Below, one piece after another: positions 1 through 57,580 of a stretch of DNA of 57,580 bases. The translations under genes and the position numbers were made by a program. The notes beneath the pieces were generated by a model. That model saw nothing but the letters and a program-made list of their open reading frames with translations, was not told the DNA's origin and searched no databases. How positions within the stretch are numbered: position 1 is the first letter of the stretch; each line of letters opens with the position of its first letter. The stretch is from a virus (taxonomy: Duplodnaviria; Heunggongvirae; Uroviricota; Caudoviricetes): the IMG/VR virus record IMGVR_UViG_2529293084_000006. One strand, written 5' to 3'.

Positions 1-289
1 GGTTTTCGAGAGCCGTTTGCACAGTGCCATCCGATTTGATATCGCCAAACGGATTCTTGCGGCTTAACAGCAGCGCGCGAAGTGCGGTAAGTAACTGGTC
101 GTGCCGCCCCTTCTCCAGGCTGGCACCGGATGCCTCCACCACGCTGCAAAGTTCCTCCTGCAACATGTCAAAGTAGTCATCATCCAGATCGGTGGCAGGC
201 GTGCCGGTCTGGGGGTTACCACGGGTAAAACCGTTCTTACCCGCGCCGAACTTATCCTTCTGCGCGGTTTTCGTGTCTATACGATGCAT
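1..289 (-). CDS. Tail fibre protein, N-terminal part (gene continues beyond the left edge of the window)
   Basis: Reverse-strand translation from ATG at 287..289 reads [43 protein letters not shown]..., a conserved N-terminus I recognise from enterobacterial prophage tail fibres; starts 4 bp after the upstream gene stop. Not in the ORF track because it is truncated. Confidence 0.65.
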
Positions 290-292
290 GGA

Positions 293-877
293 TTACTCCG
301 GATATTTAAAAATTACGTAGGTTTGCGACGGGCAGAGTTTGTTAAGCACACACTCGACAACGGTGTCACCCCAGATACGCAGTGCGGAATCACAGGGATC
401 GCCACATGTCATCCAGGTGGAGTTGGTGGTGGCTGGCATGTTGACCTGCCAGTAATACCGCCATTCCGGCGCATTCACCGCGTCAGTACAGGCCGATGAG
501 CAGGTGAAAGTGCTTTTGTCGTATCGCGTGATGGTGGCATCTGGTCTGCCCAGGGCAGCAAGCTGTGCAAGATAAAAATCCTCGTTGATGCCGCCCGCCA
601 GGTTAACCTTCGCATCCAGCCGTTGCTGACGCTGGCGAAGGGTCTGCGTTCCCGCCGGAATACATTCATCCGGCAGACCGCACAGACGCTCCCAGCGGTT
701 TATCAGTTCAGTGGTGGTGCGAGGATCCAGCTCCCGCATCAGGGCATCCGCACGCTGATGAACACGGGTTAATGACGGTGCCGCACCGGCAATCGCCGGA
801 TCGCTGGCTGACCACGCCGGACCGGGCGGCAACAGTGCCGATAACAGGCGGATGTAATCATCGTTTGTCACGTCCAT
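293..877 (-). CDS. Tail protein, homologous to the Mu-like element's gp48-type protein (45393..45953)
   Basis: 194-aa ORF; shares LLPxGxAW and DWERxxGLPEC motifs with the 186-aa protein at 45393..45953; sits between baseplate J and tail fibre. Confidence 0.6.
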
Positions 878-1926
878 GAAATCGTCCCCAGTACCGCCAG
901 TTCGTTTTTCGCAATGGAGATATTGTCCACCGGTGCAAGCAACTGATGGCTGTATTCCCCGTTCGCACCGGAAATCGCCTCACTGATACGCGATACCTTG
1001 AGTTCTCCCTGCGGATAACCATCACGCAGCAGGAACGAACGCAACTCCGCGGTAATGGCAGCCCGTATTTCCGGTGTGTCCGGCGTCACGCGGATATGAA
1101 AATCCACTTTATGCGCCACCGGCCTGAATACATACAAATCAGAGCCTGCCACCGGGGCCAGTGGCTCAATGTGTTGTCTTGCCGCCGTTTCCGTTGATTC
1201 TTCCGGAATGGGATTAATCAGGTCACTGCTGGCAATCATCACACCGACAGTTCCCGTTCCCATCCAGTGACGGTATGTCCATGCGCGGGTAATGCCGGGC
1301 ACTTCTTTAGCCCAGACAACATAGTCCCCGTCAGCCCCGCCCTGAGGCGTCCAGTAATACCGCTCAATGACGCGGGCGCGCCACGTTTCCAGATCTTCAG
1401 TATCGAATCCGCCAGTCAGGGTATCTGCAACACCGGAAGACGGCAGACCATTCACCGGCGTGACCAGGATTAATGCCGTACCGTCGTCAGCGTTACCGAC
1501 CGCGCCTGCACTTGAGCAGGCGATCGGCACGCGCAGGACACCACCGGAGCTGGTTGCATCAGCAGTTGCCGTGTACTGAACCAGGTCATCGCGCTGAATC
1601 ACGCTCCCGGCGGTCACCTTCAGGCCATCGCTGACACCTTCCCAGCGCATATACCCGCTGGCAGCCGTGGCCCCCTTGCGCGGACACCGTTTCATCGCAG
1701 CATGTCGCGCCAGCCAGGACTCATCGCACAGGTCAGGCAGCATGTTCATTGCCAGATAATCGATGTAACCGTAAACCGTATGCAGCGCCGCCGCATACAC
1801 CTTTGCCCGCACGTCTTCATCCATGCGCCGGAGCGTGTCGCTGACGTCCAGCCTGGCGAATAAATCGTTACGGAGCATACTGATATTTTCTGCCAGCGTC
1901 GGGCGCTGAAATTCACTGTCCGCCAT
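868..1926 (-). CDS. Baseplate J-like protein (Mu gp47-like)
   Basis: 352-aa ORF; position and size match the baseplate J gene at 44317..45402; shared motifs (PGVTRAW, VxFxIRxxPxTPE). Confidence 0.65.
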
Positions 1927-2341
1927 GCGTTATCGCACTCCACAGATCATCAAAAGAAATCATTACCGGTCCGTCACGACGCCAGAGGGTGATACTGTTA
2001 CCCAGCTCATTAATCCCGGTGCGGCGGATATCCAGATCAATACGGGACACCACGCCGTCATCAATCATCCATTGCAGGCATTCGCGGATATACCCCCTTA
2101 CTGTCTGCACCAGCTGATTGGTCAGTTTGCTGCGCTGAAGCAGCCACAGTCGTGAGCCGTAACGGTCATTCTGTACCGCAGGCCAGGTATCCCCCCACCA
2201 TCCCATCGGGACGTCGGCGTTGTCATCAGGCTCCGCCCGCCGCCAGGTAAACAGGGAAATCACCACGGCGCGGGTCAGCGGATCCAGCGGTGCGCTGGCG
2301 CAGGTGCGTTTACCGTTCACCGTCAGCCACAGTTCCATCAT
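1913..2341 (-). CDS. Baseplate protein, Mu gp46-like
   Basis: 142-aa ORF homologous to 43883..44320 (WWGD, SRLWLL motifs); conserved position in the baseplate cluster. Confidence 0.6.
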   Translation of the reverse strand: MMELWLTVNGKRTCASAPLDPLTRAVVISLFTWRRAEPDDNADVPMGWWGDTWPAVQNDRYGSRLWLLQRSKLTNQLVQTVRGYIRECLQWMIDDGVVSRIDLDIRRTGINELGNSITLWRRDGPVMISFDDLWSAITHGGQ

Positions 2342-2886
2342 GCCTCCATCGCTTTATCCGGTTTGTCGGTGTTACTGCCCTGACCGTTCTCTCTGTGACG
2401 ATGCCCGTTATAGGCAAGCCGCATCGCTGACATGGTAGTGCCGCTGGAGTCGCACAGGTCTTTCACCTGTCCTGTCACTTCCAGGTCCATTTCAAAACGT
2501 GCTTTAGGTGAATTGCGAAACGTGATCGTTTTACCTGCACCGTCCACCACGATCCCCTCCCGGGTCAGCGTCACAGACTGCCCCTGATCGTCATAGACAG
2601 CCACCTCACCCGTCTGCAACCCTTTCAGGCGGTAGCGCCGGTCCGACACCGTAACAACCACCGCATGAGAACGGTCGCCATCCGGAAACAACACCACCGC
2701 TTCCGCGCCGCTGTTTGCCCTTGCGGTAAAACCGTAGGGTTCAAGATGTTCAACCCCGGCTTTGGGTTCACCGGCAATCAGGGACACATCCACGGTCTGA
2801 CATTTCGTGGCGGCACTGATGCTTTTCACCACTGCCCGCGCAATCAGGCCGAGAAGTTGTCGCTGCATGGCTTCAATCGTCCTCAT
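2338..2886 (-). CDS. Baseplate assembly protein V-like (Mu gp45-like)
   Basis: 182-aa ORF; position matches 43276..43890; overlapping start/stop typical of a baseplate operon. Confidence 0.6.
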   Translation of the reverse strand: MRTIEAMQRQLLGLIARAVVKSISAATKCQTVDVSLIAGEPKAGVEHLEPYGFTARANSGAEAVVLFPDGDRSHAVVVTVSDRRYRLKGLQTGEVAVYDDQGQSVTLTREGIVVDGAGKTITFRNSPKARFEMDLEVTGQVKDLCDSSGTTMSAMRLAYNGHRHRENGQGSNTDKPDKAMEA

Positions 2887-3949
2887 CAGAACGGGTCCTC
2901 CTGTACTCTGGCTTTTTTCTTTTTCCGCGCGCCGGGGGCTTCGGGTTCAGGCAGATAAGCATCAGGCGGGCCGACACGGATTTCCGTCAGGGTGCCGTTC
3001 TGGTCCTGAGTAAACGTGACTTCCGAGACAAGCAGTTCGGTATTGTCGAAACCACAGACTGGATCGAAGACAATCACCCGCTGGTTGGGCTGCCACAGCG
3101 TACCGTTACCCTGTCGCCAGCCCTGCACCACATAGGTGGTTTCATCCGTCCGCGCCGCCCGTTGTCGGGCTTCAAAGTCAGCACGCGCAATACAGCCTGC
3201 CCCCGTGGCCTGCCCTGTCTGCCTGATATACATCGGACGGTAACGGGCAATAAATGCGTCCTCTGTGCGGGCCCGCAGCGCGGTGGTGGTGACCTCACCG
3301 AAATCATCGTCGTTTCCGGCACGCTGCCCCGCCACCTGGTAAACAGAAAACCGCTCCCGGATACTCTTCTCCGTATCACAGGAAAGGATGTTTTCCCCAA
3401 GTACCAGCGCGGTATGTGCCCGCGTTGAGCCAATACCGCCAATCACCAGCCTGCCGTGCGGATCGTCGTAAGCCAGCGCCTGCTGCTGACCGAGTATTTT
3501 GTTGATAACCTCAATCACCGTTTCACCGTGATCAGGCTGAACATCAGGAATAACACCCGACGGCGCACCGCTGTTCACCACCTCAATGCCGAAAGGCGCA
3601 GCAAGCGCCTGCGCAATCTGCACCAGCGAGCGTCCGTTAAACTGTGTCGGTTCGGCTGCACAGTCAATCAGGTCAGCCGTCAGACTACGTCCGGCAATAC
3701 CGGTGCTGACCGAACGGGAGTCGCCTCCACCCAGCCGGTGATCACCAGCTCATCACCAATCAGCACTTCCACTTTTGAACCGTTTTTAATGCGCGGCTGA
3801 AGCGTGGTGATACCCTCATCTCCCGGCCACTGGCGAGTGATCTCCACACTGAAATCCCGCGCCAGCCGTTCAATACCGGCACCGATGCGCACCGATGTCC
3901 AGCCATTCCACTCCCGGCCATTTACCCGTAGCGTGACATTGTCGTTCAT
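2886..3949 (-). pseudogene. Baseplate hub gene (Mu P/gp44-like) disrupted by a 1-bp frameshift near 3727
   Basis: Two ORFs (3680..3949, 89 aa; 2886..3623, 245 aa) together align to the intact 374-aa P-like protein at 42162..43286. Homology continues in a shifted frame right after ...VITGWV (GGDSRSVSTGIAGRSLTADLIDCAAEP...), consistent with loss of one G in a G-run. Confidence 0.55.
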
Positions 3950-5316
3950 TGCACTGGCACCTTCAGAGGGATCACCGGCACAAAGCCGGGATGCGTAATG
4001 GCATTACGCCGGATAATGTCCGCGTCACGCGCCGCGTTATCAAACCAGGTCGCCGCCAGCACCAGCGCGGGTAAAACCTCATCCGGCGTGCGCTGAATGA
4101 TCCGTGCAGACTGTTCAAGGCGCGTGTTGATATCCGCATTCAGATCTGCTTTCACCCGGCGCAGCGCCAGAAACAGCGCATCACTGGTTGTACGGGACAA
4201 CTCCTTATCAATTGCCGTATTCAGTGTGTCGCGAATGTCGGTCAGTTCTTCCCACGTTGGCAGGTCAACCGTGTTTTTCACCGCCGGTGCATTGTTCAGT
4301 GCCGGATGCGTGACAGAAGGCCAGCCGGTGCTCTGCGCGGGTGTTGTTGACTGCCCTACTGTGGCATTCTGCATCACCGCGGAAGTTGTGGGCGCAGGCA
4401 ATCGTGTGACGGCATACGCCGCTTCGCTGATTGCGGTCGTACGAAGGGTGCTGGCAACCACGTTACGCTGCTGCGTCGCCGTGGCGGTAGTTTTACTGTC
4501 CGTTTTCCAGACGCCGCGCGGTTGCAGATCGCTGCCGAGGCTGACACCGGAAAGCGTTTTGATCATGGTGACCAGGTCGCTGGCGTTACCATAAAGGCGT
4601 TTCCCGGTACGCCACATTTTCTGCACCTGCTCAACGAAATTTTTGCCTGACGATGGTGGCGGCAGAAGTACCGAGATATCCCCCTGCAACAGCCTGGCGG
4701 CATCCGATACGGCAGAATCCACCACTTTCATCGCATCAGAAACATACCCAAGCATTGTGCTGGCATTACCGACGACGTCGTTCTGCACAAAATCTGCCAC
4801 GCCATCGATACTGAAACCACTGAAGCTGTCACTGATGCAGTCATCCAGTGCAGAACAGGATGACATCAGCGTCTGCGCCGTCGCCGCACCTGAAGTGGGG
4901 TAAGAGAGTTCTCCCGCTTCGACAAACTTCAGGTCAAAGCGGACAATACGCCCTTCACTCTTCGATGTGCTGACCCGAACTTCCCCGTCAACACAGACTT
5001 TCAGCTCACCGTAAGTCGGATGGACAAGCGTGCCGGGACCGGGTTTATTCAGCGCGTCAATCAGGCGATCGCGCTGGTCAAAGCAGTCATCTCCCACCAC
5101 ATAAGCTGTGATGGACGGGCGGAAAGTGATTTTCCCCAGGTCTTCGGTATAGGGTTTGTCGCGGTTCGGGTATTCGTGCGTTTCCACACGACGACCGGTT
5201 CCCGCACTTTCTTCTTCAACCTTAAACGGCACACCGCGAAATGACGCGTCCTGAAGTCTGTCTTTCCACGTCATATAAACTCCGTACATAAAAAATCCCA
5301 CCGGAGTGGGACTCAT
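3946..5316 (-). CDS. DNA circularisation protein (Mu N-like)
   Basis: 456-aa ORF, same length as the N-like ORF at 40808..42178; shared motifs (FRGVPF, LxHPxYGxL); lies between tape measure and baseplate hub. Confidence 0.7.
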   Translation of the reverse strand: MSPTPVGFFMYGVYMTWKDRLQDASFRGVPFKVEEESAGTGRRVETHEYPNRDKPYTEDLGKITFRPSITAYVVGDDCFDQRDRLIDALNKPGPGTLVHPTYGELKVCVDGEVRVSTSKSEGRIVRFDLKFVEAGELSYPTSGAATAQTLMSSCSALDDCISDSFSGFSIDGVADFVQNDVVGNASTMLGYVSDAMKVVDSAVSDAARLLQGDISVLLPPPSSGKNFVEQVQKMWRTGKRLYGNASDLVTMIKTLSGVSLGSDLQPRGVWKTDSKTTATATQQRNVVASTLRTTAISEAAYAVTRLPAPTTSAVMQNATVGQSTTPAQSTGWPSVTHPALNNAPAVKNTVDLPTWEELTDIRDTLNTAIDKELSRTTSDALFLALRRVKADLNADINTRLEQSARIIQRTPDEVLPALVLAATWFDNAARDADIIRRNAITHPGFVPVIPLKVPVQ

Positions 5317-5334
5317 TAACAGATTAATTTTTCA

Positions 5335-7170
5335 TTACCTGCCAAAGCGCGTATAGCCAACATCATGGCTGACATCAAAACCGCTGGATCGCGTTTCCAT
5401 AACCCGCATACCCGGAGGCGAATTCACAAAAGAGACCTTGATCTCACCATCAACTTTTGGCGCAGAAGCTTTGTTAATCATGAAGGGATTCGGGCCTGTG
5501 GCACCGGAGGCGTTGTTTGACTGAGCCGGATCTACCGCCTGATAAGGTGTGTATCCCCGTGCCGGTATTCCCGTCCCATAAGCATCATAAGCACCCGCGC
5601 CCCACTGCGCAGAGTTAATGGCATCGACCGTGTCACCGGAACTGTCGGTAAACCACTCAATAATTGGCTTCAGTTTGTCCCACATATCCTGAAACCACTT
5701 AACAACCGGTCCCCAGTTATTGATTACCATCCCCAGCGGCGACCAGGCAAAAACCTTCTTCAGAAGTTCCCAGCCAGCCTCAAAATAAGGACCAATGGTT
5801 TCCCAGAGCTTCTTGAAATAAGGTCCGACAACATCCCAGTTAGTGATAATTAATCCCGCAGCCAGGGCTATCGCCGTCGCAATCATTCCAATCGGCGTCA
5901 TCGACATGATCCTGCTGACAATACTGATGGCACCGCCAACGCCCATCAATCCCAGTTTCAGAATCGCAAGACCGGCAGCAAGCCCGACGACGCCGCGAAT
6001 AACCCGGGGATTTTCATCCGCAAACTTCGTGAATTTTTCCCCTAACTCCCCCAGCCATTGCGTGATATTTTTGGCGTCACCAGAAAATGCGCCGCCAATA
6101 GCCGCAAGGCCGTTAGTTGCGGTCCCCGTCATTGCCTCCCACAGGTTGGACAGCGTACCAAGCTGGGCCTGAACACGTTTATTCAGGCTGGCCTGTTTAT
6201 TCATCTTCTGCTGGATCTGATCGTAGCCATCCTTTCCTTTATCGATTAGTGCATTGACCACCTGAAGGGTTTCGGCATCATCACCAAATATTGCCTTAAG
6301 TACACCTGTTCGCTTAACGTCGGTCAGTTTTCGCAGCTTTGCCAGTTGCCTGAACATGTTATCAAGACCGCCAAAACTTCCTTTGCCGTCAGTAAAATCG
6401 AGCTGTACCCCGAGTTTCTGGCGGGCCATGATTTTATTGACGTCCCTGATTTTCTTAACGCTTAATCCGGACTGGATAACTTTTCGCAGGGCGTTACCTG
6501 CCGACTCCCCGTTCATCCCCATCTGATCCATCATGACGCTGATGGGGGCAAGGCTCTGTGCAGCCTGAAGACCGTCCTTGTTCACCATCTTCAGAACAGA
6601 GCTGGTTTTAGTGAAGAAGGACAACATGTTGGTATCGTCAACACCCAGATAAAACGCCTTCTGGATAGTGTCGAACAGCCCCATCATGTCTTCTGACGCC
6701 GTTCCGGTAGCATCCTGCATCTTTGCAGCAAACTCAGCAGCCGCTTCCGGTGTTTTTTTCAGTTGTACCGCAAGATAAGCTGTCGCTTTACCCACACCGC
6801 CAAGAATGTTTTCTGCCGGGATCCCCTGACGCACCAGCATCTGCATCATGTTCTGGAAATCAGCCGTTGTACCGGGTAGCTGGTTACCCAGGCCAATAGC
6901 CAGTTTATTGATGTCCTGAAAGCTCTTTCCAACCTCGCCGTTCGCATCCATCATGGCGACTTTCAGCCCGGTGGCGGCGTTTTCCTGATCGGCATAAGAT
7001 TTCAGGGAAAGCGTCAGACCCGCTGCCAGTCCGCCACCAAGCGCCAGCCCACCCTGTGACGCTTCTTCCGCCTGGCGTTTAAATCCCCGGATTTTCTTTT
7101 GCATTTTCGACAGCGCGGGAGAAAGCCTGTCGACACCGGTGATCAACGCCTTAAGCTCAAATTCCGCCAT
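5335..7170 (-). CDS. Tail tape measure protein
   Basis: 611-aa protein with Ala/Gly-rich low-complexity stretches and a C-terminal hydrophobic segment; located downstream of the tail chaperone pair. Confidence 0.75.
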   Translation of the reverse strand: MAEFELKALITGVDRLSPALSKMQKKIRGFKRQAEEASQGGLALGGGLAAGLTLSLKSYADQENAATGLKVAMMDANGEVGKSFQDINKLAIGLGNQLPGTTADFQNMMQMLVRQGIPAENILGGVGKATAYLAVQLKKTPEAAAEFAAKMQDATGTASEDMMGLFDTIQKAFYLGVDDTNMLSFFTKTSSVLKMVNKDGLQAAQSLAPISVMMDQMGMNGESAGNALRKVIQSGLSVKKIRDVNKIMARQKLGVQLDFTDGKGSFGGLDNMFRQLAKLRKLTDVKRTGVLKAIFGDDAETLQVVNALIDKGKDGYDQIQQKMNKQASLNKRVQAQLGTLSNLWEAMTGTATNGLAAIGGAFSGDAKNITQWLGELGEKFTKFADENPRVIRGVVGLAAGLAILKLGLMGVGGAISIVSRIMSMTPIGMIATAIALAAGLIITNWDVVGPYFKKLWETIGPYFEAGWELLKKVFAWSPLGMVINNWGPVVKWFQDMWDKLKPIIEWFTDSSGDTVDAINSAQWGAGAYDAYGTGIPARGYTPYQAVDPAQSNNASGATGPNPFMINKASAPKVDGEIKVSFVNSPPGMRVMETRSSGFDVSHDVGYTRFGR

Positions 7171-7345
7171 GTGTGCGTTTCTCCTGCTCTATCCTGTTTG
7201 CCTGACTGACCAGCAAGGGAATTTCACTGATCGGCATATTCAGCAATTCGAAAGGATTAATGCGCCAGTAGCTGGCGCAGTCAAAGAAGCGATCAGTGAG
7301 GTATTCAGCCGTCAGGCCTGGAGGAAAAAACCAGCCACAAGCCAC
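7157..7345 (-). CDS. Tail assembly chaperone -1 frameshift extension
   Basis: 62-aa ORF in the -1 frame relative to 7312..7581, overlapping its 3' end; the classical G/GT arrangement. Confidence 0.5.
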   Translation of the reverse strand: MACGWFFPPGLTAEYLTDRFFDCASYWRINPFELLNMPISEIPLLVSQANRIEQEKRTHGGI

Positions 7346-7581
7346 GCCGCTGCATTCAGGTCTGCCGGAGACATCTGGTCGACAGAGCTTTGCGGCACTT
7401 TCGCCAGCCGCACAATGTATTTCGACACCACATGCGCCAGAAGTCTGACTGACTCATCCTGATTCATCTGGTAGGGATACCCCAGCTCGCGGACATCCTT
7501 CCCGGTGGGTTCATCAAACTCCAGTACGGAGAGTGTCTCGCCATGAGCAGTAATCGGTTTCTTTAACTCAAGCTCTTTCAT
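7312..7581 (-). CDS. Tail assembly chaperone (short form)
   Basis: 89-aa ORF between tail tube and tape measure; ends ...AAWLVAGFFLQA with a slippery heptamer in the overlap with the next ORF. Confidence 0.6.
   Translation of the reverse strand: MKELELKKPITAHGETLSVLEFDEPTGKDVRELGYPYQMNQDESVRLLAHVVSKYIVRLAKVPQSSVDQMSPADLNAAAWLVAGFFLQA
7324..7330 (-). other. Candidate -1 programmed frameshift slippery heptamer T_TTT_TTC
   Basis: Zero-frame codons GGT TTT TTC (..AGFF..) in the overlap; -1 slip gives ..FFPPGLTAEY.., the frame of the 62-aa ORF. Confidence 0.5.
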
Positions 7582-7937
7582 TACTGGTAATCCCCTTCTT
7601 CACCGTGGAACTCAAGATCAACCGTGCCTTCTTCGGCATTATGGTTCGCTTCGCCGTGCAGCCAGGCAGACGACAGTACATAGACCTGACCGTTCGCCAG
7701 CTCGGCAGTGATGGTCATCTCATCAGACGAGGTGATTTTGCTTACCGGAAAATTCTTCGGCACCTTGAAGGTCCCTTTGACATAAGGCGCACGGTGAGTT
7801 TCCTTGCGGTCCACTGAACCGTCCAGGCCGATGATGTCATCGTTAACCGTTTTGTTCATGGGCACCTCAATGCCGCCGGTCAGCGATAGCTGCTGACCGT
7901 CAATTTTGAAATAACAGGTTCCCCCGATACGGGCCAT
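7581..7937 (-). CDS. Tail tube protein
   Basis: 118-aa ORF immediately downstream of the sheath gene; size and position match the tube gene at 37784..38149. Confidence 0.7.
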   Translation of the reverse strand: MARIGGTCYFKIDGQQLSLTGGIEVPMNKTVNDDIIGLDGSVDRKETHRAPYVKGTFKVPKNFPVSKITSSDEMTITAELANGQVYVLSSAWLHGEANHNAEEGTVDLEFHGEEGDYQ

Positions 7938-9433
7938 TATGCAGACTCCTCTGAATACTGAAGACGGAACTGATTAACCACGGCAAAGACACGCAGCTGG
8001 TTAACATAGTCAGGCGGGAACAGCGTGTTCAGGCGGTTCGGATCGCTGGCATCACGCTCCACAACCAGGTACTGCTTAAACAGTTCGTAGTTTTCCACGA
8101 TCCCCGCACGCTCAAGCTGACGGTAGGTTGCCAGCAGTTCCCCTTTGATCACCGCCGGGGTGACAATCGCCTGACCGGGACCAAAGCGGGTACCGTCACT
8201 GGCAAGCTTGTGACGCCCGTACTTACTGGTAATGACGGATTTCAGTTTGCGCAGTACATACGCGCTGGTATGCAGCGTCTCACTGTCGAGGTAACTGTTA
8301 TCCGCAACCCCGTAAGCGTTTTTCCTGTACGTGGTGACATCACGCTGAATGCGTAGTACCCCGCTTTCGACATACGCCGTTGCCACGCCATGAGACAGCA
8401 GGGTCTGTTGTTCGGTCATCGTGAACCGTTTCCCCTTCGGCGCAGGCAGCATACCCACCAGCTCACCGGTCTGCGTGGGACGTGCCGGATCGTTGCGGAT
8501 AAACACCGCTGCGCGGGCGGTACGGCTTGCCGCCAGCTCGTCGGCAGGCGTCTGGGTCTCTTTTTCGTACCCCGCCAGGGTAATGTGCTGCTGGTTAAAC
8601 TGGTCACCTGCGGTCACCAGTTCTGACAGCGTGCCGATCTTTGCCGTATACACATGACCATACAGCTGACGCGCATAGCTCCAGCGACCGCTGGTATCGT
8701 TCATCTCGGTCACCAGCGTGTTAACGGAGGCCGTGTCGTTGAACGGCAGGCCGATATAATCAAACGGCTCATCCGCCATTGCAGCCACCGCGCCGGTGAG
8801 AACCGGAGCACCCGTTCCGGCGGTACCCGTCGCCACGGCAATCTGTACGCCCGCTGGCAGCACTTCGCCCCCACCAAAGCCGTAGTAATTGAGGCTGACA
8901 GGAATTTCATTCCCACAAAGCCCCTTATGACGCGCGGTCAGTGTGACCACGCCTGCCAAAGATGAAGCCGTAAACGGCAGGGTCGGAACGGCATTGATGG
9001 CATCCTGGATACTGCTGGCAATCATCGTGACGTTATCGCCGTTAGTCACCGGTGCCTGCACGCGGGTACGTCCTACATACACATTCACCGTGCCGGTTTC
9101 GGTTGCCGCCCCGGTCACCGTCAGCGTAACTGTTGCCGCCGCACCTGTGGATTCAGGAACGGCAATCACATACAGCTCGCCAAACGGGTCAGTCTGGCGA
9201 TAAGCCTCGACCATACGCGCCAGCTGACTTCCCGCACCACAAATCTGGCGTGCATAGTCTGCCGACGACATCAGTACCAGACTGTTGGCAACAATCTCTG
9301 CACCGTTATTGGCATGACCAATCAGCAGCGATGCTCCGCTGTCCTGTGCAGTATTCGCCGCCTGGTTATCCATTTCCGCATAAAACAACGGAACCAGCGT
9401 ATTCGACGGAATGGTGTTAAAGCTTATCGTCAT
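7937..9433 (-). CDS. Contractile tail sheath protein
   Basis: 498-aa ORF; C-terminus (..LVVERDASDPNRLNTLFPPDYVNQLRVFAVV..) aligns with the Mu-like sheath at 36276..37775 (..[31 protein letters not shown]..). Confidence 0.8.
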   Translation of the reverse strand: MTISFNTIPSNTLVPLFYAEMDNQAANTAQDSGASLLIGHANNGAEIVANSLVLMSSADYARQICGAGSQLARMVEAYRQTDPFGELYVIAVPESTGAAATVTLTVTGAATETGTVNVYVGRTRVQAPVTNGDNVTMIASSIQDAINAVPTLPFTASSLAGVVTLTARHKGLCGNEIPVSLNYYGFGGGEVLPAGVQIAVATGTAGTGAPVLTGAVAAMADEPFDYIGLPFNDTASVNTLVTEMNDTSGRWSYARQLYGHVYTAKIGTLSELVTAGDQFNQQHITLAGYEKETQTPADELAASRTARAAVFIRNDPARPTQTGELVGMLPAPKGKRFTMTEQQTLLSHGVATAYVESGVLRIQRDVTTYRKNAYGVADNSYLDSETLHTSAYVLRKLKSVITSKYGRHKLASDGTRFGPGQAIVTPAVIKGELLATYRQLERAGIVENYELFKQYLVVERDASDPNRLNTLFPPDYVNQLRVFAVVNQFRLQYSEESA

Positions 9434-9587
9434 CGGTGTTCACCTTTTTATTCACGCGCCGGATATCACCCGCTGCTTCACGGCGCAGCCAGTAGTTGTT
9501 CTCGTCAACATTTCGCCCTTCGGCGGGCAAAAGGTCGCCGCGGGCAGGGTCAGGCACTGACCGCCCTTTAACAGGTTTGACAAACAT
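9417..9587 (-). CDS. Small conserved phage protein, homologous to the 81-aa gp38-like ORF at 36034..36279
   Basis: 56-aa ORF below the track cutoff (MFVKPVKGRSVPDPARGDLLPAEG...); resembles MKTIFIKPAPGRLIRDPDTMRPLAQEG at 36034; RBS GAGGA upstream; coordinates approximate. Confidence 0.4.
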   Translation of the reverse strand: MFVKPVKGRSVPDPARGDLLPAEGRNVDENNYWLRREAAGDIRRVNKKVNTDDDKL

Positions 9588-9595
9588 GAGGATCC

Positions 9596-10156
9596 TCAGG
9601 AAGGAAGGGTTATTTCGGTGTGATGTTCGATATCGCCGTCAGGCCCGTTACCGGGCTCGAGATAATCAACATCAATCGCCAGCGTTTGCAGTTCATCCAG
9701 ACTGTTCAGATCATCCTGCTGGCGGGTATCGTCTTCAGTCAGCTCGCTGATGACCGAAAAATCGAACTGATAAATCAGCTCATGACGATTCAGATCCAGC
9801 AGCGTGCCGCCGTCATAGGTAATCGGGTTACCGCACGCTTCCGGGTTCCAGCCCAGCAAGGCCTTAAAGAGCATCTGCCGGACATCGTCCACCACATCAT
9901 ACGAAGCAAACTGACCGAGCTCATCACGCCCGTTACTCAGTATGACAACCACGGAGAAGCCCTCTTTCAGCTCCTGCCAGTAGTCGGTCTGGCTTTTGTT
10001 TTCTCCCGGAGAGTCATCACCCGGTACCACATACGCCGCCGGGAGTCTCAGCTTTCCGACCTCCGGCAGATTTTTGAACTGTGCCGCGCCTGCCACCCGG
10101 TTTTCAAAATACGGGCAGCGGGCACGCAGCGCAGCAATAACAGGCGTCAGTTTCAT
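9596..10156 (-). CDS. Conserved phage protein upstream of the sheath gene (Mu gp37-like position)
   Basis: 186-aa ORF in the same position as 35473..36033 in the Mu-like element. Confidence 0.4.
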   Translation of the reverse strand: MKLTPVIAALRARCPYFENRVAGAAQFKNLPEVGKLRLPAAYVVPGDDSPGENKSQTDYWQELKEGFSVVVILSNGRDELGQFASYDVVDDVRQMLFKALLGWNPEACGNPITYDGGTLLDLNRHELIYQFDFSVISELTEDDTRQQDDLNSLDELQTLAIDVDYLEPGNGPDGDIEHHTEITLPS

Positions 10157-10659
10157 CTGCGTCGTCGCTCAGGCTTCAGTGATTTACGTAATTCTCGCGC
10201 CAGAAAATAGCGTGTCCAGCTGCGGTTCTTTTCAAGCGTTTCCACCATAAAGTTATTACGTGGAGCCAGCCGCCAGCCGCTGCCACCGGATGCACCACGA
10301 TGATGACTACGACGACGTTTTGCTCCTCCCCGGACACCAAAAAACAGAAACGCCGGATAGAAGTCACCAGAGATCATCCGGTTCCCCTTCCCGTTGCGCT
10401 GGTTAGGGGCAATGCGTGTCATAAAACCGGCTCGCTTTTTACTGGCTCTCGGCACCATGTAACCAATCGAACGAGCCAGGCGTCCGGTCTGATAACCGGG
10501 GTTTTCACCCGGTGCCGACCGCGCACGGCGCATCACCAGCCGACGGGCATCACGCATATGACGCTGCCCAATCGTGACAAACGCCCGCCGGACACGGGCG
10601 CGGTTAAAGCGCATCTCGGCGGGCTGCTGAACATCAACGTGAAAAAAGGGAGTCGCCAT
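10153..10659 (-). CDS. Arg-rich phage head/tail joining protein (resembles HK97 gp10 family)
   Basis: 168-aa basic ORF between head-tail adaptor and tail genes; family assignment is from memory. Confidence 0.35.
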   Translation of the reverse strand: MATPFFHVDVQQPAEMRFNRARVRRAFVTIGQRHMRDARRLVMRRARSAPGENPGYQTGRLARSIGYMVPRASKKRAGFMTRIAPNQRNGKGNRMISGDFYPAFLFFGVRGGAKRRRSHHRGASGGSGWRLAPRNNFMVETLEKNRSWTRYFLARELRKSLKPERRRR

Positions 10660-11044
10660 TGCTGCCTCCGTGACTCTGCGTAAATTCGCCCAGTTCCGTA
10701 CACTCCAGCAGCAGAAAGCGCCGCGCCCCGTTCAGATCGCGCTGACGTTTCACCCGGTACACACTGTCATCACAGACCACCTCATAATCAGCAGTGATCC
10801 CGCGGCGGTAGCGAATGGTGATGTAATGGGTGATGGCGTCCCCGGTCTGCGCGGTTTCCTGCCAGGTGGTGGCACTGGTCTGGATAACCTTCGCCCATGC
10901 CCGGAACGCAACCGGGTATTGAGGCTCCACGCCAAAGTTATCCGCGGGCATATCCACCCGCTGGCGGATCAGGACGCGTTTATTCAGTTCGCCGGGGTCC
11001 GGCAGTATGTAGGTTGCGCTGGTCTGCGCCTGACGAATTTTCAT
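10634..11044 (-). CDS. Head-tail adaptor / head closure protein
   Basis: 136-aa ORF downstream of the connector gene in an HK97-type head module. Confidence 0.5.
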   Translation of the reverse strand: MKIRQAQTSATYILPDPGELNKRVLIRQRVDMPADNFGVEPQYPVAFRAWAKVIQTSATTWQETAQTGDAITHYITIRYRRGITADYEVVCDDSVYRVKRQRDLNGARRFLLLECTELGEFTQSHGGSNGDSLFSR

Positions 11045-11409
11045 AGTGGTATAAGGCGATAAGGAGCAACCAACCAGTTAAAACTCATTGGCAACTCCAT
11101 TTTCTCAACGTCTGTAACCGTTGAGCGGTTTTCGTAGAAATGGCTGACAAGTAGCAGAAGTGCCAGCTTCACATCATCAGATATCACAAGCCCATCAGGA
11201 TCATCCGCAGGCCTGTCATCTGCGGTTGCATACAACTTACGGTTAAGGAAGTTTTCCGTACGACTCTGAGCGGCCTTACCAAGCAGTTCAAGCAACTCAT
11301 CTTCATCAGAGAAATCATCATCCAGACGGAGCTGAAGCTTAATCTCTTCCATTTTTAACAGCATAAAACCTCCTGTGCCCGCCAGAACGCGGGCACAAAA
11401 AAACCGCAT
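11041..11409 (-). CDS. Head-tail connector protein (gp6-like)
   Basis: 122-aa acidic ORF immediately downstream of the major capsid gene. Confidence 0.55.
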   Translation of the reverse strand: MRFFCARVLAGTGGFMLLKMEEIKLQLRLDDDFSDEDELLELLGKAAQSRTENFLNRKLYATADDRPADDPDGLVISDDVKLALLLLVSHFYENRSTVTDVEKMELPMSFNWLVAPYRLIPL

Positions 11410-11442
11410 TACGCGGCGTGCTGTATTACGTAAAAAGACTAA

Positions 11443-12672
11443 TCAACCACCAACGCTACCTTTCCCCACCAGCGCTTTAATGGCAGAGGTGTCTTCCAGG
11501 ATACAGTCAAAACGATGGAAGGCCAGAAAACCGGTCTGATCATATTCCGCGTAACGCTCAACCAGACGTTTAAGAATCATGTATCGCACACGACGGATAA
11601 TGAAGCGATCAAAGTCACCACAGAACATGCATTTTTTACCCGCCCCGATATCATCAATTTCCTGATCAATGACATACGGTACATTCAACACTGAAGCAGG
11701 TGCCACACCAACAATATCCGGCAACCATAAAGGGCGTCCCTGACCGTCTTCCATCTCACTGATCAGTTTCAGCGTATTATCGTTAAACGCCAGGCGGAAT
11801 TTCGGTCCGCGACGATATGCAGGATCAATGCTGTGTTTCAGAGCCAGAATTTCCTGCCACTTCACCGTATTTGCCGCGGCAGTCTGTGTTGTGCCGGTCA
11901 CAGATGCGACCAGCCCTTTGGGTTGTTTAGGCGTACCAGCACCAGTTCCCTGAATCAGATAACGGGCTTCACCACGACCAATACGTTCAGCAATGCGACG
12001 GGCAAGATAAGCTTCCATATCGATCGCACTGTCCTGCAGCAACTCATTAGACACACGAATTATTTTCGATGTCATTTTGAGCGCCCCAAGGCTTCCCATA
12101 CCGAAATCGGTGTCTTCTTCACCGGCTTCTTCATTTTCGCCCAGCAGAACACCAACTTCGGAAGTACCATCAGCTGTTGCCCACTCCATAGTGCGACCGT
12201 CAGAAGTGGTAAGAATCTGCGCCACACTGGCGATGCCACCGTAGGATTTCATCTTCTCAACAACTTTCGCCAGGAATGTTTCTGGTACGGTATATCCGCC
12301 CTTTTCATCCTGAGCTACGCCCTGGGCACGAAGTTCACGCAACGCCTTTCGTTCTTCTGATGTCAGCTCACTGGCACCGTGACGCATCCACTTATCAAAA
12401 ACCTGAGCTCGTTTCTCATCCTGTTGTGGATTGTTTTCCGGATCAAGATTCTGACGCTGCTCTTCCTCATTGCTTTCAATGTACGCCTGATCCTGACGAC
12501 GCAGTTCTTCTTCGCGTGCAATTCGTTCATCAAGCGCTTCCAGTTCGGATTTTGCTTTGTTCCACTCAGTGCGCTGCTCTTCCGTCCATGCGTTATCACC
12601 AATTTTTTCATTCAGGGCGCGCATGTCAGTTGCGATAGTATTACGTTTCTGTTTCAGTTCATGCAGTTTCAT
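11443..12672 (-). CDS. Major capsid protein, HK97 family
   Basis: 409-aa ORF with an N-terminal charged coiled-coil delta-domain-like region followed by a capsid-sized body; follows the prohead protease gene. Confidence 0.8.
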   Translation of the reverse strand: MKLHELKQKRNTIATDMRALNEKIGDNAWTEEQRTEWNKAKSELEALDERIAREEELRRQDQAYIESNEEEQRQNLDPENNPQQDEKRAQVFDKWMRHGASELTSEERKALRELRAQGVAQDEKGGYTVPETFLAKVVEKMKSYGGIASVAQILTTSDGRTMEWATADGTSEVGVLLGENEEAGEEDTDFGMGSLGALKMTSKIIRVSNELLQDSAIDMEAYLARRIAERIGRGEARYLIQGTGAGTPKQPKGLVASVTGTTQTAAANTVKWQEILALKHSIDPAYRRGPKFRLAFNDNTLKLISEMEDGQGRPLWLPDIVGVAPASVLNVPYVIDQEIDDIGAGKKCMFCGDFDRFIIRRVRYMILKRLVERYAEYDQTGFLAFHRFDCILEDTSAIKALVGKGSVGG

Positions 12673-12682
12673 GATGTTTCCT

Positions 12683-13285
12683 TTACGCGTTAAGAAGGGT
12701 CAGGACGCGTTCACGCGCCATACGTTGATTAATGGCTTTCTGTAGCGCGCCGCTGTTGCGCGCCTCCTGCCATGCTTTCATGGAGCGAACAGCCGAGTCA
12801 GCCTCCTGATAGGCAGGATATGTCACAGGACTGACATCCAGCAGACGGGAAAAGCGGGTTATCTCGCGAATAACAACCCCGTCCTCATCCTGATACCACT
12901 CCTCGCCGTCACGGGCGACACGGAAAGCAAAAGATGACTGGTTAATATCTCCACGTTGCATCGGGGCCAGCACCAGATCACGAATGGTCTGTGTCTCCGG
13001 AGCCTGGATGTCATAGCGCAATCCGCGCTCATCAACTGAAAGATTCAGCGTGCCTGCTGCACTACGCCCAAGAATAAAATTAGGATCGTGGTTAAACAGT
13101 GCGCGTACATCATCACCAAGCACATCGTCAAAAGCGCCGGGCCGGATGATTTCGCGGAATGAACCAAATATCAGCTCAGAACGACAGTCAAACACCGATC
13201 CATAACCGATAATGTGCGCAGGGTTATCGTCATGCCGCTCAGCACGCACCTCACCGCTGTAACAACGGATTTCACGGTCATTCAT
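12683..13285 (-). CDS. Prohead protease, HK97 family
   Basis: ORF 12683..13342 trimmed to the ATG at 13285 (MNDREIR..., RBS GAGGGA upstream); sits between portal and major capsid. Confidence 0.7.
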   Translation of the reverse strand: MNDREIRCYSGEVRAERHDDNPAHIIGYGSVFDCRSELIFGSFREIIRPGAFDDVLGDDVRALFNHDPNFILGRSAAGTLNLSVDERGLRYDIQAPETQTIRDLVLAPMQRGDINQSSFAFRVARDGEEWYQDEDGVVIREITRFSRLLDVSPVTYPAYQEADSAVRSMKAWQEARNSGALQKAINQRMARERVLTLLNA

Positions 13286-13646
13286 TGGTTTTTCCCTCAT
13301 CATTTTTTGGGGGCTTAAAATCTCCTGCCGGGTTAGCAGCATTCACGCTTACCAGCATCTCATCCAGCCCTTCAACCGGATTCATATCCTCGAATGCGCG
13401 GGCTTCATTACGGCTCATCCATCCATCGGTAATAGCGAAGTGATAGAATTGCGCGCGCTCCTGCGGAGTTCCGCGTAAAAGCCCCGTCAGATTGAACCTA
13501 ACGTAATACCCGGCGGCTAACTCAGCGCGGGTAAACAAGCGACGGTTAAGCTCCTGCTCCCAGTTCGTTACCCACGGCATCATCGTGTAGCGGACAAACT
13601 GAATCGCCTGCGCAGAAATATTGGAGAATGTAACCAGGTGAATCAT
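13278..13646 (-). pseudogene. Portal protein C-terminal fragment (gene interrupted by the Mu-like insertion)
   Basis: 122-aa ORF; the frame ..VTFSNISAQ.. continues the N-terminal fragment ending ..INDLEKATF at 52920, so the two pieces reconstruct a ~415-aa HK97-type portal. Confidence 0.75.
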
Positions 13647-13815
13647 TTGATACCAACGAGGGTTTTAGTGAAAGGAGGTGAAATCACCTGTAAGATACTG
13701 AAATAAAACAGGTGATGTCTGGATGAGCGCTTAAAGTCTATTTGATACCGATTGTGCAATAATTAATCGTTTATTCTAAAATCGGCAAAACTTTTGATAC
13801 TGCGATCTCAACTTT
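13629..13815 (+). repeat. Mu-like left end with three transposase-binding repeats (L1-L3-like)
   Basis: TTTGATAC(C) at 13646, 13741 and 13793, i.e. about 17, 112 and 164 bp from the terminus, close to the Mu L1/L2/L3 spacing as I recall it; terminus begins TGTAACC. Confidence 0.6.
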
Positions 13816-13878
13816 TTAAAGCGTTTAAAACTTCATTAAATCTATATGGCAACTAACATACGGGCCAGCCTCGCCAAA

Positions 13879-14409
13879 CTAACCCGCTTTAGATTCTACC
13901 GGATTTGATTGCCTACTTGTCTCGGTTTTTTCCAAAATCTCTCTGACGCAATCGTCTGGCATATCTACAATCATCAACGCAGCCAGGCGCTTCCTGCCTT
14001 CTAGTTGTAATAAATCCTGGTTTTCTTTATCCAGCAGTGTCAGAACCGTCTCTACACCTTTGCGAGCAAGGAGATTGGTTAACTGTTCTCGTTCGTCTTT
14101 CGTAAGGAATGAAAGCATCTGTGTAAGTTGATCTCCCTTATCACCAGAACAACCAAAATTACCACAAATACCAACATCGTTTGGTGATTCACCCTTGCCC
14201 TCTTTAAGCCACTCAAGACTAACTCCTTCACTTTCAGAAATTCGTATAAGGATACTTTCTCTGGGGGCTGGTTGTGTTTGTCCTCCCTTGAAATAGCTGT
14301 TTAATGTGTTGATATTGATTCCCCACGCTCTGGCAGCTGCACTTCTTGAAGGGTAGCGCTTTGTAAGCATTCCAATACGTTCAATAACAGGTTCTTTTCC
14401 CTGCGACAT
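13879..14409 (-). CDS. Prophage repressor (Mu c-like position), HTH DNA-binding protein
   Basis: ORF 13879..14484 trimmed to ATG at 14409 (MSQGKEP..., RBS AGAGG); N-terminal helix-turn-helix; divergent from ner with a palindrome-rich operator region between. Confidence 0.6.
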   Translation of the reverse strand: MSQGKEPVIERIGMLTKRYPSRSAAARAWGININTLNSYFKGGQTQPAPRESILIRISESEGVSLEWLKEGKGESPNDVGICGNFGCSGDKGDQLTQMLSFLTKDEREQLTNLLARKGVETVLTLLDKENQDLLQLEGRKRLAALMIVDMPDDCVREILEKTETSRQSNPVESKAG

Positions 14410-14491
14410 AAAGATACCTCTTGGTGCTTTTCTAAGGAAAGGTTTCTTTCTATTTATCCAATTGAAAAATAAGGATAAAAGCAAAAATTAG

Positions 14492-14529
14492 CCAAAATAC
14501 CAAAAATACCTTGATTTGGTATTTTTGGT
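14492..14529. promoter_or_regulatory. Candidate operator: perfect 12-bp inverted repeat ACCAAAAATACC-7bp-GGTATTTTTGGT with an adjacent CCAAAATAC direct copy
   Basis: Read directly in the c-ner intergenic region. Confidence 0.45.
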
Positions 14530-14539
14530 GATGCATTAT

Positions 14540-14579
14540 TTACCCGTGCAGATATCCGCACGAATATCCGCGCGGGTAA
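14540..14579. promoter_or_regulatory. Second operator-like element: TTACCCG ... CGGGTAA arms enclosing direct repeats GATATCCGCA / GAATATCCGCG
   Basis: Read directly; 20-60 bp upstream of the ner start, where the early promoter is expected. Confidence 0.4.
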
Positions 14580-14599
14580 CTTTTTAGAATAGAGGAAGT

Positions 14600-14848
14600 A
14601 TGAGTAGAAGAGAAGTTTCAGATCACGATTGGCCGCCTGAAATCATCAAGGCGCGCTTACACATGGCTGGCTTATCACTGCGCTCTTTATCTTTAAAGGC
14701 TGGTTACAGCAGGGATTCGCTGAAAAGCGTATTACGTACTCCTTGCCGACCGTATCAGCAAATAATTGCTGATGCTCTTGGGGTATCGCCTGAAGAAATC
14801 TGGCCCAGTAGATACCAGGTTAAGAGCTATATGAGAAAGGCGTCATGA
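14600..14848 (+). CDS. ner: Ner-like DNA-binding early regulator
   Basis: 82-aa protein; C-terminal ..IIADALGVSPEEIWPSRYQ matches the Mu Ner / Nlp family motif (EVIWPSRYQ). Confidence 0.8.
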   Translation: MSRREVSDHDWPPEIIKARLHMAGLSLRSLSLKAGYSRDSLKSVLRTPCRPYQQIIADALGVSPEEIWPSRYQVKSYMRKAS

Positions 14849-14849
14849 T

Positions 14850-16940
14850 ATGTATGTCATTGCAAAAGAACTGATTGGCGCGCCCGGAATGCCTGCTACA
14901 ACAAAAGGTATTCGCCAGGCATTACAACGTTACGTACAAGGGAAAAGCTGTTGTTCCCGTCGTCGCTCAGGCTCTAAAGCAACTGAATACAGCATCGACT
15001 GTTTACCTGAAGTGACGCAGCAGGCATTACGTGAACGTTATGCCCTGCAACTGATGACGCAAAAAGCCGATGAATCACCGGCTCCGGTGGTGACAAAGGC
15101 CAGACGCTCATCTGACGTGGTTGATGCGGTGGAGGCATATCGCGGATCACCACAACTGATGGTCGAACGCCTCAATGCCCTGACTGAAAACCAGCGCCAG
15201 GTGGCTGATGCACGAATCGCGATCGTCAGCGAAGTGATGAAAGTCGCGCAACAACCCGGTTTCAGCTGCGCGAAGGCTATCCGGTTTATCGTTGACAACC
15301 TGGCACGTTCACAGCTGGACGAGCGCATTGTGGCAATGGTTGAGACGGCGAACGCCAAAAAGGGAAACAGCCGTGCGTTGAGTGAAATCACGCTGAAGCG
15401 ATGGATTGCGGCCTTTAACAAGGCACAGAACGCCGCTGAACGCCTGCTTTTACTGGCACCGGGTAAACGCCAGGAAATAAAAGCCGAAGATATTAACTGG
15501 CTGCCCGAATTTCTGGCGCAGTATCGCCAGTCAAACGGCCGACCAATGACCGAGGCTTACGAGGATTTTGTCGCTGAATGGCAGCACCGGCACGCTGATG
15601 AGCCTTATATGCTCGATATCATGCCGTCTTATGACACCATTCGCCGCGCAATGAAGAAACTGCCGGAAGTGGTGAAACAAAAAGGCCGGGTGACCGGCAG
15701 TGAATACCGCCAGCTTGAGGGATTCACGCGCCGCGACTGGTCCAGAATGCCGGTGAATTATGTCTGGATTGGTGACGGTCACGGCATGAAGCTGAAATGC
15801 GCGCACCCGGTTCACGGGCGGCCATTTGCACCGGAAGTAACCTTTGTTATCGATGGCGGCACGCGCTTTGTGGTGGGCTGGAGCCTTGACCTGGCTGAAA
15901 ATGTTTTCGCCGTAGCCGGTGCCATACAGCACGGCATTCGCCATCACGGCAAACCGTTTCTGTATTACTCGGATAACGGTTCCGGGGAAACCGCCGACAT
16001 CCTGGATAAGGAGATTGTGGGGATACTGCCACGACTGGGGATTAATCACCCGACAGGGATTGCCGGTAACCCGCAGGGACGGGGCATTATCGAACGGCTT
16101 AACCGCACATTACCGATGCGCATAGCCCGTAAATACCGCACCTATTTCGGGAAAGGTGCAGATCGCGAGACGTTACGCAAAACCAACCGCGATTTACGCT
16201 CGGCATTTACCGCCCTGCAACAGGGCAAACGGCTGAACGCCCGGCAGCAGTCAGCGATGCGTGATTTACCGTCCTGGGCTGAACTGATTGATGCCATTCG
16301 TGATGGTGTTGAGTGGTACAACAACCGGCCGCACGATGAATTACCGGTGAAGCCGAACGGCAAGCATTACAGCCCGGCGGAGTTCAGAAAAAAACGCCTG
16401 GCGGAAGAGGACACGGAAATTGAATGGCTGTCCGATGTTGAGCTGCGGGATATGTTCCGGCCGATGGTGGAACGCCCTGTTAGACGCTGTGAAATACGCT
16501 GGCTGAATAATATTTACTACGCGCCCGAGCTGCGTGACGAGCATGGCCGTAAGGTGCTTATCAGCTATGACATTCATGATGCCGAACGAATTATCGTACG
16601 TCGCCTGGATGGCAGCGTGATTTGCGAGGCGGTATGGGACGGCAATAAACGCGAAGCCTTCCCGGTCAGCGCGGAATACTACAAACAGCAGCAACGCCTT
16701 AAAGGCATGCGTAAACGCGCAGAGGAAAAAATCCGTGATGCCGAGGATGAGGTGGTCAACGTGCTGGAGCACAAGCCGCAGGAGCCCTGGCTGGAAAACA
16801 TCTATCGCCCGGTAGGTAATACGGTGGCCGTTCAGCAACCTGCCGTTGATGATGAGCCTGATGAAGAATACGAGCGTAATTTCCAGCGGGGATTGCAGTT
16901 GCTGGAAGCGAAATTAAAAGAAAATGACCCGCTGGCCTGA
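14850..16940 (+). CDS. A: Mu-type DDE transposase A
   Basis: 696-aa ORF immediately after ner and before the B ATPase; N-terminal DNA-binding region resembles MuA; size as MuA. Confidence 0.85.
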   Translation: MYVIAKELIGAPGMPATTKGIRQALQRYVQGKSCCSRRRSGSKATEYSIDCLPEVTQQALRERYALQLMTQKADESPAPVVTKARRSSDVVDAVEAYRGSPQLMVERLNALTENQRQVADARIAIVSEVMKVAQQPGFSCAKAIRFIVDNLARSQLDERIVAMVETANAKKGNSRALSEITLKRWIAAFNKAQNAAERLLLLAPGKRQEIKAEDINWLPEFLAQYRQSNGRPMTEAYEDFVAEWQHRHADEPYMLDIMPSYDTIRRAMKKLPEVVKQKGRVTGSEYRQLEGFTRRDWSRMPVNYVWIGDGHGMKLKCAHPVHGRPFAPEVTFVIDGGTRFVVGWSLDLAENVFAVAGAIQHGIRHHGKPFLYYSDNGSGETADILDKEIVGILPRLGINHPTGIAGNPQGRGIIERLNRTLPMRIARKYRTYFGKGADRETLRKTNRDLRSAFTALQQGKRLNARQQSAMRDLPSWAELIDAIRDGVEWYNNRPHDELPVKPNGKHYSPAEFRKKRLAEEDTEIEWLSDVELRDMFRPMVERPVRRCEIRWLNNIYYAPELRDEHGRKVLISYDIHDAERIIVRRLDGSVICEAVWDGNKREAFPVSAEYYKQQQRLKGMRKRAEEKIRDAEDEVVNVLEHKPQEPWLENIYRPVGNTVAVQQPAVDDEPDEEYERNFQRGLQLLEAKLKENDPLA

Positions 16941-16947
16941 AATAAAA

Positions 16948-16977
16948 AAATAACCCGAGCGGCGACTCAGGTTATTT
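16948..16977 (+). terminator. Hairpin in the A-B intergenic region (possible attenuator)
   Basis: AAATAACCCGAG-CGGCGA-CTCAGGTTATTT, about 11 bp stem with one mismatch, followed by T-rich sequence. Confidence 0.3.
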
Positions 16978-17011
16978 GATTAAACAAGGTATCAAATGAG
17001 AGGTTAATAAT

Positions 17012-17944
17012 ATGACTGATATTAACGATGTAATCAAGACCATTGATGAACTTATTGATGGCGGCGTACTGACGCAGTATGCCATCGCCAGAGAGGCGGG
17101 AATTTCCGACGGCACATTATCGGCTTTCCGCAAGGGGAAATATAAAGGCGATAACGCCGCTGTGGCTGCTTCCCTGCGTTCCTGGTATGAAAACTGGAAT
17201 AAACAAAGCGCACTGCCGGAACCGCCGCAGTTTGTGGAAACGCAGACAGTTCAGGAGCTGCGCGCACTGTTTCAGGCGGTTCGCCTGATGGGCTGTATTA
17301 ACGTCATTGTGGGCGTGCCGGGGGTAGGTAAAACGGCCACCGCCCGTAATTACTGCCAGGAGCAACCAAACACCTGGATGATCACCCTGTCACCCGCGCA
17401 CTCCAGCGTCACGGAGTGTCTGCTGGAGCTGGCCGATGCGCTGGGGATTGATTACACCCGCGCGAACAAAGGGGCATTATCCCGCGCCATCCGCCGTCGC
17501 CTGATGGGAACGCGTGGACTGGTGATTGTGGATGAGGCGGATCATCTTGGTATTGACGGTCTGGAGCAACTCCGGGCAATTCAGGACGCCACGGGGATCG
17601 GGATGGTGCTTATTGGTAACCCGCGCGGATTGTTTAAAGGTGGACGCCGCGCCTTTGATGATTTATCGCGCCTGTTCAGCCGTCTTGCCCGTACAAAACA
17701 ACTTCGCAAGGCCAAAAAGGCGGATGTGCTGGCCATTGCCAGGGCATGGGGTATCAGTGGTGAGGCCGAGCTGGCCGTCATGCAGGCTATCGCTGAAAAG
17801 CCGGGAGCGTTACGCGTTCTGACACATACGCTTAACCAGGCGTGGCTCACCGCCAGCGGTGAAGGTGCGGCGCTGACAGAAAAACATATTAATGCGGCCT
17901 TTAAAGAGGTTTATACCAACCCTGAATTACTCTCACAGGTGTGA
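17012..17944 (+). CDS. B: Mu B-type AAA+ ATPase (transposition target DNA activator)
   Basis: 310 aa; Walker A GVPGVGKT; N-terminal HTH; follows the transposase. Confidence 0.85.
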   Translation: MTDINDVIKTIDELIDGGVLTQYAIAREAGISDGTLSAFRKGKYKGDNAAVAASLRSWYENWNKQSALPEPPQFVETQTVQELRALFQAVRLMGCINVIVGVPGVGKTATARNYCQEQPNTWMITLSPAHSSVTECLLELADALGIDYTRANKGALSRAIRRRLMGTRGLVIVDEADHLGIDGLEQLRAIQDATGIGMVLIGNPRGLFKGGRRAFDDLSRLFSRLARTKQLRKAKKADVLAIARAWGISGEAELAVMQAIAEKPGALRVLTHTLNQAWLTASGEGAALTEKHINAAFKEVYTNPELLSQV

Positions 17945-17946
17945 TT

Positions 17947-18168
17947 ATGGCGGTATTTTATATTCCTGATATTTACGGACGCTTTTACCTGGTTAATTTC
18001 GATAACGTGAAGGTGATTTCACTGGCCGAAAATAAAGAATGTGGCGATTTACTTTTTGAATTTAATGACCGCACACGAATGGTGATATCTGCCGGACTTG
18101 ATCGCGAAGGTGCGACAGAAGTTTACAGCGGAATATGCCGTTCTGTTGGTGCGAAACAAGTCAGCTAA
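17947..18168 (+). CDS. Small early protein at the Mu kil position
   Basis: ORF 17941..18168 trimmed to ATG at 17947 (73 aa); first gene after B as kil is in Mu; assignment by position only. Confidence 0.3.
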   Translation: MAVFYIPDIYGRFYLVNFDNVKVISLAENKECGDLLFEFNDRTRMVISAGLDREGATEVYSGICRSVGAKQVS

Positions 18169-18180
18169 ATGAGGTGTTAT

Positions 18181-18435
18181 ATGAATATGCAATCCTGCGG
18201 TAACAAAATGAATTTATTCGACTCCCTGAACAGCGCGCGCCGTCTGACCGAACTTGCCGGTGCGGTACTGGAACGCAGTAAGCGCTATCCGCAACGTTTT
18301 GCACTGAAAACCACGCCGCCGGCAGGCAACGTGCAGGGAACCGGTGAAATTGAAATCACCATACAGACCAACGGCCTGCGCCGCCGTGTGAAGGCCACCC
18401 GCATCAGCGGCTGCACGGTTTACTGGGAGGTGTGA
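18181..18435 (+). CDS. Hypothetical early protein
   Basis: ORF 18169..18435 trimmed to ATG at 18181 with GAGGTG RBS. Confidence 0.4.
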   Translation: MNMQSCGNKMNLFDSLNSARRLTELAGAVLERSKRYPQRFALKTTPPAGNVQGTGEIEITIQTNGLRRRVKATRISGCTVYWEV

Positions 18436-18436
18436 G

Positions 18437-18718
18437 GTGAAACGAAATCTCATTGCATGGGCGTGGTCGAGTGGTCTTATTGAGTTTGGTTACGTCCTGC
18501 CAGAAGGTGCATTGCCGATAGTTGCCGGAAAGCCTGCCACGGTACGGCATGTGATTGAGGTTATGGCGCGTCATGGACGTGATGAACAGAAGCAGTTACT
18601 GGTTCCGGGGATACCGGAAGCGGTGACGGAGGAAGAAGCCTTTAATGCCATGATTCGGTTCTGCCGTGAGGTCAGACGCCGGGTCAGTTATCCAAACAGA
18701 ACGAGGACCAGAGGATGA
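18437..18718 (+). CDS. Hypothetical early protein
   Basis: 93-aa ORF, GTG start preceded by GGAGG. Confidence 0.4.
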   Translation: MKRNLIAWAWSSGLIEFGYVLPEGALPIVAGKPATVRHVIEVMARHGRDEQKQLLVPGIPEAVTEEEAFNAMIRFCREVRRRVSYPNRTRTRG

Positions 18719-18987
18719 GTAAAGTCGTACGCATTATTTTCGAATACAAGGAAGACGTTATCTGTAAAAACTCTGATGGCAGTGCGCACATGGGGGTAAG
18801 TCTGGATATACGGTCAACCGGAATAAAGAAGAAAGATAATGGACCCGCCACGATTTTTGGAGTGGTTATGCTCGCGGAAAGCAGAAACTTCGCAGAGCTT
18901 GTGGCAATGAAAGCCAGTGCATTCATGAAAGACAGGGGCATGGCTTCCGGGGTTATTAACGGTAATGAATTTAATCAGCAGGGGTAA
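18715..18987 (+). CDS. Hypothetical early protein (tandem paralog 1)
   Basis: Begins MSKVVRIIFEY...; the next gene begins MSKVRVIFEF... Confidence 0.45.
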   Translation: MSKVVRIIFEYKEDVICKNSDGSAHMGVSLDIRSTGIKKKDNGPATIFGVVMLAESRNFAELVAMKASAFMKDRGMASGVINGNEFNQQG

Positions 18988-18991
18988 TTCC

Positions 18992-19285
18992 ATGAGCAAA
19001 GTACGCGTTATTTTTGAATTTAACCACGTAATGCATGAAGTAAAGCCAGCCGGTAATGATAGTCAGGAAATCACGGAGGGGGTTACTGCCACTGTAAAAG
19101 TCGAACGTGATACGGAGAACAGACCGACAGGCCCATGTGATGTTTATGCGCAAATTCTTAAATATCACAGCCCCACAATTATTCAGTTTCTGACAGATGA
19201 ACTACAGGGTTCCATGCAGGCCATGGGGGTAAGCAGCTCCGTTGAACGCCGTTCTGTTCAGAACGGACCAGATACATTGCAATAA
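18992..19285 (+). CDS. Hypothetical early protein (tandem paralog 2)
   Basis: ORF 18965..19285 trimmed to ATG at 18992; N-terminus paralogous to 18715..18987. Confidence 0.45.
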   Translation: MSKVRVIFEFNHVMHEVKPAGNDSQEITEGVTATVKVERDTENRPTGPCDVYAQILKYHSPTIIQFLTDELQGSMQAMGVSSSVERRSVQNGPDTLQ

Positions 19286-19296
19286 GGAAAAACAAA

Positions 19297-19827
19297 ATGG
19301 CAAAACGCGTTACAAAATTAAAGGCCGCAGCCGAGGCTGCACCGCAGACCCGCGAAGAGGTCAGCCGCGATATCCGCACCCTGGGCGATATTCAGCGAGA
19401 GGCGCTGCGGCTGGAAACGGCGATGAATGATGAAGTGGCAGAAATCACCGCCCGTTATACGCCGCAGATTGAAAACCTTAAAAAAGAAATCAAAGTGCTT
19501 TTTAAGGGGATTCAGGACTGGTGCAAAACCAACCGAGATGAGCTGACGAACGGAGGCAAAACAAAAACTGCCAATCTGACCACCGGCACGGTGTCATGGC
19601 GGCTGGGAAATCCATCATGCAGCGTCAGCCGTGATGTGGAAGGCGTGATTGAAATGCTGCGCCGTATGGGGCTTGAGCGATTCATCCGCACGAAAGAGGA
19701 AGTGAACAAGGAAGCCGTCCTGGCGGAGCCGGATGCGGTGAAAGGCATTGCCGGTATAAAGGTGAATAAAGGCGCTGAAAGTTTTTATGTCGAGCCTTTT
19801 GAACAGGACGCCGGACTGAATAAATAA
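19297..19827 (+). CDS. gam: Gam-like host-nuclease inhibitor (DNA-end-binding)
   Basis: 176 aa; matches Mu Gam as I recall it along its length (ANRDELTNGGKxKTANLxTGxVSWR, LGLxRFIRTKxExNKEA). Confidence 0.8.
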   Translation: MAKRVTKLKAAAEAAPQTREEVSRDIRTLGDIQREALRLETAMNDEVAEITARYTPQIENLKKEIKVLFKGIQDWCKTNRDELTNGGKTKTANLTTGTVSWRLGNPSCSVSRDVEGVIEMLRRMGLERFIRTKEEVNKEAVLAEPDAVKGIAGIKVNKGAESFYVEPFEQDAGLNK

Positions 19828-19924
19828 CACCACATTAAATCTTTAAATATCACATCGTTTTAATTATGGCGCTCGCGTCAGGGGACTGCCTGCGCCTGAA
19901 AGCTGAAAATAAGGAATCGGAAAC

Positions 19925-20467
19925 ATGGCATATTTTTATTTCAAATTAGACATAGTGTACACAAATAAATATTTAACCGAATATCAGCGGGATGTTTTAC
20001 CGCTACGCAACAGTATTCTTCGGGCATTACTGAAAAATACAGGCGCTGCCGGATTGCGCTTAAAGCCGTTCGCCATGGACGTAATCAGTGAGTTTTATTT
20101 TTCTGGTTCTCTGCCTGCGGGCTGGCGTAAGCGCGATGATGTGGCTTTTATCGGGGGCGGACCGTGCTTTATTGCCAGACCTGATGAGTCATGCCCTGAA
20201 GGTCCGGCGATTGCCGCAATGGTTGAAGCCGCTGAACGCGAGTTAAGAAAGCGTCCTGATTTCCTTGTCTGGCTCTGTGAAAAGCTGGGGGTAATGAGAA
20301 TCCCCTCCATGTTTAACACGGACTCCTGGTGGACCCCTTCGTTCTCCCGTGATGCCCTGTGCGTGGTGTTTAAAGTGGGCGCTTATGGCAGGGAAATAAA
20401 CGGGTGTATTCCTGAAGAATGCCAGGAAATTAAACATTCTGAATATGTGGCGCTGACGGAGGAATAA
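19925..20467 (+). CDS. Hypothetical early protein
   Basis: 180-aa ORF with RBS. Confidence 0.4.
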   Translation: MAYFYFKLDIVYTNKYLTEYQRDVLPLRNSILRALLKNTGAAGLRLKPFAMDVISEFYFSGSLPAGWRKRDDVAFIGGGPCFIARPDESCPEGPAIAAMVEAAERELRKRPDFLVWLCEKLGVMRIPSMFNTDSWWTPSFSRDALCVVFKVGAYGREINGCIPEECQEIKHSEYVALTEE

Positions 20468-20470
20468 TTC

Positions 20471-21004
20471 ATGATTGATGCAAAAGTGCTTGAAGGGGTT
20501 AAAAACTGGCTGAGTATTTACGGGCGTCTGACCTGCGGAGTTCTGGCTGAAAAAATGAATATGCCGCCATCCTCGATGGTTTATTTTCTGCGTGATGCGG
20601 TTGATGCCGGGGTGCTGACGGAATGTAACGGTTTTTATGATATTCCGCGTCCCCGCCCGGTGCAGCCGGTTCGTCGCAAATGCAGCCAGGAGTCTGCGGC
20701 TGATGATGTTCAGTGGTGCAGCTTCAGAAAATCCCTGCCGTGGATTGAGGGGCATGATATTCCGTCGATGGCGTGGGAATTTGCTCAGGGCATACTGACC
20801 TGTGAAACCGTTTATGTGGTGGCTGAAGTTGATGAGCAGGCCATGAAAGAAGGTGTACCCCAGTTTGTGATGGCGTATATCGACATACGCCTGGGTGTCA
20901 TTATCTGCGGTTTAAGCGGCTGGAATATCACCGGACATGTTCTGCGTTACCTGATTGTTGACCGGACAGCGGCACCGGCCGCGATTTCTGCGGAGGTGGC
21001 GTAA
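20471..21004 (+). CDS. Hypothetical early protein, possible N-terminal winged-helix
   Basis: 177-aa ORF with GGAGG RBS. Confidence 0.4.
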   Translation: MIDAKVLEGVKNWLSIYGRLTCGVLAEKMNMPPSSMVYFLRDAVDAGVLTECNGFYDIPRPRPVQPVRRKCSQESAADDVQWCSFRKSLPWIEGHDIPSMAWEFAQGILTCETVYVVAEVDEQAMKEGVPQFVMAYIDIRLGVIICGLSGWNITGHVLRYLIVDRTAAPAAISAEVA

Positions 21005-21519
21005 TGTTCTTTAAAACATCGAACCCTGCCGCGCTGGCCGCGTGGCAAAAATATCAGCAGGACTGCCAGAAAGTTAAGGATGAGGCAAAGCGCCTTGAGG
21101 CTGTGCTGAATGTTGATTGCCGGTCGGTATTTGTATCCGATATCAGTGGCTTTTGTTTTAAGGGGCTGAGTTTTACGGATGACAAATATCCTTTTCATCG
21201 TGATTTATGGCGAAAACCAACTGCGTCGAATGGCTGGAGCTGCACACCGCGCACGTCACGTATCCCTAAAGCCCTGCGTGTTGCCTCTGATGAACTGAAT
21301 ATTCTGTGGTTTGAATATTCGCCCGTCACGTATGCCAGAACCGATGCGCTGTTGTTCTGGCTGGGCATTGACTTCTCAGCAATATTGCATGGTCCCGTGA
21401 AGTGGTTCTGCGTTGACGATGTGATTTATCTCCAGTGCGGCGTAAAACCCGCAAAACAGAGAATGACCGAAATTCTGCCTGATGAGTTTTATGCTGCCGA
21501 AAAGCGAGTCAGGGGGTGA
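21004..21519 (+). CDS. Hypothetical early protein
   Basis: 171-aa ORF with GGAGGTG RBS. Confidence 0.4.
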   Translation: MFFKTSNPAALAAWQKYQQDCQKVKDEAKRLEAVLNVDCRSVFVSDISGFCFKGLSFTDDKYPFHRDLWRKPTASNGWSCTPRTSRIPKALRVASDELNILWFEYSPVTYARTDALLFWLGIDFSAILHGPVKWFCVDDVIYLQCGVKPAKQRMTEILPDEFYAAEKRVRG

Positions 21520-21522
21520 TGC

Positions 21523-22074
21523 ATGATGAAATTACAACCCATGGGGAGAAAAGGCCGTGCACCCGCTCATGTCCGTGCGTGGACACCTGAAGAAGATGCA
21601 CTGCTGATTGCGCTTTATCCATCCACCCCGGTTAAGGATATTGCTGTCAGGGTAAAAAGAAGTTTCTGGGGTGTACATCACCGGATTGTTTTATTACGCG
21701 GCACTTACCCGGAGTTGCTCAAATGCAAACGTCCAAGATTTAAACATGATGAAGATAAATTTATCCGAAAAAATGCCAGAACGATGACCGGTAAGCAAAT
21801 AGGAGAATATCTGGGGCGAGACCGGGATTCTGTCCACAATCGGGCGAGATATATTGGCGTAAGCATGAAAAAATACGGAGAATTGCTGCCCTTCACCCGT
21901 ATATCTGATGATGATGTTCGTCTTATTCGTGAATTACGGGATGCTGAATCACCACGACGTCTTACCTTCCGGGAAATAGGCGAGAAATTTGAATTATCCG
22001 AGAGTACGGTAAATTTTATTTATCACCATCGCCGGACTGCCGAAGATGTTGTATTACGGGAGTTAATGCCATGA
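21523..22074 (+). CDS. Protein with Mor/C-family C-terminal HTH domain and an N-terminal extension
   Basis: 183 aa; C-terminus ..IRELRDAESPRRLTFREIGEKFELSESTVNFIYHHRR resembles the Mor C-terminal HTH as I recall it. Confidence 0.45.
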   Translation: MMKLQPMGRKGRAPAHVRAWTPEEDALLIALYPSTPVKDIAVRVKRSFWGVHHRIVLLRGTYPELLKCKRPRFKHDEDKFIRKNARTMTGKQIGEYLGRDRDSVHNRARYIGVSMKKYGELLPFTRISDDDVRLIRELRDAESPRRLTFREIGEKFELSESTVNFIYHHRRTAEDVVLRELMP

Positions 22075-22382
22075 TAACGACATTATTTGTTGAATCAGAC
22101 GAGCCTCTGGTATGTGCCGCCGGAATGTCGGTTTGTGGCGGAACGCTGACCGGTGTTTATTTCGGGGATTTGCGCGGTTATCCCTGGCATTCACTGGATG
22201 ACGCATTTCCGCCTGATATGGAGGCTGTCGTGCTGATTGTTCAGTATGGTGACCAACAGGAACTGCGCATCGGCCATATGGGGTATGAAGGCTTTTTTAT
22301 TGATGAAGAAACCGGAGCCTGCCTTGAAGATGAGGACGGACAGGTGACGCACTGGTGCCATATTTCAGCTTTACCGGAATGA
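22071..22382 (+). CDS. Hypothetical early protein
   Basis: 103-aa acidic ORF. Confidence 0.35.
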   Translation: MITTLFVESDEPLVCAAGMSVCGGTLTGVYFGDLRGYPWHSLDDAFPPDMEAVVLIVQYGDQQELRIGHMGYEGFFIDEETGACLEDEDGQVTHWCHISALPE

Positions 22383-22396
22383 CGGGAGGTGAATGC

Positions 22397-22747
22397 GTGA
22401 GAAGTTATATTGATAATGAAAAACTGAAGACAATCAGCGACTGTCTTAGCTTGCTGGCAAAAATAAAAGAAACCATTGAAGAGATTAAATTTCAGCTTGA
22501 ATACGCACCCTGTGGTGATGATACATGGCGTAACTCTGCCAGAAAAGCACTGGCTGTCTTTCAGAAACAACGCCGGACTGTTGAATACCGCCTTGCTGTA
22601 TTACGCCAGGAGGAAAAGGAAAGAAATATAAGATGTCACGAGCGCGTTAATAACTTCCTTGTTCGTGAATTAAAAGAACGTGTGCCGGAGTCGGTATTTT
22701 TTGAGTGTGAGGCTGTTGCCCGTAGCAAAGCACTGGAAACTGATTAA
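22397..22747 (+). CDS. Hypothetical early protein
   Basis: ORF 22355..22747 trimmed to GTG at 22397 with GGAGG RBS. Confidence 0.35.
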   Translation: MRSYIDNEKLKTISDCLSLLAKIKETIEEIKFQLEYAPCGDDTWRNSARKALAVFQKQRRTVEYRLAVLRQEEKERNIRCHERVNNFLVRELKERVPESVFFECEAVARSKALETD

Positions 22748-22759
22748 ACAGGCAGGTGA

Positions 22760-23095
22760 ATGATGAGTATTGAATTAAGATCGTCTTATGAATATCGTAA
22801 AATTCTCATCGCCGGAGGCATGAAACCGGAAGATGCAGAAAAAATTGTTTCTTTTATGGATAAAGAATGTGACAAACGGGATATGCCAGAAATTATTATG
22901 GATGACATGATTCTGCATTCAGCCGTAGCGTTAAGCCCGTTATGGATTGTGCATTCTCTTGCTGAAATTGCCAAAGGCACCGATAAACAGGCAGCTGTTG
23001 CTGCCCTTCAGACGCTTAATGAAATGCGTATATCTCCACGCCCGACATTAATACATATGATTCTCTCCAGTATGGAGGATAAAGCAAATGAATAG
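22760..23095 (+). CDS. Hypothetical early protein
   Basis: 111-aa ORF. Confidence 0.35.
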   Translation: MMSIELRSSYEYRKILIAGGMKPEDAEKIVSFMDKECDKRDMPEIIMDDMILHSAVALSPLWIVHSLAEIAKGTDKQAAVAALQTLNEMRISPRPTLIHMILSSMEDKANE

Positions 23096-23285
23096 TCTAC
23101 CCGCTGGATGGGCGCGGCCACTAATGGCCAGGAAGCATCATTTTTTTAAAACAGGCGAAAATATCAGTATATGTGGACGGTGGTTATATCTGGCTCATAA
23201 TCGCGAGCCGGATACATTTGAAAGCCCTGATGACTGTGCCGAATGCCGCAGAAGAGTGAATAAGGAGAAAGATAATGGACAATAG
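23088..23285 (+). CDS. Small Cys-containing protein (possible zinc ribbon)
   Basis: 65 aa with ICGRW...CAEC; GGAGG RBS. Confidence 0.35.
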   Translation: MNSLPAGWARPLMARKHHFFKTGENISICGRWLYLAHNREPDTFESPDDCAECRRRVNKEKDNGQ

Positions 23286-23571
23286 TTCTCTGTTGTTCTG
23301 GTGCTTATATATCACATCCTTTTTCGGCGCATTTGTTATTACCCGGTGGTTATGTCGAAAAATCATCTGCTTTTTTGATAAAAGACATCCGGTTGAACGG
23401 GCGGCTGATGCGCTCATTCAGCAGGCCATTGTGTTATATAGCGGTGAATTTTTCTGCCGAATAACAACCAGAGATGGCTGGCACATAATGATTATTCCAC
23501 CAACACACCATGCCCGGTGGGATGAGGCAGAAAAGGCTTTCCATGTCCGTAAAAAGGTAAATACGGTATGA
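23275..23571 (+). CDS. Small membrane protein
   Basis: 98 aa with a hydrophobic N-terminal helix; AAGGAG RBS. Confidence 0.35.
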   Translation: MDNSSLLFWCLYITSFFGAFVITRWLCRKIICFFDKRHPVERAADALIQQAIVLYSGEFFCRITTRDGWHIMIIPPTHHARWDEAEKAFHVRKKVNTV

Positions 23572-24077
23572 GAGGAAAACTGATATCCGCCATTCATGTG
23601 GCAAAGCGCGAGCTTGCCCTGGATGATGAGACTTATACATCCGCGCTGCTGGCAGCCACCGGCAAAACCAGCTGCCGGGATATGTCAGCGGATGAGTTAT
23701 CCCGCGTGCTGGATGTTTTCAAAAAACGCGGTTTTAAAGTGCGCCAGAAGCCGGTTAACCGGGCCTTAAAACCGGGTACGGTGACCGCCAAAATTCGTGC
23801 CATCTGGAAGGTAATGCACCGGCAGGGCTTTATCTCTGATGGTGCGGAAACCGCCCTTAACCGCTGGGTGAAATCGCAGACGGCCGCGCAGAACGGCGGC
23901 GAAGGTGTGGCAAACTGGCAGTGGCTGGAGCAACACCCCGCCCTGGCCTCAGATGTGCTGGAGCGTCTCAAGCGATGGCACCGCCGCAAAATGCTGGCCG
24001 CGATGGGAATGCCCGAACGCACGCTGATGGGGTATGACGCCGTTTGCAGGCAGTATGAAAAATCACTTCCCCGTTAA
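23568..24077 (+). CDS. GemA-like protein (Mu gp16 family)
   Basis: 169 aa; last early gene before a strong terminator; motifs (HVAKRELALDDETY, DMSxxELxRVLDxFKxxGFK) match my recollection of GemA. Confidence 0.55.
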   Translation: MRGKLISAIHVAKRELALDDETYTSALLAATGKTSCRDMSADELSRVLDVFKKRGFKVRQKPVNRALKPGTVTAKIRAIWKVMHRQGFISDGAETALNRWVKSQTAAQNGGEGVANWQWLEQHPALASDVLERLKRWHRRKMLAAMGMPERTLMGYDAVCRQYEKSLPR

Positions 24078-24081
24078 CCCC

Positions 24082-24112
24082 AAATCCCGCCACAACGCGG
24101 GATTTTTATTTT
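24082..24112 (+). terminator. Rho-independent terminator at the end of the early operon
   Basis: AAATCCCGC-CACAAC-GCGGGATTT stem followed by TTTTTATTTT, about 10.45 kb from the left end. Confidence 0.7.
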
Positions 24113-24146
24113 AAACTTACCGGGAACGCGAGAACCGGAGGCTGAT

Positions 24147-24572
24147 ATGGCAGAAACTCAGATGAGCATGTTTGGTGGTGACAGTGAGCAACTGCACGCC
24201 CTTATCGACCGCCTTGATGACATCCCTGATGATGTTCTCAAAAAGAACTGGCCGCGGACCCTGTCAGAACTGGTTGAAGTCACCGGCGCAGAACTTCAGC
24301 GTCAGGGGATTGAGCCGGTACTGGCCGGTAAACTGGCACGCAAGGTGGCTGCGGCTCAGGCCGCCTATATGGGCGGACGGGGTTATTACCTGCCGGTCGG
24401 GGAATCTCTCTTTGCCGAGCTGCGAAACAATGAGATATTTTCGCGCTGGGACCGGGGCGAGAAAATTGAATCCCTTCGCCGCCATTACCGGATGTCAGAA
24501 ACCCAGATTTATACCGTCATACGCGAACAGCGCCGTCTGCATCTGGCAAGAACGCAACCGCCACTTTTCTGA
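24147..24572 (+). CDS. Mor/C-family transcription activator (C-like, late-gene activator by position)
   Basis: 141 aa; C-terminus (..GGRGYYLPVG..LRNNEIFSRW..RMSETQIYTVIREQRR) matches the Mor/C HTH pattern; located just upstream of the lysis genes. Confidence 0.65.
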   Translation: MAETQMSMFGGDSEQLHALIDRLDDIPDDVLKKNWPRTLSELVEVTGAELQRQGIEPVLAGKLARKVAAAQAAYMGGRGYYLPVGESLFAELRNNEIFSRWDRGEKIESLRRHYRMSETQIYTVIREQRRLHLARTQPPLF

Positions 24573-24643
24573 TATTCCGCAAAGCCTGCCGCCTCTCCTT
24601 CACCGTTACGCTGACTCAGAGAACATCATGAGACAGCGTAACA

Positions 24644-25144
24644 ATGCCAAAACTCCCCGCATCACTGCGTAAAAAGCTGATTGCCCTTGTTCTGGCCGGT
24701 GCCGGGACGTTCACTATTGCCACGCATTACACCGGTTACTGGGAAGGGAAAGAAAACTCCACGTATATCGATCCCACCGGTACACCCACCATCTGTTACG
24801 GCCATACCGGCCCGGATGTGAAACCGGGTATGACCCTGACAGATGAAGAATGCCTGGAACTACTGGAAAAGGACATGAAATGGGCCTTTGCGGCCATTGA
24901 TCGGCGTGTTCAGGTGCCGCTTACCCGTGGTCAGACGGTGGCGCTGGCTTCGTGGATCTTCTGGGCCGGTGAAACGAACTTTCGCAACTCCACGCTTCTG
25001 CGCCTGATCAATGCCGGGCAGATGCCCGCGTCCTGTAAGCAGTATATCCGCTGGATTTATTCAAAGGGGGTGAAACTCCCCGGCCTTGAGGCCCGCCGTT
25101 CGGCGGATGAATGGTTATGTCGCTACGACTTGCCGAAAGTCTGA
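24644..25144 (+). CDS. Endolysin, T4-lysozyme-like muramidase with an N-terminal hydrophobic (SAR-like) segment
   Basis: 166 aa; motif EGKENSTYIDPTGTPTICYGHTG; N-terminal ALVLAGAGTFTIA. Confidence 0.75.
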   Translation: MPKLPASLRKKLIALVLAGAGTFTIATHYTGYWEGKENSTYIDPTGTPTICYGHTGPDVKPGMTLTDEECLELLEKDMKWAFAAIDRRVQVPLTRGQTVALASWIFWAGETNFRNSTLLRLINAGQMPASCKQYIRWIYSKGVKLPGLEARRSADEWLCRYDLPKV

Positions 25145-25217
25145 ACCGCTTCTGGCGACCGCTCATGATAGCGCTGCTGTGTGCGGTACTGCTGTTACGG
25201 GGTGTCCTGTGGCTGCG

Positions 25218-25607
25218 GTGAATAATGCCTTACCGGCCCTGATTGCCGGGGCGTGCATGGCGGCGCTGGGGATTATCGCTGTACTGGTTGCCGCGATATG
25301 GGGAATGCACCAGAAGACACAGCGCCTTGAAGACAATAATCAGGTGCTTGTGCGTGAGCGGGATGAGGCGCGTCAGGTGCTGGCAAATCAGCAGCACACC
25401 CTGCAACTCATTTCACAAATCAGTGAGGCGGCCACGAATGAAAAACAACAGAACATTCAGCACAGCGAGGGGCAGCAGAGCGTTGTCCGCCGGTCGCTGG
25501 CAGCAGTGCCTGCGGCCTCTGCCCCTGTTCCTGATGATGTGGCTGATCGGGTGCGCCGGGCCGTCTGTGAAATACGTGCCTGTGAAGCCGGTGCCGATCC
25601 CCGCTGA
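25218..25607 (+). CDS. i-spanin (Rz-like)
   Basis: N-terminal TM helix then a long coiled-coil; start uncertain (GTG 25218 or ATG 25257); track ORF 25086..25607. Confidence 0.45.
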   Translation: MNNALPALIAGACMAALGIIAVLVAAIWGMHQKTQRLEDNNQVLVRERDEARQVLANQQHTLQLISQISEAATNEKQQNIQHSEGQQSVVRRSLAAVPAASAPVPDDVADRVRRAVCEIRACEAGADPR

Positions 25608-25809
25608 ATGGCTGGCTGACTGCCTGGTCCCTCCTGCGCCGGAGCCGTTCACGTTTGGGGCATCGGTCACTTACAACCTGCAACTGCTGGCGGTGATCAA
25701 GAACTGCAACGTGGACAAGGCCAGTATTCGTCGTCTGGAGGCGCGGCGACAACATGAATTTACTGATATGGCCGGAACGCCTGCTGTTCCGGCAGGAAAG
25801 ACGAAGTAA
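25438..25809 (+). CDS. o-spanin lipoprotein (Rz1-like), overlapping the i-spanin in another frame
   Basis: Internal ATG at 25438 with GAGG RBS; signal peptide with lipobox LIGC; proline-rich. Confidence 0.55.
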   Translation: MKNNRTFSTARGSRALSAGRWQQCLRPLPLFLMMWLIGCAGPSVKYVPVKPVPIPAEWLADCLVPPAPEPFTFGASVTYNLQLLAVIKNCNVDKASIRRLEARRQHEFTDMAGTPAVPAGKTK

Positions 25810-25819
25810 GGAAAAAGGT

Positions 25820-26047
25820 ATGGATGATTCAGATCGTGCTCAGGCTGTGATGGAGCGGGGATCAGAACGCGCCCTTTGTAACCGGCTGACACGTAAGCGC
25901 CGGGCAATGGATGCTCCGGGCAGACGTGTCTGCGCAGACTGTGGCGGAGAGATCCCCGCCGCACGTCTTGTTGCTGTGCCGGATGCCATCCGTTGTGTGA
26001 ACTGCCAGAACATCATGGAGGCCCGTTATGTGGGTCAGCATCGTTAA
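25820..26047 (+). CDS. TraR/DksA-family C4 zinc-finger protein
   Basis: 75 aa from ATG 25820; CADCGGEIPAARL...RCVNCQ. Confidence 0.55.
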   Translation: MDDSDRAQAVMERGSERALCNRLTRKRRAMDAPGRRVCADCGGEIPAARLVAVPDAIRCVNCQNIMEARYVGQHR

Positions 26048-26336
26048 AGATTATGTTGTGCCGATCCTTTCGGCGACGGCAACCGCTGGCGGGATATTCA
26101 TGGCGCTGATGCGCAAAACGTTTGTCCCCCGCGAGGCCTTTGAAAAACTCTCCGACCGCGTTGAGAAGGTGGAAACCCGCCTGTCGTCACTGCCGACAGA
26201 AGCCGAGGTCAACCGTCTGAATGTGGAAATCGTGACCCTGCGGGGTGAACTGAAAACCACGAACGCCACGCTCCGCTCTGTCTCCTATCAGAACGAACTG
26301 CTGCTGGAGCAGGCTGTAAGGAAAAAAACGCAATGA
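26028..26336 (+). CDS. Small membrane / coiled-coil protein (Mu gp25 position)
   Basis: 102 aa; N-terminal TM then coiled coil. Confidence 0.4.
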   Translation: MWVSIVKDYVVPILSATATAGGIFMALMRKTFVPREAFEKLSDRVEKVETRLSSLPTEAEVNRLNVEIVTLRGELKTTNATLRSVSYQNELLLEQAVRKKTQ

Positions 26337-26623
26337 GTGATTTCATTACTGAAGATCAGCGTCTGGTCATTCTGCGGTCGCTGGCAGATTACAACGGTGA
26401 ACTGGGTGAATCCGTGCTCCAGGACTGTCTGGATGATTACGGCCACCGCGTGTCCCGCGACACCGTTCACACCCACATTGCCTGGCTTGCCGAGCAGGGA
26501 CTGGTGCGCAAACGCGTTCTGATTAACGGTTATTTCATCGCAGAGCTGACTGGTCGTGGGCAGGATGTGGCGGAAGGCCGGGCCTGCGTTCCGGGTGTGA
26601 AGAAACCACGCGCAAGGGGGTAA
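26333..26623 (+). CDS. Conserved Mu-like phage protein (gp26 position)
   Basis: 96-aa ORF upstream of the terminase genes. Confidence 0.4.
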   Translation: MSDFITEDQRLVILRSLADYNGELGESVLQDCLDDYGHRVSRDTVHTHIAWLAEQGLVRKRVLINGYFIAELTGRGQDVAEGRACVPGVKKPRARG

Positions 26624-26625
26624 CG

Positions 26626-27207
26626 ATGGACAAGCCGACGCGTGGTCGTGTACGCAAGGTGGATTTGCTCCCCGACAGCATCCGTAAGCCGCTGCTGGAA
26701 ATGCTGCGTGAAAAACGTCTGACGCAGGTCCAGATCCGCGAGGAAATCAACCGTCTGATCCGTGAGGCGGGCCTGCCGGAAGAGCAGCAGCTTTCACCGG
26801 CGGCCATCAGCCGGGAAGCCTCCCGTAATGAGCTGATTGCCCGTAACCTGCGTGATTTACGCGAGCAGACAAAAGCCATGATGGCCGAACTGGGGGACAA
26901 GCCAACCGGTGAAACCACTGCATTGATCCTGGAGATGTCCCGCGCCCTGATGTACCGCCGTCTGCGTGCCGCGACCGAATCCCTGAACAGTGACAGCGAC
27001 GTGGATATGCGTCTTATTAAGGACATCCTCCTGTCAGCACAGCGTGCGGAAAGTGCCGCCGAGCGCAGCATTAAGCGTGAAAAAGAAATCAGGGCTGCAT
27101 TTGCTGAAGAGATGGCAAACGCCGTCACCGACGAGCTGCGCGGCGTGGACGGGATGAGTGAACAGCTTGAGTCCCGTATTAAGGGGATTCTGTTGGGTAA
27201 AGTCTGA
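26626..27207 (+). CDS. Putative terminase small subunit (Mu gp27 position)
   Basis: 193 aa, charged and helical; stop overlaps the large-terminase start (ATGA). Confidence 0.5.
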   Translation: MDKPTRGRVRKVDLLPDSIRKPLLEMLREKRLTQVQIREEINRLIREAGLPEEQQLSPAAISREASRNELIARNLRDLREQTKAMMAELGDKPTGETTALILEMSRALMYRRLRAATESLNSDSDVDMRLIKDILLSAQRAESAAERSIKREKEIRAAFAEEMANAVTDELRGVDGMSEQLESRIKGILLGKV

Positions 27208-28871
27208 TGAATAACGCCGAAGAACTCTCCCCCTTACTGACGAATACCGTCTCCACCCGCAAAATTGATCTGGCCGGTGAAAAAGCCCTGCTGGGCGTGG
27301 ATGTGCCGGACAGCCTTGATTTGCCCGGTGATATGCCGGTATTTCTGGATTATCAGGCCCGCTGGTTTGAGGATGAAAGCGAGGTCTGCATCGCGGAAAA
27401 ATCCCGCCGCACCGGGCTTACCTGGGCGGAAGCCGGGCGTAACGTCATTACCGCTGCAAAACCGAAGCGGCGCGGTGGCCGCAATGTGTTTTATGTGGGG
27501 TCAAAGCAGGAGATGGCGCTGGAATATATTTCTGCCTGTGCACTGTTCTCCCGTGCCTTTAACCAGCTGGCAGATGCTGATGTGTATGAGCAGACCTTCT
27601 GGGATCGGGATAAAAAAGAAGAAATTCTGACCTACATGATCCGCTTTCCGAACAGTGGATTCAAAATTCAGGCACTGTCTTCCCGTCCGTCAAACCTGCG
27701 CGGCCTTCAGGGGGATGTGGTGATTGATGAAGCCGCGTTCCACGAGTCACTGGATGAGCTTCTCAAGGCGGCAATGGCGCTTACCATGTGGGGCGCGCGC
27801 GTGCGTATTATCTCCACGCATAACGGCGTCGATAATCTGTTTAATCAGTACATTCAGGAAGCCCGCGAAGGGCGCAAGGATTACAGCGTCCACCGCATTA
27901 CCCTGGATGATGCCATTGCGGACGGGCTGTACCGTCGTATCTGTTATGTCACCGGCCGCGAATGGTCACCGGAAAGCGAGCAGAAGTGGCGTGATGATCT
28001 CTACAAAAACGCCCCGACCCGTGAGGATGCCGACGAGGAATACGGCTGTATCCCGAAAAAATCCGGCGGTGCCTATATTCCTCACGCGCTTATTGAAATG
28101 GCGATGATCCGCGACATCCCGATTCTGACGTTTGAAGCCCCGGACGACTTCATCAGCCGTGCCGCATGGCTGCGTGAATCGGAGGTTTTAACCTGGTGTG
28201 AAGAACATTTAAAACCGCTTTTAGAGGCGTTAAATCCCCGTTCCCGATTCAGCTTCGGGGAAGACTTTGCCCGCACCGGAGACCTGTCCTGTTTTGTGCT
28301 GCTGGAAATCACTGAATCCCTGGCAAAACGCGAGGTGTTTCGCGTGGAGCTGCGCAACCTGCCGTATGCCCAGCAGGAGCAGGTGATGATGTACATCCTG
28401 ACCCGCGTTCCGGCGCTGGTCGGTGCGGCGTTCGACGCCACCGGTAACGGCGGCTATCTGGCCGAAGCCGCGCTGCTGGCCTTTGGCCCGGACATCATCG
28501 ACTGCGTGATGTTATCGCCGAAGTGGTACTGCGAGTGGATGCCAAAACTGAAGGCCGAGTTTGAGGATCAGAATATCCTCGTCGCCCGCCATCAGACCAC
28601 GCTTGATGATTTGCGCCATGTGAAGGTGGTGAACGGTATCCCGCAAATTGACAAGGGGCGTACGAAGGACCAGAACGCAACGGCTGTGAACGCCCGCCGC
28701 CATGGCGATTTTGCCGTGGCGCTCTGTATGGCAAACCGGGCGTCATACATGGAGGGCTTCATCCTGGATGAATCAGCCTGTCAGGCGCTGCCGGAGCGGT
28801 CGCGGGCCATGGAGGGCGGTTATCGTGATGACGATGAGGCATATCATGAATTTGATCGGGGGTGCTGGTAG
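27207..28871 (+). CDS. Terminase large subunit (Mu gp28-like)
   Basis: 554-aa ORF at the terminase position with an ATPase-like N-terminal region. Confidence 0.75.
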   Translation: MNNAEELSPLLTNTVSTRKIDLAGEKALLGVDVPDSLDLPGDMPVFLDYQARWFEDESEVCIAEKSRRTGLTWAEAGRNVITAAKPKRRGGRNVFYVGSKQEMALEYISACALFSRAFNQLADADVYEQTFWDRDKKEEILTYMIRFPNSGFKIQALSSRPSNLRGLQGDVVIDEAAFHESLDELLKAAMALTMWGARVRIISTHNGVDNLFNQYIQEAREGRKDYSVHRITLDDAIADGLYRRICYVTGREWSPESEQKWRDDLYKNAPTREDADEEYGCIPKKSGGAYIPHALIEMAMIRDIPILTFEAPDDFISRAAWLRESEVLTWCEEHLKPLLEALNPRSRFSFGEDFARTGDLSCFVLLEITESLAKREVFRVELRNLPYAQQEQVMMYILTRVPALVGAAFDATGNGGYLAEAALLAFGPDIIDCVMLSPKWYCEWMPKLKAEFEDQNILVARHQTTLDDLRHVKVVNGIPQIDKGRTKDQNATAVNARRHGDFAVALCMANRASYMEGFILDESACQALPERSRAMEGGYRDDDEAYHEFDRGCW

Positions 28872-30460
28872 TGGGACGTATAATTGATCTTGACGGAAAA
28901 CCTTTCTCCTTTGACCCGGAGATGCAGAGTGCCGCGCTGGATATTCCGCAGATTGCCAGCCGTTATATTGAACATCCGGCCTCGGGTATCACCCCGAACC
29001 GGGCGGCACAGTGCCTTCGCGGGGCTGAACGTGGCGATCTGATTGCCCAGTCCGATCTGGCCGCTGACATTGAAGAAAAGGATACCCATCTTTTTGCAGA
29101 GCTGGGCAAGCGACGTCTTGCCATTCAGGGGGTGCCCTGGAGTATTGAGCCGCCCCCGAACGCCAGCGCGAATGAGAAAAAGGACGCGGAAATGCTCGAC
29201 GAATACCTGCATTCCGCCGACTGGTTTGATGCCATGCTGTTTGATGCCACCGATGCCATCCTGAAAGGCTATTCCTGCATGGAGATTGAGCACGGGATGC
29301 TCGGTAAAATGCACATCATCCGCGCCATCCGCTGGCGTGACAGCGGGCATTTCTGCCTTAACCCGGATGATTTGAGCGAACTGCGGCTGCGTGACGGCAG
29401 CCATGCCGGGGTGGCGTTTCAGCCCTTTGGCTGGATAGTGCATCAGTCACGTTCACGCACCGGTTACGGCGGCGCAACAGGGCTTGTCAGAACGCTTATC
29501 TGGCCGTTCATTTTCAAAAACTATTCCGTGCGCGATCTGGCTGAATTTCTGGAGGTGTACGGCCTGCCGATGAAGGTCGGTAAATACCCGTCCGGGGCAA
29601 CACCGGAGCAGAAAAGCGCCCTGATGCGGGCGGTGATGGATATCGGGCGACGTACAGGCGGGATCATCCCGGCCGGGATGTCGCTGGAGTTTCAGGCAGC
29701 CGCGAACGGTCAGGCCGATCCGTTTGAAACCATGATTTCGTGGGGGGAGCGTTCCATCTCCAAAGCAATACTCGGCGGCACGCTGACCACGGAAGCCGGA
29801 GACAAAGGCGCGCGCTCGCTGGGTGAAGTGCATAACGAGGTGCGCCGGGAAATCAGGGATTCTGATTTACGCCAGCTGGCCGCCACGCTGAACCGCGATC
29901 TGGTGTATCCGCTGTATGCCCTGAACACCGCCCACGCCATTGATATCCGTCGCCTGCCGCGTATCTGTTTCCAGACAAAAGAGCCGGGGGATATCACCAA
30001 AATCACCAGTGCGGTGATGCAGCTCAGTACGGGGATGGATATTCCTGATCCCTGGGTACGGGAGCAGACCGGTATTCCACAGCCTGCCCCCGGTGAAGCC
30101 ATCTTCCGTGTCCGTCAGAGTGGCAATGAACCTGCTCAGACAGACAAAGAGATGCCACCGGAAAAACAGGAGAAGACAGAGCAGACAGCGCTGGCTGCCA
30201 GACTGCCGGAAGCGAAGAGCAGCCCCCGAGATGAACTGGACGACATGGGGGATGCGGTGCCTGCCCGCCGGTTACAGGAGGCCATCGACCCGGTACTGGA
30301 GCCGGTCATTGAAGCCATCAGAACGCGGGGGCTGGCGGAGGCACTGGCAGACCTGCCTGCCCTTTACCGTGAAATGGATGATTCCCGCCTGATGACGCTG
30401 CTCAGTGATGCCATGTTTGCTGCGGAAATGAAGGGGATGCTGGATGGCACAGGGGATTGA
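28862..30460 (+). CDS. Portal protein (Mu gp29/H-like)
   Basis: 532 aa following the terminase; acidic C-terminus. Confidence 0.75.
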   Translation: MLVVGRIIDLDGKPFSFDPEMQSAALDIPQIASRYIEHPASGITPNRAAQCLRGAERGDLIAQSDLAADIEEKDTHLFAELGKRRLAIQGVPWSIEPPPNASANEKKDAEMLDEYLHSADWFDAMLFDATDAILKGYSCMEIEHGMLGKMHIIRAIRWRDSGHFCLNPDDLSELRLRDGSHAGVAFQPFGWIVHQSRSRTGYGGATGLVRTLIWPFIFKNYSVRDLAEFLEVYGLPMKVGKYPSGATPEQKSALMRAVMDIGRRTGGIIPAGMSLEFQAAANGQADPFETMISWGERSISKAILGGTLTTEAGDKGARSLGEVHNEVRREIRDSDLRQLAATLNRDLVYPLYALNTAHAIDIRRLPRICFQTKEPGDITKITSAVMQLSTGMDIPDPWVREQTGIPQPAPGEAIFRVRQSGNEPAQTDKEMPPEKQEKTEQTALAARLPEAKSSPRDELDDMGDAVPARRLQEAIDPVLEPVIEAIRTRGLAEALADLPALYREMDDSRLMTLLSDAMFAAEMKGMLDGTGD

Positions 30461-31775
30461 TTTAGGTTATGCCGCCACGCTTCCCTCAAAAGAGGCGGTG
30501 GCATACTTCCGCGCCAAAGGGGCGCATATCAGCTGGAACTGGTTCGAAACAAACGCAGATGTTCATGCCCGTTCATTCACGGCGGCAAAAGTGGCACGCC
30601 TGGACGTACTGACCACACTACAGGCGGAAGTGCAGCGTGCTGTTGATGAGGGGATTTCACAGAAAGCATTTATCCGCACACTGACACCCCGCCTGCAAAA
30701 GCTGGGATGGTGGGGAAAACAGATTGTGGTGGACAGTGCCGGTAACGCGGAAGAAGTGCAGCTGGGCAGTCCCCGCCGTCTGGCGCTGATTTACAACGTG
30801 AACACCCGTGTGGCTTACAATGCCGGGCGTTACACGCAGATGATGAACAACACGGACACGCATCCGTTCTGGCAGTATGTGGCGGTGATGGACAGCCGCA
30901 CCCGCCCGGCGCATTCCGCCCTTAACGGTCTGGTATTCCGCTATGACGATCCGTTCTGGAATACACACTACCCGCCCAATGGCTGGAACTGTCGCTGCCG
31001 TGTCCGGCCATTGTCTCAGGCCCGTCTGGATGCGATGGGGTTATCCGTTTCATCCGGTCAGGATCATCTCTCCACCCGCAATGTTGAGGCTGGCGTGGAT
31101 AAGCAGACCGGGGAAGTCAGAGAAATGCCGGTGACCACATATTCAGATGGCACCAGAACCATGACACCGGATGTGGGCTGGTCATATAACCCCGGTTCGG
31201 CGGCGTTCGGCACAGACCAGGCGCTGATCCGTAAACTGATCGAGGTGAAAAGCCCGGCGCTGCGGGAAATGGTGGTTCAGGAGATGAACAACAGCCCGGA
31301 GCGGCAACTGGCGTTCCGCATCTGGGCAAAAAACATCATGAAAACCCGGCGAGGCGGTAACGATATCCGCACGCTGGGCTTTATGACCGAAAGCATTGCG
31401 CAGGCGGTGGAAAGCCGGACGGGAACGCCACCGGCCCGCCTGCTGGCGATGAGCGGTAAAAATGTGCTCCATGCGGACAGCATGAAACATCAGAATGACG
31501 GTATCGCCCTGACGCCGGAGGATTTCGGGCGCTTACCGGCAATGCTGGCAAGGCCAAAAGCGGTACTGTGGGACAAACGGCACAACAATCTGATGTATAT
31601 CGTGGAAAATCAGGATGGCAGTGTGCAGATTGCCGTTAATGCACCGTACAGCCTGAAGCGTCAGCCGGATAAACTGGATGTGATTGTTAATGCTTACCGG
31701 GTTATCAATATGGATAAGCTGAAATCGGATATCCGGGGCGGAATGCTTGAGGTACTGGAAGGAGATATTGATTAA
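30444..31775 (+). CDS. Head morphogenesis protein (Mu F-like)
   Basis: 443 aa following the portal; conserved FWQYVAVMDSRTRPAHSALNG region. Confidence 0.75.
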   Translation: MAQGIDLGYAATLPSKEAVAYFRAKGAHISWNWFETNADVHARSFTAAKVARLDVLTTLQAEVQRAVDEGISQKAFIRTLTPRLQKLGWWGKQIVVDSAGNAEEVQLGSPRRLALIYNVNTRVAYNAGRYTQMMNNTDTHPFWQYVAVMDSRTRPAHSALNGLVFRYDDPFWNTHYPPNGWNCRCRVRPLSQARLDAMGLSVSSGQDHLSTRNVEAGVDKQTGEVREMPVTTYSDGTRTMTPDVGWSYNPGSAAFGTDQALIRKLIEVKSPALREMVVQEMNNSPERQLAFRIWAKNIMKTRRGGNDIRTLGFMTESIAQAVESRTGTPPARLLAMSGKNVLHADSMKHQNDGIALTPEDFGRLPAMLARPKAVLWDKRHNNLMYIVENQDGSVQIAVNAPYSLKRQPDKLDVIVNAYRVINMDKLKSDIRGGMLEVLEGDID

Positions 31776-31860
31776 CGGTCAGTGGCGGGGGTCGAACCCG
31801 CATACATGATCCACCCGGAGGCAGGCACCGACTTTACCAGTTAAGCGTACACTGACCGCC
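31776..31860 (-). other. Structured intergenic element with tRNA-like acceptor stem and T-arm (not a canonical tRNA)
   Basis: On the minus strand: 7-bp acceptor-like pairing (GTCAGTG/CACTGAC), T-arm GCGGG-TTCGACC-CCCGC adjacent to the 3' strand; no anticodon arm can be folded. On the + strand a 9-bp closing stem is followed by TGTTTATTTT. Confidence 0.3.
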
Positions 31861-31896
31861 TGTTTATTTTATATTCATCCTTTATGCGGAGGCAAT

Positions 31897-32370
31897 ATGT
31901 CATCCATTGATGCCGCTGTCGTTGTTGACGTTACGCGTCTCCAGCGGGTCTTTGCCCGGCTTCAGTTTGTGGGTGGTGGAAAAGACCTGACCCGCAGTGT
32001 GGCGTCCAGCCTTCTGTCATCGTCAGAAATGGCGTTTGAACAGGAAAAAGAGCCGGACGGCGAACGCTGGCATGACTGGTCAGATCCTTACCGCAAGTGG
32101 CGTACCCGTAAGGGATACATGCCCGGCAAAATCCTGACGCTGAACGGCGATCTGGCCCGACGCCTGACCACGGATTATGGCGATACCTGGGCGCTGATTG
32201 GATCAAATGAGCCTTATGCGGCCATTCATCAGTGGGGGGGCCTGCCAGGTATGCCGCCTGGACCGGCGGCCATTGGTGCACGTCCGTATATGGGCTTTGA
32301 TCAGGTGGCAGAGCAGGAGATCATGGACGAAATCAGAAAACGCTTTAAAAAGGCCACAGAAACGCCTTAA
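31897..32370 (+). CDS. Virion morphogenesis protein (Mu G-like)
   Basis: 157-aa ORF between F and the protease/scaffold gene; GGAGG RBS. Confidence 0.6.
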   Translation: MSSIDAAVVVDVTRLQRVFARLQFVGGGKDLTRSVASSLLSSSEMAFEQEKEPDGERWHDWSDPYRKWRTRKGYMPGKILTLNGDLARRLTTDYGDTWALIGSNEPYAAIHQWGGLPGMPPGPAAIGARPYMGFDQVAEQEIMDEIRKRFKKATETP

Positions 32371-32431
32371 TTGTTTAAGGTATGCAAATGCATTACCTTA
32401 CCCCCTTCAGGCGCGTGTCGTGATTTTCTAA

Positions 32432-32523
32432 CCTGAATTTAACGGGCTTTAAAATCTGCGTGAAGCGCCTTTGTATTTTTCCCCTGAAAGCACTTCCTGA
32501 AATCCCGCAAAACCCGCCCTGAA
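32432..32523 (+). promoter_or_regulatory. Four direct CCTGAA(A) repeats upstream of gene I (candidate late promoter / activator sites)
   Basis: CCTGAA at 32432, 32483, 32496 and 32518 in the 176-bp G-I intergenic region, preceded by a hairpin at 32376..32400. Confidence 0.3.
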
Positions 32524-32546
32524 AATTCCCGGCTTATGCTGCCGGA

Positions 32547-33671
32547 ATGAAGACGAAAAACACGCCCAAACTTGCTTATGCCATTCTGAATGCCATCAGC
32601 CTGTCCGCAGACGGGGACGGTGACTGGTGTCAGATCATGCCAGCCGGTCGGGTAAAGGCCCGTGACGGTCGCCCGGAAAAACCGGCTGAAGGCTGGCTGA
32701 TTAACCGTGCGACCGTTGAGCGCATGGTCTCCCGGGTTGTGGCGCTCAATCAGCCGGTGAAAATTGACTACAACCACCAGACCCTGATTGAGGGACATCC
32801 GGCACCGGCTGCCGGTTTTGTGATGGCCTCACCGGAGAATTTTCGCTTCAGTGAAGAGCGTGGCTTCGAGGTGCGCCCGAAGTGGAACCCTCCGGCCCTT
32901 GAACATCTGCGTAATAACGAATTCCCCTGGTTTTCACCGGTGATTGGCTATGACGAGAGCACCGGCGAACCTGTCGAACTTCGGATGCTGGCTATTACCG
33001 GTGACCCCGGTCTGACCGGCATGAATCCTGTCGCCGCGCTGTCGGCGGATGACCTTTATAACGCCTTAAACCCTCCGTTAAAGGATACCTCCATGAATGA
33101 GCAATTACGCCAGTTGCTGACGGCGCTCGGTCTGACCGTGGCTGACGGTGACGAATTTACGCCGGAGCTGGGCACGGCGGCGCTGTCTGCACTCACCGGG
33201 ATCAAAACCCGTGCGGATGCACACGACAACCTGAAAACACAGGTCGCCAGTCTGTCGGCAGAGCTGGAAACCGCAAAAGGCACACCGGCTGGCGGCAGTA
33301 TTGATCTGACGAAATACGTGCCCGTTGAAACGTATAACGCCCTGCGTACCGAATACGTTGCGCTGTCGGCACAGCACGGCAGCACCACACTGGAGCAGGT
33401 GCTGGACAAGGCTGAATCCGAAGGGCGCATCTTCAAAAGCGAACGCGGCTATCTGGAACAACTGGGCGGGCAGATTGGCGTTGCGGCACTTTCTGCACAG
33501 CTTGACGCCCGACAGCCGGTTGCGGCCCTGACCGGCCTTCAGACCGACACCGTGACCGTGCCGGATAAAAAGACTGCCACCGCTGCGCTGTCGGCTGAAG
33601 ATATCGCCGCTGCCCATCTGCTGGGTAAAACCGAAGCCGAGTTCCTGAAAATGAAAGAGGAAATGCAATAA
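32547..33671 (+). CDS. Head protease / scaffold protein (Mu I-like)
   Basis: 374 aa immediately upstream of the major head gene; Ala-rich helical C-terminal half. Confidence 0.7.
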   Translation: MKTKNTPKLAYAILNAISLSADGDGDWCQIMPAGRVKARDGRPEKPAEGWLINRATVERMVSRVVALNQPVKIDYNHQTLIEGHPAPAAGFVMASPENFRFSEERGFEVRPKWNPPALEHLRNNEFPWFSPVIGYDESTGEPVELRMLAITGDPGLTGMNPVAALSADDLYNALNPPLKDTSMNEQLRQLLTALGLTVADGDEFTPELGTAALSALTGIKTRADAHDNLKTQVASLSAELETAKGTPAGGSIDLTKYVPVETYNALRTEYVALSAQHGSTTLEQVLDKAESEGRIFKSERGYLEQLGGQIGVAALSAQLDARQPVAALTGLQTDTVTVPDKKTATAALSAEDIAAAHLLGKTEAEFLKMKEEMQ

Positions 33672-34618
33672 TGCCTACCCCGATTACACCGGCGATGATC
33701 ACCGCCCTGATGACGGGCTACCGTTCTGATTTTCAGGCCGGGATGTCCATGGCCCCGTCGCAGTACAAAAAAATTGCGATGACCGTGCCCTCCACCTCGA
33801 AATCCAACACCTACGGCTGGCTGGGGCAGTTCCCGCAGTTCCGTGAGTGGATCGGCTCCCGCGTCATCGAGAAGATGAAAGCCTATGGCTATGCCATCGT
33901 GAACAAAACTTTTGAAGGCACTGTCGCCATTAGCCGCGATGACTTCGAAGACGACAACCTCGGTATTTATTCCCCGTTGTTCCAGGAGATGGGGCGCGCT
34001 GCGGCGGTACAACCGGATGAGCTGGTCTTTGCTGCCCTGCGTGACGGGATCAGTGCGGCCTGCTATGACGGTCAGAACTTCTTTGATACCGAACATCCGG
34101 TTTACCCCAAAGTGGATGGCTCCGGGGATGCGCAGATGGTCAGCAATATGTTTGTGGCAAAAACCGGCTCTGTCGGTGCACAGGCGGATTACAGCGGTCC
34201 TGCCTGGTATCTGCTCGACTGTTCACGCGCAATCAAACCGCTGATTTATCAGGATCGCCGTAAGGCTGAACTGGTTGCCCAGACCAAAGTCGATGAAGGT
34301 CGCGCATTCACCGATAACGAATTTGTGTTCGGTGCTTCTGCCCGTCGCAATGTGGGCTACGGCTTCTGGCAGATGGCCTACATGATGCAGTCACCGCTGA
34401 CGCTGGATGCACTGTGGCACGGCTGGTCAGCCATGCGCGAATTTACCGCTGACGGTGGCCGCAAACTCGGCATCAAACCCACCCATATTGTTGTCCCCAC
34501 CTCGCTGGAAAAACAGGCGGTGCAGCTGCTGGAGCGTGAACTGTTCGCAGACGGTAACGCCACCGTCTCTAACGAGATGAAGGGCAAGCTGGAGCTGGTT
34601 GTCGCGGATTATCTGTAA
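33671..34618 (+). CDS. Major head subunit (Mu T-like)
   Basis: 315-aa ORF at the T position; followed by a GC hairpin (GCCGGGC-TTAC-GCCCGGC). Confidence 0.8.
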   Translation: MPTPITPAMITALMTGYRSDFQAGMSMAPSQYKKIAMTVPSTSKSNTYGWLGQFPQFREWIGSRVIEKMKAYGYAIVNKTFEGTVAISRDDFEDDNLGIYSPLFQEMGRAAAVQPDELVFAALRDGISAACYDGQNFFDTEHPVYPKVDGSGDAQMVSNMFVAKTGSVGAQADYSGPAWYLLDCSRAIKPLIYQDRRKAELVAQTKVDEGRAFTDNEFVFGASARRNVGYGFWQMAYMMQSPLTLDALWHGWSAMREFTADGGRKLGIKPTHIVVPTSLEKQAVQLLERELFADGNATVSNEMKGKLELVVADYL

Positions 34619-34661
34619 ATGGTGAGCCGGGCTTACGGCCCGGCCCCTGCGGAGGGCAAAT

Positions 34662-35060
34662 ATGAATGAACATCACACTGTGGCAGCAACAGATGATTCA
34701 GGTCTTCAGGTCAGTGGTGACAATTCTGTCACGGTGCTGGCAGAAGTGCGTTGCAGTCGTTCGGCGTTTCGTCGTGCGGGATTCCTGTTCACGCGTGGAC
34801 GTCAGCAGGTTGAGGTCACCCCGGAGCAGCTTGCCCGACTGGAGGCGGAGCCATGCCTCACTGTGCGAATACTACAGACGCCTGCTGATGATGCGGGGAG
34901 CGTGGCGGGTGTGGTTCATGCAGTGGCCGGTTCAGATTTAGCCGAAGCCGAAGCCGAAGCCGAAGCCGAAGCCGAAGCCGAAGCCGAAGCCGAAGCCGAA
35001 GCCGGACAGGATGCTCCCTGGAAAAAGACCGGTAACAAAGCGAAACAGGCCCGTGCATGA
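34662..35060 (+). CDS. Hypothetical head-region protein containing an (Ala-Glu)n repeat
   Basis: 132 aa; residues 94-114 are AEAEAE... encoded by the hexanucleotide repeat. Confidence 0.5.
   Translation: MNEHHTVAATDDSGLQVSGDNSVTVLAEVRCSRSAFRRAGFLFTRGRQQVEVTPEQLARLEAEPCLTVRILQTPADDAGSVAGVVHAVAGSDLAEAEAEAEAEAEAEAEAEAEAGQDAPWKKTGNKAKQARA
34941..35000 (+). repeat. Perfect hexanucleotide tandem repeat (GCCGAA) x ~10, in frame
   Basis: Read directly; copy number derived from the 132-aa ORF length. Confidence 0.9.
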
Positions 35061-35476
35061 ATTACGCCACTGAAACCGATATGCGGGCGCGTTACCGCGA
35101 GGATTTGCTCAGGCCGTTACTGGCTGTGCCCCGTTCGGATGAGCCGGATACGCGCAAGCTGAACCGGGCGCTGACAGATGCGTCAGCCCTTATCGACAGC
35201 TATCTGTCCGCCCGTTACACGCTGCCGCTGGAGGTTATTCCGGCCGTTCTTGTTCAGCACTGTTGCGCGATTGCCTTTTATTACCTGTGCGATCAGCGAG
35301 CCTCAGATCAGGCGCGTGACCGTTACCGTGAGGCGCTGGCCTGGCTGAAAGATGTCATGAACGGCAATGTGCCGGTAGGTGTGGATACGAACGGAGCGGC
35401 CCCTGAATCCGGGGATTTACCACAGGTTCAGTCTGATGCAGCGGTATTCGGGCGCAACCAGAAGGGCTTCATATGA
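35057..35476 (+). CDS. Head-tail joining protein (Mu gp36 position)
   Basis: 139-aa ORF overlapping neighbours by start/stop. Confidence 0.45.
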   Translation: MNYATETDMRARYREDLLRPLLAVPRSDEPDTRKLNRALTDASALIDSYLSARYTLPLEVIPAVLVQHCCAIAFYYLCDQRASDQARDRYREALAWLKDVMNGNVPVGVDTNGAAPESGDLPQVQSDAAVFGRNQKGFI

Positions 35477-36033
35477 TTACGGAAACCGAACAGGCATACA
35501 TCGCCCGTATCCGTGAGTATTTCGGGAATGAACTGGTGTCTGTTGACACGCATCCCGGCGACTGGAACGACAGCGTACTGCGCACCATGCTGATTAACGC
35601 CCCGGCGATCTACGTTGCCTGGCTGGGTGCCGGTGAAGGCCGTACCCGTGGTCGCCTGGTCAGTCACTGGGTGTTCTACGTCATCGGCGACATGCTCAAC
35701 GGGCGTGAGGCCAGCCGTCCCGGATTGTATCAGATTGTGGCCCGGCTGATTGCCGTGCTTAACGGCTTCAGAACAGAAAAAACCTCACCGCTTTACTTTG
35801 AAAAGGCGGTCAACGGTTACACCGAAACCCAGGCGGACAGTGGTGCGGTGATGTATGCGCTTTATTTCTCCTGCGAGGAAATGATCGCACCGCTGACCGA
35901 TATCAGCTCGCTGGACGACTTCCTGCGTCATTACGAAACCTTTGTGGAGCCGCCCGGTACGCCGCCGTTTGAGGCACATATTGATTTGCCGGGGAACACG
36001 ACAACGGCGGTCGAACCGCCGGAGGAACTGTAA
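35473..36033 (+). CDS. Conserved phage protein (Mu gp37 position)
   Basis: 186-aa ORF. Confidence 0.45.
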   Translation: MITETEQAYIARIREYFGNELVSVDTHPGDWNDSVLRTMLINAPAIYVAWLGAGEGRTRGRLVSHWVFYVIGDMLNGREASRPGLYQIVARLIAVLNGFRTEKTSPLYFEKAVNGYTETQADSGAVMYALYFSCEEMIAPLTDISSLDDFLRHYETFVEPPGTPPFEAHIDLPGNTTTAVEPPEEL

Positions 36034-36279
36034 ATGAAAACCATCTTTATCAAACCCGCGCCGGGACGCCTGATTCGTGATCCCGACACAATGCGCCCGC
36101 TGGCACAGGAGGGGGAGGAAAAGCCCTTTACGCCGTTCTGGTGTCGGCGTCTTGATGACGGCGATGTCATTCAGGCTGAAAAAGCCGCTGAAGAGGCTCC
36201 GGCTGTATCTGCGGATGCAACGACTGCGACAGAAAAACCGGTCGCCCAACCGGCATCCGATAAGGAGAAACCGCAATGA
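36034..36279 (+). CDS. Small conserved protein (Mu gp38 position)
   Basis: 81 aa; resembles the small host-prophage ORF at 9417..9587. Confidence 0.45.
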   Translation: MKTIFIKPAPGRLIRDPDTMRPLAQEGEEKPFTPFWCRRLDDGDVIQAEKAAEEAPAVSADATTATEKPVAQPASDKEKPQ

Positions 36280-37775
36280 TTAATTTTGACGGGATCGGTA
36301 ATGACCGCCGTATACCGCTGATTGAGGTTGAGTTTAATAACTCCATGGCTGTCACCGGCACTCCGGCACAGCGTCAGTGTGTGCTGCTGTTTGGTCAGGC
36401 GAGAATGAAAGAGAATGCCGTGGACGGTGCCGGTGTTCTGGATGTTCCGGTCAGGATCACCCGTGCGTCTCAGGCAACAGAATTCTGGGGGCGCGGCTCC
36501 ATGATTGCCCTGATGGTGGCGGAATTTATCGCCATCAATCCTGATGCTGAACTGTATGCCATTGCTCAGGGGAGCGGCACCGGTCAGGCTCAGGCATGTC
36601 TCATGAATATAATTGGCACCGCCTCTCAGGATGGTGTTCTGCACATTTATATCGGCGGTCGGCGTTATCTGCTGGCTGTCACGAAGGGGCAGCAAGGTAA
36701 GGAGCTTATTGACGCTCTGGTCTCTGTTATTAATGCCGATGCTGATGCGCCCTTCAGTGCTTATGCAGGTCAGGTAGCAGATAACGCCAGCGGACTCAAG
36801 GGAAGTATGGGAATTAATGCCCGTTTTACCGGTGAATGTTCCGTACATGATATCCGTGTTAATTATCATGACGGAGAAACCACACCGGGTGGACTGACCA
36901 TTGAACTTGGGTATCCCAAAACAAAAGCCACTAACCCGGATATCACCCGAAGCGTGGCGGGTATGGGCGATCGCCAGTACAACTATGTCGTCATGCCCTA
37001 TAAGGATGATGCAAACCTGAAAATCATCAGTGATGAGCTTCTGAAACGCTGGGGACCGGCCAAAATGTCTGACGGTGTGCTGTGGATGGCGCATACCGGC
37101 ACGTTTGGTGAGGTGCAGGCATTCGGGGCAAAACGCAATGATTTTCTGGCGACCTGCACATTCATTCCCAAAGCCCCTGAACCGGATTACCTCTGGGCAG
37201 CGGCGGTCTGCGCCACCTGTGCGCCGTCTCTGGGGGCAGATCCTGCGCGTCCGCTTCAGACGCTGGCGCTTCCGTCACGCATGGCCCCGGCCCCGGCCGA
37301 TCGTCTGACGCGTGAAGAGCGTAACAGTCTGCTGTGGGGAGGGATTGCCACGGTCAGTGTGGCTGCCGGTGATGTGGTTCAGATCGAACGTCAGGTGACC
37401 ATGTATCGCCAGAACGTGTACGGCGAAAGTGATCCCAGCTATCTGGATGTGGAAACCATCTACACCCTCTCCTGGCTGCGTTATTCCCTGCGTACTTTTA
37501 TCACACAACGTTTTCCGCGCCATAAACTGGCTGATGACGGGACGCCCGTTCGTGCCGGTCAGAATATCGTGACGCCGGAGATCATGAAGCTTCAGTTAAT
37601 TTCGCTGGGTGAAGAGTGGGTGGAACTCGGGCTGGTCGAAAATCTGGACACCTTTAAAAAGAATCTGCTTGTGGAGCGTAATGCGTCAGATCGAAACCGT
37701 CTTGACGTGTTATGCACGCCGGATCTGGTTAACCAGTTCCGCTTCCTGGCAGCACAGATCCGTTTCATTTTGTGA
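36276..37775 (+). CDS. Contractile tail sheath protein (Mu L-like)
   Basis: 499 aa; C-terminus homologous to the sheath at 7937..9433; AAGGAG RBS. Confidence 0.85.
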   Translation: [499 protein letters not shown]

Positions 37776-37783
37776 GGTAAGGC

Positions 37784-38149
37784 ATGAGCGGAAAACAGTA
37801 TCAGGGCACGGCCACTATCCGTGTGAACGGTCAGGAATACGAGACGCTTGAGGGGGCTACATTTTCTCCGTCAGGTTTTGAACGTGAAGTGGTGAAAGGC
37901 GCGAAAGTCTATGGTTACCGCCAGAAACCACGTGAAGCGACACTGGACTGCAAATTTCCGGCAGGCGGAGAAGGTTCACCAGCCGCCGATGAAATCAACA
38001 ACTGGACTGCTGTCACTATCGAGTTTGTGGCGGATACCGGCGAAGTCCACATGATGACGAAGGCCTGGAGCAGTGAACCGGCCTCGCTTGACGGTGGCGG
38101 GGAGATCTCCGTGAAGTTCGCCAGCGCCACCAGTACCCGTGTTCAGTGA
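37784..38149 (+). CDS. Tail tube protein (Mu M-like)
   Basis: 121-aa ORF immediately after the sheath. Confidence 0.75.
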   Translation: MSGKQYQGTATIRVNGQEYETLEGATFSPSGFEREVVKGAKVYGYRQKPREATLDCKFPAGGEGSPAADEINNWTAVTIEFVADTGEVHMMTKAWSSEPASLDGGGEISVKFASATSTRVQ

Positions 38150-38163
38150 TCAGGAAAAATAAA

Positions 38164-38640
38164 ATGACCACACGTAAGAAAAAAACGGCAGTTTCCGAGG
38201 CAGCCGTGATGGAGGCAATCCGGGAAGCACTTGAGGGGGCTGATCCACGCACTGCCGGGCTGACAGAGCAACTGGCAAAGGGATATGTGGATCTGCTTGA
38301 TGGTCTGCCGTTTGGTGAGACCCGTGAATATCGTGTCACGTTCCGGGAACTGACAGCGAAAGACAGTATTGACGCAGAAGCAGAAGCCGAGCGCGTGGTG
38401 GAGACAAACAATGGCCCGATGCTGATAGCGTCTCCGTCGTTACGCGGTGTTGCACTGCTGCGCCGTCAGATTGCCGCAGTGGGAGACATTGAAGGTCCGT
38501 TGTCACCCCGTCAGATTGGACAGTTAAGCGAGCGCGATCTCTCCCGCCTGATGGCAGCGGTCAGCCTGCTGGATACCGCGCTTGCCGGAAAGCTGGCAGC
38601 TGACCGGGGGCGATCAGGCGCAGTGTCGGGATCAGATTGA
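38164..38640 (+). CDS. Putative tail assembly chaperone
   Basis: ORF 38146..38640 trimmed to ATG 38164; lies between tube and tape measure; a 60-aa ORF (38582..38764) overlaps its 3' end in the +1 frame. Confidence 0.45.
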   Translation: MTTRKKKTAVSEAAVMEAIREALEGADPRTAGLTEQLAKGYVDLLDGLPFGETREYRVTFRELTAKDSIDAEAEAERVVETNNGPMLIASPSLRGVALLRRQIAAVGDIEGPLSPRQIGQLSERDLSRLMAAVSLLDTALAGKLAADRGRSGAVSGSD

Positions 38641-38766
38641 AGAAGCGGCAATTATCCTGGGGATGGTGACAAAAAGCGGTCCGGAATGGGCGCTTAACCT
38701 CCCCCTGTCGCAACTTTACCGGCACTGCCGACAGACAGAAAAAATCATCAGAACGAAGCAGTAAGT

Positions 38767-40842
38767 ATGGCCCGAAATCTCAGAGCATCTCTGATAGTTG
38801 ATTTGCTCGGCAATATCTCAGCCAAATCCCGCCAGTGGTCACAGGAGCTGGGGGCATTCTCACGCTCCGGCCAGGCGGGGCTGGGTGGCCTGGGAAATGC
38901 TGCCCGCCGTGCCGGGCAGGAAACAGATGTACTCGGAAGCAGGATGCAGCGCACGCTGGCCGGGGTGCGGGGCAGTATCCGCCATGTCACTTCTGATTTT
39001 GACCGTCTTCAGGGCAGTATTACCGGCACCATCGGGCGGATCAGCAATCTTTACGGAATGCTGGCCGGTGGTGCTGCTGTATATGGCTTTAACCGGGGAT
39101 TTATTCGCCCGGCAGCGGAGATGGAAACCTATATGATTCGCCTGAACTCCCTTTACAAAGGGGATCGGGCGAAAACTGATGATGTCCGCAGGTGGGCAAT
39201 ACAGAATGCGAAGGAAACCACCTGGGGGCTGGCTGGCGTCATGCAGGAATATACGTCCAGTCTGGGCTTTGGTATGAGTGACAGGGAGGCCCGAAATTTT
39301 GTCACCATGCTTCAGGATCAGGGTGCCGTGGGCGGCTGGTCACTGTCCGATGCACAGGGGGCATCCCTGCAACTGAAACAGATGTATGCAAGAGGCAGTA
39401 TTCAGGCAGCGGATGCAAATATTCTTGCCACCTACGGCATTAATGCCTACCGCGTGCTGGCTGATCGTCTGGGTGTGGACCAGAAAGTGGTCAGAAAACT
39501 TGGTGAAAAAGGGCTGCTTGGGCCGGACAGTATTCGCCTGTTATTTCAGACGCTGGCGGAACAGGCCAGGGGAGCACAAAAGGACGCAATGAATTCCTGG
39601 AGTGGCCTGACGGCCATGATGGGTGACGTCTGGGATCAGTTTGCCCGGGATGTGATGGACAGTGGGCCATTTGAAAAACTGAAGGGTAATCTCAGGGGAT
39701 TTCTTTCATGGGTTGACAGTGCCAAATCTGATGGCAGTTACCATTCCCTGGCGGAAAGTACGGCATCAGCCATGAACCAGGGCTTTGAGTATGCCCGTGA
39801 TGCAGTGACAGGGTTTTATCAGGCGATCAGAAAGGTACGCGACACGCTTCAGGCTCTGCGGGATGCGGGCTATGGTGATGCGCTGGATCGCATTGGTCAG
39901 GGGGCACAGACCGCCGCGAAATACCTGCTGTACATGTATCTCGCCACCCGTGCCCTGAAAATGGCGCGGGCTGTCGGAACGGGGATTATACGTCCGGGTG
40001 CTGCATTGCTGGGATACGGATTATCAGCGGCGGCCTTCCTTACCTCACCTTTCCGGCGCTCTCCTCCGGCCGGAACACCACCAGGCACATCTCAGGGACG
40101 AGGGCAACGTTTTATAAACTTTCTTACCGGGGTAAATCCGGCAGCCGTTCAGCCAGTACTTGTAACAAACTGGCCCACAGGAGGACTGTCCGGCACCGGC
40201 GCGACCGATACATCCTCAGGCGGACGTCAGGGGCGGGGCCGCAGGAAACGCGGACCGGGGCGCGGAAGACCGGTCACGCCTCCCCTGCCACCGTCCCCAG
40301 TGCCACCGTCTCCCTCTTCTGGTGGGGCAGGGTTCTGGGGGCGCATGATGGGGCGCGCCGGTGGGTTACTTTCGTCTGTCGGTAGCCGCATGGGGCTGGG
40401 GCGTTTCTCCGGCTTTTTCCGCAGTGCCGGTGGACTGGCCGGCCGGCTGGGTGGAGGTGCCCTGTGGGCTGGCGCGATGGCAGCCCCGGTTCTGCTGGAT
40501 GGCAGCGCCAGTGCCACAGACAAGGGAGAAGCGGTCGGCTCTCTTGCAGGCAGTATTGCCGGTGGTGCGCTGGGGGCGGCAGCCGGACCTGTGGGGATTG
40601 CCATTGGTTCTACGGTGGGCAGCTATCTCGGTAACTATCTGGGGGGATGGCTGACTGAAGCCTGGCAGAAATTACGGGGCAGTGATGATGAAAGCAGTGG
40701 ACAGGCGGTACAAAAAGCCTCTGCCCGTGTGGAGCTGGTTGCCCCGGAAGGGTGGCAGGCTCGCAGTATTGATATTGATGACACGTCCGGTCACGGACTG
40801 GATGTGAATGTCTGGAACGGAGGGAATTATGGCCTCTGGTGA
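38767..40842 (+). CDS. Tail tape measure protein
   Basis: 691 aa; Gly/Ala/Pro-rich low-complexity C-terminal half. Confidence 0.8.
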   Translation: MARNLRASLIVDLLGNISAKSRQWSQELGAFSRSGQAGLGGLGNAARRAGQETDVLGSRMQRTLAGVRGSIRHVTSDFDRLQGSITGTIGRISNLYGMLAGGAAVYGFNRGFIRPAAEMETYMIRLNSLYKGDRAKTDDVRRWAIQNAKETTWGLAGVMQEYTSSLGFGMSDREARNFVTMLQDQGAVGGWSLSDAQGASLQLKQMYARGSIQAADANILATYGINAYRVLADRLGVDQKVVRKLGEKGLLGPDSIRLLFQTLAEQARGAQKDAMNSWSGLTAMMGDVWDQFARDVMDSGPFEKLKGNLRGFLSWVDSAKSDGSYHSLAESTASAMNQGFEYARDAVTGFYQAIRKVRDTLQALRDAGYGDALDRIGQGAQTAAKYLLYMYLATRALKMARAVGTGIIRPGAALLGYGLSAAAFLTSPFRRSPPAGTPPGTSQGRGQRFINFLTGVNPAAVQPVLVTNWPTGGLSGTGATDTSSGGRQGRGRRKRGPGRGRPVTPPLPPSPVPPSPSSGGAGFWGRMMGRAGGLLSSVGSRMGLGRFSGFFRSAGGLAGRLGGGALWAGAMAAPVLLDGSASATDKGEAVGSLAGSIAGGALGAAAGPVGIAIGSTVGSYLGNYLGGWLTEAWQKLRGSDDESSGQAVQKASARVELVAPEGWQARSIDIDDTSGHGLDVNVWNGGNYGLW

Positions 40843-42178
40843 CGGTCGTGGTGCGTTCCGTGGTGTGCCGTTCCTCGTCTGGCGTGAGCAGCGCGAACGT
40901 GGTGGGCGAAACATTGTCCGTCGGGAATATCCGTTACGGGAAACCGGTGGGGCAGACGATCTGGGACCTAAACTGACTGAATTTACGTTCAGTGTACTTG
41001 TGATGGGGGATGATGTTCAGACACAGCGAAATCGTCTGCGTGATGCCCTTCGTGCTCCCGGTGCCGGGGAGCTGCTTCACCCGGATTACGGCACGTTAAA
41101 TGTGCTGATAAACAGCTTTGAAAGTCGTTATAACGCCGCTGAACAGGGCGTGGTTGAGTTCACCATTAATGTCACGCCGGTAAGTGATGATACCGCACCT
41201 GCTGTCACACAGGACACGGCCGCCATTCTGGAGCAGAAGAGTACCACCGCGCTCGGGCAGGTTTTTGAAACCCTGGAAGCGGGCTGGACGGTGATCTCTG
41301 ACGGAATGCACGATGTCCAGGCAATGACCGAAACCATCAGTGATAAGGTGTCCGCCCTGGAAAATGCCGTTTCCGGCATGGGGATTGTACAGGATATCAG
41401 TGCCTTTACTGCCACGTTCACGGCGCTGAAAGGGAATGCCACGGCATTACTGACAGCACCTTCCCGCATGGCCTCATCTTTTGCGGGGCTTTTCAGTGCC
41501 CTGATCACCCTGCCATCGCTGCCGTCACTGTCTTCAGGAGGCCTGAATACCCGGCCCGGTGGCAGTATCGGCCGGACGACATCCGCCGTCTCTCAGGGAA
41601 TGCCGCAACTGTACAGGACATTATCTTCCCTGCGTTACGTGCTGGATGAGCAGGATAATCCGCAGACTCTCATCGGTCTGACACCGGCAGCACAAAAGAA
41701 TATTCGTCTGATACGGGCGGTAATGCAGAGTGCTGCCGTGGTGGCCCAGGCACAGACCGTGGGAAAACTGCTGGATCAGGTTCTCAGTCAGGAAACCCTG
41801 CCGGACAGTGACGCAGCCCACCGTACCTGGCCTGTCTGGCTGGAAAGTTCAGTTGATCTTCAGCGCATTAACCGTGACTTAAGCGAAGCGCTCGAACGGC
41901 AGGTGATGACACTGTCCGGGCAGGGGTATACCGCCACGGCGCTGACGCTTCGTGATGCCAGACTGGCACTGACAGAGGATCTGAATACACGGGGAGTTCA
42001 GCTACCCGGTGCAACAGTAGTGACTGTACGTACCACCGAGCCTGCACTGGTGACCCTGTACCGTGCCACCGGGAACAGTACCGGCTGGCAACGTTTTGTG
42101 CGCCGTAACGGTATTGTTGATCCGCTGTTCATTCCCGGAGGCCATTCAGTGGAGGTGATTAGTGAGCAGCAGGGTTGA
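40808..42178 (+). CDS. DNA circularisation protein (Mu N-like)
   Basis: 456 aa; homologous to 3946..5316; start may be the internal ATG at 40829. Confidence 0.7.
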   Translation: MSGTEGIMASGDGRGAFRGVPFLVWREQRERGGRNIVRREYPLRETGGADDLGPKLTEFTFSVLVMGDDVQTQRNRLRDALRAPGAGELLHPDYGTLNVLINSFESRYNAAEQGVVEFTINVTPVSDDTAPAVTQDTAAILEQKSTTALGQVFETLEAGWTVISDGMHDVQAMTETISDKVSALENAVSGMGIVQDISAFTATFTALKGNATALLTAPSRMASSFAGLFSALITLPSLPSLSSGGLNTRPGGSIGRTTSAVSQGMPQLYRTLSSLRYVLDEQDNPQTLIGLTPAAQKNIRLIRAVMQSAAVVAQAQTVGKLLDQVLSQETLPDSDAAHRTWPVWLESSVDLQRINRDLSEALERQVMTLSGQGYTATALTLRDARLALTEDLNTRGVQLPGATVVTVRTTEPALVTLYRATGNSTGWQRFVRRNGIVDPLFIPGGHSVEVISEQQG

Positions 42179-43286
42179 ACTGTATCTGGGCGGTGAGATT
42201 TTTTCCGGCTGGCTGACGGTGAGTGTTCGTCGCTCTCTTGAACATCTGGCGGGCTCCTTTGAACTGGGGGTAATGATGCCCGGTGTACGCCTTCCGTCAT
42301 CCGTCCGTGCCGGTCAGTCTCTGGAATTGCGCATTGACGGTCAGCCTGTGATCACTGGCTGGCTGGATCAGGTCCGGCAGCGCATCAGCGCCACGCGTTT
42401 TCAGATCACGCTCAGCGGACGGGATAAAACCGGTGACCTGGTGGACTGTTCAGCCATTCATCCGGGCAGCCAGTGGAGGAACCGCACGCTGGAGCACATT
42501 GCTTCAGATTTGTGTGCTCCGTTCGGGGTCACGGTGCGCTGGCAGGTAAATGATGCAACGGCAGCCCGGCCCTTTTCCACCTTCACACTGGAAAATTCAG
42601 AAACCGTGGCAGATGCGCTGACACGGGCCGCGAGACACAGAGGCGTCCTGGTAACCAGTAATGCCGCCGGTGAACTGGTTTTCACTCAGGCCGGCAGTCA
42701 GCGTGGCGACACGCTGACGCTGGGCGAAAATCTGCTGGATTTGGATCACAACGTGGATCACCGTCTGCGCCACAGTGAATACCGTGTACGGGGGCACGGG
42801 CGTGGTGGTGGTCATGCCGGGGATGCACTGACAGCCGGAACGCTGGCCGCACCAGTTGGTACGGTGACAGACAGTGCCATCCACCGTTACAGACCGAAAA
42901 TTGTGCTGGCGGATCATGCTGTTGATGCAGACGGTGCACGCCAGAGGGCTGTCCGGGAAATGCGCCGGGCGGTTGCCCGCTCTGTGCGCCTGACAGCCAC
43001 CGTGCGGCACTGGTTTCGGGAGAACGGCCAGTTGTGGGATATCAACCTGCTGACGGCTGTCACGGCTCCCCGCACCGGAGTGGAAGAGCGTGATCTTCTT
43101 GTCTGTCAGGTGGAGTTTTCGCTGGATGCAAATCACGGCGAAACCACCCGTCTGATTCTGGCACCCCGTGACGGCTTTATTGTTCCGGCAGAGCCGGGAA
43201 ACAGCGGAAGCGGAAATGCGGGTGACGTGGACGCCTTCGTGCGGGCACAGATGAAAAAACAGGGGATTAAATTCAATGATGAATGA
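42162..43286 (+). CDS. Baseplate hub protein (Mu P/gp44-like)
   Basis: 374 aa; intact homolog of the frameshifted gene at 2886..3949. Confidence 0.7.
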   Translation: MSSRVELYLGGEIFSGWLTVSVRRSLEHLAGSFELGVMMPGVRLPSSVRAGQSLELRIDGQPVITGWLDQVRQRISATRFQITLSGRDKTGDLVDCSAIHPGSQWRNRTLEHIASDLCAPFGVTVRWQVNDATAARPFSTFTLENSETVADALTRAARHRGVLVTSNAAGELVFTQAGSQRGDTLTLGENLLDLDHNVDHRLRHSEYRVRGHGRGGGHAGDALTAGTLAAPVGTVTDSAIHRYRPKIVLADHAVDADGARQRAVREMRRAVARSVRLTATVRHWFRENGQLWDINLLTAVTAPRTGVEERDLLVCQVEFSLDANHGETTRLILAPRDGFIVPAEPGNSGSGNAGDVDAFVRAQMKKQGIKFNDE

Positions 43287-43890
43287 CGAAGTCATCAGCC
43301 GCCTTCTGGCCCCCGTGATGCGGGGTGTTCGTCTGCTGTTCGGGCGTGGTGTACTGACCGGCACAACGGACACGCTGAAAATCCAGAATGTGCAAATCAC
43401 CGGTATGGATGGTGAAACCTTTGATGACGTTGAACGCCCCCAGCAGTACGGGCAAATCAGCGTCCCCCTGCCTGGTGCGGAAGTTTTTCTGGCCTGTGCT
43501 GGCGGACAACGGGATCAGGCCGTGGTGCTTGTGGTGGAAGACCGCCGCAGTCGCCCGACCGGACTTACCGCCGGAGATACCGGCGTGTATCACCATGAGG
43601 GGCACCGTATACGTCTGACAAAGAACGGCCGGATCATTGTGACCTGTAAGACACTGGAGATTTACGCCGATGAAGGTGTTCAGGTGGATACACCGGAGGC
43701 TCACTTTACCGGTAATATCACAGTGGATAAGAACCTGCATGTCAAAGGCAATGTGTCCATTGACGGCACCGGAAGATCACAGGGGGCGTTCACGATGTCC
43801 GAAGCGGTTATTGCCGGGATCACCTATTCAGGTCATGTGCATCACGATAACGGTGAAGGCAGCAAAACGGGAGGACCAGAGAATGGCTGA
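43276..43890 (+). CDS. Baseplate assembly protein V-like (Mu gp45-like)
   Basis: 204 aa; homolog of 2338..2886. Confidence 0.65.
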   Translation: MMNDEVISRLLAPVMRGVRLLFGRGVLTGTTDTLKIQNVQITGMDGETFDDVERPQQYGQISVPLPGAEVFLACAGGQRDQAVVLVVEDRRSRPTGLTAGDTGVYHHEGHRIRLTKNGRIIVTCKTLEIYADEGVQVDTPEAHFTGNITVDKNLHVKGNVSIDGTGRSQGAFTMSEAVIAGITYSGHVHHDNGEGSKTGGPENG

Positions 43891-44320
43891 TATTGCTGTC
43901 GTCTGGGATCAGGGTTGTGGTTCCCTGCAACTGAACGGCGCAGATCTTCTGACGGATAACAGCCTGCTGACTGCGGTCATTATTTCACTGTTTACGGACA
44001 GGCGGGCGCTGGATTCCGATGAAATCCCTGACGGCACCCGTGACCGTCGGGGATGGTGGGGAGACAGTTTCCGGGAGCGCCCCATTGGCTCCCGTCTCTG
44101 GCTGTTAAGCCGTGAAAAGACGCTGTCCTCCGTGGTCAGCCGTGCACAGGCCTATGCTGATGAAGCGCTGGCGTGGCTGCATAAAAGCGGTGCTGCCACA
44201 TCCGTGGTATGTCATGCCATGCGTGTGGGGCATGATCGCCTTTCGCTTTCCGTGAAAATCACCCTGCCGGACGGAAGCAGACATCCGATGATTTTTTATG
44301 CTGATATGAAGGGGGAATGA
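43883..44320 (+). CDS. Baseplate protein, Mu gp46-like
   Basis: Track ORF 43670..44320 trimmed to ATG 43883 (MADIAVVWDQ..., GGGAGG RBS); homolog of 1913..2341. Confidence 0.6.
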   Translation: MADIAVVWDQGCGSLQLNGADLLTDNSLLTAVIISLFTDRRALDSDEIPDGTRDRRGWWGDSFRERPIGSRLWLLSREKTLSSVVSRAQAYADEALAWLHKSGAATSVVCHAMRVGHDRLSLSVKITLPDGSRHPMIFYADMKGE

Positions 44321-45402
44321 TGCCTTATCAGCCCTTACCACTGGCGCAACTGATCACACAGACACAACAGGATATCAGCCAGCGCCTGCCCGGTTCGCAG
44401 CCGGGCGTGAATGAAACCACCCTGAATGCCATTGCGTATGCACTGGCGGGTCTGTCAGCACAGGAGCATGAACATCTGGCCTGGATCTCCCGGCAGATAA
44501 TTCCGACAGAAGCTGATGAAGCCGAACTCCTGAAACACTGCGCATTCTGGGGTGTCATCCGTAAACCGGCTTCCCGCGCTGACGGACCGGTACAACTGAT
44601 GCTGACCACGGATGCAGGGATCACGGAAGGCGTACTCCTTCAGCGAAGCGATGGTGTTGTGTACCGCATCACCGGCTCTGCGACCGGAAAAGCCGGAACA
44701 CTGAATGTTAATGTGGAGGCGGAAAGTGCGGGGCGCGCCGGAAATACCCCGACCGGAACCCGCCTGTCCTTTATCACGCCACAGGCGGGCATCAACCAGA
44801 CAGCCACGGTTACCGGCACGGGACTCACCGGTGGTGCGGATGTGGAAACGGTGCCGGAGTTGCTGTCCAGGCTGGTATTCCGGGTACAGAACCCGCCATC
44901 AGGGGGAACACAGTATGATTTTGAACGCTGGGCACGGGAAGTACCGGGCGTGACGCGGGCATGGTGTAAGCCTGAATGGCCTGAGGCGGGTAGTGTTGGT
45001 GTGACTTTTGTTCAGGATAATAACCCTGACATTTTCCCCGGAGAAGGTGATGTGAAGCGGGTGGCGGATTATATCCGCAGTCATGATGATCCGGCGACGG
45101 GCCAGCCCGTTGGTCAGCCACTTGGGCCGACAATCAGCGTGTTTAAGCTGACCAATAAGCCGGTGGCGTTTGAGATCAGGATTGTACCCAAAACGCCGGA
45201 AAATCAGGCTGCCGTAAAACAGGCATTAACGGACCTGCTTTATAACGAATCGCGGCCGGGTGGACTTGTATTGCCTTCATCATTCTGGCGGGCTGTTGCA
45301 GGGGTGAAAGGACTGGAGGATTTTGAAGTTCGCAGTCCGCTGAAGTCCGTGATGGCCGGAGATACAGAGTTGCTGACCGTGGGGGAAATCACATGGCTGT
45401 AA
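44317..45402 (+). CDS. Baseplate J-like protein (Mu gp47-like)
   Basis: 361 aa; homolog of 868..1926. Confidence 0.7.
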   Translation: MMPYQPLPLAQLITQTQQDISQRLPGSQPGVNETTLNAIAYALAGLSAQEHEHLAWISRQIIPTEADEAELLKHCAFWGVIRKPASRADGPVQLMLTTDAGITEGVLLQRSDGVVYRITGSATGKAGTLNVNVEAESAGRAGNTPTGTRLSFITPQAGINQTATVTGTGLTGGADVETVPELLSRLVFRVQNPPSGGTQYDFERWAREVPGVTRAWCKPEWPEAGSVGVTFVQDNNPDIFPGEGDVKRVADYIRSHDDPATGQPVGQPLGPTISVFKLTNKPVAFEIRIVPKTPENQAAVKQALTDLLYNESRPGGLVLPSSFWRAVAGVKGLEDFEVRSPLKSVMAGDTELLTVGEITWL

Positions 45403-45953
45403 CCCTGACCCCGCATCAGCGCGCCCTGTTGCAGTTGCTGCCTGACGGGCTGGCATGGGATAAGCGGCCGTCATCCGTTCTTGCGGCTTTGTGCCTGGGC
45501 CTCAGTCATTCCACGGAGCGTGTTTCCTGGACCGGTAACCAGATGCTGGCAGAACGTTTTCCTGATTCATCCCGTCTGCTGCTGGAAGACTGGGAGCGTT
45601 ATCTGGGGTTACCGGAATGTGATATGACCGGCGCAACCATTCAGGAACGTCAGCGTTATGCAGGGAATAAATACCGGATGAAACCCTCTCTTAACCGTGA
45701 ATTTTATATCCGGTTTGCGGCAGAGTTTGGTTATGAAATAGATATTCAGCCATCACCGGATTCACAGTGGGTCAGTATTGTCACGATAAACAGTGAAACC
45801 GGCTACCGGAATATGAATGTGCTGGATGATATTCTCACCCCGCTGCGTATTTATGAGGGTGGTGCGCTGGAATGTATTCTGAACCGTTATAAGCCTGCAT
45901 GGCAGACGTTTATTTACGTGTATGCAAACAGTCACAAAGAGGAGAATATTTAA
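45393..45953 (+). CDS. Tail protein, Mu gp48-like
   Basis: 186 aa; homolog of 293..877. Confidence 0.6.
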   Translation: MAVTLTPHQRALLQLLPDGLAWDKRPSSVLAALCLGLSHSTERVSWTGNQMLAERFPDSSRLLLEDWERYLGLPECDMTGATIQERQRYAGNKYRMKPSLNREFYIRFAAEFGYEIDIQPSPDSQWVSIVTINSETGYRNMNVLDDILTPLRIYEGGALECILNRYKPAWQTFIYVYANSHKEENI

Positions 45954-46864
45954 TGTTCCATGTTGATAATAATTCCGGCGTGGCGAATATGCCTGAACTG
46001 GCTCCGGCGCAGAGTAATACCACCACCTGGTTTACCGAAGGTGACGGACAAAAAGGTATCAGCTGGATTGGTCAGGACTGGCTGAATATTCTCCAGGCCG
46101 AACTGCTGAATATTCTGGCTGAAGCCAGTATTCAGCCGGATAAGGCGCAGTTAAACCAGCTTACGCTGTCCATTAAAGCCATTATCGCTGCGAATGCCTT
46201 TTCCCGGAAAAACAACCTGAAAGAAATTGCTGATGCCGGTGCGGAAGCCCAGCGTCTGGCCCGTGGTTATCTTGGTCTGGGGACGCTTGCCACAAAAAAC
46301 AGTCTTGGTCCCGCTGACGTTAATGCCCTGGCGAAGGATCAGAACCTTGCCGACCTGGAGAATGCGGAAACCGCCCGTAATAATCTGGATGTTTACAGCA
46401 GGAGCGAAGGTGATAACCGTTACCTGCGCAGGGACCAGAATGGCGCGGATATCCAGGACAAAGGAACCTTTATCGATAACCTCGGTTTACGGGAAACGGT
46501 AAATAAGGCTGCTGATGCCCTGCCATCGGCTGGAACCGCCGTGGCAGCAAACAGACTCGCCACCCCAAGAAATATTAATGGTGTTCCTTTTGACGGAACG
46601 CTGGATATCAACATCACGTCAGGAATGACGCAGTCAACCGCAGATGGCCGGTATGTACAGAATGTTCAGCTTGGAGCACAGAGCTATCATTCACCCGGAG
46701 GCAATGAAATGTCATGGAATTACAGCGCACCTTCCGGTTGTATGCTTTCCGGTATTAACGTGCAGGAAACCGGCTCCCGGTCTGCGGACAATATCGGTGG
46801 GGTCTATTATCGCCCGGTTCAGATTTATATTAATAATACCTGGAGAACGGTAAGTTCAGTGTAA
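45953..46864 (+). CDS. Tail fibre protein (constant N-terminal part plus variable C-terminus in the current orientation)
   Basis: Track ORF 45899..46864 trimmed to ATG 45953 (AAGAGGAG RBS); the coding sequence crosses the left gix site at 46470. Confidence 0.7.
   Translation: MFHVDNNSGVANMPELAPAQSNTTTWFTEGDGQKGISWIGQDWLNILQAELLNILAEASIQPDKAQLNQLTLSIKAIIAANAFSRKNNLKEIADAGAEAQRLARGYLGLGTLATKNSLGPADVNALAKDQNLADLENAETARNNLDVYSRSEGDNRYLRRDQNGADIQDKGTFIDNLGLRETVNKAADALPSAGTAVAANRLATPRNINGVPFDGTLDINITSGMTQSTADGRYVQNVQLGAQSYHSPGGNEMSWNYSAPSGCMLSGINVQETGSRSADNIGGVYYRPVQIYINNTWRTVSSV
46470..46495 (+). promoter_or_regulatory. Left gix-like recombination site TTATCGATAACCTCGGTTTACGGGAA
   Basis: About 22/26 identity to the Mu gix sequence as I recall it; central TC dinucleotide. 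Confidence 0.65.
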
Positions 46865-46898
46865 ACCACAGAAAAGGGTGCTGAATGCACCCTCTGAA

Positions 46899-47420
46899 TT
46901 ATTCCGGTTTTTCCGGCCAGGGAATCGCCTGGTAATGCCCCTCACTGGCAATATCATTAAAGTGCATTTCTTTAAGCTGTCGGATATACGCCATCCAGCG
47001 CGTCAGCTGTAATTTATTTTCATCGCTAATCATGTCCAGTTTTAATTCTGTTTTCCAGTCATCCACGGTTTCGTTGGCTTCCTGGAGCAGCGATGAGCGA
47101 CGCTTTTCAGCAACCGTCTTCCAGTTTACCGGCACCTTTGATATCAGGCCATCAGAAAACTGCCAGTTACCGTCAATATTCACACCTTCCGGCAGTTCGT
47201 CCACTTCAACAACAGTAAAACCTGCCGGATATAAAGCAGAGACATCTTCAGCAACAGAGCAGATAATACCCGTTACAGGCGAAATACAGAGTTTGTATTT
47301 CTTTGTAAAAAGCGGGATAGATTCATAAAAATCCCTTCCGTCCTCACTCTGGAAATACTGAACATCCTCACCATAGGGTTTGTCTTTCGGGTAATATCGT
47401 TTGACATTAATCAGTTGCAT
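46899..47420 (-). CDS. Tail fibre assembly protein (chaperone for the alternative fibre)
   Basis: Track ORF 46899..47471 trimmed to ATG 47420 (MQLINVKRYYP...); inside the invertible segment, downstream of the alternative fibre C-terminus on the same strand. Confidence 0.65.
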   Translation of the reverse strand: MQLINVKRYYPKDKPYGEDVQYFQSEDGRDFYESIPLFTKKYKLCISPVTGIICSVAEDVSALYPAGFTVVEVDELPEGVNIDGNWQFSDGLISKVPVNWKTVAEKRRSSLLQEANETVDDWKTELKLDMISDENKLQLTRWMAYIRQLKEMHFNDIASEGHYQAIPWPEKPE

Positions 47421-47541
47421 AAACATCACCATGTAAATCAATGATAAAAACAGGAATAATACTATCGCCATATACAGGCAATGCTTGTCTGAAATAACGC
47501 ATATTTCAGATGCTGGCTGCTGTGTGCTATGCCCCCGTTAA

Positions 47542-47895
47542 TTAAATACTTGCAGCGGATACCCAATGCCCATTAATACAATATTGTATCTGTCTGTAAT
47601 AAACACGGTCATCACCACCACGCATTTCCCAGTCTCCGTCAGTCTTAAAACCGGTAATCACATTTCCTGATGACAGGGAGTAATTATATTCCAGTCCGCC
47701 GCTTAATGCCTGCGCTCCCAGTCTTACCCCTGTAACATAACGCTGATTGGCCGTTGATTCCGGCATTCCTGACGTAATGTTTATATCCTGCGTGCCGTCA
47801 AAGGCGACACCATTGATTCTGCGGGCATTTGCCAGCCTGCTTGCTGCAACAGCCGTACCGTTTGATGGCAGGGCATTCGCGGCCCTGTTTACCGT
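47542..47895 (-). CDS. Alternative tail-fibre C-terminal coding segment, promoter-less in this orientation
   Basis: Reverse-strand frame homologous to the + strand fibre C-terminus (..NGTAVAA.RLA..R.INGV.FDGT.DINITSGM..); the track ORF 47542..47766 is its distal part; 5' limit approximate. Confidence 0.55.
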   Translation of the reverse strand, partial: TVNRAANALPSNGTAVAASRLANARRINGVAFDGTQDINITSGMPESTANQRYVTGVRLGAQALSGGLEYNYSLSSGNVITGFKTDGDWEMRGGDDRVYYRQIQYCINGHWVSAASI

Positions 47896-47921
47896 ATCCC
47901 GTAAACCGAGGTTTCAGGGAT
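47896..47921 (-). promoter_or_regulatory. Right gix-like recombination site, inverted relative to the left site
   Basis: Reverse complement ATCCCTGAAACCTCGGTTTACGGGAT shares the core with the left site. Confidence 0.65.
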
Positions 47922-47975
47922 GCCGTATATCTACTTTAAAAGGCTTTTCCACCTCTTTTTAAGGAAGGTAAATAC

Positions 47976-48536
47976 ATGCTGATTGGCTATATACGCGTAT
48001 CAACAAATGACCAGAACACCGGTTTACAAAGAAATGCGCTGGAATGTGCAGGATGTGAGCAGATTTTTGAAGACAAAATGAGTGGTAAAACGACACAGCG
48101 GCCGGGACTGAAGCGGGCACTGAAGAAACTAAAACCCGGTGACACGCTGATGGTCTGGAAACTGGACAGGCTGGGGCGCAGTATGCGCCACCTTGTTGCG
48201 CTGACAGATGAATTACAGCAACAGGGGATAAATTTTCGTAGTCTTACTGACAACATTGATACGTCAACCCCCATGGGGCGCTTCTTTTTTCACATAATGG
48301 GTGCGCTGGCAGAAATGGAGCGTGAATTAATTGTCGAACGGACACGGGCTGGTCTTGCAGCTGCCCGTGAAAGGGGACGAACCGGCGGCAGACCCCGCCG
48401 TCTCACGCAGGAACAATACGAGCAGGTCGGGCGTTTACTGGCCGGGGGTGTCAGTCGAAGACAGGTGGCACTTATTTTTGATATCGGTCTTTCAACCCTT
48501 TATCGTTATTATCCTGCGAGCGTTTCGGAAAAATAA
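47976..48536 (+). CDS. gin: Serine recombinase / DNA invertase (Gin/Hin/Pin/Cin family)
   Basis: 186 aa; N-terminal catalytic region (LIGYIRVSTNDQ, MVWKLDRLGRS) and C-terminal HTH; directly beside the invertible segment. Confidence 0.9.
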   Translation: MLIGYIRVSTNDQNTGLQRNALECAGCEQIFEDKMSGKTTQRPGLKRALKKLKPGDTLMVWKLDRLGRSMRHLVALTDELQQQGINFRSLTDNIDTSTPMGRFFFHIMGALAEMERELIVERTRAGLAAARERGRTGGRPRRLTQEQYEQVGRLLAGGVSRRQVALIFDIGLSTLYRYYPASVSEK

Positions 48537-48635
48537 GACGCTCTCTTTGTTGGGCCTTTACTGAATTAACGCAAAATGGCGTTTATCGGTCTGTGGATAT
48601 GATAATTCAGTTTATTCAGGAACAGGCTGATTATT

Positions 48636-50675
48636 ATGACGTCCAAATGGGTTCAACTATCATCAATGCCCGGAAACTTTACTGTTAAAGTTTCCGGTGG
48701 TACAGCGGCATTTCTTGAGGCTCCCTTTCCTCCGGCCGAAACAAAAGGAGGAATGACATTTGCTGACTGTCTCATCAGTTTTAATACACGGGATTGCCTG
48801 TGGGTAAGGCCAGTATCCGGTGATCCGAGTGTGGAAATTACCGGAGCGGGTATTGGTGCGGTCATTCCGTTAAGTGCTGATGTTGCCGGTACTGCTGAAC
48901 CGTCAGACTGGGATAATGCTGAAACACATACCCGTCCGTCAGGAAATGAAACTGCTTCCAGCTCCCCTTCCTGGTATTACGTGGTGGTTCTTGCTGGTCA
49001 GTCAAACGGTATGGCTTACGGTGAAGGTCTGCCACTGCCGGAGACATATGACCGCCCCGAACCGCGTATTATGCAGTTAGCCCGTCGCAGTACAGTCACG
49101 CCGGGAGGTAAAGCCTGTCAGTATAACGACATCATTCTGGCCGACCACTGTCTGCATGATGTGCAGGATATGAGTGGAAAAAATCACCCGAAAGCGGATG
49201 TGGCTAAAGGGCAATATGGCACCGTGGGTCAGGGGCTTCACATTGCCAAAAAACTGCTGCCGTTTATTCCGGCAGATGCGGGGATTCTGCTGGTTCCCTG
49301 CTGCCGTGGTGGTTCTGCATTCACGGCGGGTGCTGACGGCACGTACAGTGACAGCACGGGTGCTTCAGAGGACTCAGCCCGCTGGGGTGTGGATAAGCCG
49401 CTGTATAAGGACTTAATCAGCCGGACAAAAGCGGCACTGGCGAAGAACCCGAAAAACCGCCTGCTTGCTGTGGTGTGGATGCAGGGCGAGTTTGATATTG
49501 ATGCGAAGCCGACGGAGCATTCTGCGCTGTTTCTGGCGATGGTGGAAAAATTCCGCGCAGACCTGGCTGAACAGGCGGAACAGTGTACCGGTGGCAGTGC
49601 TGCTGGCGTTCCGTGGATTTGTGGCGATACCACGTATTTCTGGAAACAGAAAAATGAACCAGCATACCAGGCAATCTATGGCGGCTACAAAAACAAAACA
49701 GATAAAAACATTCATTTCGTTCCATTAATGACAGATGAAAATGGCGTGAATGTACCCACCAACAATCCGGCAGAAGACCCGGATATTGAATCCATTGGTT
49801 ATTACGGCTCAACGTGGCGTAACAGTGCCGCTACCTGGACATCTGCGGACCGGGCCAGCCATTTCAGTGCCTGGGCGCGCCGGGGTATTATTTCTGACCG
49901 TCTGGCCACGGCTGTTCTGACTCATGCAGGGCGAACCACAGTAAAAGCCGATGTTCCATCTTCTGAAACTGAAGCACCAGTGCCGTCACCTTCAGAAACT
50001 GAAGCAGTAACCACAACACTGCTGTCTTACCGTGTCAGTGAGTCAGAAGGAAATCTGAAAGCCCAGGGCTGGGAGCCGGCTGGCGGTAAAGCTGAAATTA
50101 TCAGTGATGCAGGAGGCACAGGTGGTAAGGCAATGAAACTGACCAAGGAAACAGGTAAATCATCCTGGTATCTGGATCATGATGCCGGTACTGGTGCTGA
50201 ACTGCTGAAAAATGGTGGTTTAATCAGTTGTCGTTTTAAAGTACCTGGCGACCTGGTGGCAAACCAGTATGTCATGGCGCTGTACTGGCCGGTTTCCTCT
50301 CTGCCGCAGGGTGTCACCCTGACAGGGGATGCAGGGAATAATCTGCTGGCATCGTTCTACATCCAGACAGACGCAAAAGACCTGAATGTGATGTACCACA
50401 ATGCAAAAGTGGCAACAAATAACCAGAAACTGGGAACCTTTGGTGCATTTGATAATGAATGGCATACGCTGGCCTTCCGTTTTGCAGGAAATAACAGCCT
50501 TCAGGTTATTCCGGTTATTGATGGTCAGGATGGTGCCGCGTTTACCCTGACGCAGTCACCAGTAGGAACTTTCCCGGTGGACAAACTCCGCGTAACGGAT
50601 ATCACCAAAAATGCAACTTACCCGGTGCTGATTGACAGCATTGTGGTGGAAGTGAAAAAAGCGGTAACAGAATAA
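48636..50675 (+). CDS. SGNH-hydrolase family esterase, likely a sialate O-acetylesterase of the prophage NanS-p type
   Basis: 679 aa; GQSNG block (VVLAGQSNGMAYGE) typical of SGNH hydrolases; size and multidomain layout resemble prophage esterases of enterohaemorrhagic E. coli; family assignment is from motifs only. Confidence 0.6.
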   Translation: MTSKWVQLSSMPGNFTVKVSGGTAAFLEAPFPPAETKGGMTFADCLISFNTRDCLWVRPVSGDPSVEITGAGIGAVIPLSADVAGTAEPSDWDNAETHTRPSGNETASSSPSWYYVVVLAGQSNGMAYGEGLPLPETYDRPEPRIMQLARRSTVTPGGKACQYNDIILADHCLHDVQDMSGKNHPKADVAKGQYGTVGQGLHIAKKLLPFIPADAGILLVPCCRGGSAFTAGADGTYSDSTGASEDSARWGVDKPLYKDLISRTKAALAKNPKNRLLAVVWMQGEFDIDAKPTEHSALFLAMVEKFRADLAEQAEQCTGGSAAGVPWICGDTTYFWKQKNEPAYQAIYGGYKNKTDKNIHFVPLMTDENGVNVPTNNPAEDPDIESIGYYGSTWRNSAATWTSADRASHFSAWARRGIISDRLATAVLTHAGRTTVKADVPSSETEAPVPSPSETEAVTTTLLSYRVSESEGNLKAQGWEPAGGKAEIISDAGGTGGKAMKLTKETGKSSWYLDHDAGTGAELLKNGGLISCRFKVPGDLVANQYVMALYWPVSSLPQGVTLTGDAGNNLLASFYIQTDAKDLNVMYHNAKVATNNQKLGTFGAFDNEWHTLAFRFAGNNSLQVIPVIDGQDGAAFTLTQSPVGTFPVDKLRVTDITKNATYPVLIDSIVVEVKKAVTE

Positions 50676-50821
50676 AAAAATCCCGCCGGTCATGATATGG
50701 CTGGCGGGAGCTACCTAACCCATAAAGGAAAATAAAAATACTCCCGAAGGAGTGGTTATCAGTCGCTTCGATGTTTTTACCCGATAACGAATTATGTAGT
50801 CAATATCAAAGGTAAGGTTAT

Positions 50822-51004
50822 ATGACATTCGTTCATACAATGCTGCTTTATTTCTGCGCTGTGGTCAGTGCGTTATATCTGGTGAGCGGCGGTTATAAGG
50901 TCATCAGAAATTATATTCGCCGTAAAATTGATGATGCGGCAGCTGAAAAACTCAGTAAAACAGCACAGGCACCGTCATCCCCAAACGACCCGACCCCGCT
51001 CTGA
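50822..51004 (+). CDS. Small membrane protein, unknown function
   Basis: 60 aa; one N-terminal TM helix then a charged tail. Confidence 0.35.
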   Translation: MTFVHTMLLYFCAVVSALYLVSGGYKVIRNYIRRKIDDAAAEKLSKTAQAPSSPNDPTPL

Positions 51005-51039
51005 TAACGGGGCAATATACCTGCAAAAGGAGAATATTC

Positions 51040-51285
51040 ATGCCAGAGATTAAAGGCACGGTTACTGAAGAGCTTGTCAAACAGGCACTTTATTCTGAAG
51101 AAGTGAACCGCGTGCTGAAGGCGCAGGTTCGCAAGGATTTTGAGGCACAAATCGACGCATATGTTGATGAAGTGCTGGCCCGAATGGTTGGCCGTTCTCC
51201 GGCTGAAAACAGCACGGAAAATGATCCTCAACCCGTAGAGCAACCAGAGCCGGTTCAGCCCGGAACTGACGGTACTATGATGTAA
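51040..51285 (+). CDS. Small acidic protein, unknown function
   Basis: 81 aa; acidic, Pro/Glu-rich C-terminus; GGAG RBS. Confidence 0.35.
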   Translation: MPEIKGTVTEELVKQALYSEEVNRVLKAQVRKDFEAQIDAYVDEVLARMVGRSPAENSTENDPQPVEQPEPVQPGTDGTMM

Positions 51286-51836
51286 CAATACCGACCGGCA
51301 GGTTTCCCTGCCGGGTGAGTTTGTTAATGCACGTTTTGTGTATTTTCCCTCCTGGGAGAACAGGCAGGACATATCAGCATCCTGAAACAGGAAGCATTTT
51401 TGGGTTTGTATGTCTTGCCATTTTGAGATCGAGAACGGCGATAGATGAGCTGTAAGGGAGTCTTACAGGCAGGGCAAACAGGCTCTTTCATCCATGATAA
51501 AGATCTCCTTTTTATGCATCTCTGCTTTACAGGAGACTGGGGAATATCATAGGATACGCCACGAGCTCGAAGTAAAGCATTGATGCAAAATTGTCTAAAT
51601 CGGCCCAGAATAGTTCGCGCTATCTGGGTCGCTCTTTATGTATGTAGTATCCCATTGATTTGAAACATACTACATATACGCGCGATCCTACCTTCACTAT
51701 ATAAAAAGTCAATAAAATGATCATTTTATGATCGTTTTCACCACCTAACTCTTCGTTTTCTTTAAGTAAATAATCACCTACCTGAATCATTGTTGATGAC
51801 TTTTCAATCTATTTGTTGTATCAATTAAACAAATCG

Positions 51837-51861
51837 AATCGATCGTTTTTGTCGATCGATT
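51837..51861 (+). promoter_or_regulatory. GATC-containing palindrome AATCGATCG-7bp-CGATCGATT about 45 bp upstream of com
   Basis: Read directly; two Dam sites in the arms. In Mu, mom expression depends on Dam methylation of GATC sites upstream of its promoter. Confidence 0.45.
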
Positions 51862-51904
51862 GCATGAGAAAGGCATCAACAACAAAGCAGGAGGTTATGC
51901 GGCC

Positions 51905-52105
51905 ATGTATCGAAACATACGGTGCCGACACTGCAATAAGCTACTGGCACGGGCCAGTTTCAGTTATCTGGAAGTAAAATGTCCGCGCTGTAAAACCCTC
52001 AATCAAATCACATCTCCGAGCGCCACAGAGCACCCCACATACACAAGGAAATCCTGTCGTGGGGAACAGAAAGCAAGTCACATCCCGAATCATCAGCACG
52101 CCTGA
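51905..52105 (+). CDS. com: Com-like zinc-finger translational activator of mom
   Basis: Track ORF 51860..52105 trimmed to ATG 51905 (AGGAGG RBS); [10 protein letters not shown]...[10 protein letters not shown] matches the Mu Com zinc finger as I recall it; overlaps the mom start. Confidence 0.7.
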
Positions 52106-52796
52106 ACTTATTCGCTATAACGACAATATCGTTGGTTATGGCTCCCGTGAGTTGCGGGTTGAGACAATAAGTTGCTGGCTGGCCAGACTGGTCATCGTCA
52201 ATAAACATTACAGCCACCGTTTCGTAAATAACTCCTACCTTCATCTGGGCATATTTTCAGAACGGGAACTTGTTGGCGTAATGCAATGGGGTTACGCCCT
52301 TAACCCAAACAGTGGTGCACGCGTCGTAACGGGTACGCAGAACCGAGAATATATGGAGCTTAACCGGCTATGGCTGCATGACTGTATGCCGAGAAACTCC
52401 GAATCAAGGGCAATCAGTTACGCGCTCAAGCTAATCAGGCAGCTTTATCCGCAGGTACAGTGGGTTCAGTCGTTTGCAGATGAGCGTTGTGGCTGTCTTG
52501 GTGTCGTGTATCAGGCAAGCAATTTTGATTATGTAGGCAGCCATGAATCAATATTCTATGAACTTGATGGCGAGTGGTATCACGAGATTTGCAGGAATGC
52601 CATTAAACGAGGCGGACAACGAGGTGAACATCTGAGGGCTAATATTGACAGAGCCAATGTTCATAAGTTCCGACAGTTTCGTTACATCCGGTTTCTGAAC
52701 AAGAGGGCCAAAAAACGCCTCAACACAAAGCTATTCAAAGTCCAGCCTTACCCAAAACCACAAACAGTTAAAACTGGTTTGAAAGAGAGTGAATGA
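52059..52796 (+). CDS. mom: Mom-like DNA modification protein
   Basis: 245-aa ORF overlapping com, the last gene before the right end, as in Mu. Confidence 0.65.
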
Positions 52797-52840
52797 GCGC
52801 TTAAAAACTCATTCTAAAACTCAAAAGAAAAGCGCCGATT

Positions 52841-52924
52841 TAGTATCAAATAAGTTGCGTATCGGCGTTTTTCAGCAGTATCAAATGAAATGCAAATCGG
52901 TATCAAAAAAATCGCCGCGCTATA
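52841..52924 (+). repeat. Mu-like right end with three inverted transposase-binding repeats (R1-R3-like)
   Basis: GTATCAAA at 52841, 52878 and 52899; the last 30 bp align in inverse orientation to the left end (TTGATACC at the same offset). The terminus reads ..GCGCTATA, not the canonical ..CA. Confidence 0.55.
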
Positions 52925-53804
52925 AGAAGGTGGCTTTTTCGAGGTCATTAATCATGTGCGCAGGAATATTGAAAATACCGGCAATCATTGAACGGTTCAG
53001 TTTCATCATGTCAATGATCTGAGCGTCAACTGGCGACACAGTCAGTGCCTTGTAATCCAGATCGGCTGGCAGCAGCATGGTTTTGTTTTCCTGGCTGCGT
53101 AACGCCTGCGATGCCTTCTGCCACTGATCTTTAAGCCAGCCCCAGCTGTCCTTATTGAGTCCGCTTTTAACGGATACTATCCCCGCCGGACGGGCATTAC
53201 CGCTGAAGAAGCTTTCTGTGTATTTCTGACCGCTCATCCCCATGCCTATTGTTTCGGCATGTTGCATAATCGGACTCAGCCCCATCTTCTGATTATTACC
53301 CAGCGCACGGATGTGGATCATATCGTCGGGGCTGATCGCAAACGCCCCATATTCGTTGTACAAACCGTAGGTATATCGGCCACCAGTATTCATCAGCGTC
53401 GTTTCCCACGGCATACAGCAATCCAGGGATATGACTTCACCGCGACGATTACGTTTCACCCAGGTATACCCATTCCCCCAGCCAAGGATGTGACGTTGCT
53501 TCAGTTCGCGCCATTTGTAACTGGTTTGCCAGGTATTGGGCTCATCATGAACCAGATAAAACGCCGGATGATCGCGTGCGGGCTCAACCTTCCCATTGTG
53601 CCTGCGCATAACATGCAACGGCATCTGGGCAAGGCTGGAAGACAGGACATAGATACAGGAATACACCGCAGCCAGTTTCATCGCAGTTTCAGGACTGACA
53701 TAAACGTCTGTCCGGAACAGCCCATCAGTATCAACGGCATCCCCGGTTATCGGGGTGGAAGGATTCTCCAGTGATTTACTTCTGAACAGAGCATCAAGCA
53801 GCAC
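52920..53804 (-). pseudogene. Portal protein N-terminal fragment (gene interrupted by the Mu-like insertion)
   Basis: 294-aa ORF ending ..HMINDLEKATF then L-stop read from the Mu right end; continues in frame with 13278..13646. Confidence 0.75.
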
Positions 53805-53955
53805 GCGTCCCCCTTCTGGCCATAGCCAGTGCGCCCACCAGCAGTAAACCGCCGGACAGCATCAGAGCCGGAGCCATACCAAACTGCAGGTAAAACCCGC
53901 ACGTAAGCAGGCCAAAACCAGCCAGCCCGATAACATCAGCAATTAGTGATTTCAT
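53794..53955 (-). CDS. Small membrane protein between terminase and portal
   Basis: 53-aa ORF below the track cutoff ([26 protein letters not shown]...); ATG overlaps the terminase stop (ATGA). Confidence 0.3.
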
Positions 53956-55685
53956 AGAATTAAGAGAGCATCGTCCGGATCAAGAGATGAGAGGAAATCG
54001 TCGGGTTCTTTGAGCATTGCCCGACCGATCGCCATAATCAGCGCAACCGCACCATCGATTTTGTTTTCCGCCTGCTCCTTGACAGGCTTCACCACATCAT
54101 CGTTACCCGGAATGGTTTTGCCGACCACGTTGCCGATACACCAGGTCATGATGGGATTGCCGTCATGATGAAAGCGCCCCGATTCAATCGCCGCTTCCAG
54201 CTCTTTCATCGGATCGGACATGTTGGTGTAGTTCTGAATGATGGTGATGGGGTTCAGGTCTTCATCAGCAAGGTCATGCGACAGCCCGGTCGCCCCGAAG
54301 GGGTCGATGGGTGACTCACTGACCGGGCTGATTTTGTTCGCCGCTTTGGCCTCCTCGAGGATGTACCGATAATCCACCTCCGCACCAGCGGTAACAGTCA
54401 GAACGCCCATTTCCACCCATTTCTGAAAGCGTTCGGCTGTCCGGCGATCTTCATTTTTCTCGACGCTGTACACCGTGTCATACGGTACCCAGAAACGCGG
54501 GGCCACACTGTAGTAATGCGTTTTACCGTCAATCTCGCGGGTATAAAGTCGCGCCATGCTGTTCATATCCAGCTTACGCGCCAGGTCAAAGGCCAGAATG
54601 CACGGCTGCCCCTCGAACTGCTCAAGGGTCAGTGATTTATCCTCGCAGCTCTGCCAGCTCACCAGGTTGAAATACGCCGAACGCGCCGACACCCAGATAT
54701 TGAGGTGTTTTGTTTTAAAGACGTTTGCCAGACGGGCGTTATTTTTCGCACGCTGCTGCTGACTTAACAAAAATTCGCGATAAACCGACACGCCAATATT
54801 TGGATTGGCTTTTTCCAGCACCTGCGGGTCGATCCAGTCGTCACCTTCATCAACGGTATAGATGATCCCGAACAGTTCATCGTTGGGTACCGAACCGTTG
54901 AGCATCTCGATAACTTCCCGCCGCTTGTCGTAGCACGGCCCCTCAATGTTGTACCCGGCGGTGGTGATGGCCCACATCAGTGGCTGACGTCGCGCCCCCA
55001 TCCCGGTAAGCATCGTGGTATAAAGCGCATCGGTGGCGTGCTCGTGATATTCATCCACCACCGCACAGTGGGGTGATGAACCATCACCAGGGTTACCGAT
55101 CAGCGGTTCAAACCGCGCACCATCCTCCGGACGGTTCATGTTTGAGGCGTTAACCTCAATCCCGAACGCTTCCGTCAGCATGGGTGTGCGTTTACACATC
55201 AGTCGTGCCGGACGAAAGACTTCCCATGCCTGTTTCTCCGTCGTGGCACCGGAATACACTTCCGCGCCGAACTCGTTATCACAGGCAAAACAATACAGGG
55301 CGACACCGGCAGAGATTGCCGATTTGCCGTTCTTACGGGGGATTTCGGTATACACCTCCCGGAAGCGGCGCAGCCGGGAGCCTTTATTGACCCAGCCAAA
55401 CGCGCAGCAGATCACAAAGAGCTGCCACGGCTCCAGCGTGATGGGCATCCGTTTGAATGCCCACTCACCCTTGGTGTGCGGCAACAGCTGAATAAATTTC
55501 GCGGCCCGTTCAGCCAGGTCCTTGTCGAAGCGGTAACGAAACGACTTACTTTTTTCCGCCATCAGGTCATCAAGATGGCGCTGGCAGGCCTGAATCACAA
55601 ACTGGCAGGCCACAATCTTTCCGCGCACGACATCACGGGCATACTGATTTGCAGCATTTACGTTGGGGTAAGATTTCCGGCTCAT
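53952..55685 (-). CDS. Terminase large subunit
   Basis: 577 aa between small terminase and portal, with the size and placement expected of a large terminase. Confidence 0.8.
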
Positions 55686-56185
55686 GATTCGATAATTTTC
55701 AGAAACGGGTTAGTGGCTTTCTTCTGCCCCGCCAGGCCAATCAGACGCTGGCGGCTGCTGGGGTCGAGTCCGAGCATTGCCCCCGTACTGCTCATCTCGG
55801 ACTCCTGTTCTTTTTTGGCGGTCAGCTCCGGATTTTTGACCATGCCGCCCATTGCACCGGTGATGGTGTTGCCCTGTCTGGCAATATTTTTCACGGCACG
55901 TCGCCAGAACTCATAGGCCACGCACCACCGCTCAAGCACCGCGAGGTCAGTCACGCACAGCAGGCCCTGACCGCAGAGTTCTTTGGTTGTCAGTTGCCAC
56001 ATGATCGTGGCGAGAGGGAGATCTTCTTCAGCGAACCACTCCGGTGGCTCAACACCTTTGATGGGCGTAAAAACAGGTTCATCTTTGTTCAGGGCTCGCT
56101 TGCCGGGGGTTCCGGCCAGCGCCTTGCGCGCCGTTGGCTTGGGGCGACGCCCGGAACGCCCCGCCGTTCCAGCCATATGCGGCAC
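55682..56185 (-). CDS. Terminase small subunit
   Basis: 167 aa immediately upstream of the large subunit; basic N-terminus. Confidence 0.65.
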
Positions 56186-56301
56186 TCCTGGTTAAATTTC
56201 ATTTTTCGCGGGTATAAAAAAACGATGGGGCGGGCAGTCCGGAAGACGTCAGGTCACAGGGATTTGACCCGCCCCTCCCCTCTGGCAGTGGGAACTGGTT
56301 C

Positions 56302-56652
56302 TTACTTCAGCCGTTCACGGGCCGTCTTCGCCTTATGACACGGCCAGCACAGGCTCTGCAGATTGCTGTCGGCATCAGTGCCGCCATGCGCTTTAGGGAT
56401 GATGTGGTCAACGGTTTTCGCCTCGCGCACCACACCGGCACGCAAACACAACTGACACAGGCCTTTGTCACGCTTTAGTACACGCCCCCGGATAACATCC
56501 CATTTCGAACCATAACCGCGCTGGTGTCGGGACTGGCCTGGCTTGTATTGCTTCCAGCCCTCGCTTTTGTGGCTTTCGCAATAACCTGACGGGTCAGTCG
56601 TGGTATGGCGGCAGCCGCGAACTCGGCAGGCTTTTGGGGTTCGTGGTGGCAT
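56302..56652 (-). CDS. HNH endonuclease (packaging-associated)
   Basis: Track ORF 56302..56751 trimmed to ATG 56652 (MPPRTPKACRV...); Cys/His-rich (CRxxGC, HIIPKAHGG, CWPCH); upstream of the small terminase as in HK97-like phages. Confidence 0.7.
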   Translation of the reverse strand: MPPRTPKACRVRGCRHTTTDPSGYCESHKSEGWKQYKPGQSRHQRGYGSKWDVIRGRVLKRDKGLCQLCLRAGVVREAKTVDHIIPKAHGGTDADSNLQSLCWPCHKAKTARERLK

Positions 56653-57177
56653 ATGTACTCCAATGAAGAAGCTACCGACATAGCCTCCTCCATTCGTCGT
56701 GAAACTATTTTCATCTACCCAGTAATGAATTCTTTGAAGAGTTGTAATCAATACAACTCGCTAATGGAGAGGCTTGTCTCACACGTGAGACAAGCTTCCT
56801 GTTTGATTTACTGGACACTATAGAAGGACAGAATGCCTTCCTCACTCGAATCACATCAATTAAGGAGGTTCAACATGTTTCATTCCACAAGTCATCAGGC
56901 TGTAATTATGGCAGCATCAGTTTGTGCCACAGACCTTTTCCGCTTCACTTTGAGCCTGATTCATTTCTACCTGACCGGCTCGCCTCTATCTTTTTAATCC
57001 CCGCTTTATCCAAATTGCATTGCCAGAATGCCGACAACAGACTGACATTCAAATCCTGACTACCTCCAATAGTCTGACCGTACACCTATATAGTTTTAAT
57101 TTTCATCAATCCATTTAACTATCGTTTAATTGTTGTCACATAGGATTCTGCCGTTTTTAACAATGCAGGATAATAAG

Positions 57178-57471
57178 ATGAAAAAAATGTTATTTTCTGC
57201 CGCTCTGGCAATGCTTATTACAGGATGTGCTCAACAGACGTTTACTGTTGGAAACAAACCGACAGCAGTAACACCAAAGGAAACCATCACCCATCATTTC
57301 TTCGTTTCGGGAATTGGACAGGAGAAAACTGTTGATGCAGCCAAAATTTGTGGCGGCGCAGAAAATGTGGTTAAAACAGAAACCCAGCAAACATTCGTAA
57401 ATGGATTGCTCGGTTTTATTACTTTAGGCATTTATACTCCGCTGGAAGCGCGGGTGTATTGCTCACAATAA
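57178..57471 (+). CDS. bor: Bor lipoprotein (lambda bor homolog)
   Basis: Track ORF 57130..57471 trimmed to ATG 57178; MKKMLFSAALAMLITGCAQQTFTV... with lipobox LITGC; near-identical to lambda Bor as I recall it; opposite strand to the lysis genes, as in lambda. Confidence 0.8.
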   Translation: MKKMLFSAALAMLITGCAQQTFTVGNKPTAVTPKETITHHFFVSGIGQEKTVDAAKICGGAENVVKTETQQTFVNGLLGFITLGIYTPLEARVYCSQ

Positions 57472-57502
57472 TTGCATGAGTTGCCCATCGATATGGGCAG
57501 CG

Positions 57503-57580
57503 CTATCTGCACTGCTCATTAATATACTTCTGGGTTCCTTCCAGTTGTTTTTGCATAGTGATCAGCCTCTCTCTGAGGGT
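57503..57580 (-). CDS. Rz: Rz-like i-spanin, C-terminal 25 codons (gene continues beyond the right edge)
   Basis: Reverse-strand translation ..TLRERLITMQKQLEGTQKYINEQCR-stop matches the lambda Rz C-terminus as I recall it. Confidence 0.7.
   Translation of the reverse strand, partial: TLRERLITMQKQLEGTQKYINEQCR

Follow-up and report, generated by a model that had tools for sequence, protein, structure and literature searches.

The closest described relatives of the outer prophage considered here are Shigella flexneri phage SfV (NC_003444 / U82619) and its relatives SfI, SfII, SfIV and Escherichia phage SKA5. SfV is said to have a Mu-like tail (PMC4542187, quoting Allison 2002/2003) and to combine it with HK97-family head proteins (PMC4542187, PMC3851460). 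The closest described relative of the inner element is Sp18 of E. coli O157:H7 Sakai (NC_002695.2, 5040971..5079729), a Mu-like prophage predicted to be intact, with a published invertible host-specificity region (PMC2669165). Sp18-like phages occupy strain-specific sites (PMC7430833), and in one study six out of ten had another mobile element, such as an Stx phage, as their insertion site (PMC10132054). Mu-like phages nested in Stx and other prophages have already been seen in STEC (the CC119 study, PMC10132054; LC727895, LC727881), the copies being 89–96% identical in nucleotide sequence to our inner element, and in strain 10153 such a copy lies in a lambdoid portal gene. However, the prophages that host them in STEC are lambdoid and have non-contractile tails, and hence two Mu-type tail modules are not brought together there.

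The window, that is, the whole 57,580-nucleotide stretch analysed (IMGVR_UViG_2529293084_000006), almost certainly represents, as judged from sequence comparison, two known temperate phages, one nested in the other, in a chromosome of the E. coli O157:H7 type: an Sp18-like Mu-like phage occupies the portal gene of an SfV-like prophage. The compared sequences themselves show how similar each part is to its relatives, where the junctions lie, the duplication and the empty site, and also that the tail modules lack nucleotide homology to each other; none of the sequence evidence contradicts the nested-phage explanation. The arrangement is ordinary; both the HK97-head/Mu-tail mosaic of SfV and Sp18-like insertions into prophages have been published.

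The outer SfV-like prophage

The outer prophage comprises two arms:
1..13628, minus strand: left arm (tail fibre gene start, tail module, head-tail joining genes, HK97-type capsid and protease, C-terminal portal fragment)
13278..13628, minus strand: C-terminal portal fragment (SfV orf3 nucleotides 925..1275; Phage_portal profile positions 246–321)
52925..56243, minus strand: right arm (97.4% nucleotide identity to SfV 1..3319; Pfam matches)
52925..53804, minus strand: N-terminal portal fragment, whose ORF runs 5 nucleotides into the right end of the Mu-like element, to 52920
53952..55685, minus strand: large terminase, right arm
55682..56185, minus strand: small terminase, P27-type, right arm

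The left arm is 97.5% identical to SfV 3313..16959, and the two arms follow SfV orf1–orf21 gene for gene at 96–99% nucleotide identity (98–99% for orf1–orf5). The head genes match the Pfam families Phage_portal (PF04860), Peptidase_S78 (protease, PF04586), Phage_capsid (PF05065) and PF05119 (small terminase). Given this HK97-family head set and the high nucleotide identity across the structural region, the prophage is of the SfV type. The first-pass annotation, which likened the outer phage to some Shigella and E. coli phages with a mosaic of an HK97-type head and a Mu-type tail, was right on this point. Unlike SfV, the portal gene is split by the 39.3-kb insertion, and the baseplate hub gene (orf16) carries a frameshifting deletion of 16 bp. 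The end that in SfV encodes the integrase and O-antigen modification, next to the tail fibre region, falls to the left of the window.

An even closer match is the prophage at the Sp1 locus (about 300–335 kb) of E. coli O157:H7 FRIK2455 (NZ_CP015843.2). It is identical outside the insertion, including the frameshifted hub, save for one mismatch in the 13,628 nucleotides of the left arm (99.993%); the flank containing the right arm has no mismatches in 4,656 nucleotides (100%). Further left, past the point that matches the edge of the window, FRIK2455 carries not gtr but pinE, in an invertible fibre segment.

The inner Sp18-like element

The main features of the inner element and its borders are as follows (a dot stands for features with no strand given):
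13625..13628 (.): target-site duplication AGAA, left copy, 4 bp, insertion junction
13629..52924, plus strand: Sp18-like transposable Mu-like prophage, 39,296 bp, with ends 5'-TGTAACCAGG...CGCGCTATA-3', placed by comparing six independent insertions
13882..17944 (.): immunity and transposition region, 99–100% amino acid identity to Sakai Sp18 proteins
13882..14409, minus strand: repressor, left end
14600..14848, plus strand: Ner-like gene, left end
14850..16940, plus strand: MuA-like transposase (related copies annotated 'Mu transposase C-terminal domain-containing protein')
17012..17944, plus strand: MuB-like ATPase (related copies annotated 'AAA family ATPase')
45953..48536 (.): G-segment-like invertible host-range region (fibre, assembly, inverted repeats, invertase)
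45953..46864, plus strand: tail fibre gene
46478..46660 and 47730..47913 (.): inverted repeats of the fibre region, 76% identity
46899..47471, minus strand: inverted tail-fibre-assembly gene (Caudo_TAP Pfam match)
47976..48536, plus strand: Gin-like DNA invertase (Resolvase/HTH_7 Pfam matches)
51905..52796, plus strand: com-mom genes for DNA modification, right end (Mom PF25680, E 2.6e-77; Sakai homologues 99–100% identical)
52925..52928 (.): target-site duplication AGAA, right copy, 4 bp, insertion junction

The nucleotide identity to Sakai Sp18 is 96.4–98.2% along the whole length, and the two elements share the gene order, the ends, the Gin-like invertible fibre region, a DUF6645/SASA cargo gene and com-mom. 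The element belongs to the Sp18-like class: at its left end a MuA-like DDE transposase and a MuB-like ATPase adjoin the repressor and ner, and insertions occur at unrelated sites, with conserved termini and a short duplication of the target, in addition to the whole-element identity. It differs from Sakai Sp18 in the insertion site (sorM in Sakai) and in an early segment of about 0.7 kb that has been replaced (22080..22748); one small early ORF is exchanged for two others. All other ORFs are intact except one conserved hypothetical gene (51327..51790), which looks frameshifted relative to Sakai. The sheath is 89% identical to that of Sakai overall but differs at amino acids ~100–250. This patch is not a copy of the outer sheath, to which its identity is 24–37%. 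PADLOC found no defence family among the cargo ORFs, and the scans of the whole window with Rfam and ARAGORN yielded no RNA family and no tRNA, respectively.

The element is not a member of Muvirus, defined by a 5-bp duplication with 5'-TG...CA-3' termini and by nucleotide similarity to Mu, D108 or SfMu. Its right terminus is TA (...TATA-3') rather than CA, it duplicates 4 bp of its target instead of 5 bp, its transposase is only 26% identical to that of Mu (NC_000929), and the nucleotide matches to Mu, D108 and SfMu are short patches (635 nucleotides at 72%, 78 nucleotides at 88%).

Two homologous tail modules

The genes of module A were identified by Pfam and SfV matches, the hub being further delineated by alignment with SfV orf16, and those of module B by Pfam:
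293..9587, minus strand: tail module A, SfV type (Pfam; gene by gene SfV orf10–orf20, 96–99.6% nucleotide identity)
293..877, minus strand: gp48-like
868..1926, minus strand: gp47/Baseplate_J
1913..2338, minus strand: gp46
2338..2886, minus strand: gp45
2886..3949, minus strand: baseplate hub pseudogene (SfV orf16 / Mu P homologue)
3946..5289, minus strand: N/DNA_circ
5335..7170, minus strand: tape measure
7312..7581, minus strand: chaperone
7581..7937, minus strand: tube
7937..9433, minus strand: sheath
9417..9587, minus strand: DUF2635 (gp38-like)
36034..45953, plus strand: tail module B, Sp18/Mu type (Pfam; 100.0% nucleotide identity to E. coli strain 88_1577)
36034..36279, plus strand: DUF2635
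36276..37775, plus strand: sheath
37784..38149, plus strand: tube
38164..38640, plus strand: gp41 chaperone
38767..40842, plus strand: tape measure
40829..42178, plus strand: N
42162..43286, plus strand: hub P
43276..43890, plus strand: gp45
43883..44320, plus strand: gp46
44317..45402, plus strand: gp47
45393..45953, plus strand: gp48

The coordinates and the opposite strands bear out the initial observation of two Mu-type contractile tail modules in inverted orientation within one locus, one in the outer prophage and one in the inner element. Both modules retain the Mu gp38–gp48 synteny, with the sheath (Phage_sheath_1 and 1C) followed by the tube (PF10618), a gp41-type chaperone, N, the four-domain hub P/gp44, the gp45 spike, gp46, Baseplate_J gp47 and gp48, and share the Pfam order DUF2635, Phage_sheath_1/1C, Tail_tube PF10618, Phage_TAC_7, DNA_circ_N, GpP domains, Phage_Mu_Gp45, GP46, Baseplate_J, Phage_Mu_Gp48. 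BLASTP between the two ORF sets yields eight colinear pairs: gp48-like (26.9% amino acid identity, E 6.5e-15), gp47/Baseplate_J (27.9%, 1.5e-41), gp46 (34.4%, 2.9e-15), gp45 (29.1%, 3.6e-21), two fragments of the hub P (32.1%, 2.7e-24; 29.3%, 3.7e-6), N/DNA circularisation (28.1%, 2.8e-26) and sheath (34.5%, 5.3e-82). Overall, the identity is 27–36% for the sheath, N, hub and gp45–gp48, and the correspondence of the modules is far beyond chance.

The claim that the tail genes are homologous stands for the sheath, N, hub and gp45–gp48. The tubes, like the chaperones, have no significant pairwise similarity and are linked only via shared Pfam families; the claim is not supported for the tape measures, which have no significant pairwise similarity and belong to different Pfam families (PF10145 and PF20155). 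Nor are the sheath C-termini, given as an example of divergence, well chosen: the C-terminal half is the best conserved part (44–54%), and the least conserved one is at amino acids ~100–300.

Module B is closer to Mu, with 37–54% amino acid identity and high z-scores for all twelve genes (gp37–gp48). Module A has the same gene order as Mu and 30–41% identity for the sheath, N, P, gp45–48 and gp38; eight of the twelve genes are significant, and pairwise comparison gives no significant similarity for the tube (a weak match, z 6.5), the chaperone, the tape measure and the terminator.

Nesting, and proposed recombination or cross-talk

The insertion breaks the Phage_portal profile precisely at position 246, and the two halves of the portal gene abut exactly. 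In FRIK2455, unlike in the window, this gene is uninterrupted and provides the empty site ATTGG-AGAA-GGTGG. Six independent Sp18-like insertions (in the SfV-like portal, sorM, mhpD, a DUF2534 gene, a sulfatase gene and IS66) all have TG...TA ends and a 4-bp duplication; a Mu-type duplication of 5 bp was ruled out for every alternative placement of the ends in the six insertions. Our literature search for the length of the Sp18 target duplication found no statement of it. An assembly artefact, in which the contig would misjoin a Mu-like prophage to an SfV-like one located elsewhere in the genome, could be suspected as the exact junction, on either side, is covered by no record among 5,426 complete RefSeq E. 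coli genomes, and as the stretch probably stems from a draft assembly. However, the two junctions share one point of the portal gene, with exact abutment of its halves and the 4-bp duplication typical of the family. Moreover, when the truncated portal ORFs were looked up by exact match, identical junctions came to light in independent draft and SRA assemblies, at least two from NCBI (GCA_000316405.2, GCA_000267505.2) and at least three from independent sequencing runs (SRR3223800, SRR396620, SRR504722), which makes a misjoin extremely improbable. The nested insertion is rare and restricted to one clade, with draft assemblies as its only occurrences so far.

Under the nested-phage explanation, the starting point was an SfV-like prophage with its old, well-described mosaic of an HK97-type head module and a Mu-type contractile tail module. 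An Sp18-like phage entered its portal gene by transposition, whether replicative or conservative, and came to point against the late operon; modules A and B, of common but ancient ancestry, now face each other across about 27 kb. The modules are inverted simply because the transposable phage happened to insert that way round. They are independent gene sets, B serving the apparently intact inner phage, which is probably still active, and A belonging to the outer prophage, which, with its split portal and frameshifted hub, is doubly defective and presumably unable to form virions.

The first-pass annotation further took the inverted modules for a substrate of recombination and module exchange. 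Recombination between them would turn round the ~27 kb that separates them or swap tail genes, producing hybrid phages. It is true that the modules are homologous and colinear at the protein level, and that recombination between prophages has been documented for the near-identical lambdoid prophages of O157 (PMC2669165). However, the codon-aligned nucleotide identity is 44.4% over 7,392 nucleotides, with third positions near 30% and saturated synonymous sites. Megablast and dc-megablast between the modules gave no hit, and the best blastn match (word size 7) was 84 nucleotides at 69%. The longest shared word (15 nucleotides) is non-colinear and equals that in shuffled controls. Shen and Huang reportedly found in 1986 that RecA-dependent exchange in E. 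coli needs roughly 23–27 bp of perfect identity. The longest colinear identical run here is 12 nucleotides, so the modules have neither the ~25 or more identical nucleotides of the RecA MEPS nor a high overall identity. Since the gene order and folds are common but usable nucleotide identity is absent, the modules cannot act as inverted repeats for homologous recombination. The per-gene identities all fall in one band (27–36%), and hence no gene seems to have been recently exchanged. No A/B hybrids were seen in the 5,426 complete E. coli genomes, the partial copies of module A, such as those of the e14 and Sp1 types, being deletion remnants. For the Sp18-type module, 186 records with at least 95% identity appear to rank above a match with coverage × identity of 0.87 and, since they apparently do so, should be essentially full length. 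With both the nucleotide identity too low and hybrids unseen in relatives, the very outcome that the first-pass annotation named as refuting its suggestion, exchange between the modules is extremely improbable, and the suggestion has to be abandoned. As the modules are structurally homologous, cross-talk of their proteins may also be considered, in which inner-module proteins such as the hub would complement or poison the assembly of the hub-less outer tail. The hub of module A has lost 16 bp between short direct repeats at about 3719/3720, leaving two ORFs (3680..3949 and 2886..3623), and is annotated 'frameshifted' in FRIK2455 as well; all other module A tail genes in the window, from gp48-like to sheath, are intact (this tally excludes the tail fibre gene, cut by the window edge), and module B has an intact hub of the same four-domain architecture. 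On the other hand, cross-assembly is unexpected at ~32% identity of the hubs and 27–35% of their baseplate partners, the two phages have separate late regulation, and no infectious particle could arise from an outer prophage whose portal is missing too. We consider such complementation or poisoning very unlikely; there is a slightly better, still slim, chance that the inner hub might affect the outer tail in either way and that the defective SfV-like prophage could yield tailocin-like particles upon induction of the Mu-like phage.

Except for bookkeeping, the nested locus itself has little importance. It illustrates cleanly how a transposable phage can inactivate another prophage, and that a tail architecture common to co-resident phages does not imply recombination potential. 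Annotation pipelines should treat the 57-kb "prophage region" as two entries, one for the Sp18-like phage, apparently intact, and one for the SfV-like prophage with its two defects. The 4-bp stagger of the Sp18 family, as opposed to the 5 bp of Mu, together with the low transposase identity to MuA, is better supported than the cross-talk of the tails; the 4-bp duplication and the TA-3' right end, differing from those of textbook Mu, are the only slightly unexpected by-product.

Structure and origin of the nested locus

The locus is an ordinary nested prophage composed of two already known phage types; all that sets it apart is the Mu-type tail of the host prophage itself. The ORF listing and composition place minus-strand genes at 1..13.6 kb and from 52.9 kb onwards, with a long run of plus-strand genes in between, from 14.6 to about 52.8 kb. 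In megablast searches against phage records, the left arm (window 1..13631) is 97.5% identical to positions 3313..16959 of Shigella phage SfV, and the right arm (52925..56243) is 97.4% identical to SfV 1..3319; hence the arms form a single SfV-like prophage, broken within orf3, the portal gene. The mosaic of an HK97-type head and a Mu-type tail, proposed in the first-pass annotation, is confirmed, and the HK97-family head proteins of SfV have been described (PMC3851460).

Over its whole length, the interrupting DNA (13629..52924, 39,296 bp) aligns at 96.4–98.2% identity with Sp18, the Mu-like phage of E. coli O157:H7 Sakai (PMC2669165). In the O157:H7 strain FRIK2455, this SfV-like prophage is present with its portal gene unbroken. 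The left arm differs from it by one mismatch in 13,628 nt, the right arm by none in 4,656 nt, and the two alignments share a 4-nt overlap, AGAA. The SfV sequence at the insertion point is ATTGGAGAAGGTGGC, and the portal Pfam profile breaks precisely at position 246. An Sp18-like transposable phage has inserted in the portal gene of the SfV-like prophage.

Features of the outer prophage
52920..53804, profile match, portal Pfam profile positions 2–246
13278..13628, profile match, portal Pfam profile positions 246–321
2886..3949, minus strand, hub gene (orf16 homologue), frameshifted, 16 bp lost between two short direct CCCGTTCG repeats, deletion point about 3719/3720
56302..56751, minus strand, HNH endonuclease, beside the small terminase
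57130..57471, plus strand, Bor/Iss serum-survival lipoprotein gene

Truncated portal ORFs occur only at nested junctions, and were used as markers of the insertion in assemblies. They are found with identical surrounding DNA in GCA_000316405.2, GCA_000267505.2 and the assemblies of SRA runs SRR3223800, SRR396620 and SRR504722; therefore, the join is real and inherited in a small clade. The nested junction is absent from every complete RefSeq E. coli genome searched.

Compared with SfV, all structural genes of the outer prophage within the window are open, except the portal gene, split by the inner phage insertion, and the hub gene. Since the FRIK2455 hub gene has the same lesion, the latter is older than the Mu-like insertion, meaning that the outer prophage was defective even before its portal was disrupted. 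In FRIK2455, this prophage also bears a Pin-type invertible fibre segment of its own, just past the position of the window's left edge.

Comparison of the two tail modules

Tail modules
293..9587, minus strand, module A, SfV-type tail genes of the outer prophage
36034..45953, plus strand, module B, Sp18/Mu-type tail genes of the inner phage

The proposed presence of two inverted Mu-type tail modules is borne out: lying on opposite strands, they agree in gene order and in Pfam families (DUF2635, sheath, tube, chaperone, tape measure, N, hub P, gp45, gp46, Baseplate_J, gp48). In BLASTP comparisons, the A and B proteins are 27–35% identical (E from 4e-6 to 5e-82) for gp48, gp47, gp46, gp45, hub, N and sheath. 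In a three-way comparison with Mu, each of the twelve module B genes is 37–54% identical to its Mu counterpart, and module A is about equally far (30–41%) from B and Mu in sheath, N, P, gp45–48 and gp38. The tube, chaperone, tape measure and terminator of module A show no significant pairwise similarity to module B or Mu; PF10618 is common to both tubes and PF10109 to both chaperones, and the tape measures belong to different families, PF10145 (A) and PF20155 (B). The sheath C-termini had been cited as an example of divergence, but the opposite is seen: the C-terminal half is best conserved (44–54%) and residues about 100–300 least (24–37%).

The suggestion that the inverted modules are a substrate for recombination and module exchange is refuted by the low nucleotide identity and the lack of hybrids among the complete E. 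coli genomes scanned. Neither megablast nor dc-megablast yields a match between the modules, or between any parts of the outer and inner prophages, and the best blastn match, located in the sheath genes, covers 84 nt at 69%. The codon-aligned identity is 44.4% over 7,392 nt, and about 30% at third positions, that is, at saturation. Colinear identical runs reach at most 12 nt; the longest word shared in any arrangement, 15 nt, is non-colinear (hub gene versus tape-measure gene) and matches the level of shuffled-sequence controls, which share words of 12–15 nt. RecA-dependent exchange is said to require roughly 23–27 identical bp, a figure ascribed to Shen and Huang in 1986; the identical runs are shorter, hence the modules are not a recombination substrate. 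Moreover, all A/B gene pairs lie within one identity band, and therefore there has been no recent exchange.

Among 5,426 complete E. coli genomes, no A/B hybrid tail modules were seen. The Sp18-type module is present in 231 of them (at least 80% covered in 221), and the 186 records with at least 95% identity all appear ranked above a match with coverage × identity of 0.87, so that they should be essentially full length. The SfV-type module is present in 1,460, its partial copies being decay remnants, e.g. K-12 e14 and the Sp1-type remnant.

Ends, targets and gene content of the inner phage

Features of the inner phage
13625..13632 and 52921..52928, duplication and terminus regions
14850..16940, plus strand, transposase, 26% identical to MuA of Mu
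22080..22748, plus strand, early-region segment with no similarity to Sakai Sp18, which has a 61-aa ORF there instead
22071..22382 and 22355..22747, plus strand, two ORFs of this segment
about 36576..37025, plus strand, sheath patch (aa about 100–250), 52–80% identical to Sakai Sp18, against 100% elsewhere in the sheath
46478..46660 and 47730..47913, inverted repeats, 183 bp, 76% identical, bracketing the tail-fibre C-terminus and the inverted fibre-assembly gene
48636..50675, plus strand, 679-aa cargo protein between the invertase and com-mom, with a SASA (sialate O-acetylesterase-like) domain and C-terminal DUF6645
51327..51790, minus strand, conserved hypothetical gene in the right-end region, aligned as two pieces to the Sakai homologue

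Identical termini, 5'-TGTAACCAGG...CGCGCTATA-3', and 4-bp duplications (TAAA, AGAA, AGAA, TATA, TCCG) are shared by five further independent Sp18-like insertions, located in sorM, mhpD, an IS66 element and genes for a DUF2534 protein and a sulfatase. Over all six insertions (the window and loci L002, L005, L006, L008 and L009), the duplications are AGAA in three cases, TAAA, TATA and TCCG, the recurrence of AGAA hinting at a bias towards A-rich targets. Thus Sp18-like elements have a 4-bp duplication and 5'-TG...TA-3' ends, whereas Mu has a 5-bp duplication and CA-3' ends; no mention of these features of Sp18-like elements was found in the literature. Identity of the transposase to that of Mu is only 26%; the figures are 49% for MuB, 37–68% for head and tail proteins, 75% for Gin and 79% for Mom. 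Probable transposase-binding sites are TTTGATAC[CT] repeats, three at either end, lying at about +18, +113 and +165 as counted from the left end and about +18, +40 and +75 as counted from the right one.

Nesting of Sp18-like phages in other prophages is already published: in CC119 STEC, 6 of 10 lie within mobile elements, several of which are Stx phages (PMC10132054). In the GenBank records LC727895 and LC727881, the annotation reads "region of the inserted Bacteriophage Mu-like phage", and E. coli strain 10153 has an Sp18-like copy in a lambdoid portal gene. Judging by the flanking features of hit lists, such elements are often situated within other prophages' genes (lambdoid portal, minor tail protein L, lysis gene, integrase, tail terminator), matching the published proportion.

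Compared with Sakai Sp18, the transposition, lysis, head and tail genes are all intact, which is consistent with the published view of Sp18 as an intact Mu-like phage (PMC2669165) and of Sp18-like phages as moving among strains and sites (PMC7430833). The sharp sheath difference, confined to one internal stretch, sets apart Sp18-like phages that are otherwise 99–100% identical, and resembles an allelic patch within the least conserved domain, which is probably exposed at the surface. Its derivation from an SfV-type sheath is ruled out, as it is only 24–37% identical to that of module A. The inverted repeats and the adjoining Gin-like invertase make up a G-segment-like switch.

The two early-region ORFs have no Pfam or PADLOC match. 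The cargo protein, kept in all Sp18-like copies examined, has no PADLOC match. In related Sp18-like prophages, RefSeq places a minus-strand 'tRNA-OTHER' between the gp30-like and G-like head genes (L005, 17792..17879; L006, 17783..17863); ARAGORN and Rfam yield nothing at the corresponding place of the window, about 31775..31897. Finally, the gene at 51327..51790 is apparently frameshifted, judging by its two-piece alignment, and its counterpart is labelled 'frameshifted' by RefSeq in strains ECP19-798 and AUSMDU00014361.

Follow-up and report, generated by a model that had tools for sequence, protein, structure and literature searches.

Genes of the two nested prophages

The window, the whole 57,580-bp stretch of viral DNA that was analyzed, contains two prophages, one within the other. 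The outer element is 97.5% identical to Shigella phage SfV (NC_003444.1) across all of positions 1 to 13628 and is interrupted by a Mu-like prophage of the Sp18 type, which occupies positions 13629 to 52924 (39,296 bp). Both boundaries are base exact and are the same as those given in an earlier note on this DNA.

Genes of the outer element were annotated by transfer from the prophage at locus L002 of Escherichia coli O157:H7 strain FRIK2455. The tail and head module (positions 1 to 13277, minus strand) encodes YmfQ (293 to 877), baseplate J (868 to 1926), gp46 (1913 to 2338), baseplate V (2338 to 2886), a gpP-like baseplate protein (2886 to 3949), a DNA circularization protein (3946 to 5274), the tape measure (5335 to 7170), tube (7581 to 7937), sheath (7937 to 9433), tail terminator (9596 to 10156), and head closure (10634 to 11044) proteins, the major capsid protein (11443 to 12672), and an HK97 prohead protease (12683 to 13285). 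On the other side of the inner element, the outer prophage continues, mainly on the minus strand, at 53794 to 57580, with a small ORF (53794 to 53955), the large terminase (53952 to 55685), a P27-family small terminase (55682 to 56176), an HNH endonuclease (56302 to 56652), and an iss-like lipoprotein gene on the plus strand (57178 to 57471). The gpP-like gene is frameshifted, matching as two tblastn pieces in different frames, and the tail fibre gene is truncated; the annotation of FRIK2455, a strain without the insertion, shows the same two defects. Beyond the part covered by the window, the FRIK2455 prophage, with virtually no difference over the 18.3 kb that the two have in common, encodes an XRE repressor, RusA, an antitermination protein, and a lambda-family holin, and it adjoins a tRNA-Thr gene next to proA, presumably thrW, the attachment site of SfV. 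The outer prophage had been described as lambdoid, which probably applies to its genome architecture only, as seen in FRIK2455, because the virion module is of the SfV type and combines a head of the HK97 type with a contractile tail of the Mu type.

The complete Mu gene order previously claimed for the inner element was recovered: c, ner, A, B, gam, gemA, a Mor/C-family activator, lysis genes, Mu-type terminase and portal, F, G, I, and T, followed by tail genes, an invertible fibre segment, an invertase, com, and mom. Assignments are based on comparison with Sp18 of strain Sakai and on Pfam matches, and genes lie on the plus strand unless stated otherwise. The c-like repressor (13879 to 14409, minus strand) is 100% identical to Sakai ECs_4943 and belongs to phrog_3037 (transcriptional repressor), and the Ner-like DNA-binding protein (14600 to 14848; HTH_35) is 100% identical to ECs_4944. 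The early accessory region (17947 to 24077) includes Gam (19297 to 19827; Phage_Mu_Gam), a two-ORF cassette (22071 to 22747), and GemA (23568 to 24077; GemA), and is followed by the Mor/C-family late activator (24147 to 24572; Mor), a lysozyme (24644 to 25144), and an Rz-like endopeptidase (25179 to 25607). Packaging and head genes (25820 to 36279) include those for the large Mu-type terminase (27207 to 28871), the Mu-type portal (28871 to 30460; Portal_Mu), F (30444 to 31775), G (31897 to 32370), a protease/scaffold protein (32547 to 33671), and the major head protein gpT (33671 to 34618; Mu-like_gpT), after which head-tail genes extend to 36279. The tail genes (36276 to 46864) encode the sheath (36276 to 37775), tube (37784 to 38149), tape measure (38767 to 40842), DNA circulation protein (40829 to 42178), gpP (42162 to 43286), baseplate (43276 to 45953), and tail fibre (45953 to 46864). 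An invertible host-range segment region (46478 to 48536), with inverted arms at 46478 to 46656 and 47735 to 47913, carries a fibre assembly gene (46899 to 47471) and an alternative fibre end (47545 to 47913), both on the minus strand, and a Gin-like invertase (47976 to 48536; Resolvase). An invertible host-specificity region has been reported in Sp18 (PMC2669165). Between gin and com lies a cargo region (48636 to 51790) with a 679-aa SASA-esterase/DUF6645 protein (48636 to 50675), DUF1378 (50822 to 51004) and DUF826 (51040 to 51285) ORFs, and a frameshifted accessory gene homologous to ECs_4996 (51327 to 51790, minus strand). Com (51905 to 52105) and Mom (52059 to 52796; Mom, 259.5 bits) complete the element.

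The transposase A (14850 to 16940, 696 aa) matches Mu-transpos_C with 63.8 bits (cut-off, 21.7) and HTH_Tnp_Mu_1 with 28.7 bits (cut-off, 23.3) but shares only 22% identity with MuA in a full-length pairwise alignment (E, 4e-11). Its core matches retroviral integrase and IS3/IS481 transposases, and among proteins of solved structure the sequences that match it best are the integrase cores of retroviruses rather than MuA. The putative catalytic residues are Asp309 and Asp375, which stand opposite the GDG and DN motifs of MuA in the alignment, and Glu415, which is aligned with the conserved Glu in the integrase core of avian sarcoma virus. The adjoining gene (17012 to 17944) encodes the 310-aa transposition ATPase B, with Phage-MuB_C (88.6 bits) and AAA_22 domains and 48% identity to MuB.

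Element ends, junctions, and the interrupted portal gene

The left end of the inner element (13629 to 13800, plus strand) begins with 5'-TGTAACC, and the right end (52843 to 52924, minus strand) terminates in ...GCGCTATA-3'. Three copies of the putative transposase-site repeat TTTGATAC lie within the first 172 bp, at 13646, 13741, and 13793 on the plus strand (offsets of 17, 112, and 164 from the tip), and three more, in inverted orientation, within the last 82 bp, at 52900 to 52907, 52878 to 52885, and 52843 to 52850 on the minus strand (offsets of 17, 39, and 74), an arrangement that resembles the L1-L3/R1-R3 layout of Mu. The window has eight TTTGATAC sites, of which all but two thus fall in the element ends; 1.54 sites were expected by chance, and none of 100 shuffled sequences reached eight. 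Seven Sp18-family copies with both ends available, including that in the window, lie at seven different sites (the SfV-like portal, sorM, mhpD, a DUF2534 gene, a cupin gene, an Stx2c phage, and a lambda-type portal), and all seven have a 4-bp target duplication and a right terminus of TA-3', not CA-3', with TG on the left. The ends had been called Mu type, which is borne out by the repeat layout but not by the right terminal dinucleotide or the duplication length. That the same termini and duplication length recur at seven sites indicates that the Sp18 family is mobile.

The left junction reads ...ATATTGGAGAA/TGTAACCAGG and the right junction ...CGCCGCGCTATA/AGAAGGTGGC, with the slash marking the boundary. 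Positions 1 to 13628 align with FRIK2455 L002 6873 to 20500 with 1 mismatch (99.993% identity), and positions 52925 to 57580 align with L002 20497 to 25152 with no mismatch (100% identity). The two alignments share exactly 4 bp of L002, AGAA, which is the target-site duplication, with its left copy at 13625 to 13628 and its right copy at 52925 to 52928; the duplication of the window copy is thereby settled against an empty site. In FRIK2455 the site is unbroken (...TTGGAGAAGGTGGC...) and the portal gene is intact. Among 5,426 complete E. coli genomes, 880 carry the rejoined 600-bp site without a break (117 records match it at an identity of at least 99%), and the annotation of these matches is always "phage portal protein."

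The insertion point lies at codons Phe293/Ser294 of the 408-codon portal gene (...DLEKATF/SNISAQ...). The 5' fragment (codons 1 to 292) occupies 52929 to 53804 and the 3' fragment (codons 293/294 to 408 plus stop) 13278 to 13628, both on the minus strand. The ORFs called at these places, 52920 to 53804 and 13278 to 13646, are slightly longer, since the last two codons of the former and the first six of the latter (MIHLVT) come from Mu-end DNA. The earlier note had the protein junction right in stating that the frames rejoin once the element is removed, but one AGAA copy must be removed as well: excision of 13629 to 52924 alone leaves 4 surplus bases, a frameshift, and an open frame of 339 aa, whereas excision of the element plus one AGAA restores a continuous frame of 408 aa. 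The protein so restored is identical to WP_000923141.1, the intact portal of FRIK2455, and joining the two portal fragments, the check that had been proposed, gives a continuous HK97-family portal: residues 46 to 373 match Pfam Phage_portal PF04860 with 329.5 bits in a single stretch that spans the junction and covers profile positions 2 to 321 of 321.

Insertion event and state of the two phages

The favored reading, with a probability of about 95%, is that an SfV-like prophage resident in an O157:H7-type E. coli chromosome received an Sp18-type Mu-like phage in its portal gene through DDE transposition. A 4-bp staggered cut opened the target at AGAA, the two ends of the element were joined to it, and repair then duplicated these 4 bp. 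The insertion would have been performed by transposase A together with the MuB-like ATPase B. The insertion appears to be recent and strain specific. What remains of the outer portal is an N-terminal piece of 292 residues and a C-terminal piece of 115 residues, the latter without its own start codon; the outer prophage is thus presumably unable to make a functional portal and would not package DNA. It had been proposed that the insertion made this prophage defective. Defective it is, but judging from the baseplate and fibre defects shared with the empty-site FRIK2455, it would have been so before the insertion, which was probably neutral for the host for this reason.

That Sp18-type phages favor the DNA of resident prophages, or portal genes, as a means to disable competitors is an unlikely addition to this reading. 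Six of the 10 Mu-like phages in CC119 sit in mobile elements, and several Stx phages have been struck (PMC10132054). Three insertions into prophage genes were seen in this analysis, two of them in portal genes: the window copy, one that E. coli strain 10153 carries in a different portal gene, and an eighth Sp18-like copy, in UTME-4, of which only the left end was seen and which lies in a prophage lysis gene. However, most of the copies listed sit in ordinary chromosomal genes (sorM, mhpD, garP, rihA, ydhK, and ybbA), and the two portal genes belong to different families and have no common target sequence longer than 4 bp. It is doubtful that resident prophages are entered at a rate above that expected from the fraction of the chromosome they make up, and the data fit survivorship equally well, since insertions in useful genes are lost and those in dispensable prophage DNA remain. 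A real target bias could arise, for example, from a B protein favoring AT-rich, silenced, untranscribed prophage DNA; if it were true, transposable phages would systematically disable co-resident prophages.

There is still less to suggest that the inner element is dead, a remnant that no longer moves, which would leave the outer prophage as the only story. The frameshifted ECs_4996 homologue, the TA-3' terminus, and the low identity of A to MuA could be read in this way. Nevertheless, 55 of the 57 Sakai Sp18 ORFs are full length in the window element, including every gene for transposition, regulation, lysis, the head, and the tail, with 89 to 100% identity to the counterparts in Sakai Sp18, and TA-3', being common to copies at seven different sites, is the functional end of the family. 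Sp18 itself was predicted to be intact, and its DNA is reported to be efficiently packaged (PMC2669165), in agreement with the earlier impression that the Mu-like element looks intact. Because all core genes and both ends are kept, the inner phage has probably retained its capacity for transposition and packaging.

An assembly artefact, in which a replicating Mu copy was stitched into the wrong context, one free of repeats, is very improbable: such phages do replicate by transposing around the chromosome, and neither insertion junction was found in the 5,426 complete E. coli genomes, but both junctions are base precise, a misjoin would not create a direct duplication of the length seen in all seven two-ended copies, and the inner and outer elements have no nucleotide similarity that might mislead an assembler.

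The transposition into the SfV-like portal gene has little import beyond strain-level genome annotation. It does provide a clean example of nested prophages resolved to the base, which prophage-calling software would fuse into one oversized "phage" or mis-score as a pair, and it points to the circulation, in an O157:H7-type background, of a transposable phage that appears to be active.

Comparison with Sp18-like phages, SfV, and Mu

Sp18 of E. coli O157:H7 strain Sakai (NC_002695.2, 5040971 to 5079729) shares 96.5 to 98.2% nucleotide identity with the window element in three blocks covering nearly all of the latter. Gene order is alike, the termini (TGTAACC...GCGCTATA) are identical, and the duplication is 4 bp in both. 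Sakai Sp18 is inserted in sorM instead of a prophage portal gene, is about 38.75 kb long, has ECs_5772 in place of the two-ORF cassette, diverges in the alternative tail-fibre segment (47412 to 47733 of the window), and lacks the frameshift in ECs_4996. The outer prophage differs from SfV in its frameshifted baseplate gene, its truncated fibre gene, and now its split portal.

Both phages, as well as the insertion of Mu-like phages into prophages, are already documented. In CC119 Shiga-toxin-producing E. coli, Sp18-like Mu phages are inserted in Stx prophages (PMC10132054). These copies (LC727881.1 and LC727895.1) are of the same phage type as the window element, with about 95% identity, and likewise lie within a lambdoid prophage, but there the outer phage is Stx converting and the target gene is another. 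GenBank annotates such a segment as "region of the inserted Bacteriophage Mu-like phage," flanked by a 4-bp "duplication due to insertion"; the 4-bp duplication annotated in LC727881.1 was confirmed from the sequence as CATC. In E. coli 10153 (NZ_AP027191.1), a lambda-type gene annotated as "phage portal protein" is split by an Sp18-like insertion with a 4-bp duplication, AAAG, which leaves two pseudogene fragments, one N-terminal and one C-terminal. That portal (a 2.3-kb gene) is of a family unrelated to the window portal and belongs to a siphovirus-type lambdoid prophage, and the repressor region of the Mu-like copy also differs. The window insertion, with its junction absent from the complete E. 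coli genomes, is therefore a new instance of a known event.

Phage Mu (NC_000929.1) and the window element have almost no nucleotide similarity, but they share the gene order from c/ner/A/B to gin/com/mom, insertion at many sites, three putative transposase-site repeats per end, and a left end of 5'-TG. The window element differs in its right terminus (TA-3' instead of CA-3'), its target duplication (4 bp instead of the 5 bp of Mu), its end repeats (TTTGATAC instead of the ACGAAA-type repeats of Mu, which are presumably MuA sites), and its additional cargo between gin and com. The 4-bp duplication is a family-level difference from Mu and not a defect of the window copy. The Sp18 family thus departs from the Mu paradigm in its 4-bp duplication, right-end TA, and highly diverged transposase, and rules of the form "TG...CA plus 5 bp" would consequently miss or mis-delimit such elements.

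Insertion of the Sp18-type phage into a portal gene

The window holds a real, precisely delimited, and apparently recent transposition event, in which an Sp18-type Mu-like phage entered the portal gene of an SfV-like prophage that was already defective. On the ORF map, leftward phage morphogenesis genes occupy positions 1..13646 and 52920..57580 and are separated by a block of approximately 39 kb that is mostly rightward. The two portal halves are the ORFs at 52920..53804 and 13278..13646, and the junctions read ...ATATTGGAGAA/TGTAACCAGGTGAATCATTTGATACC on the left and ...GGTATCAAAAAAATCGCCGCGCTATA/AGAAGGTGGCTTTTTCGAGG on the right. The earlier note had proposed that the portal frames join once the inserted segment is removed. 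A continuous portal frame, containing ...DLEKATFSNISAQ..., is indeed obtained when 13629..52924 is removed together with one AGAA copy, but removal of 13629..52924 alone does not restore it.

The same outer prophage is present without the insertion in Escherichia coli O157:H7 FRIK2455 (locus L002), in which the site is uninterrupted (...TTGGAGAAGGTGGC...). Window positions 1..13628 match L002 6873..20500 with one mismatch, positions 52925..57580 match L002 20497..25152 with 0 mismatches, and the two L002 ranges overlap by exactly 4 bp. The rejoined portal protein is identical to the 408-amino-acid (aa) portal of FRIK2455 and gives one unbroken, end-to-end match to Pfam Phage_portal (329.5 bits), and 880 of 5,426 complete E. 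coli genomes contain the rejoined 600-bp site as one contiguous stretch. Because of the empty site, the identical rejoined portal, and these contiguous sites, the claim that a Mu-like insertion splits the outer portal gene is confirmed, and the coordinates proposed for it, 13629-52924, are exact. A split portal was also looked for in relatives without the Mu-like element, and they carry an intact portal instead. When the junctions were used as 1-kb probes in megablast searches of the 5,426 genomes, neither probe was covered to at least 80% by any record, and each half of each probe matched separately at 99 to 100%. For the phage-flank halves, the matches were to genes annotated "phage portal protein" in O157:H7 strains, and for the inner halves, they were to elements annotated as Mom, Mu transposase, or "prophage Sp18, Mu-like phage." In addition, a junction 30-mer was not found in the species-representative genome collection.

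State of the outer prophage

Window positions 1..13628 are 97.5% identical over their full length to Shigella phage SfV. In FRIK2455, the outer prophage adjoins the tRNA-Thr gene next to proA and contains an HK97-type head, a contractile tail, and a lambda-like early and lysis region (XRE repressor, RusA, antiterminator, and lambda-family holin). Since this region, which lies beyond the window, is present in the FRIK2455 prophage, the term "lambdoid" used in the earlier note is probably right for the architecture, but the virion has a contractile tail. The outer prophage had also been considered likely to be defective through the insertion. The portal is split; however, a frameshifted baseplate gene and a truncated tail-fiber gene are already present in FRIK2455, whose prophage is free of the Mu-like insertion. 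The window shares both lesions: residues 1 to 69 and 84 to 346 of the gpP homolog, at 2886..3949 on the minus strand, lie in different frames, and the tail-fiber gene, at 1..289 on the minus strand, is truncated identically. The split portal is therefore an additional defect and not the first one. Over 18.3 kb, the outer prophage differs from that of FRIK2455 at a single base, position 11630, where the major capsid gene has a Cys codon (codon 348) in the window and a Phe codon in FRIK2455.

The gpP proteins of the outer and inner elements are approximately 30% identical, but blastn detected no nucleotide similarity between the two elements, so their Mu-type tail gene sets are not recombination substrates. 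Read-through from the Mu repressor gene driving the outer head genes was considered and dropped, as scanning the two junctions for promoters and terminators returned no more sites than shuffled sequence.

Gene content of the inner element

The inner element is 39,296 bp long and aligns with Sp18 of E. coli O157:H7 Sakai in three blocks with 96.5, 97.8, and 98.2% identity. Full-length counterparts were found for 55 of the 57 Sakai Sp18 proteins, with identities of 60 to 100% (89 to 100% for core functions); ECs_4991, a short alternative tail-fiber fragment counted among the 55, has a weak counterpart (~37% identity). Pfam matches include Mu-transpos_C and HTH_Tnp_Mu_1 in the transposase A, Phage-MuB_C in the transposition ATPase B, and Gam, GemA, Mor, Portal_Mu, gpT, Mom, and a resolvase-type invertase, beside which an imperfect inverted repeat of 179 nt brackets the fiber-assembly region. 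The only disrupted gene is the homolog of ECs_4996 (hypothetical, 154 aa in Sakai), which is frameshifted into two reading frames at 51327..51790 on the minus strand. Apart from this frameshift, the description of the Mu-like element as complete is borne out, and judged by its sequence it is apparently an intact Sp18-type Mu-like phage. Sp18 itself was reported to be predicted intact, not circularized, not mitomycin inducible, and efficiently packaged (PMC2669165).

In the early accessory region, ECs_5772 (61 aa) of Sakai Sp18 is replaced by two ORFs of 103 and 130 aa at 22071..22747, which belong to the function-unknown families phrog_6925 and phrog_6158, have no Pfam match, and look like a swappable cassette. 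Between the invertase and com/mom, at 48636..51285, lies a gene whose 679-aa product combines a sialate O-acetylesterase (SASA) domain with DUF6645, followed by DUF1378 and then DUF826 ORFs. This order is shared by the nanS-p cassette, which lambdoid Stx phages carry downstream of stx (PMC10462455), and it suggests that cargo may be exchanged between phage types; the likeness is one of gene and domain order, and Pfam did not report the DUF1737 N-terminal domain in the 679-aa protein. PADLOC found no defense-system match among the cargo and cassette proteins, and the 679-aa protein, the cassette ORFs, and the repressor had no NCBIfam family match. Other Sp18-like copies have a "tRNA-OTHER" annotated by PGAP between their F and G head genes (e.g., 17792..17879 on the minus strand of locus L004). 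Such a feature in the window (~31775..31897) is unsupported, as ARAGORN and Rfam scans of the whole window returned nothing.

Comparison with other Sp18-like insertions and with phage Mu

In Shiga toxin-producing E. coli of CC119, 6 of 10 Sp18-like Mu phages from 13 closed genomes were inserted in mobile elements, and several Stx phages carry inserted Mu-like phages (PMC10132054). The GenBank phage records of that study bear the feature "region of the inserted Bacteriophage Mu-like phage." Two further cases are found in complete genomes: in strain 10153, a lambda-type portal gene is split by an Sp18-like element, and in strain UTME-4, another such element borders a prophage lysis gene that is truncated and lies next to a terminase gene. 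Given these cases, phage-in-phage insertion is already on record, as are both phages and the 4-bp duplication, and the nested prophages described here add one more example to a known class of event. The sole novelty is the junction itself, which was found neither in the 5,426 complete E. coli genomes nor in the species-representative collection. Mu-like prophages of O157:H7 occupy strain-specific sites (PMC7430833). The Sp18-like copies found in prophages could reflect a genuine targeting bias toward resident prophages, but survivorship accounts for them as well or better. The strain 10153 copy has, behind a near-identical left end, a different repressor/ner region with 612-bp and 267-bp HTH genes (L010, NZ_AP027191.1, 2589..3623), which suggests immunity-region swapping among Sp18-type phages.

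The 4-bp duplication accompanies the ends TGTAACC...GCGCTATA in all seven Sp18-type copies read at both ends. It is AGAA in the window, Z887, and PV0838 copies, TAAA in Sakai, TGAC in 2015C-4944, CATC in the Stx2c phage of JNE082796, and AAAG in strain 10153. A literature search returned no direct published statement of this length for Sp18-type phages, but in the feature table of GenBank LC727881.1, 4-bp repeat regions carry the label "duplication due to insertion." The alternative of a duplication of 5 bp with a single mismatch was excluded: the extra right-side base belongs to the element, because it is A in every one of the seven copies, whereas its left-side counterpart is variable (G, T, C, T, C, T, A).

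The window contains 8 sites for the octamer TTTGATAC, whereas 1.54 are expected and none of the shuffled sequences had as many. Measured from the left tip of the element, three plus-strand sites are at 17, 112, and 164 nt; measured from the right tip, three minus-strand sites are at 17, 39, and 74 nt. This spacing resembles the L1-L3/R1-R3 layout of the Mu ends. Mu begins with TG, ends with CA-3', and duplicates 5 bp of its target. The ends proposed to be of Mu type thus resemble those of Mu in the layout of the repeats and share the left TG but differ in the duplication and the right tip, which is TA-3' in the Sp18-type end ...TATA-3' (window ends, 13629..13632 and 52921..52928).

When the A protein was searched against solved structures, MuA was not among the matches at an E value of ≤0.001; by sequence, the catalytic core of A best matched retroviral integrase cores, and weak NCBIfam matches were to IS481 and IS3 transposases. 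The kinship of A to MuA rests on Pfam and on direct pairwise alignment, in which the two proteins align over their full length with 22% identity (E value of 4e-11). B is 48% identical to MuB. Based on the ends, the duplication, and these comparisons of A and B, the inner element therefore probably works like Mu but belongs to the distinct Sp18 lineage, which departs from Mu proper in two features.

Follow-up and report, generated by a model that had tools for sequence, protein, structure and literature searches.

Four-base-pair target-site duplications and TA right ends in Sp18-type transposable prophages of Escherichia coli

Prophages of the Sp18 lineage depart systematically from phage Mu: a 4-bp target-site duplication and a right end that finishes with TA are the normal signature of this lineage and no defect of the copy described here. 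That copy lies in what we call the window, a 57,580-nucleotide stretch of DNA from a tailed-phage record (IMG/VR IMGVR_UViG_2529293084_000006). With a probability of roughly 90%, window positions 13629..52924 are an intact Sp18-type transposable prophage that entered, by DDE transposition, the portal gene of a resident prophage of the HK97 type.

An Sp18-type element in a resident portal gene

The left junction reads ...attggAGAA followed by TGTAACCAGG, with the first T of the element at 13629, and the right junction reads ...GCCGCGCTATA followed by AGAAggtgg, with the final A of the element at 52924. Longer reads across the same junctions are ...ATATTGGAGAA followed by TGTAACCAGGTGAATCATTTGATACC on the left and ...GGTATCAAAAAAATCGCCGCGCTATA followed by AGAAGGTGGC on the right. 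The 5-nt flanks differ (GAGAA on the left, AGAAG on the right), and moving the right boundary 1 base inward gives GAGAA versus AAGAA, with one mismatch. Both flanks belong to a minus-strand block of head genes from another prophage, and the features that define the insertion are as follows.

13629..52924, plus strand: complete Sp18-like transposable prophage, 39,296 bp, TGTAACC...GCGCTATA (ends common to more than 40 copies elsewhere)
13625..13628, unstranded: AGAA, left copy of the 4-bp target-site duplication (junction read, intact target)
52925..52928, unstranded: AGAA, right copy of the 4-bp target-site duplication (junction read, intact target)
13278..13628, minus strand: interrupted portal gene of the resident HK97-type prophage, C-terminal part (ORF list, frame, Phage_portal)
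52925..53804, minus strand: interrupted portal gene, N-terminal part (frame on rejoining, Phage_portal profile)
53952-55685, minus strand: large terminase, upstream of the N-terminal part of the portal gene
12683-13342, minus strand: S78 prohead protease of the resident prophage
11443-12672, minus strand: major capsid gene of the resident prophage

Removing 13629..52928 (the element and one AGAA), which joins 13628 to 52929 in one open frame, restored a single in-frame portal ORF that matched the Pfam Phage_portal profile in one stretch, over profile positions 2-321 of 321 (E = 2e-98). A 197-nt query across this join was 100% identical to uninterrupted portal genes annotated in O157:H7 genomes; full identity held for the best 25 records, and 111 records were at least 99% identical. 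The uninterrupted target reads ...TTGGAGAAGGTGG..., or TTGG-AGAA-GGTGG around the insertion point, with G as the base preceding AGAA. Since G occupies this place in the intact target, the A at 52924 belongs to the element and is not a mutated fifth duplicated base. The boundaries were also set independently by more than 40 other copies, in which similarity ends at the same two nucleotides and the flanks are unrelated.

A preliminary description of these junctions had suggested the comparison with an uninterrupted portal gene, which fixed the target sequence, identified the fifth base as G and confirmed where that description had placed both boundaries, with its coordinates and junction sequences. 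Its observations that only the 4 bp AGAA are perfectly duplicated and that the left end starts with TG and the right end finishes with TA rather than CA proved correct as well, the first borne out by the intact target and the second by the junction reads. The 5-bp duplication with one mismatch that it had left open is rejected, as the A at 52924 was invariant in all copies examined.

Splitting the portal gene should disable head assembly of the resident prophage. The insertion is a lineage marker: the window's own junction had no full-length match among 5,426 complete E. coli genomes, and we found it only in one independent IMG assembly (taxon 2529293218), on two contigs (L003 and L027).

The element aligned to Sp18 of E. 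coli O157:H7 Sakai over 38,304 of its 39,296 bp, in three collinear blocks with 97.5% identity, and its termini (TGTAACCAGGTGAATCATTTGATACC ... GGTATCAAAAAAATCGCCGCGCTATA) were identical in Sakai Sp18 and in every other copy examined. Sakai Sp18, a Mu-like prophage inserted in sorM, has a 4-bp flanking repeat of its own (TAAA); the window element occupies a different site, the portal gene, and is about 540 bp longer. The first 372 bp of the element had matches in 232 E. coli records and the final 375 bp in 228; about 230 complete E. coli genomes carry Sp18-type elements, at many different sites. The ends of these elements adjoin many different genes, often within other prophages and in up to 4 places per genome, and this variability of the insertion sites, judged from the flanking genes of dozens of genomes, indicates transposition rather than site-specific integration. 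Sp18 itself was reported to be intact, to undergo no excision as a circle and to be packaged efficiently (PMC2669165), and Sp18-like phages have been found at variable sites, also inside Stx phages (PMC7430833; PMC10132054). Such elements are common in Shiga-toxin-producing E. coli, often within Stx phages and other prophages.

These ends bear on annotation. A search for TG...CA termini with a 5-bp repeat misplaces the ends of Sp18-type elements, and boundary calls should instead use TGTAACC...GCGCTATA together with a 4-bp repeat. In the Sakai record (NC_002695.2; region 5040770-5080700, L031) the 'prophage Sp18' feature is annotated at 5040971..5079729, whereas the ends as defined here, flanked by TAAA, lie at 5040970..5079724; the feature is thus off by 1 nt on the left (inside the element) and by 5 nt on the right (outside it). 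RefSeq also annotates a 'tRNA-OTHER' in Sp18-type prophages, between the head-morphogenesis and virion-morphogenesis genes (L001 21994-22074, L032 21201-21280 and L033 17871-17951); ARAGORN found no tRNA anywhere in the window.

Transposition genes and end repeats

The genes and repeats relevant to transposition lie near the two ends of the element.

13629..13653, plus strand: left terminus, beginning with TG, with 17 nt before the first putative transposase-binding repeat TTTGATAC at 13646-13653 (L1-like)
13741..13748, plus strand: second left-end repeat TTTGATAC (L2-like)
13793..13800, plus strand: third left-end repeat TTTGATAC (L3-like)
13879..14484, minus strand: divergently transcribed ORF (its Sakai equivalent, ECs_4943, is annotated 'regulatory protein'; only a sub-threshold Pfam match)
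14600..14848, plus strand: Ner-like small DNA-binding protein (Pfam HTH_35)
14850..16940, plus strand: transposase A, 696 aa, distant MuA homologue (Pfam, BLASTP to MuA)
17012..17944, plus strand: MuB-like AAA+ transposition ATPase, 310 aa (Pfam Phage-MuB_C, E = 2.5e-25; AAA_22)
52059..52796, plus strand: Mom DNA-modification gene, the final gene on the right-hand side of the element (Pfam Mom, E = 2.6e-77)
52843..52850, minus strand: third right-end repeat, GTATCAAA on the plus strand (R3-like)
52878..52885, minus strand: second right-end repeat (R2-like)
52900..52924, minus strand: right terminus, with repeat GTATCAAA at 52900-52907 (R1-like), then 17 nt to ...GCGCTATA and a 3'-terminal TA

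Transposase A scored above the Pfam cut-offs for Mu-transpos_C (63.8 bits, cut-off 21.7) and HTH_Tnp_Mu_1 (28.7 bits, cut-off 23.3), and pairwise BLASTP against a MuA sequence translated from a Mu locus gave a full-length alignment with 23% identity (E = 2e-11). Its D309 and D375 aligned with D269 and D336 of MuA, and, when the core was compared with the D/E motifs of retroviral integrases, D375 and E415 fell in the integrase-type motifs DNGS and GNPQGRGIIER. These alignments point to D309, D375 and E415 as the probable DDE residues. A phmmer search of the PDB with transposase A did not reach the MuA chains, and integrase chains were the only PDB sequence matches. Among the tblastn matches listed for the transposase, the closest phages were Yersinia vB_YpM_5 and vB_YpM_6 (79%), followed by Klebsiella Kp4866-3 and Yersinia Tongde (56%), Pseudomonas VW-6B (47%), Mannheimia 3927AP2 and SuMu (43-45%) and D3112/DMS3-type phages (about 30%); Mu itself was absent from these matches. 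The divergently transcribed ORF at 13879..14484 is presumed from its position to encode a repressor.

Counted from the tip, the TTTGATAC repeats start at 18, 113 and 165 in the left end and at 18, 40 and 75 in the right end, with a uniform orientation to the tip, and the 17-nt spacing from the tip to the first repeat recurs at both ends in every group, relatives included. This Mu-like arrangement makes them putative transposase-binding sites.

Mom homologues elsewhere (L145 and L187-L195) adjoin quite different right ends, for example ...GCGTGCGCGGCTTCA in a G+C-rich host (L145), and for others no recognisable Mu-type end lies within 200 nt.

Duplication length and terminal dinucleotides across the lineage

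We read the flanks of junctions from complete genomes and IMG/VR contigs by script and obtained, out of about 270 places, 21 independent insertions with both junctions paired. Six of the 21 pairs came from draft assemblies, in which separate contigs or loci were paired by same genome or sample. The pair L007/L013 (ATCA), with different taxon ids, was left out of the count, and cross-genome flank pairs from IMG/VR (L009/L015, L011/L025, L061/L130 and L068/L128), which do not match, were mostly unusable; the genomes concerned probably carry several copies or are rearranged. The paired insertions were distributed as follows.

TG...TA, Sp18-type: 17 paired insertions, 16 with an exact 4-bp repeat and 1 of 5 bp
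TA...TA, Sp18 variant with left end TATAACCAGG: 1 pair (L072/L140), AGTC, 4 bp
Relatives with TATAGAGAGG...GCGCGCTTTA: 1 pair (L080/L167), GTCG, 4 bp
Relatives with TATGACTAGG...CGCGCTTTA: 2 pairs (L090/L166 and L092/L175), AGGA and GATA, 4 bp
Total: 21 paired insertions, 20 of 4 bp and 1 of 5 bp

The Sp18-type 4-bp repeats were AGAA, AACA, GATA, TAAA (Sakai Sp18), TTCG, GGCG, ACAT, TGCC, TGAC, CGGG, AGCT, TGCT, ATCG, TATA, ATCA and, a second time, TGCC. The two groups of relatives have transposases 72-79% identical to that of the window element. Across the insertions the base preceding the left copy of the repeat varies, and the base preceding the right copy is always the element's A. The one exception in length, L001 (O26 RM10386), has the 5-bp duplication CGTCT, which we checked against an intact target with 100% identity over 200 nt. 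Either the stagger is sometimes 5 bp, and so not strictly constant, or cleavage now and then strays by 1 nt, the cut here falling one base outside the right end with an extra base that matched the target by chance (1 in 4). As a control, a true Mu-type element (TGTATTG...GCTTCA) analyzed by the same route was flanked by CCCAG, a 5-bp repeat.

The right ends were uniform: all 44 matches to the Sp18-type end (about 30 sites) and all 13 right ends of relatives finish with TA. Left ends begin with TG or, in several sublineages, with TA; at five different sites (L061, L065, L068, L069 and L072) TATAACCAGG stands in place of TGTAACCAGG as the left end, giving TA...TA elements. The peculiarities that the preliminary description had noted relative to Mu thus hold against Mu itself but not within the Sp18 type and its close relatives, in which 4 bp and TA are the rule.

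This survey also bears on other explanations of the window's junctions. An accident peculiar to this insertion, in which a 5-bp duplication later lost one G at one junction through imprecise repair or a 1-bp deletion, is very improbable. The original 5-mer could have been GAGAA or AGAAG, one G of which then disappeared, and 5 bp does occur in one family member (L001), but the same loss would have to recur in 20/21 independent insertions, distant relatives included, and Mu strand transfer joins the ends directly to the target strands, with repair templated at every position (PMC3562280). We give slightly less credence still to an element that ends 1 base earlier (...GCGCTAT at 52923) and made a Mu-standard 5-bp duplication, one copy of which was then point-mutated. 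This reading would meet the Mu expectation of 5 bp (PMC3562280) at the cost of the single difference between GAGAA and AAGAA, yet the intact target has G at that position, A closes the right end of every copy whatever the flank, roughly three quarters of 20 independent insertions would need an A 'mutation' of the first duplicated base, and in L001 the 5-bp repeat comes after ...TATA, not ...TAT.

Equally improbable is the idea that TA arose by a disabling CA-to-TA mutation that left the window copy stranded and transposition-dead. Conservation of CA at the two ends has been described for Mu (PMC3562280), and the more distant Klebsiella phage Kp4852-3 has a canonical right end, ...CGCCGCTCTACA, similar to that of the window element. 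However, TA is shared by all of the right ends surveyed, near-identical elements occupy many sites, with up to 4 per genome, and Sp18, with an identical right end, is packaged efficiently (PMC2669165). Left ends, too, switched to TA and still moved; because the five TA-left variants occupy different sites, TA ends can be argued to be competent. Finally, the least credible reading of all places the true ends elsewhere and takes AGAA for a chance match: although a 4-nt flank match has a chance probability of 1/256, which is not negligible for a single case, removal of the element restores the portal gene exactly and all other copies share the boundary.

The 4-bp duplication and TA right end are therefore best read as properties of the lineage, and more distant relatives indicate how far they extend. 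Klebsiella Kp4866-3 (transposase 56% identical) has TG...TA ends, and its record extends only 2 and 3 bases into the flanks, which would fit AGAT as a 4-bp repeat but is too little to inform. Klebsiella Kp4852-3 (transposase 40% identical) has TG...CA ends, and its right end, read from the tip, is very similar to that of the window element (TGTAGAGCGGCG against TATAGCGCGGCG). From these two relatives, the TA right end appears to be derived within the Sp18 branch. For the Kp4852-3 type, IMG/VR yielded three unpaired junctions, two of them left ends and the third a right end, each on its own contig. On balance, we favor the view that phages of the Sp18 type, together with enterobacterial relatives whose transposases are at least 72% identical, form a natural MuA/MuB-type system in which TA-3' replaces the near-universal CA-3' at one or both ends and the target stagger is 4 bp.

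In the targets (n = 14) a weak preference of approximately G-N-N-G-C-N-N-C was seen, with two-fold symmetry about the midpoint of the 4-bp repeat; such symmetry is expected for an even-numbered stagger and, in so small a sample, is only suggestive.

Three further observations concern individual loci. An unrelated intergenic insertion (L213, NZ_CP045712.1 483300-483700), also present in four other genomes, has the left flank AAATATTGGCAAC followed by TGT. The 9-mer AAATATTGG occurs both there and in the flank found in the window, AAATATTGGAGAA followed by TGT, each time at offset -13 to -5; this 9-mer was in no other flank examined, and the sharing may be coincidence or local target preference. 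On contig IMGVR_UViG_2698536392_000015, an Sp18-type right end (L017) and left end (L067) lie head-to-tail, separated by an estimated 2.9 kb or so of non-phage DNA with ATCA at its start and end, as expected either of a small circular replicon with one insertion or of a segment between two copies. The Mu-type control derives from true Mu and is short; contigs of only 10.1 kb (L203) and 12.3 kb (L211) include both of its Mu ends, and its junctions recur in several IMG genomes (right junctions L148, L150 and L152; left junctions L200, L202 and L208).

Mechanism and comparison with known systems

Established Mu and integrase chemistry (PMC3562280) suggests how these junctions might be made. The MuA-like transposase and its MuB-like partner would bind the three TTTGATAC repeats at each end, the first of which begins 17 nt from the tip, and the transposase would free the 3'-OH of the A that closes each end, the right-end A being preceded by T and not C. 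Both ends would then be joined to target phosphates 4 bp apart, instead of the 5 bp of Mu, and repair or replication of the two 4-nt gaps would yield the AGAA repeat. The positions of cleavage and joining are those suggested by genomic scars, and a scar reports the stagger because each junction strand is either directly joined or copied from a joined strand.

In open-access full text we found no report of a 4-bp duplication for any transposable phage or of TG...TA ends for Sp18-type elements, and the papers on SuMu and the Yersinia phages do not describe ends or duplications. Thus, although this kind of prophage is itself known, we did not find the lineage's systematic departure from Mu (4 bp, TA termini) in the literature.

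The window element resembles Mu in its gene order (regulatory gene, ner-like gene, A, B ... mom), in the MuA-type domain set of its transposase and its MuB-type ATPase, in having three repeats per end in a Mu-like layout and in near-random insertion. It differs from Mu in that its transposase is only 23% identical to MuA, its catalytic core has an Asp-to-Glu spacing of 40 residues versus 56 in MuA, and it has a 4-bp duplication and a TA right end in place of a 5-bp target-site duplication and 5'-TG ... CA-3' termini. Mu sensu stricto has the ends TGTATTGATTCA...CGCCGCTTCA, and the window element has neither these nor a close MuA orthologue. Mu is the reference for DDE transposition, and neither its CA ends nor its 5-bp stagger is regarded as variable. 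Of the substitutions of CA at the ends of Mu, TA is reportedly one of the better tolerated (Lee and Harshey, 2001, 2003). Because work on Mu, which has a 5-bp stagger, describes CA as conserved at either end (PMC3562280), one would not expect a TA end to function.

Other transposable phages also differ from the window element. The D3112/Ab30-type and B3-type phages of Pseudomonas have TG-CA ends, and their staggers are longer than the 4 bp found here: the insertion peaks of Ab30, a D3112-type phage, lie five base pairs apart (PMC5977238, Fig. 3 legend), and the B3 duplication is 6 bp (PMC8705779). A 2021 paper described TG-CA as conserved across all Mu-like and B3-like phages described so far, presented the TA-TA prophages of Leptospira as new and posed their existence in other bacteria as a question (PMC8705779). 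These Leptospira prophages (WETA1 type) resemble the Sp18 group in having TA ends and evidence of recent transposition (PMC8705779), and several relatives of the window element are likewise TA...TA; they differ in their 6-bp duplication and in a transposase described as of the B3/Tn552 family (PMC8705779), whereas the window element is TG...TA with 4 bp.

Beyond phages, retroviral integrases have a DDE core homologous to that of the window transposase, and each makes a repeat of characteristic length: 4 bp for MLV and XMRV, 5 bp for HIV and 6 bp for ASV (PMC2857682). Retroviruses are another type of element, with no MuB-like partner and no multi-site ends, so that the comparison is an analogy only. 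Nonetheless, because retroviral repeats range from 4 to 6 bp (PMC2857682), a 4-bp variant in the Mu-like world is mechanistically plausible. If our reading of the lineage is correct, Sp18 and its relatives offer a ready-made comparison for the determinants of stagger length and terminal dinucleotide in DDE transpososomes: an E. coli lineage that is active and widespread, and that combines TA ends with a stagger of 4 bp, would be a tractable system, in Mu's own host, for asking which transposase features set the stagger and the end dinucleotide.

Follow-up and report, generated by a model that had tools for sequence, protein, structure and literature searches.

We identified a block of 15 plus-strand genes at positions 17947–23571 of the window (the whole 57,580-nt stretch of DNA analysed) that we assign, with a probability of roughly 85%, to the semi-essential early accessory genes of a Mu-like transposable prophage. 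These genes would lie at the distal end of the ner-A-B early operon, and they combine a backbone with swappable slots. The block is an ordinary Mu semi-essential (SE) region, a known kind of locus that contains nothing surprising to a Mu specialist. The window matches the chromosome of Escherichia coli 89-3156 at 100% identity and includes an apparently complete Mu-like prophage of 39.6 kb (window positions about 13631–53231). Mu-type repressor, ner, A, B, gemA, Mor/C and lysozyme genes flank the block, which begins at 17947 after B (17012–17944, plus strand) and is followed by GemA (23568–24077, plus strand; Pfam accession PF06252, 106 bits). The genes and associated features are:

17947–18168, plus strand: O1, 73 aa, phrog_3375; alleles 73–100% in sister prophages, pN/pS 0.27
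18181–18435, plus strand: O2, 84 aa, basic (pI 10.3), probable Kil-family protein, distant from Mu Kil
18437–18718, plus strand: O3, 93 aa, member of a large Mu-like phage family (at least 1512 clusters)
18715–18987, plus strand: O4, 90 aa, phrog_4107
18992–19285, plus strand: O5, 97 aa, phrog_2230
19297–19827, plus strand: O6 (Gam), 176 aa, Mu Gam family
19828–19924, plus strand: 97-nt gap after gam, the sole sizeable intergenic gap
19925–20467, plus strand: O7, 180 aa, DUF5420-like but divergent, occupying a variable slot
20471–21004, plus strand: O8, 177 aa, Mu gp11 ortholog
21004–21519, plus strand: O9, 171 aa, Mu gp12 ortholog
21523–22074, plus strand: O10, 183 aa, basic (pI 10.1), C-terminal two thirds related to Mu gp9
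22071–22382, plus strand: O11, 103 aa, narrow E. coli/Salmonella family, present or absent in sister prophages
22397–22747, plus strand: O12, 116 aa, phrog_6158, variable cassette
22763–23095, plus strand: O13, 110 aa, phrog_1988, variable cassette
23088–23285, plus strand: O14, 65 aa, phrog_2358
23275–23571, plus strand: O15, 98 aa, phrog_17269; alleles at 50% and 100%
24082–24105, plus strand: terminator-like hairpin (9 bp, 5 G-C pairs) with a T-run, just after gemA

The ORF listing and the RefSeq annotation of an identical record agree on Gam and 14 other ORFs, which bears out the original prediction of 14 tightly packed small ORFs with good ribosome-binding sites between B and gemA, with the count reaching 15 once Gam is included. 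Gaps between ORFs range from −11 to +15 nt, with the 97 nt after gam as the sole exception, so that about 160 of 5625 nt are non-coding and the coding share is about 97%. A GGAG/AGGA-type Shine-Dalgarno-like motif lies 5–12 nt upstream of every start. Four PGAP starts are internal to the longest ORF (O2 at 18181, O5 at 18992, O12 at 22397 and O13 at 22763). All 15 ORFs have PHROG matches (E 1e-32 to 1e-105), and comparison with allelic copies in related prophages gives pN/pS values of 0.07–0.52, indicative of purifying selection, with the values for O11 and O15 based on very few substitutions. This PHROG, ribosome-binding-site motif and pN/pS support far exceeds chance expectation. That several of the small ORFs are chance open frames is thus extremely improbable: many are short (65–116 aa) and ten lack a function or characterised homolog, but they are conserved in hundreds of genomes, whereas minus-strand ORFs across the same region have no PHROG match and show none of the other signs of coding.

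Ten of the ORFs fall in PHROG families of unknown function and have no functional lead. Public cluster names are all ‘hypothetical’ except for O3 (‘host nuclease inhibitor protein’) and O10 (‘AsnC family’ or ‘DNA-binding’). We found no NCBIfam match for the 14 non-Gam ORFs, nothing in PADLOC, NCBIfam or PDB for the ten ORFs without a Mu counterpart, and nothing significant in PDB sequence searches with the O3 profile, O8, O9 or O10. A repeat search returned short matches alone, as expected by chance.

In phage Mu, the SE region comprises 14 ORFs that share an early transcript with A and B. It encodes functions that kill the host, and infected cells regain viability when the region is deleted (PMC3325207). 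The present block has the same B-gemA position, strand, dense packing and approximate number of ORFs (about 14) as the Mu SE region (kil to gemA, Mup05–Mup16). Its placement as the counterpart of the Mu kil/gam region, as originally proposed, is borne out by this co-directional arrangement and by the presence of gam and a probable Kil-family gene. The two regions also differ. Neither BLAST nor PHROG comparison gives a Mu counterpart for ten of the 15 genes, and Mu gp6, gp7, gp8, gp13, gp14 and gp15 are absent from the block. Gene order differs as well, with O1 preceding kil and the gp9-like gene following gp12 here, whereas it precedes gam in Mu. The ORFs do not all match well-characterised Mu early genes, because Mu homologues exist for only five of the 15, and among these a function has been described for gam and kil alone.

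These five homologues (O2, O6, O8, O9 and O10) make the earlier statement that only gam is recognisable too pessimistic. Gam (O6) is the clearest case, as its residues 19–167 cover positions 1–149 of the 149-position Gam family (Pfam accession PF07352) at 142.2 bits (cut-off 28.3), with 57% identity to Mu Gam and a pN/pS of 0.07. O8 is 68% identical to Mu gp11 over its full length, shares phrog_1949 with it and matches Gp11_C (Pfam accession PF25754) at 137 bits (cut-off 27). O9 is likewise a full-length match to Mu gp12 (54% identity, phrog_2314 common to both), and an ortholog is named ‘Mu-Gp12 family protein’. The Kil-family assignment of O2, the second gene after B rather than the first, is weaker than that of Gam and depends on PHROG cross-hits and a short alignment. 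O2 matches phrog_2679 (E 2.9e-45) and phrog_2743 (E 1.4e-3), while Mu Kil matches phrog_2743 strongly and phrog_2679 at E 9e-5. The two proteins share 31% identity over 39 residues at the Mu Kil C-terminus (E 6e-4), and an O2 ortholog carries the PGAP name ‘Kil protein family’.

O10 shares phrog_323 with Mu gp9 (E 6.8e-59 for O10; 31% identity to gp9) and is probably a multi-HTH DNA-binding protein. It has below-threshold HTH and Myb Pfam matches (residues 19–32 and 130–167) and resembles HNH endonucleases in their DNA-binding portions, as well as phage entries named ‘DNA binding protein’. Its PADLOC match, to a homing-endonuclease DNA-binding model, is marginal (E 0.006). Three internal HTH repeats considered in O10 lacked statistical support (best z-score 2.8). 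Among the smaller genes, O4 and O5 are probably tandem paralogs, as judged from a profile alignment (hhalign probability 84%, E 7.7e-6), and O5 occurs in two allele classes (about 58% versus >90% identity). O14 covers just the N-terminal 64 positions of the 146-position phrog_2358 profile and contains three Cys and several His residues. A hydrophobic segment at residues 5–23 of O15 suggests a membrane anchor.

The name ‘host nuclease inhibitor’ attached to the O3 family goes back to a gam CDS of phage D3112 that a frameshift has made chimeric. DNA alignment shows that D3112 lacks one A that is present in DMS3 and in an IMG/VR relative (L150), in both of which gam and the O3-like gene are two separate genes. 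The D3112 ‘gam’ CDS, which joins Gam to an O3-like domain, is therefore an artefact of a 1-nt deletion, not a Rosetta-stone linkage. Two further Gam-O3 fusions suggested by ORF spans (L151 and L115) both contained stop codons on translation. Because the name on at least 1512 clusters rests on one frameshifted record, it is not functional evidence, and a warning about this label is a practical by-product of our analysis.

We consider it doubtful that O3 is a functional partner of Gam, acting as a second factor that protects DNA ends or inhibits nucleases. Where both genes occur in diverse Mu-like contigs, all 24 of 24 pairs do share a strand and are no more than 650 nt apart (no more than 100 nt in 12), and in DMS3 the genes adjoin, 1 nt apart. 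In Pseudomonas transposable phages (D3112, DMS3 and the JBD series), Gam is likewise accompanied by an adjoining O3-family gene (43–51% identity), while their remaining early genes are unrelated to this block. This adjacency may be merely inherited synteny, and the O3-like gene of D3112-type phages comes after gam, whereas O3 is located 578 nt upstream of gam here. Moreover, 30 of 54 O3-bearing loci have no Gam detectable by tblastn or HMM, about one third of sister prophages have a deletion of O3 but retain Gam, and O3 has no match to PF07352. The AlphaFold model of O3 is confident, yet has no convincing PDB fold match.

Comparison of sister prophages revealed that the block is mosaic. Slots are replaced or deleted between prophages in which B is 98–100% and Gam 94–100% identical. 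The conserved backbone consists of O1, the Kil-like O2, O4/O5, Gam, gp11, gp12 and the gp9-like O10. The replaceable slots are O3, O7/DUF5420 and O11–O15, all of which are absent from some related prophages, an indirect hint that they may be dispensable for growth. Homologs of Mu gp13 and gp14 occupy the O12–O15 position in sister prophages. This turnover singles out O3, O7 and O11–O15 as the slots with which screens for toxicity and counter-defence would sensibly begin.

The O7 slot has three states: O7, a 196-aa DUF5420 homolog, or empty. The alternative allele matches DUF5420 (Pfam accession PF17457) at 51.3 bits (cut-off 26), and O7 homologs at 38–40% identity bear the NCBI name DUF5420. 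O7 itself does not match PF17457 at E up to 0.1, and neither does its 38% homolog P0327. In SfMu (Shigella) and Yersinia Mu-like phages, the gene after gam is 36–40% identical to O7; the SfMu gene is annotated as DUF5420, whereas O7 is below the Pfam threshold. The C-terminus of O7 is conserved as IKHSE(Y/F)(V/I)A(L/I)TEE. Its confident AlphaFold model yielded no convincing PDB fold match, and a literature search for DUF5420 found no paper. O11 belongs to a very small family (14 representatives among 1.84 billion proteins), and an exhaustive HMMER search with its profile found no wider family. Its sole Pfam match, to DUF551 (Pfam accession PF04448), falls short of the cut-off (13 bits versus 22, E 0.2), and a remote homolog (P0332) reaches 15.9 bits (E 0.025). 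Two long hits to the O11 profile were spurious matches to eukaryotic repeat proteins.

Anti-defence roles for the variable slots are plausible, with indirect support: the region is a hot spot of cassette swapping, and Gam-family proteins elsewhere have been reported to counter or trigger defence systems. The earlier reading by eye assigned no known defence or anti-defence domain, and searches had the same outcome: Pfam, PHROG and NCBIfam annotations placed none of the ORFs in such a family, and PADLOC models gave nothing apart from the marginal O10 match. That at least one variable-slot gene (O3, O7 or O11–O15) is a dedicated counter-defence gene, and the region a strict anti-defence island, is a possibility we rate as somewhat unlikely. 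Swapping and loss of slots between near-identical prophages is typical of arms-race loci, and the highest pN/pS of the 15 ORFs (0.52) belongs to O7. O11 is very acidic (pI 4.05, 19 D+E versus 2 K+R, net charge about −17), a charge profile resembling that of DNA-mimic inhibitors of the Ocr/ArdA type. Gam-family proteins of another phage have also been reported to block Sir2+HerA and DUF4297+HerA and to activate a retron (bioRxiv 10.1101/2024.04.14.589459). Against this, no similarity to a known anti-defence protein emerged in the sequence or fold comparisons, the tiny O11 family looks weakly DUF551-like rather than like Ocr or ArdA, with no sequence homology to these, and cassette turnover equally fits host-takeover or superinfection-exclusion genes. 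We tentatively propose that at least one variable-slot protein could be a new kind of inhibitor, directed at host immunity or repair, with O11, O7 (for its invariant acidic C-terminal tail) and O3 as candidates. If true, this would be the first function for DUF5420, the O3 family and possibly DUF551, which are common in Mu-like and lambdoid phages.

For the preferred reading, a Mu-type SE region, we infer co-transcription, timing and every biochemical role beyond family membership as follows. The 15 genes would be transcribed on induction as the distal section of the ner-A-B operon, and the transcript probably ends at the strong hairpin (24082–24105) past gemA. Many genes appear to be translationally coupled through overlaps of 1–11 nt. 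By analogy with Mu, the products would affect the host at an early stage of lytic growth, Kil may block division or kill the cell, and Gam would bind DNA ends and shield them from RecBCD. O10 and probably gp11 are predicted to bind DNA, and host proteins are the most likely partners of the small variable proteins, which would bind and modulate them. Promoter- and terminator-like sites within the block do not rise above background in pattern scans, which also missed the expected early promoter. The 97-nt gap contains no promoter- or terminator-like site and no Rfam family, and an Rfam search of positions 13800–25000 found nothing. Our literature search, which covered the early genes of Mu and anti-defence by Mu-like or transposable phages, found nothing on the functions of these genes.

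Some genes, such as that for the putatively membrane-anchored O15, might instead serve the lysogen through superinfection exclusion or defence, not the lytic cycle. The hydrophobic N-terminus of O15 fits such a role, and early-operon genes of Pseudomonas transposable phages show exclusion activity when expressed (PMC9936078). These genes sit within the early operon under repressor control, where no internal promoter is convincing; this, together with the lack of PADLOC hits, makes a lysogen role improbable.

Of 5426 complete E. coli genomes, 262 contain the same block (90–100% identity), among them O157:H7, O121 and O103 strains. Uncharacterised early genes are thus borne by about 5% of these genomes, including many Shiga toxin-producing strains. 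Stx phages LC727881 and LC727895 also contain the block, within Mu-like prophage copies inserted in them. Sp18, the Mu-like prophage of O157 Sakai, was reported not to be mitomycin-inducible (PMC2669165); that it is linked to the Mu-like prophages described here is our assumption. Allele and cassette content varies among E. coli Mu-like prophage copies, and the fullest set, with O11–O15 together, occurs in this window.

The window matches the chromosome of E. coli strain 89-3156 (NZ_CP027366.1) at 100% identity, and there RefSeq annotates 15 small plus-strand genes at 17947-23571. Our own ORF listing returned the same 15, so the interval and the count of Gam plus 14 others in the original prediction were correct. 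We refer to these genes in order as O1 to O15; the genes that flank them are the following.

17012-17944, plus strand, Mu B-type AAA ATPase (RefSeq), left flank of the block
23568-24077, plus strand, gp16/GemA protein (RefSeq), right flank of the block
13879-14484, minus strand, Mu-type repressor, flanking the early genes

The 15 ORFs are real genes. Spacing between them ranges from -11 to +15 nt, with a 97-nt gap 3' of gam as the sole exception, and a GGAG/AGGA-like motif precedes every start. All 15 proteins match a PHROG family (E 1e-32 to 1e-105), and the clusters that hold the exact sequences have 162-2247 members, almost all from E. coli and Shigella. Across all ORFs, pN/pS measured against the alleles of related prophages was 0.07-0.52, in comparisons that are non-independent and that involve very few substitutions for O11 and O15. 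A PHROG search with the three longest opposite-strand ORFs returned no match.

The block lies within a prophage that extends over approximately 13631-53231 and interrupts a family-2 glycosyltransferase gene, the halves of which (12365-13630 and 53232-53648) are incomplete pseudogenes in RefSeq. Other neighbors include ner, transposase A, B, GemA, a Mor/C-family activator, and lysozyme. A consensus scan inside the block found no excess of promoter- or terminator-like sites and identified a strong hairpin with a T-run directly 3' of gemA (24082-24105); an Rfam search of the block found no family. We infer a single early operon, ner-A-B-O1...O15-gemA. The lone Mor-family gene 3' of gemA (24147-24572) matches Mu C better (39% identity, E 6e-26) than it matches Mu Mor (27%). 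As this gene is downstream of the terminator-like hairpin, its transcription may be separate from that of the early operon.

Five of the 15 genes have Mu counterparts, and the original view that only gam is recognizable was thus too pessimistic.

O2, Kil family, distant from Mu Kil (phrog_2679 at 2.9e-45)
O6, Mu Gam (PF07352, 142 bits; 57% identity to Mu Gam)
O8, Mu gp11 (68% identity to Mu gp11; PF25754 Gp11_C, 137 bits)
O9, Mu gp12 (54% identity; PHROG shared with Mu gp12)
O10, gp9-like DNA-binding protein (phrog_323 shared with Mu gp9; 31% identity)

The O2 family and that of Mu Kil (phrog_2743) match each other in both directions, the Mu Kil C-terminus is 31% identical to O2, and newer PGAP annotation names an O2 ortholog ‘Kil protein family’. 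O10 is similar to phage proteins with a DNA-binding annotation and to those regions of phage HNH endonucleases that bind DNA, and contains sub-threshold HTH and Myb matches. These similarities suggest that O10 is probably a multi-HTH DNA-binding protein; its internal repeats lacked statistical support.

The remaining ten genes (O1, O3, O4, O5, O7, and O11-O15) share no PHROG with any protein of the Mu semi-essential (SE) early region and have no above-threshold Pfam, NCBIfam, or PADLOC match. O4 and O5 (18715-19285) are probably tandem paralogs. The two proteins share the start MSKV(V)R(V/I)IFE(Y/F), and their profile-level alignment (hhalign probability 84%, E 7.7e-6) suggests a tandem duplication. 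O7 has few relatives (14 clusters). Homologs with 36-40% identity, named DUF5420, occupy the equivalent position in SfMu and Yersinia Mu-like phages; the alternative allele of this slot in sister prophages scores above the Pfam threshold for DUF5420, and O7 itself does not reach it. O11 belongs to a very narrow family (16 clusters, E. coli and Salmonella), and when 1.84 billion proteins were searched exhaustively, only 14 representatives were recovered, two of them spurious. Its sole Pfam signal is a sub-threshold match to DUF551 (E 0.2; E 0.025 for a remote homolog). The acidity of O11 (pI 4.05; 19 acidic and 2 basic residues in 103), and nothing else, invites the hypothesis that it could be a DNA mimic.

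O3 (93 aa) is the only non-Mu gene of the block that is widely distributed. A profile search found it in at least 1512 clusters (Pseudomonas, Enterobacteriaceae, Yersinia, Serratia, Bordetella, and others). The gene also occurs in 75 phage records, among them those of D3112, DMS3, JBD phages, and Burkholderia BcepMigl. Many copies carry the name ‘host nuclease inhibitor’, the origin of which we traced to D3112. In the annotated D3112 gam CDS (266 aa), a Gam domain precedes an O3-like domain; the two are separate genes in DMS3 and JBD69. In a DNA alignment, the D3112 record (AY394005, 2400-2560) lacks one A relative to DMS3 (1100-1260) and an IMG/VR relative (L150, 4899-5060). The D3112 CDS is thus a chimera in which a frameshift carries gam past its own stop into the next, O3-like gene; because of this fusion the name has no functional basis. 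It most likely spread from the D3112 record to phrog_1518 and many NCBI entries of the O3 family. Association with Gam is partial. Among 54 diverse loci chosen through O3, 24 contain Gam, always on the same strand and within 650 nt of O3, and tblastn or HMM searches found none in the other 30. Certain distant Mu-like contigs have the O3-like domain as the C-terminal half of a longer putative open frame. The N-terminal part of one such frame weakly resembles DUF551 (E 0.085; IMGVR_UViG_3300050160_000033, 4934-5416), and the N-terminal ~65 aa of another (locus L077, 5789-6259) has no Pfam match.

We fetched 80 IMG/VR loci through Gam, about 40 of which are close relatives (B 98-100% and Gam 94-100% identical). 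O1, O2, O4/O5, Gam, O8, O9, and O10 are invariably present in these relatives, with divergent allele classes in each of O1, O5 (two classes, ~58% identical to each other), and O10. Other positions vary. The O3 slot holds an intact gene or a deletion that leaves a 22-residue remnant, and the slot 3' of gam is either empty or occupied by O7 or by a 196-aa homolog with only 24% identity. Some sister prophages have an optional 139-aa gene, with weak likeness to Mu gp8, between O1 and O2. The cassette 3' of O10 may comprise O11-O12-partial O13; a 61-aa membrane protein, then O13-O14-O15; or O11, then homologs of Mu gp13 and gp14. The window has the fullest combination, O11 through O15. The gp13 (46-aa, Cys-rich, phrog_5584) and gp14 (phrog_6075) homologs replace O12-O15 in sister prophages L011, L022, L027, L028, L031, and L033 (e.g. 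L027 10123-10263, L028 10253-10555), some of which have the 139-aa gene. Of 5426 complete E. coli genomes, 262 contain the block, as do two records of Stx-converting phages, where it is an ‘inserted Mu-like phage’. Such cassette turnover is expected of accessory host-interaction genes and does not indicate which interaction.

The reading with the best support, which we consider likely (probability about 0.85) in its general form, is an early-operon accessory block with products that act on the host as lytic growth begins. A Kil-type product would kill the cell or block division, a Gam-type product would shield DNA ends from RecBCD, O10 and perhaps gp11 would bind DNA, and a changing set of small proteins would probably bind host targets. 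Deletion of the Mu SE region restores host viability after infection (PMC3325207). Anti-defense roles, as originally proposed, are plausible for the variable slots and have no support from homology, and we regard them as doubtful. In another phage, a Gam-family protein reportedly inhibits Sir2+HerA and DUF4297+HerA and triggers a retron (bioRxiv 10.1101/2024.04.14.589459). The block belongs to the well-known Mu SE kind, its lineage occurs in hundreds of sequenced genomes, and existing catalogs list its gene families as unknowns. Two thirds of its gene content, as well as its gene order, departs from that of the Mu SE region; such differences are normal here, as comparison of the sister prophages demonstrates. 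The block is ordinary, with modest value as a source of targets. The concrete outcomes of most use are the map of slots, the identification of Kil, gp11, gp12, and gp9-like genes, and the demonstration that the ‘host nuclease inhibitor’ label is an artefact.

The right end of the prophage (51861-53067) encodes a Com-family regulator followed by a DNA cytosine methyltransferase. As Mu has com-mom at the equivalent position, this pair may form a DNA-modification (anti-restriction) module of another type with similar control. In the tail-fiber region, a recombinase gene annotated as frameshifted (47931-48490) may, judged by position, be a Gin-like invertase, and 3' of it lies a gene for a 680-aa DUF6645 protein (48590-50632).

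Follow-up and report, generated by a model that had tools for sequence, protein, structure and literature searches.

The contingency loci of Haemophilus and Neisseria carry short intragenic repeats with units that are not a multiple of three, or repeats placed in the promoter, and the outcome of a change in unit number is ON/OFF expression of the phase-variable gene. The PulseNet typing loci O157-3, -9, -17, -19, -25, and -37 are built instead from 6-bp units that stand in frame. On the protein side, the closest known systems include the product of phage Mu gene 35, its FluMu homolog HI1506 from H. influenzae, and YqbF of B. subtilis (PDB 2HJQ), a protein of the skin-element prophage. A further typing locus, EHC-5, belongs to the Japanese MLVA scheme for enterohaemorrhagic E. 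coli (EHEC); its primers are listed in the S5 Table of a paper on that scheme (PMC10062581), where Izumiya et al. 2010 (Microbiol Immunol 54:569) are credited with it. According to the same paper, which tabulates alleles of 0, 2, 3, 5, 6, 7, 9, 10, 11, 12, and 13 or more from fragment sizing in O157, EHC-5 is scored 0 (absent) in most O157 clades (quartiles 0, 0, 0) and is highly variable where present, with quartiles of 0, 2, 10 in clade 3 and 0, 0, 7 in clade 12.

Here, we analysed a 57,580-nucleotide stretch of Caudoviricetes DNA (IMG/VR record IMGVR_UViG_2529293084_000006; hereafter, the window), in which a sequence-only reading had pointed to a perfect hexamer array, (GCCGAA)x10, coding for Ala-Glu in frame within a head-region gene. 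Each of these claims stood up to closer inspection. Direct reading of the sequence placed the ten units, all perfect, at exactly 34941-35000 on the plus strand, in the context GAT TTA (GCC GAA)x10 GCC GGA CAG GAT. This putatively slippage-prone VNTR core encodes (Ala-Glu)10, occurs with 1 to 20 copies in relatives, and is closed by a degenerate eleventh unit, GCCGGA (Ala-Gly; 35001-35006, +), that is present in 12 of the 13 arrays read. Tandem Repeats Finder recovered the same array at 34940-35004 (period 6, 10.8 copies, 100% matches, 0% indels) with a score of 130 vs. only 44 for the second-best array in the 57.6-kb window, and the array is thus far beyond what chance would produce.

The array lies within a plus-strand gene at 34662-35060 that encodes a 132-residue protein of the gp35/HI1506 family, as indicated by its open reading frame and by Pfam and PHROG matches, and the C-terminal half of the translated product reads ...AGSDL(AE)10AGQDAPWKKTGNKAKQARA. 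Its Sakai counterpart, ECs_4975, is annotated as a 'DNA processing protein', and counterparts elsewhere as 'HI1506-related protein'. That this is the true coding frame is supported by a Pfam FluMu_N domain in the same frame 5′ of the array (PF17891; 37.3 bits vs. a cutoff of 25.8, E 2.2e-09), by a Shine-Dalgarno sequence, GGAGG, read directly at 34651-34655 (+), 6 nt 5′ of the ATG at 34662, and by the overlap of the stop codon with the start of gp36 as ATGA.

The surrounding genes agree with the head-region assignment. Upstream lie the Mu I protease (32547-33671; Pfam/PHROG scan) and the Mu-like major head subunit gpT (33671-34618, +; Pfam PF10124, E 3.9e-119), and downstream lie gp36 of the head-tail adaptor family (35057-35476, +; Pfam PF07030, E 3.5e-35), gp37 (35473-36033), a DUF2635 gene, and the tail sheath (36276-37775). 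This order is that of phage Mu, in which the counterpart Mup35 is annotated as 'hypothetical; HI1506 homolog', and it recurs in an Edwardsiella prophage. The 43-nt gap between the gpT stop (34616-34618) and the repeat gene contains a GC-rich hairpin, GCCGGGC-TTACG-GCCCGGC, at 34626-34644, which could set the level of expression downstream of the abundant major head gene, either by attenuation or by stabilising the mRNA as a stem.

Domain analysis divided the protein into a folded N-terminal half, the repeat, and a basic tail. The alpha/beta FluMu_N domain spans residues ~21-72 (34722-34877, +), carries a conserved R-R-A-G core, and was delineated by Pfam, alignment, Foldseek, and an AF2 model built from an 18-sequence alignment. 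The model shows four strands, one helix, and a final strand, with block-mean pLDDT values of 87-90 over residues 21-70. The N-terminal half also matches PHROG 3622, a family of unknown function, and the sole solved relative, HI1506 (FluMu gp35; PDB 2OUT), is matched over residues 25-93 by phmmer (E 2.1e-05) and by the N-domain in Foldseek (E 4.9e-04). Past this domain the picture changes: no helix is predicted after residue 76, and residues 77-132, comprising the whole (AE)n tract and the tail, have pLDDT values below 50, an indirect sign of disorder. The segment with the repeat is therefore predicted by the model to be an intrinsically disordered acidic linker, and the term 'linker' in the sequence-only reading is reasonable, since AF2 folds only residues ~21-72 and the tract occupies the position of the inter-domain linker of the relatives. 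The Lys/Arg-rich C-terminal tail, QDAPWKKTGNKAKQARA (35007-35057, +), is likewise predicted to be disordered and stands in place of the helical C-domain of the relatives.

This architecture was then compared with that of other family members. Because a full-length protein query is biased by its AE words and returned only close E. coli and Shigella variants, the searches were repeated with the N-domain alone and with a profile. Mu gp35 and its Edwardsiella, Salmonella, and Serratia relatives consist of an N-domain with the R-R-A-G core, a variable linker, and a C-domain of ~45 residues; the latter is helical, bears the motif ...IRxAVAxLDKxNPxHFTxxGxPKVxAV..., and corresponds to the second domain of HI1506. 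In alignments with these four groups of relatives, the C-domain is absent from the window protein. At the DNA level, homology to the two-domain Edwardsiella gene is good over the N-domain, is lost after ...GVVH..., and returns just before the gp36 start, and this alignment contains no recognisable remnant or frameshifted homology of the C-domain. The Sp18-type protein is thus a truncated or remodelled gp35-family member composed of an N-domain, an acidic repeat, and a Lys/Arg-rich tail. No tandem repeat was seen in the other gp35/HI1506-family relatives that were read.

Several observations on the wider family accompany these results. The Salmonella two-domain homologs (P0095, P0103-P0185; 159-174 aa) form many 90%-identity clusters and differ mainly in the N-terminal leader and in the linker between the domains; in the gp35 family, the sequence outside the domains thus seems as a rule to vary freely, even where no tandem repeat is present. 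In the relative P0100, a helix-hairpin-helix DNA-binding domain is joined to two copies of FluMu_N, which hints weakly at a role of the family close to DNA. Two further proteins, P0086 and P0087, were considered as multi-copy FluMu_N giants and rejected, as Pfam finds no FluMu_N in them and P0086 is a Big_5 Ig-like repeat protein. With respect to a place in the particle, the repeat protein has no match among solved phage-particle chains, neither gp35 nor HI1506 is named in the main text of the proteomics paper on SuMu virions, and a literature search for gp35 in Mu-like virions returned only an unrelated Shigella phage; what bears on this point is the position of the gene and the ability of Sp18 to package its DNA.

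The array locus is the MLVA marker EHC-5 and was, accordingly, already known. The forward EHC-5 primer site lies at 34869-34891 (+) with one mismatch, and the reverse site at 35021-35043 (-) with one mismatch at the 5′ end of the primer; zero matches are expected by chance for either. The two primers converge and enclose the array in an amplicon of 175 bp (34869-35043); when each primer was permitted one degenerate base, 11 related loci, that of Sakai among them, proved to contain both sites as well. The EHC-6 forward primer, used as a control, has no match in the window. At the DNA level, there is no difference between EHC-5 and the window locus, whose allele corresponds to ten perfect units and one degenerate unit. 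The absence of EHC-5 from most O157 strains also fits its carriage on a prophage, as the repeat gene was detected in 228 of 5426 complete E. coli genomes, at up to six places per genome. The identification came only through the primer table of PMC10062581. A whole-word literature search with all rotations and complements of the hexamer, 12 in total, found no E. coli typing paper, searches for HI1506, Mup35, ECs4975, or an Sp18 VNTR in O157 found nothing relevant, and those for MLVA with a Mu-like phage found only papers on Pseudomonas and Yersinia.

The sequence-only reading had further proposed that slippage would alter the linker without breaking the frame and that the protein may be variable in length, and it suggested comparing the unit number across related prophages. 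That comparison revealed a number that is far from invariant. In 12 fetched relatives, the perfect GCCGAA units amount to 1, 1, 6, 7, 8, 10, 13, 14, 15, 16, 18, and 20, and the flanks of the directly counted arrays are near-identical. The frame is preserved throughout: all 13 arrays read directly (the window and the 12 relatives) lie in intact ORFs of 117-152 aa. A broader sample was obtained with a 1101-nt query spanning the gene, which yielded place lengths from 98 complete genomes. The unit numbers inferred from these lengths include all values from 1 to 16, plus 18 and 20, and, after correction for a separate 9-bp indel near the 3′ end, 97 of the 98 lengths are a multiple of 3 away from that of the window. 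Since this sample was BLAST-ranked by similarity to a 10-unit query, its frequencies are biased, while its range is not; among these similarity-ranked lengths, no preferred array length is visible, with nearly all lengths from 1 to 16 occurring.

The most direct view of the pace of change was provided by the near-clonal cattle isolates 118, 120, and 114. Their chromosomes are almost equal in size, the locus lies at almost the same coordinate, and 1435 flanking bases contain no mismatch; nevertheless, they carry 15, 13, and 14 perfect units (16, 14, and 15 in total), respectively. Identical flanks combined with differing counts indicate that the unit number changes fast. In several strains, the protein accessions of gpT and gp36 are constant and that of the repeat protein differs in each, and strain F1273 carries two prophage copies in a single genome, with about 10 and about 5 units. 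Single-unit alleles, in turn, persist in several lineages.

Variation was also found beyond the count of perfect units. The protein sequences contain variant dipeptide units such as AG, VE, SE, and AK; of these, AG is itself repeated, as (AG)n, in certain alleles (e.g. AEAEAEAGAGAGAGQD). A second in-frame polymorphism affects the basic tail, where many relatives carry a 9-bp insertion at 35046-35047 (+) that converts KQARA to KQAKKARA and looks like a small duplication. Rare alleles depart from the frame: in P0072, the array is translated in a different frame, as (Lys-Pro)n, before the usual tail resumes; in P0047 and P0051, the frame changes downstream of the array; and in the complete genome NZ_AP042500.1, the place length differs by +13 nt, which is no multiple of 3. 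Such frame-breaking alleles may reflect errors in sequencing, or they may be genuine null or altered alleles.

The gene is carried by a Mu-like prophage of the Sakai Sp18 type, ~39 kb in length (~13630-52924, +), with repressor, MuA, and MuB at its left and Mom at its right; homology to Sakai Sp18 begins near 13627 and ends at 52924. Sp18 has been predicted to be intact, and its DNA was found to be 'efficiently packaged' (Asadulghani et al., PMC2669165), which means that its morphogenesis module works and bears in part on whether the ORF with the repeat is expressed. The element is found at many chromosomal positions in related strains and within other prophages, which indicates ongoing transposition or infection and, hence, a functional late operon. 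Relatives of the element are annotated within Stx1a and Stx2c phages (LC727895, LC727881).

In the window, the Mu-like prophage sits inside the portal gene of a different prophage. Its left end adjoins the remaining C-terminal piece of the portal (positions 244-321 of 321 in the Pfam Phage_portal profile; left flank 13278-13646), and the right flank (52920-55685) holds a minus-strand ORF at 52920-53804 and, at 53952-55685, the large terminase. The prophage ends, TGTAAC...GCTATA (13627-13650/52900-52930), are bracketed by AGAA as a 4-bp direct repeat, and when the flanks were joined through one AGAA copy, hand translation restored the portal frame as ...EKATFSNISAQ.... In Sakai, the prophage is inserted in sorM with TAAA as the direct repeat. 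The target-site duplication of Mu is normally 5 bp; at the prophage ends here and in Sakai, only a 4-bp repeat is readable (AGAA and TAAA, respectively), and the exact termini are thus uncertain by one base. The disrupted host prophage is represented by a second, unrelated morphogenesis module on the minus strand at ~300-13650. It encodes a capsid protein of the HK97 type (11443-12672) and an S78 prohead protease (12683-13342); a further ORF of 498 aa (7937-9433) would, judging from its length and location, fit a tail sheath.

Other features lie close to the ends of the Mu-like element. Three copies of TTTGATAC(C/T) occur near the left end (13647-13800) and three inverted copies, (A/G)GTATCAAA, near the right end (52842-52908), in an arrangement that resembles the Mu transposase-binding sites L1-L3 and R1-R3. 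Near the right end, the gene that comes after a Gin-like serine invertase (47976-48536) encodes a protein of 679 aa (48636-50675) with a SASA sialate O-acetylesterase domain and DUF6645. This esterase gene may represent cargo or encode a tail-associated enzyme, and its position recalls the esterase genes carried by Stx phages.

Considered together, we favour, with a probability of roughly 0.85, an explanation in which slippage acts on a pure hexamer array lying in a tolerant, disordered acidic linker whose length varies nearly neutrally. We infer slippage as the mechanism: slipped-strand mispairing during DNA replication would add or remove whole hexamer units, and, as the unit comprises two codons, each slip would gain or lose one Ala-Glu with the frame kept. 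The acidic disordered segment would join the folded FluMu_N domain to the short Lys/Arg-rich tail and would accept practically any number of units, from 1 up to at least 20. The gene, being a late one, is presumably silent in the lysogen, and length variants could then accumulate fast and almost neutrally. Such fast, near-neutral change in length would make the locus usable as the epidemiological marker EHC-5. The units are, moreover, sequence-pure, as recent slippage, rather than selection on the peptide, would be expected to leave them. Counted against neutrality is the juxtaposition of an acidic tract and a basic tail, which could have a functional, length-dependent role.

This last consideration leads to a different reading, in which (Ala-Glu)n is a selected, adjustable acidic spacer that, in a protein associated with the capsid or binding DNA, determines how far the basic tail extends or how it is masked electrostatically, and slippage supplies heritable, graded heterogeneity rather than ON/OFF switching. 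The tract does stand between the folded domain and the Lys/Arg-rich tail, relatives pair FluMu_N with candidate DNA-binding modules (the helical C-domain of Mu gp35 and the helix-hairpin-helix of P0100), and frame-breaking alleles are rare. Furthermore, the prophage is active, with packaged DNA and many positions, and the gene is consequently exposed to selection from time to time. Nevertheless, we consider this reading unlikely, as nearly every length from 1 to 16 is present with none visibly preferred, one-unit alleles persist in several lineages, and the purity of the units is what mutation-driven turnover predicts. A more specific version, in which the tract is a slippage-tunable spacer that masks or positions the tail of a head-associated, DNA-contacting protein and thereby forms a 'rheostat' contingency locus in a virion protein, is likewise unlikely; if it were true, populations of Mu-like phages would carry graded, heritable variation in DNA packaging or ejection, or in capsid stability.

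Two readings that place the cause outside the peptide fared less well. The array might be a cis-acting DNA or RNA element, such as a protein-binding array, a structured RNA, or a recombination or gyrase site, with its coding capacity incidental. Nothing specific speaks for such an element, and the central strong gyrase site of Mu is annotated between G and I rather than here. Against 200 shuffled sequences, the array strand displayed no excess of secondary structure (z = +1.69, with 194 of the 200 shuffles folding at least as well), the hexamer is not self-complementary, and the opposite-strand ORFs of the array, (RL)n and (SA)n, lack family support. A 20-fold range in copy number is, in addition, ill-suited to a dosage-sensitive site, and retention of the frame in 97 of 98 genomes argues for constraint at the protein level, and we therefore regard a cis-acting role as highly improbable. 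The remaining reading attributes the length differences to mis-assembly or mis-sequencing of a low-complexity tract. Many draft-genome proteins are indeed 'partial' and end inside the tract (P0057, P0061, P0063, and P0069), showing that short-read assemblies sometimes break there; the differences are, however, also present in closed, complete genomes, come as whole units, and are reproduced by independent PCR fragment sizing in routine MLVA, which refutes an artefact as their source and leaves this reading with next to no weight.

The locus already has a practical use as a marker for enterohaemorrhagic E. coli in outbreak surveillance. To this, our analysis adds that EHC-5 is a coding marker, located inside a gp35/HI1506-family gene of a mobile, packaging-competent Mu-like prophage, and that each of its alleles corresponds to a distinct protein isoform, from (Ala-Glu)1 to (Ala-Glu)20. 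It is perhaps not widely appreciated that the marker encodes (Ala-Glu)n in a head-module protein with a replaced C-domain. As the prophage transposes, EHC-5 may be absent, may lie inside another prophage, or may be present in multiple copies of different lengths within one genome, which bears on the reading of null or double EHC-5 peaks. The alleles also constitute a natural experiment, in which the segment that follows FluMu_N tolerates a 20-fold change in length, thereby constraining models of the role of the gp35 family.

Relative to the known systems, the repeat protein shares with Mu gp35 and FluMu HI1506 a homologous N-domain followed by a flexible segment, and its gene, as in Mu and Edwardsiella, lies between gpT and gp36. 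It differs from the Mu, Edwardsiella, Salmonella, and Serratia proteins, and from HI1506 by its PDB title, in that these have two domains, whereas the Sp18-type protein carries (AE)n and a basic tail instead. With the contingency loci, it shares slipped-strand mispairing at a short intragenic repeat as the presumed source of variation. Unlike in those loci, the unit is 6 bp long and lies inside the ORF, so that length alone changes, as reflected in the 13 intact ORFs of 13 read and in the 97 of 98 lengths that lie a multiple of 3 apart; a phase-variable contingency locus was accordingly rejected, as a unit of this kind neither shifts the frame nor sits in a promoter. In use, it resembles the PulseNet O157 loci (listed in PMC10062581), which are likewise short tandem arrays with fast change in unit number that serve in outbreak typing. 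Essentially every O157 strain has those loci, however, while EHC-5 resides on a mobile Mu-like prophage and is, as a result, often absent or present in multiple copies.
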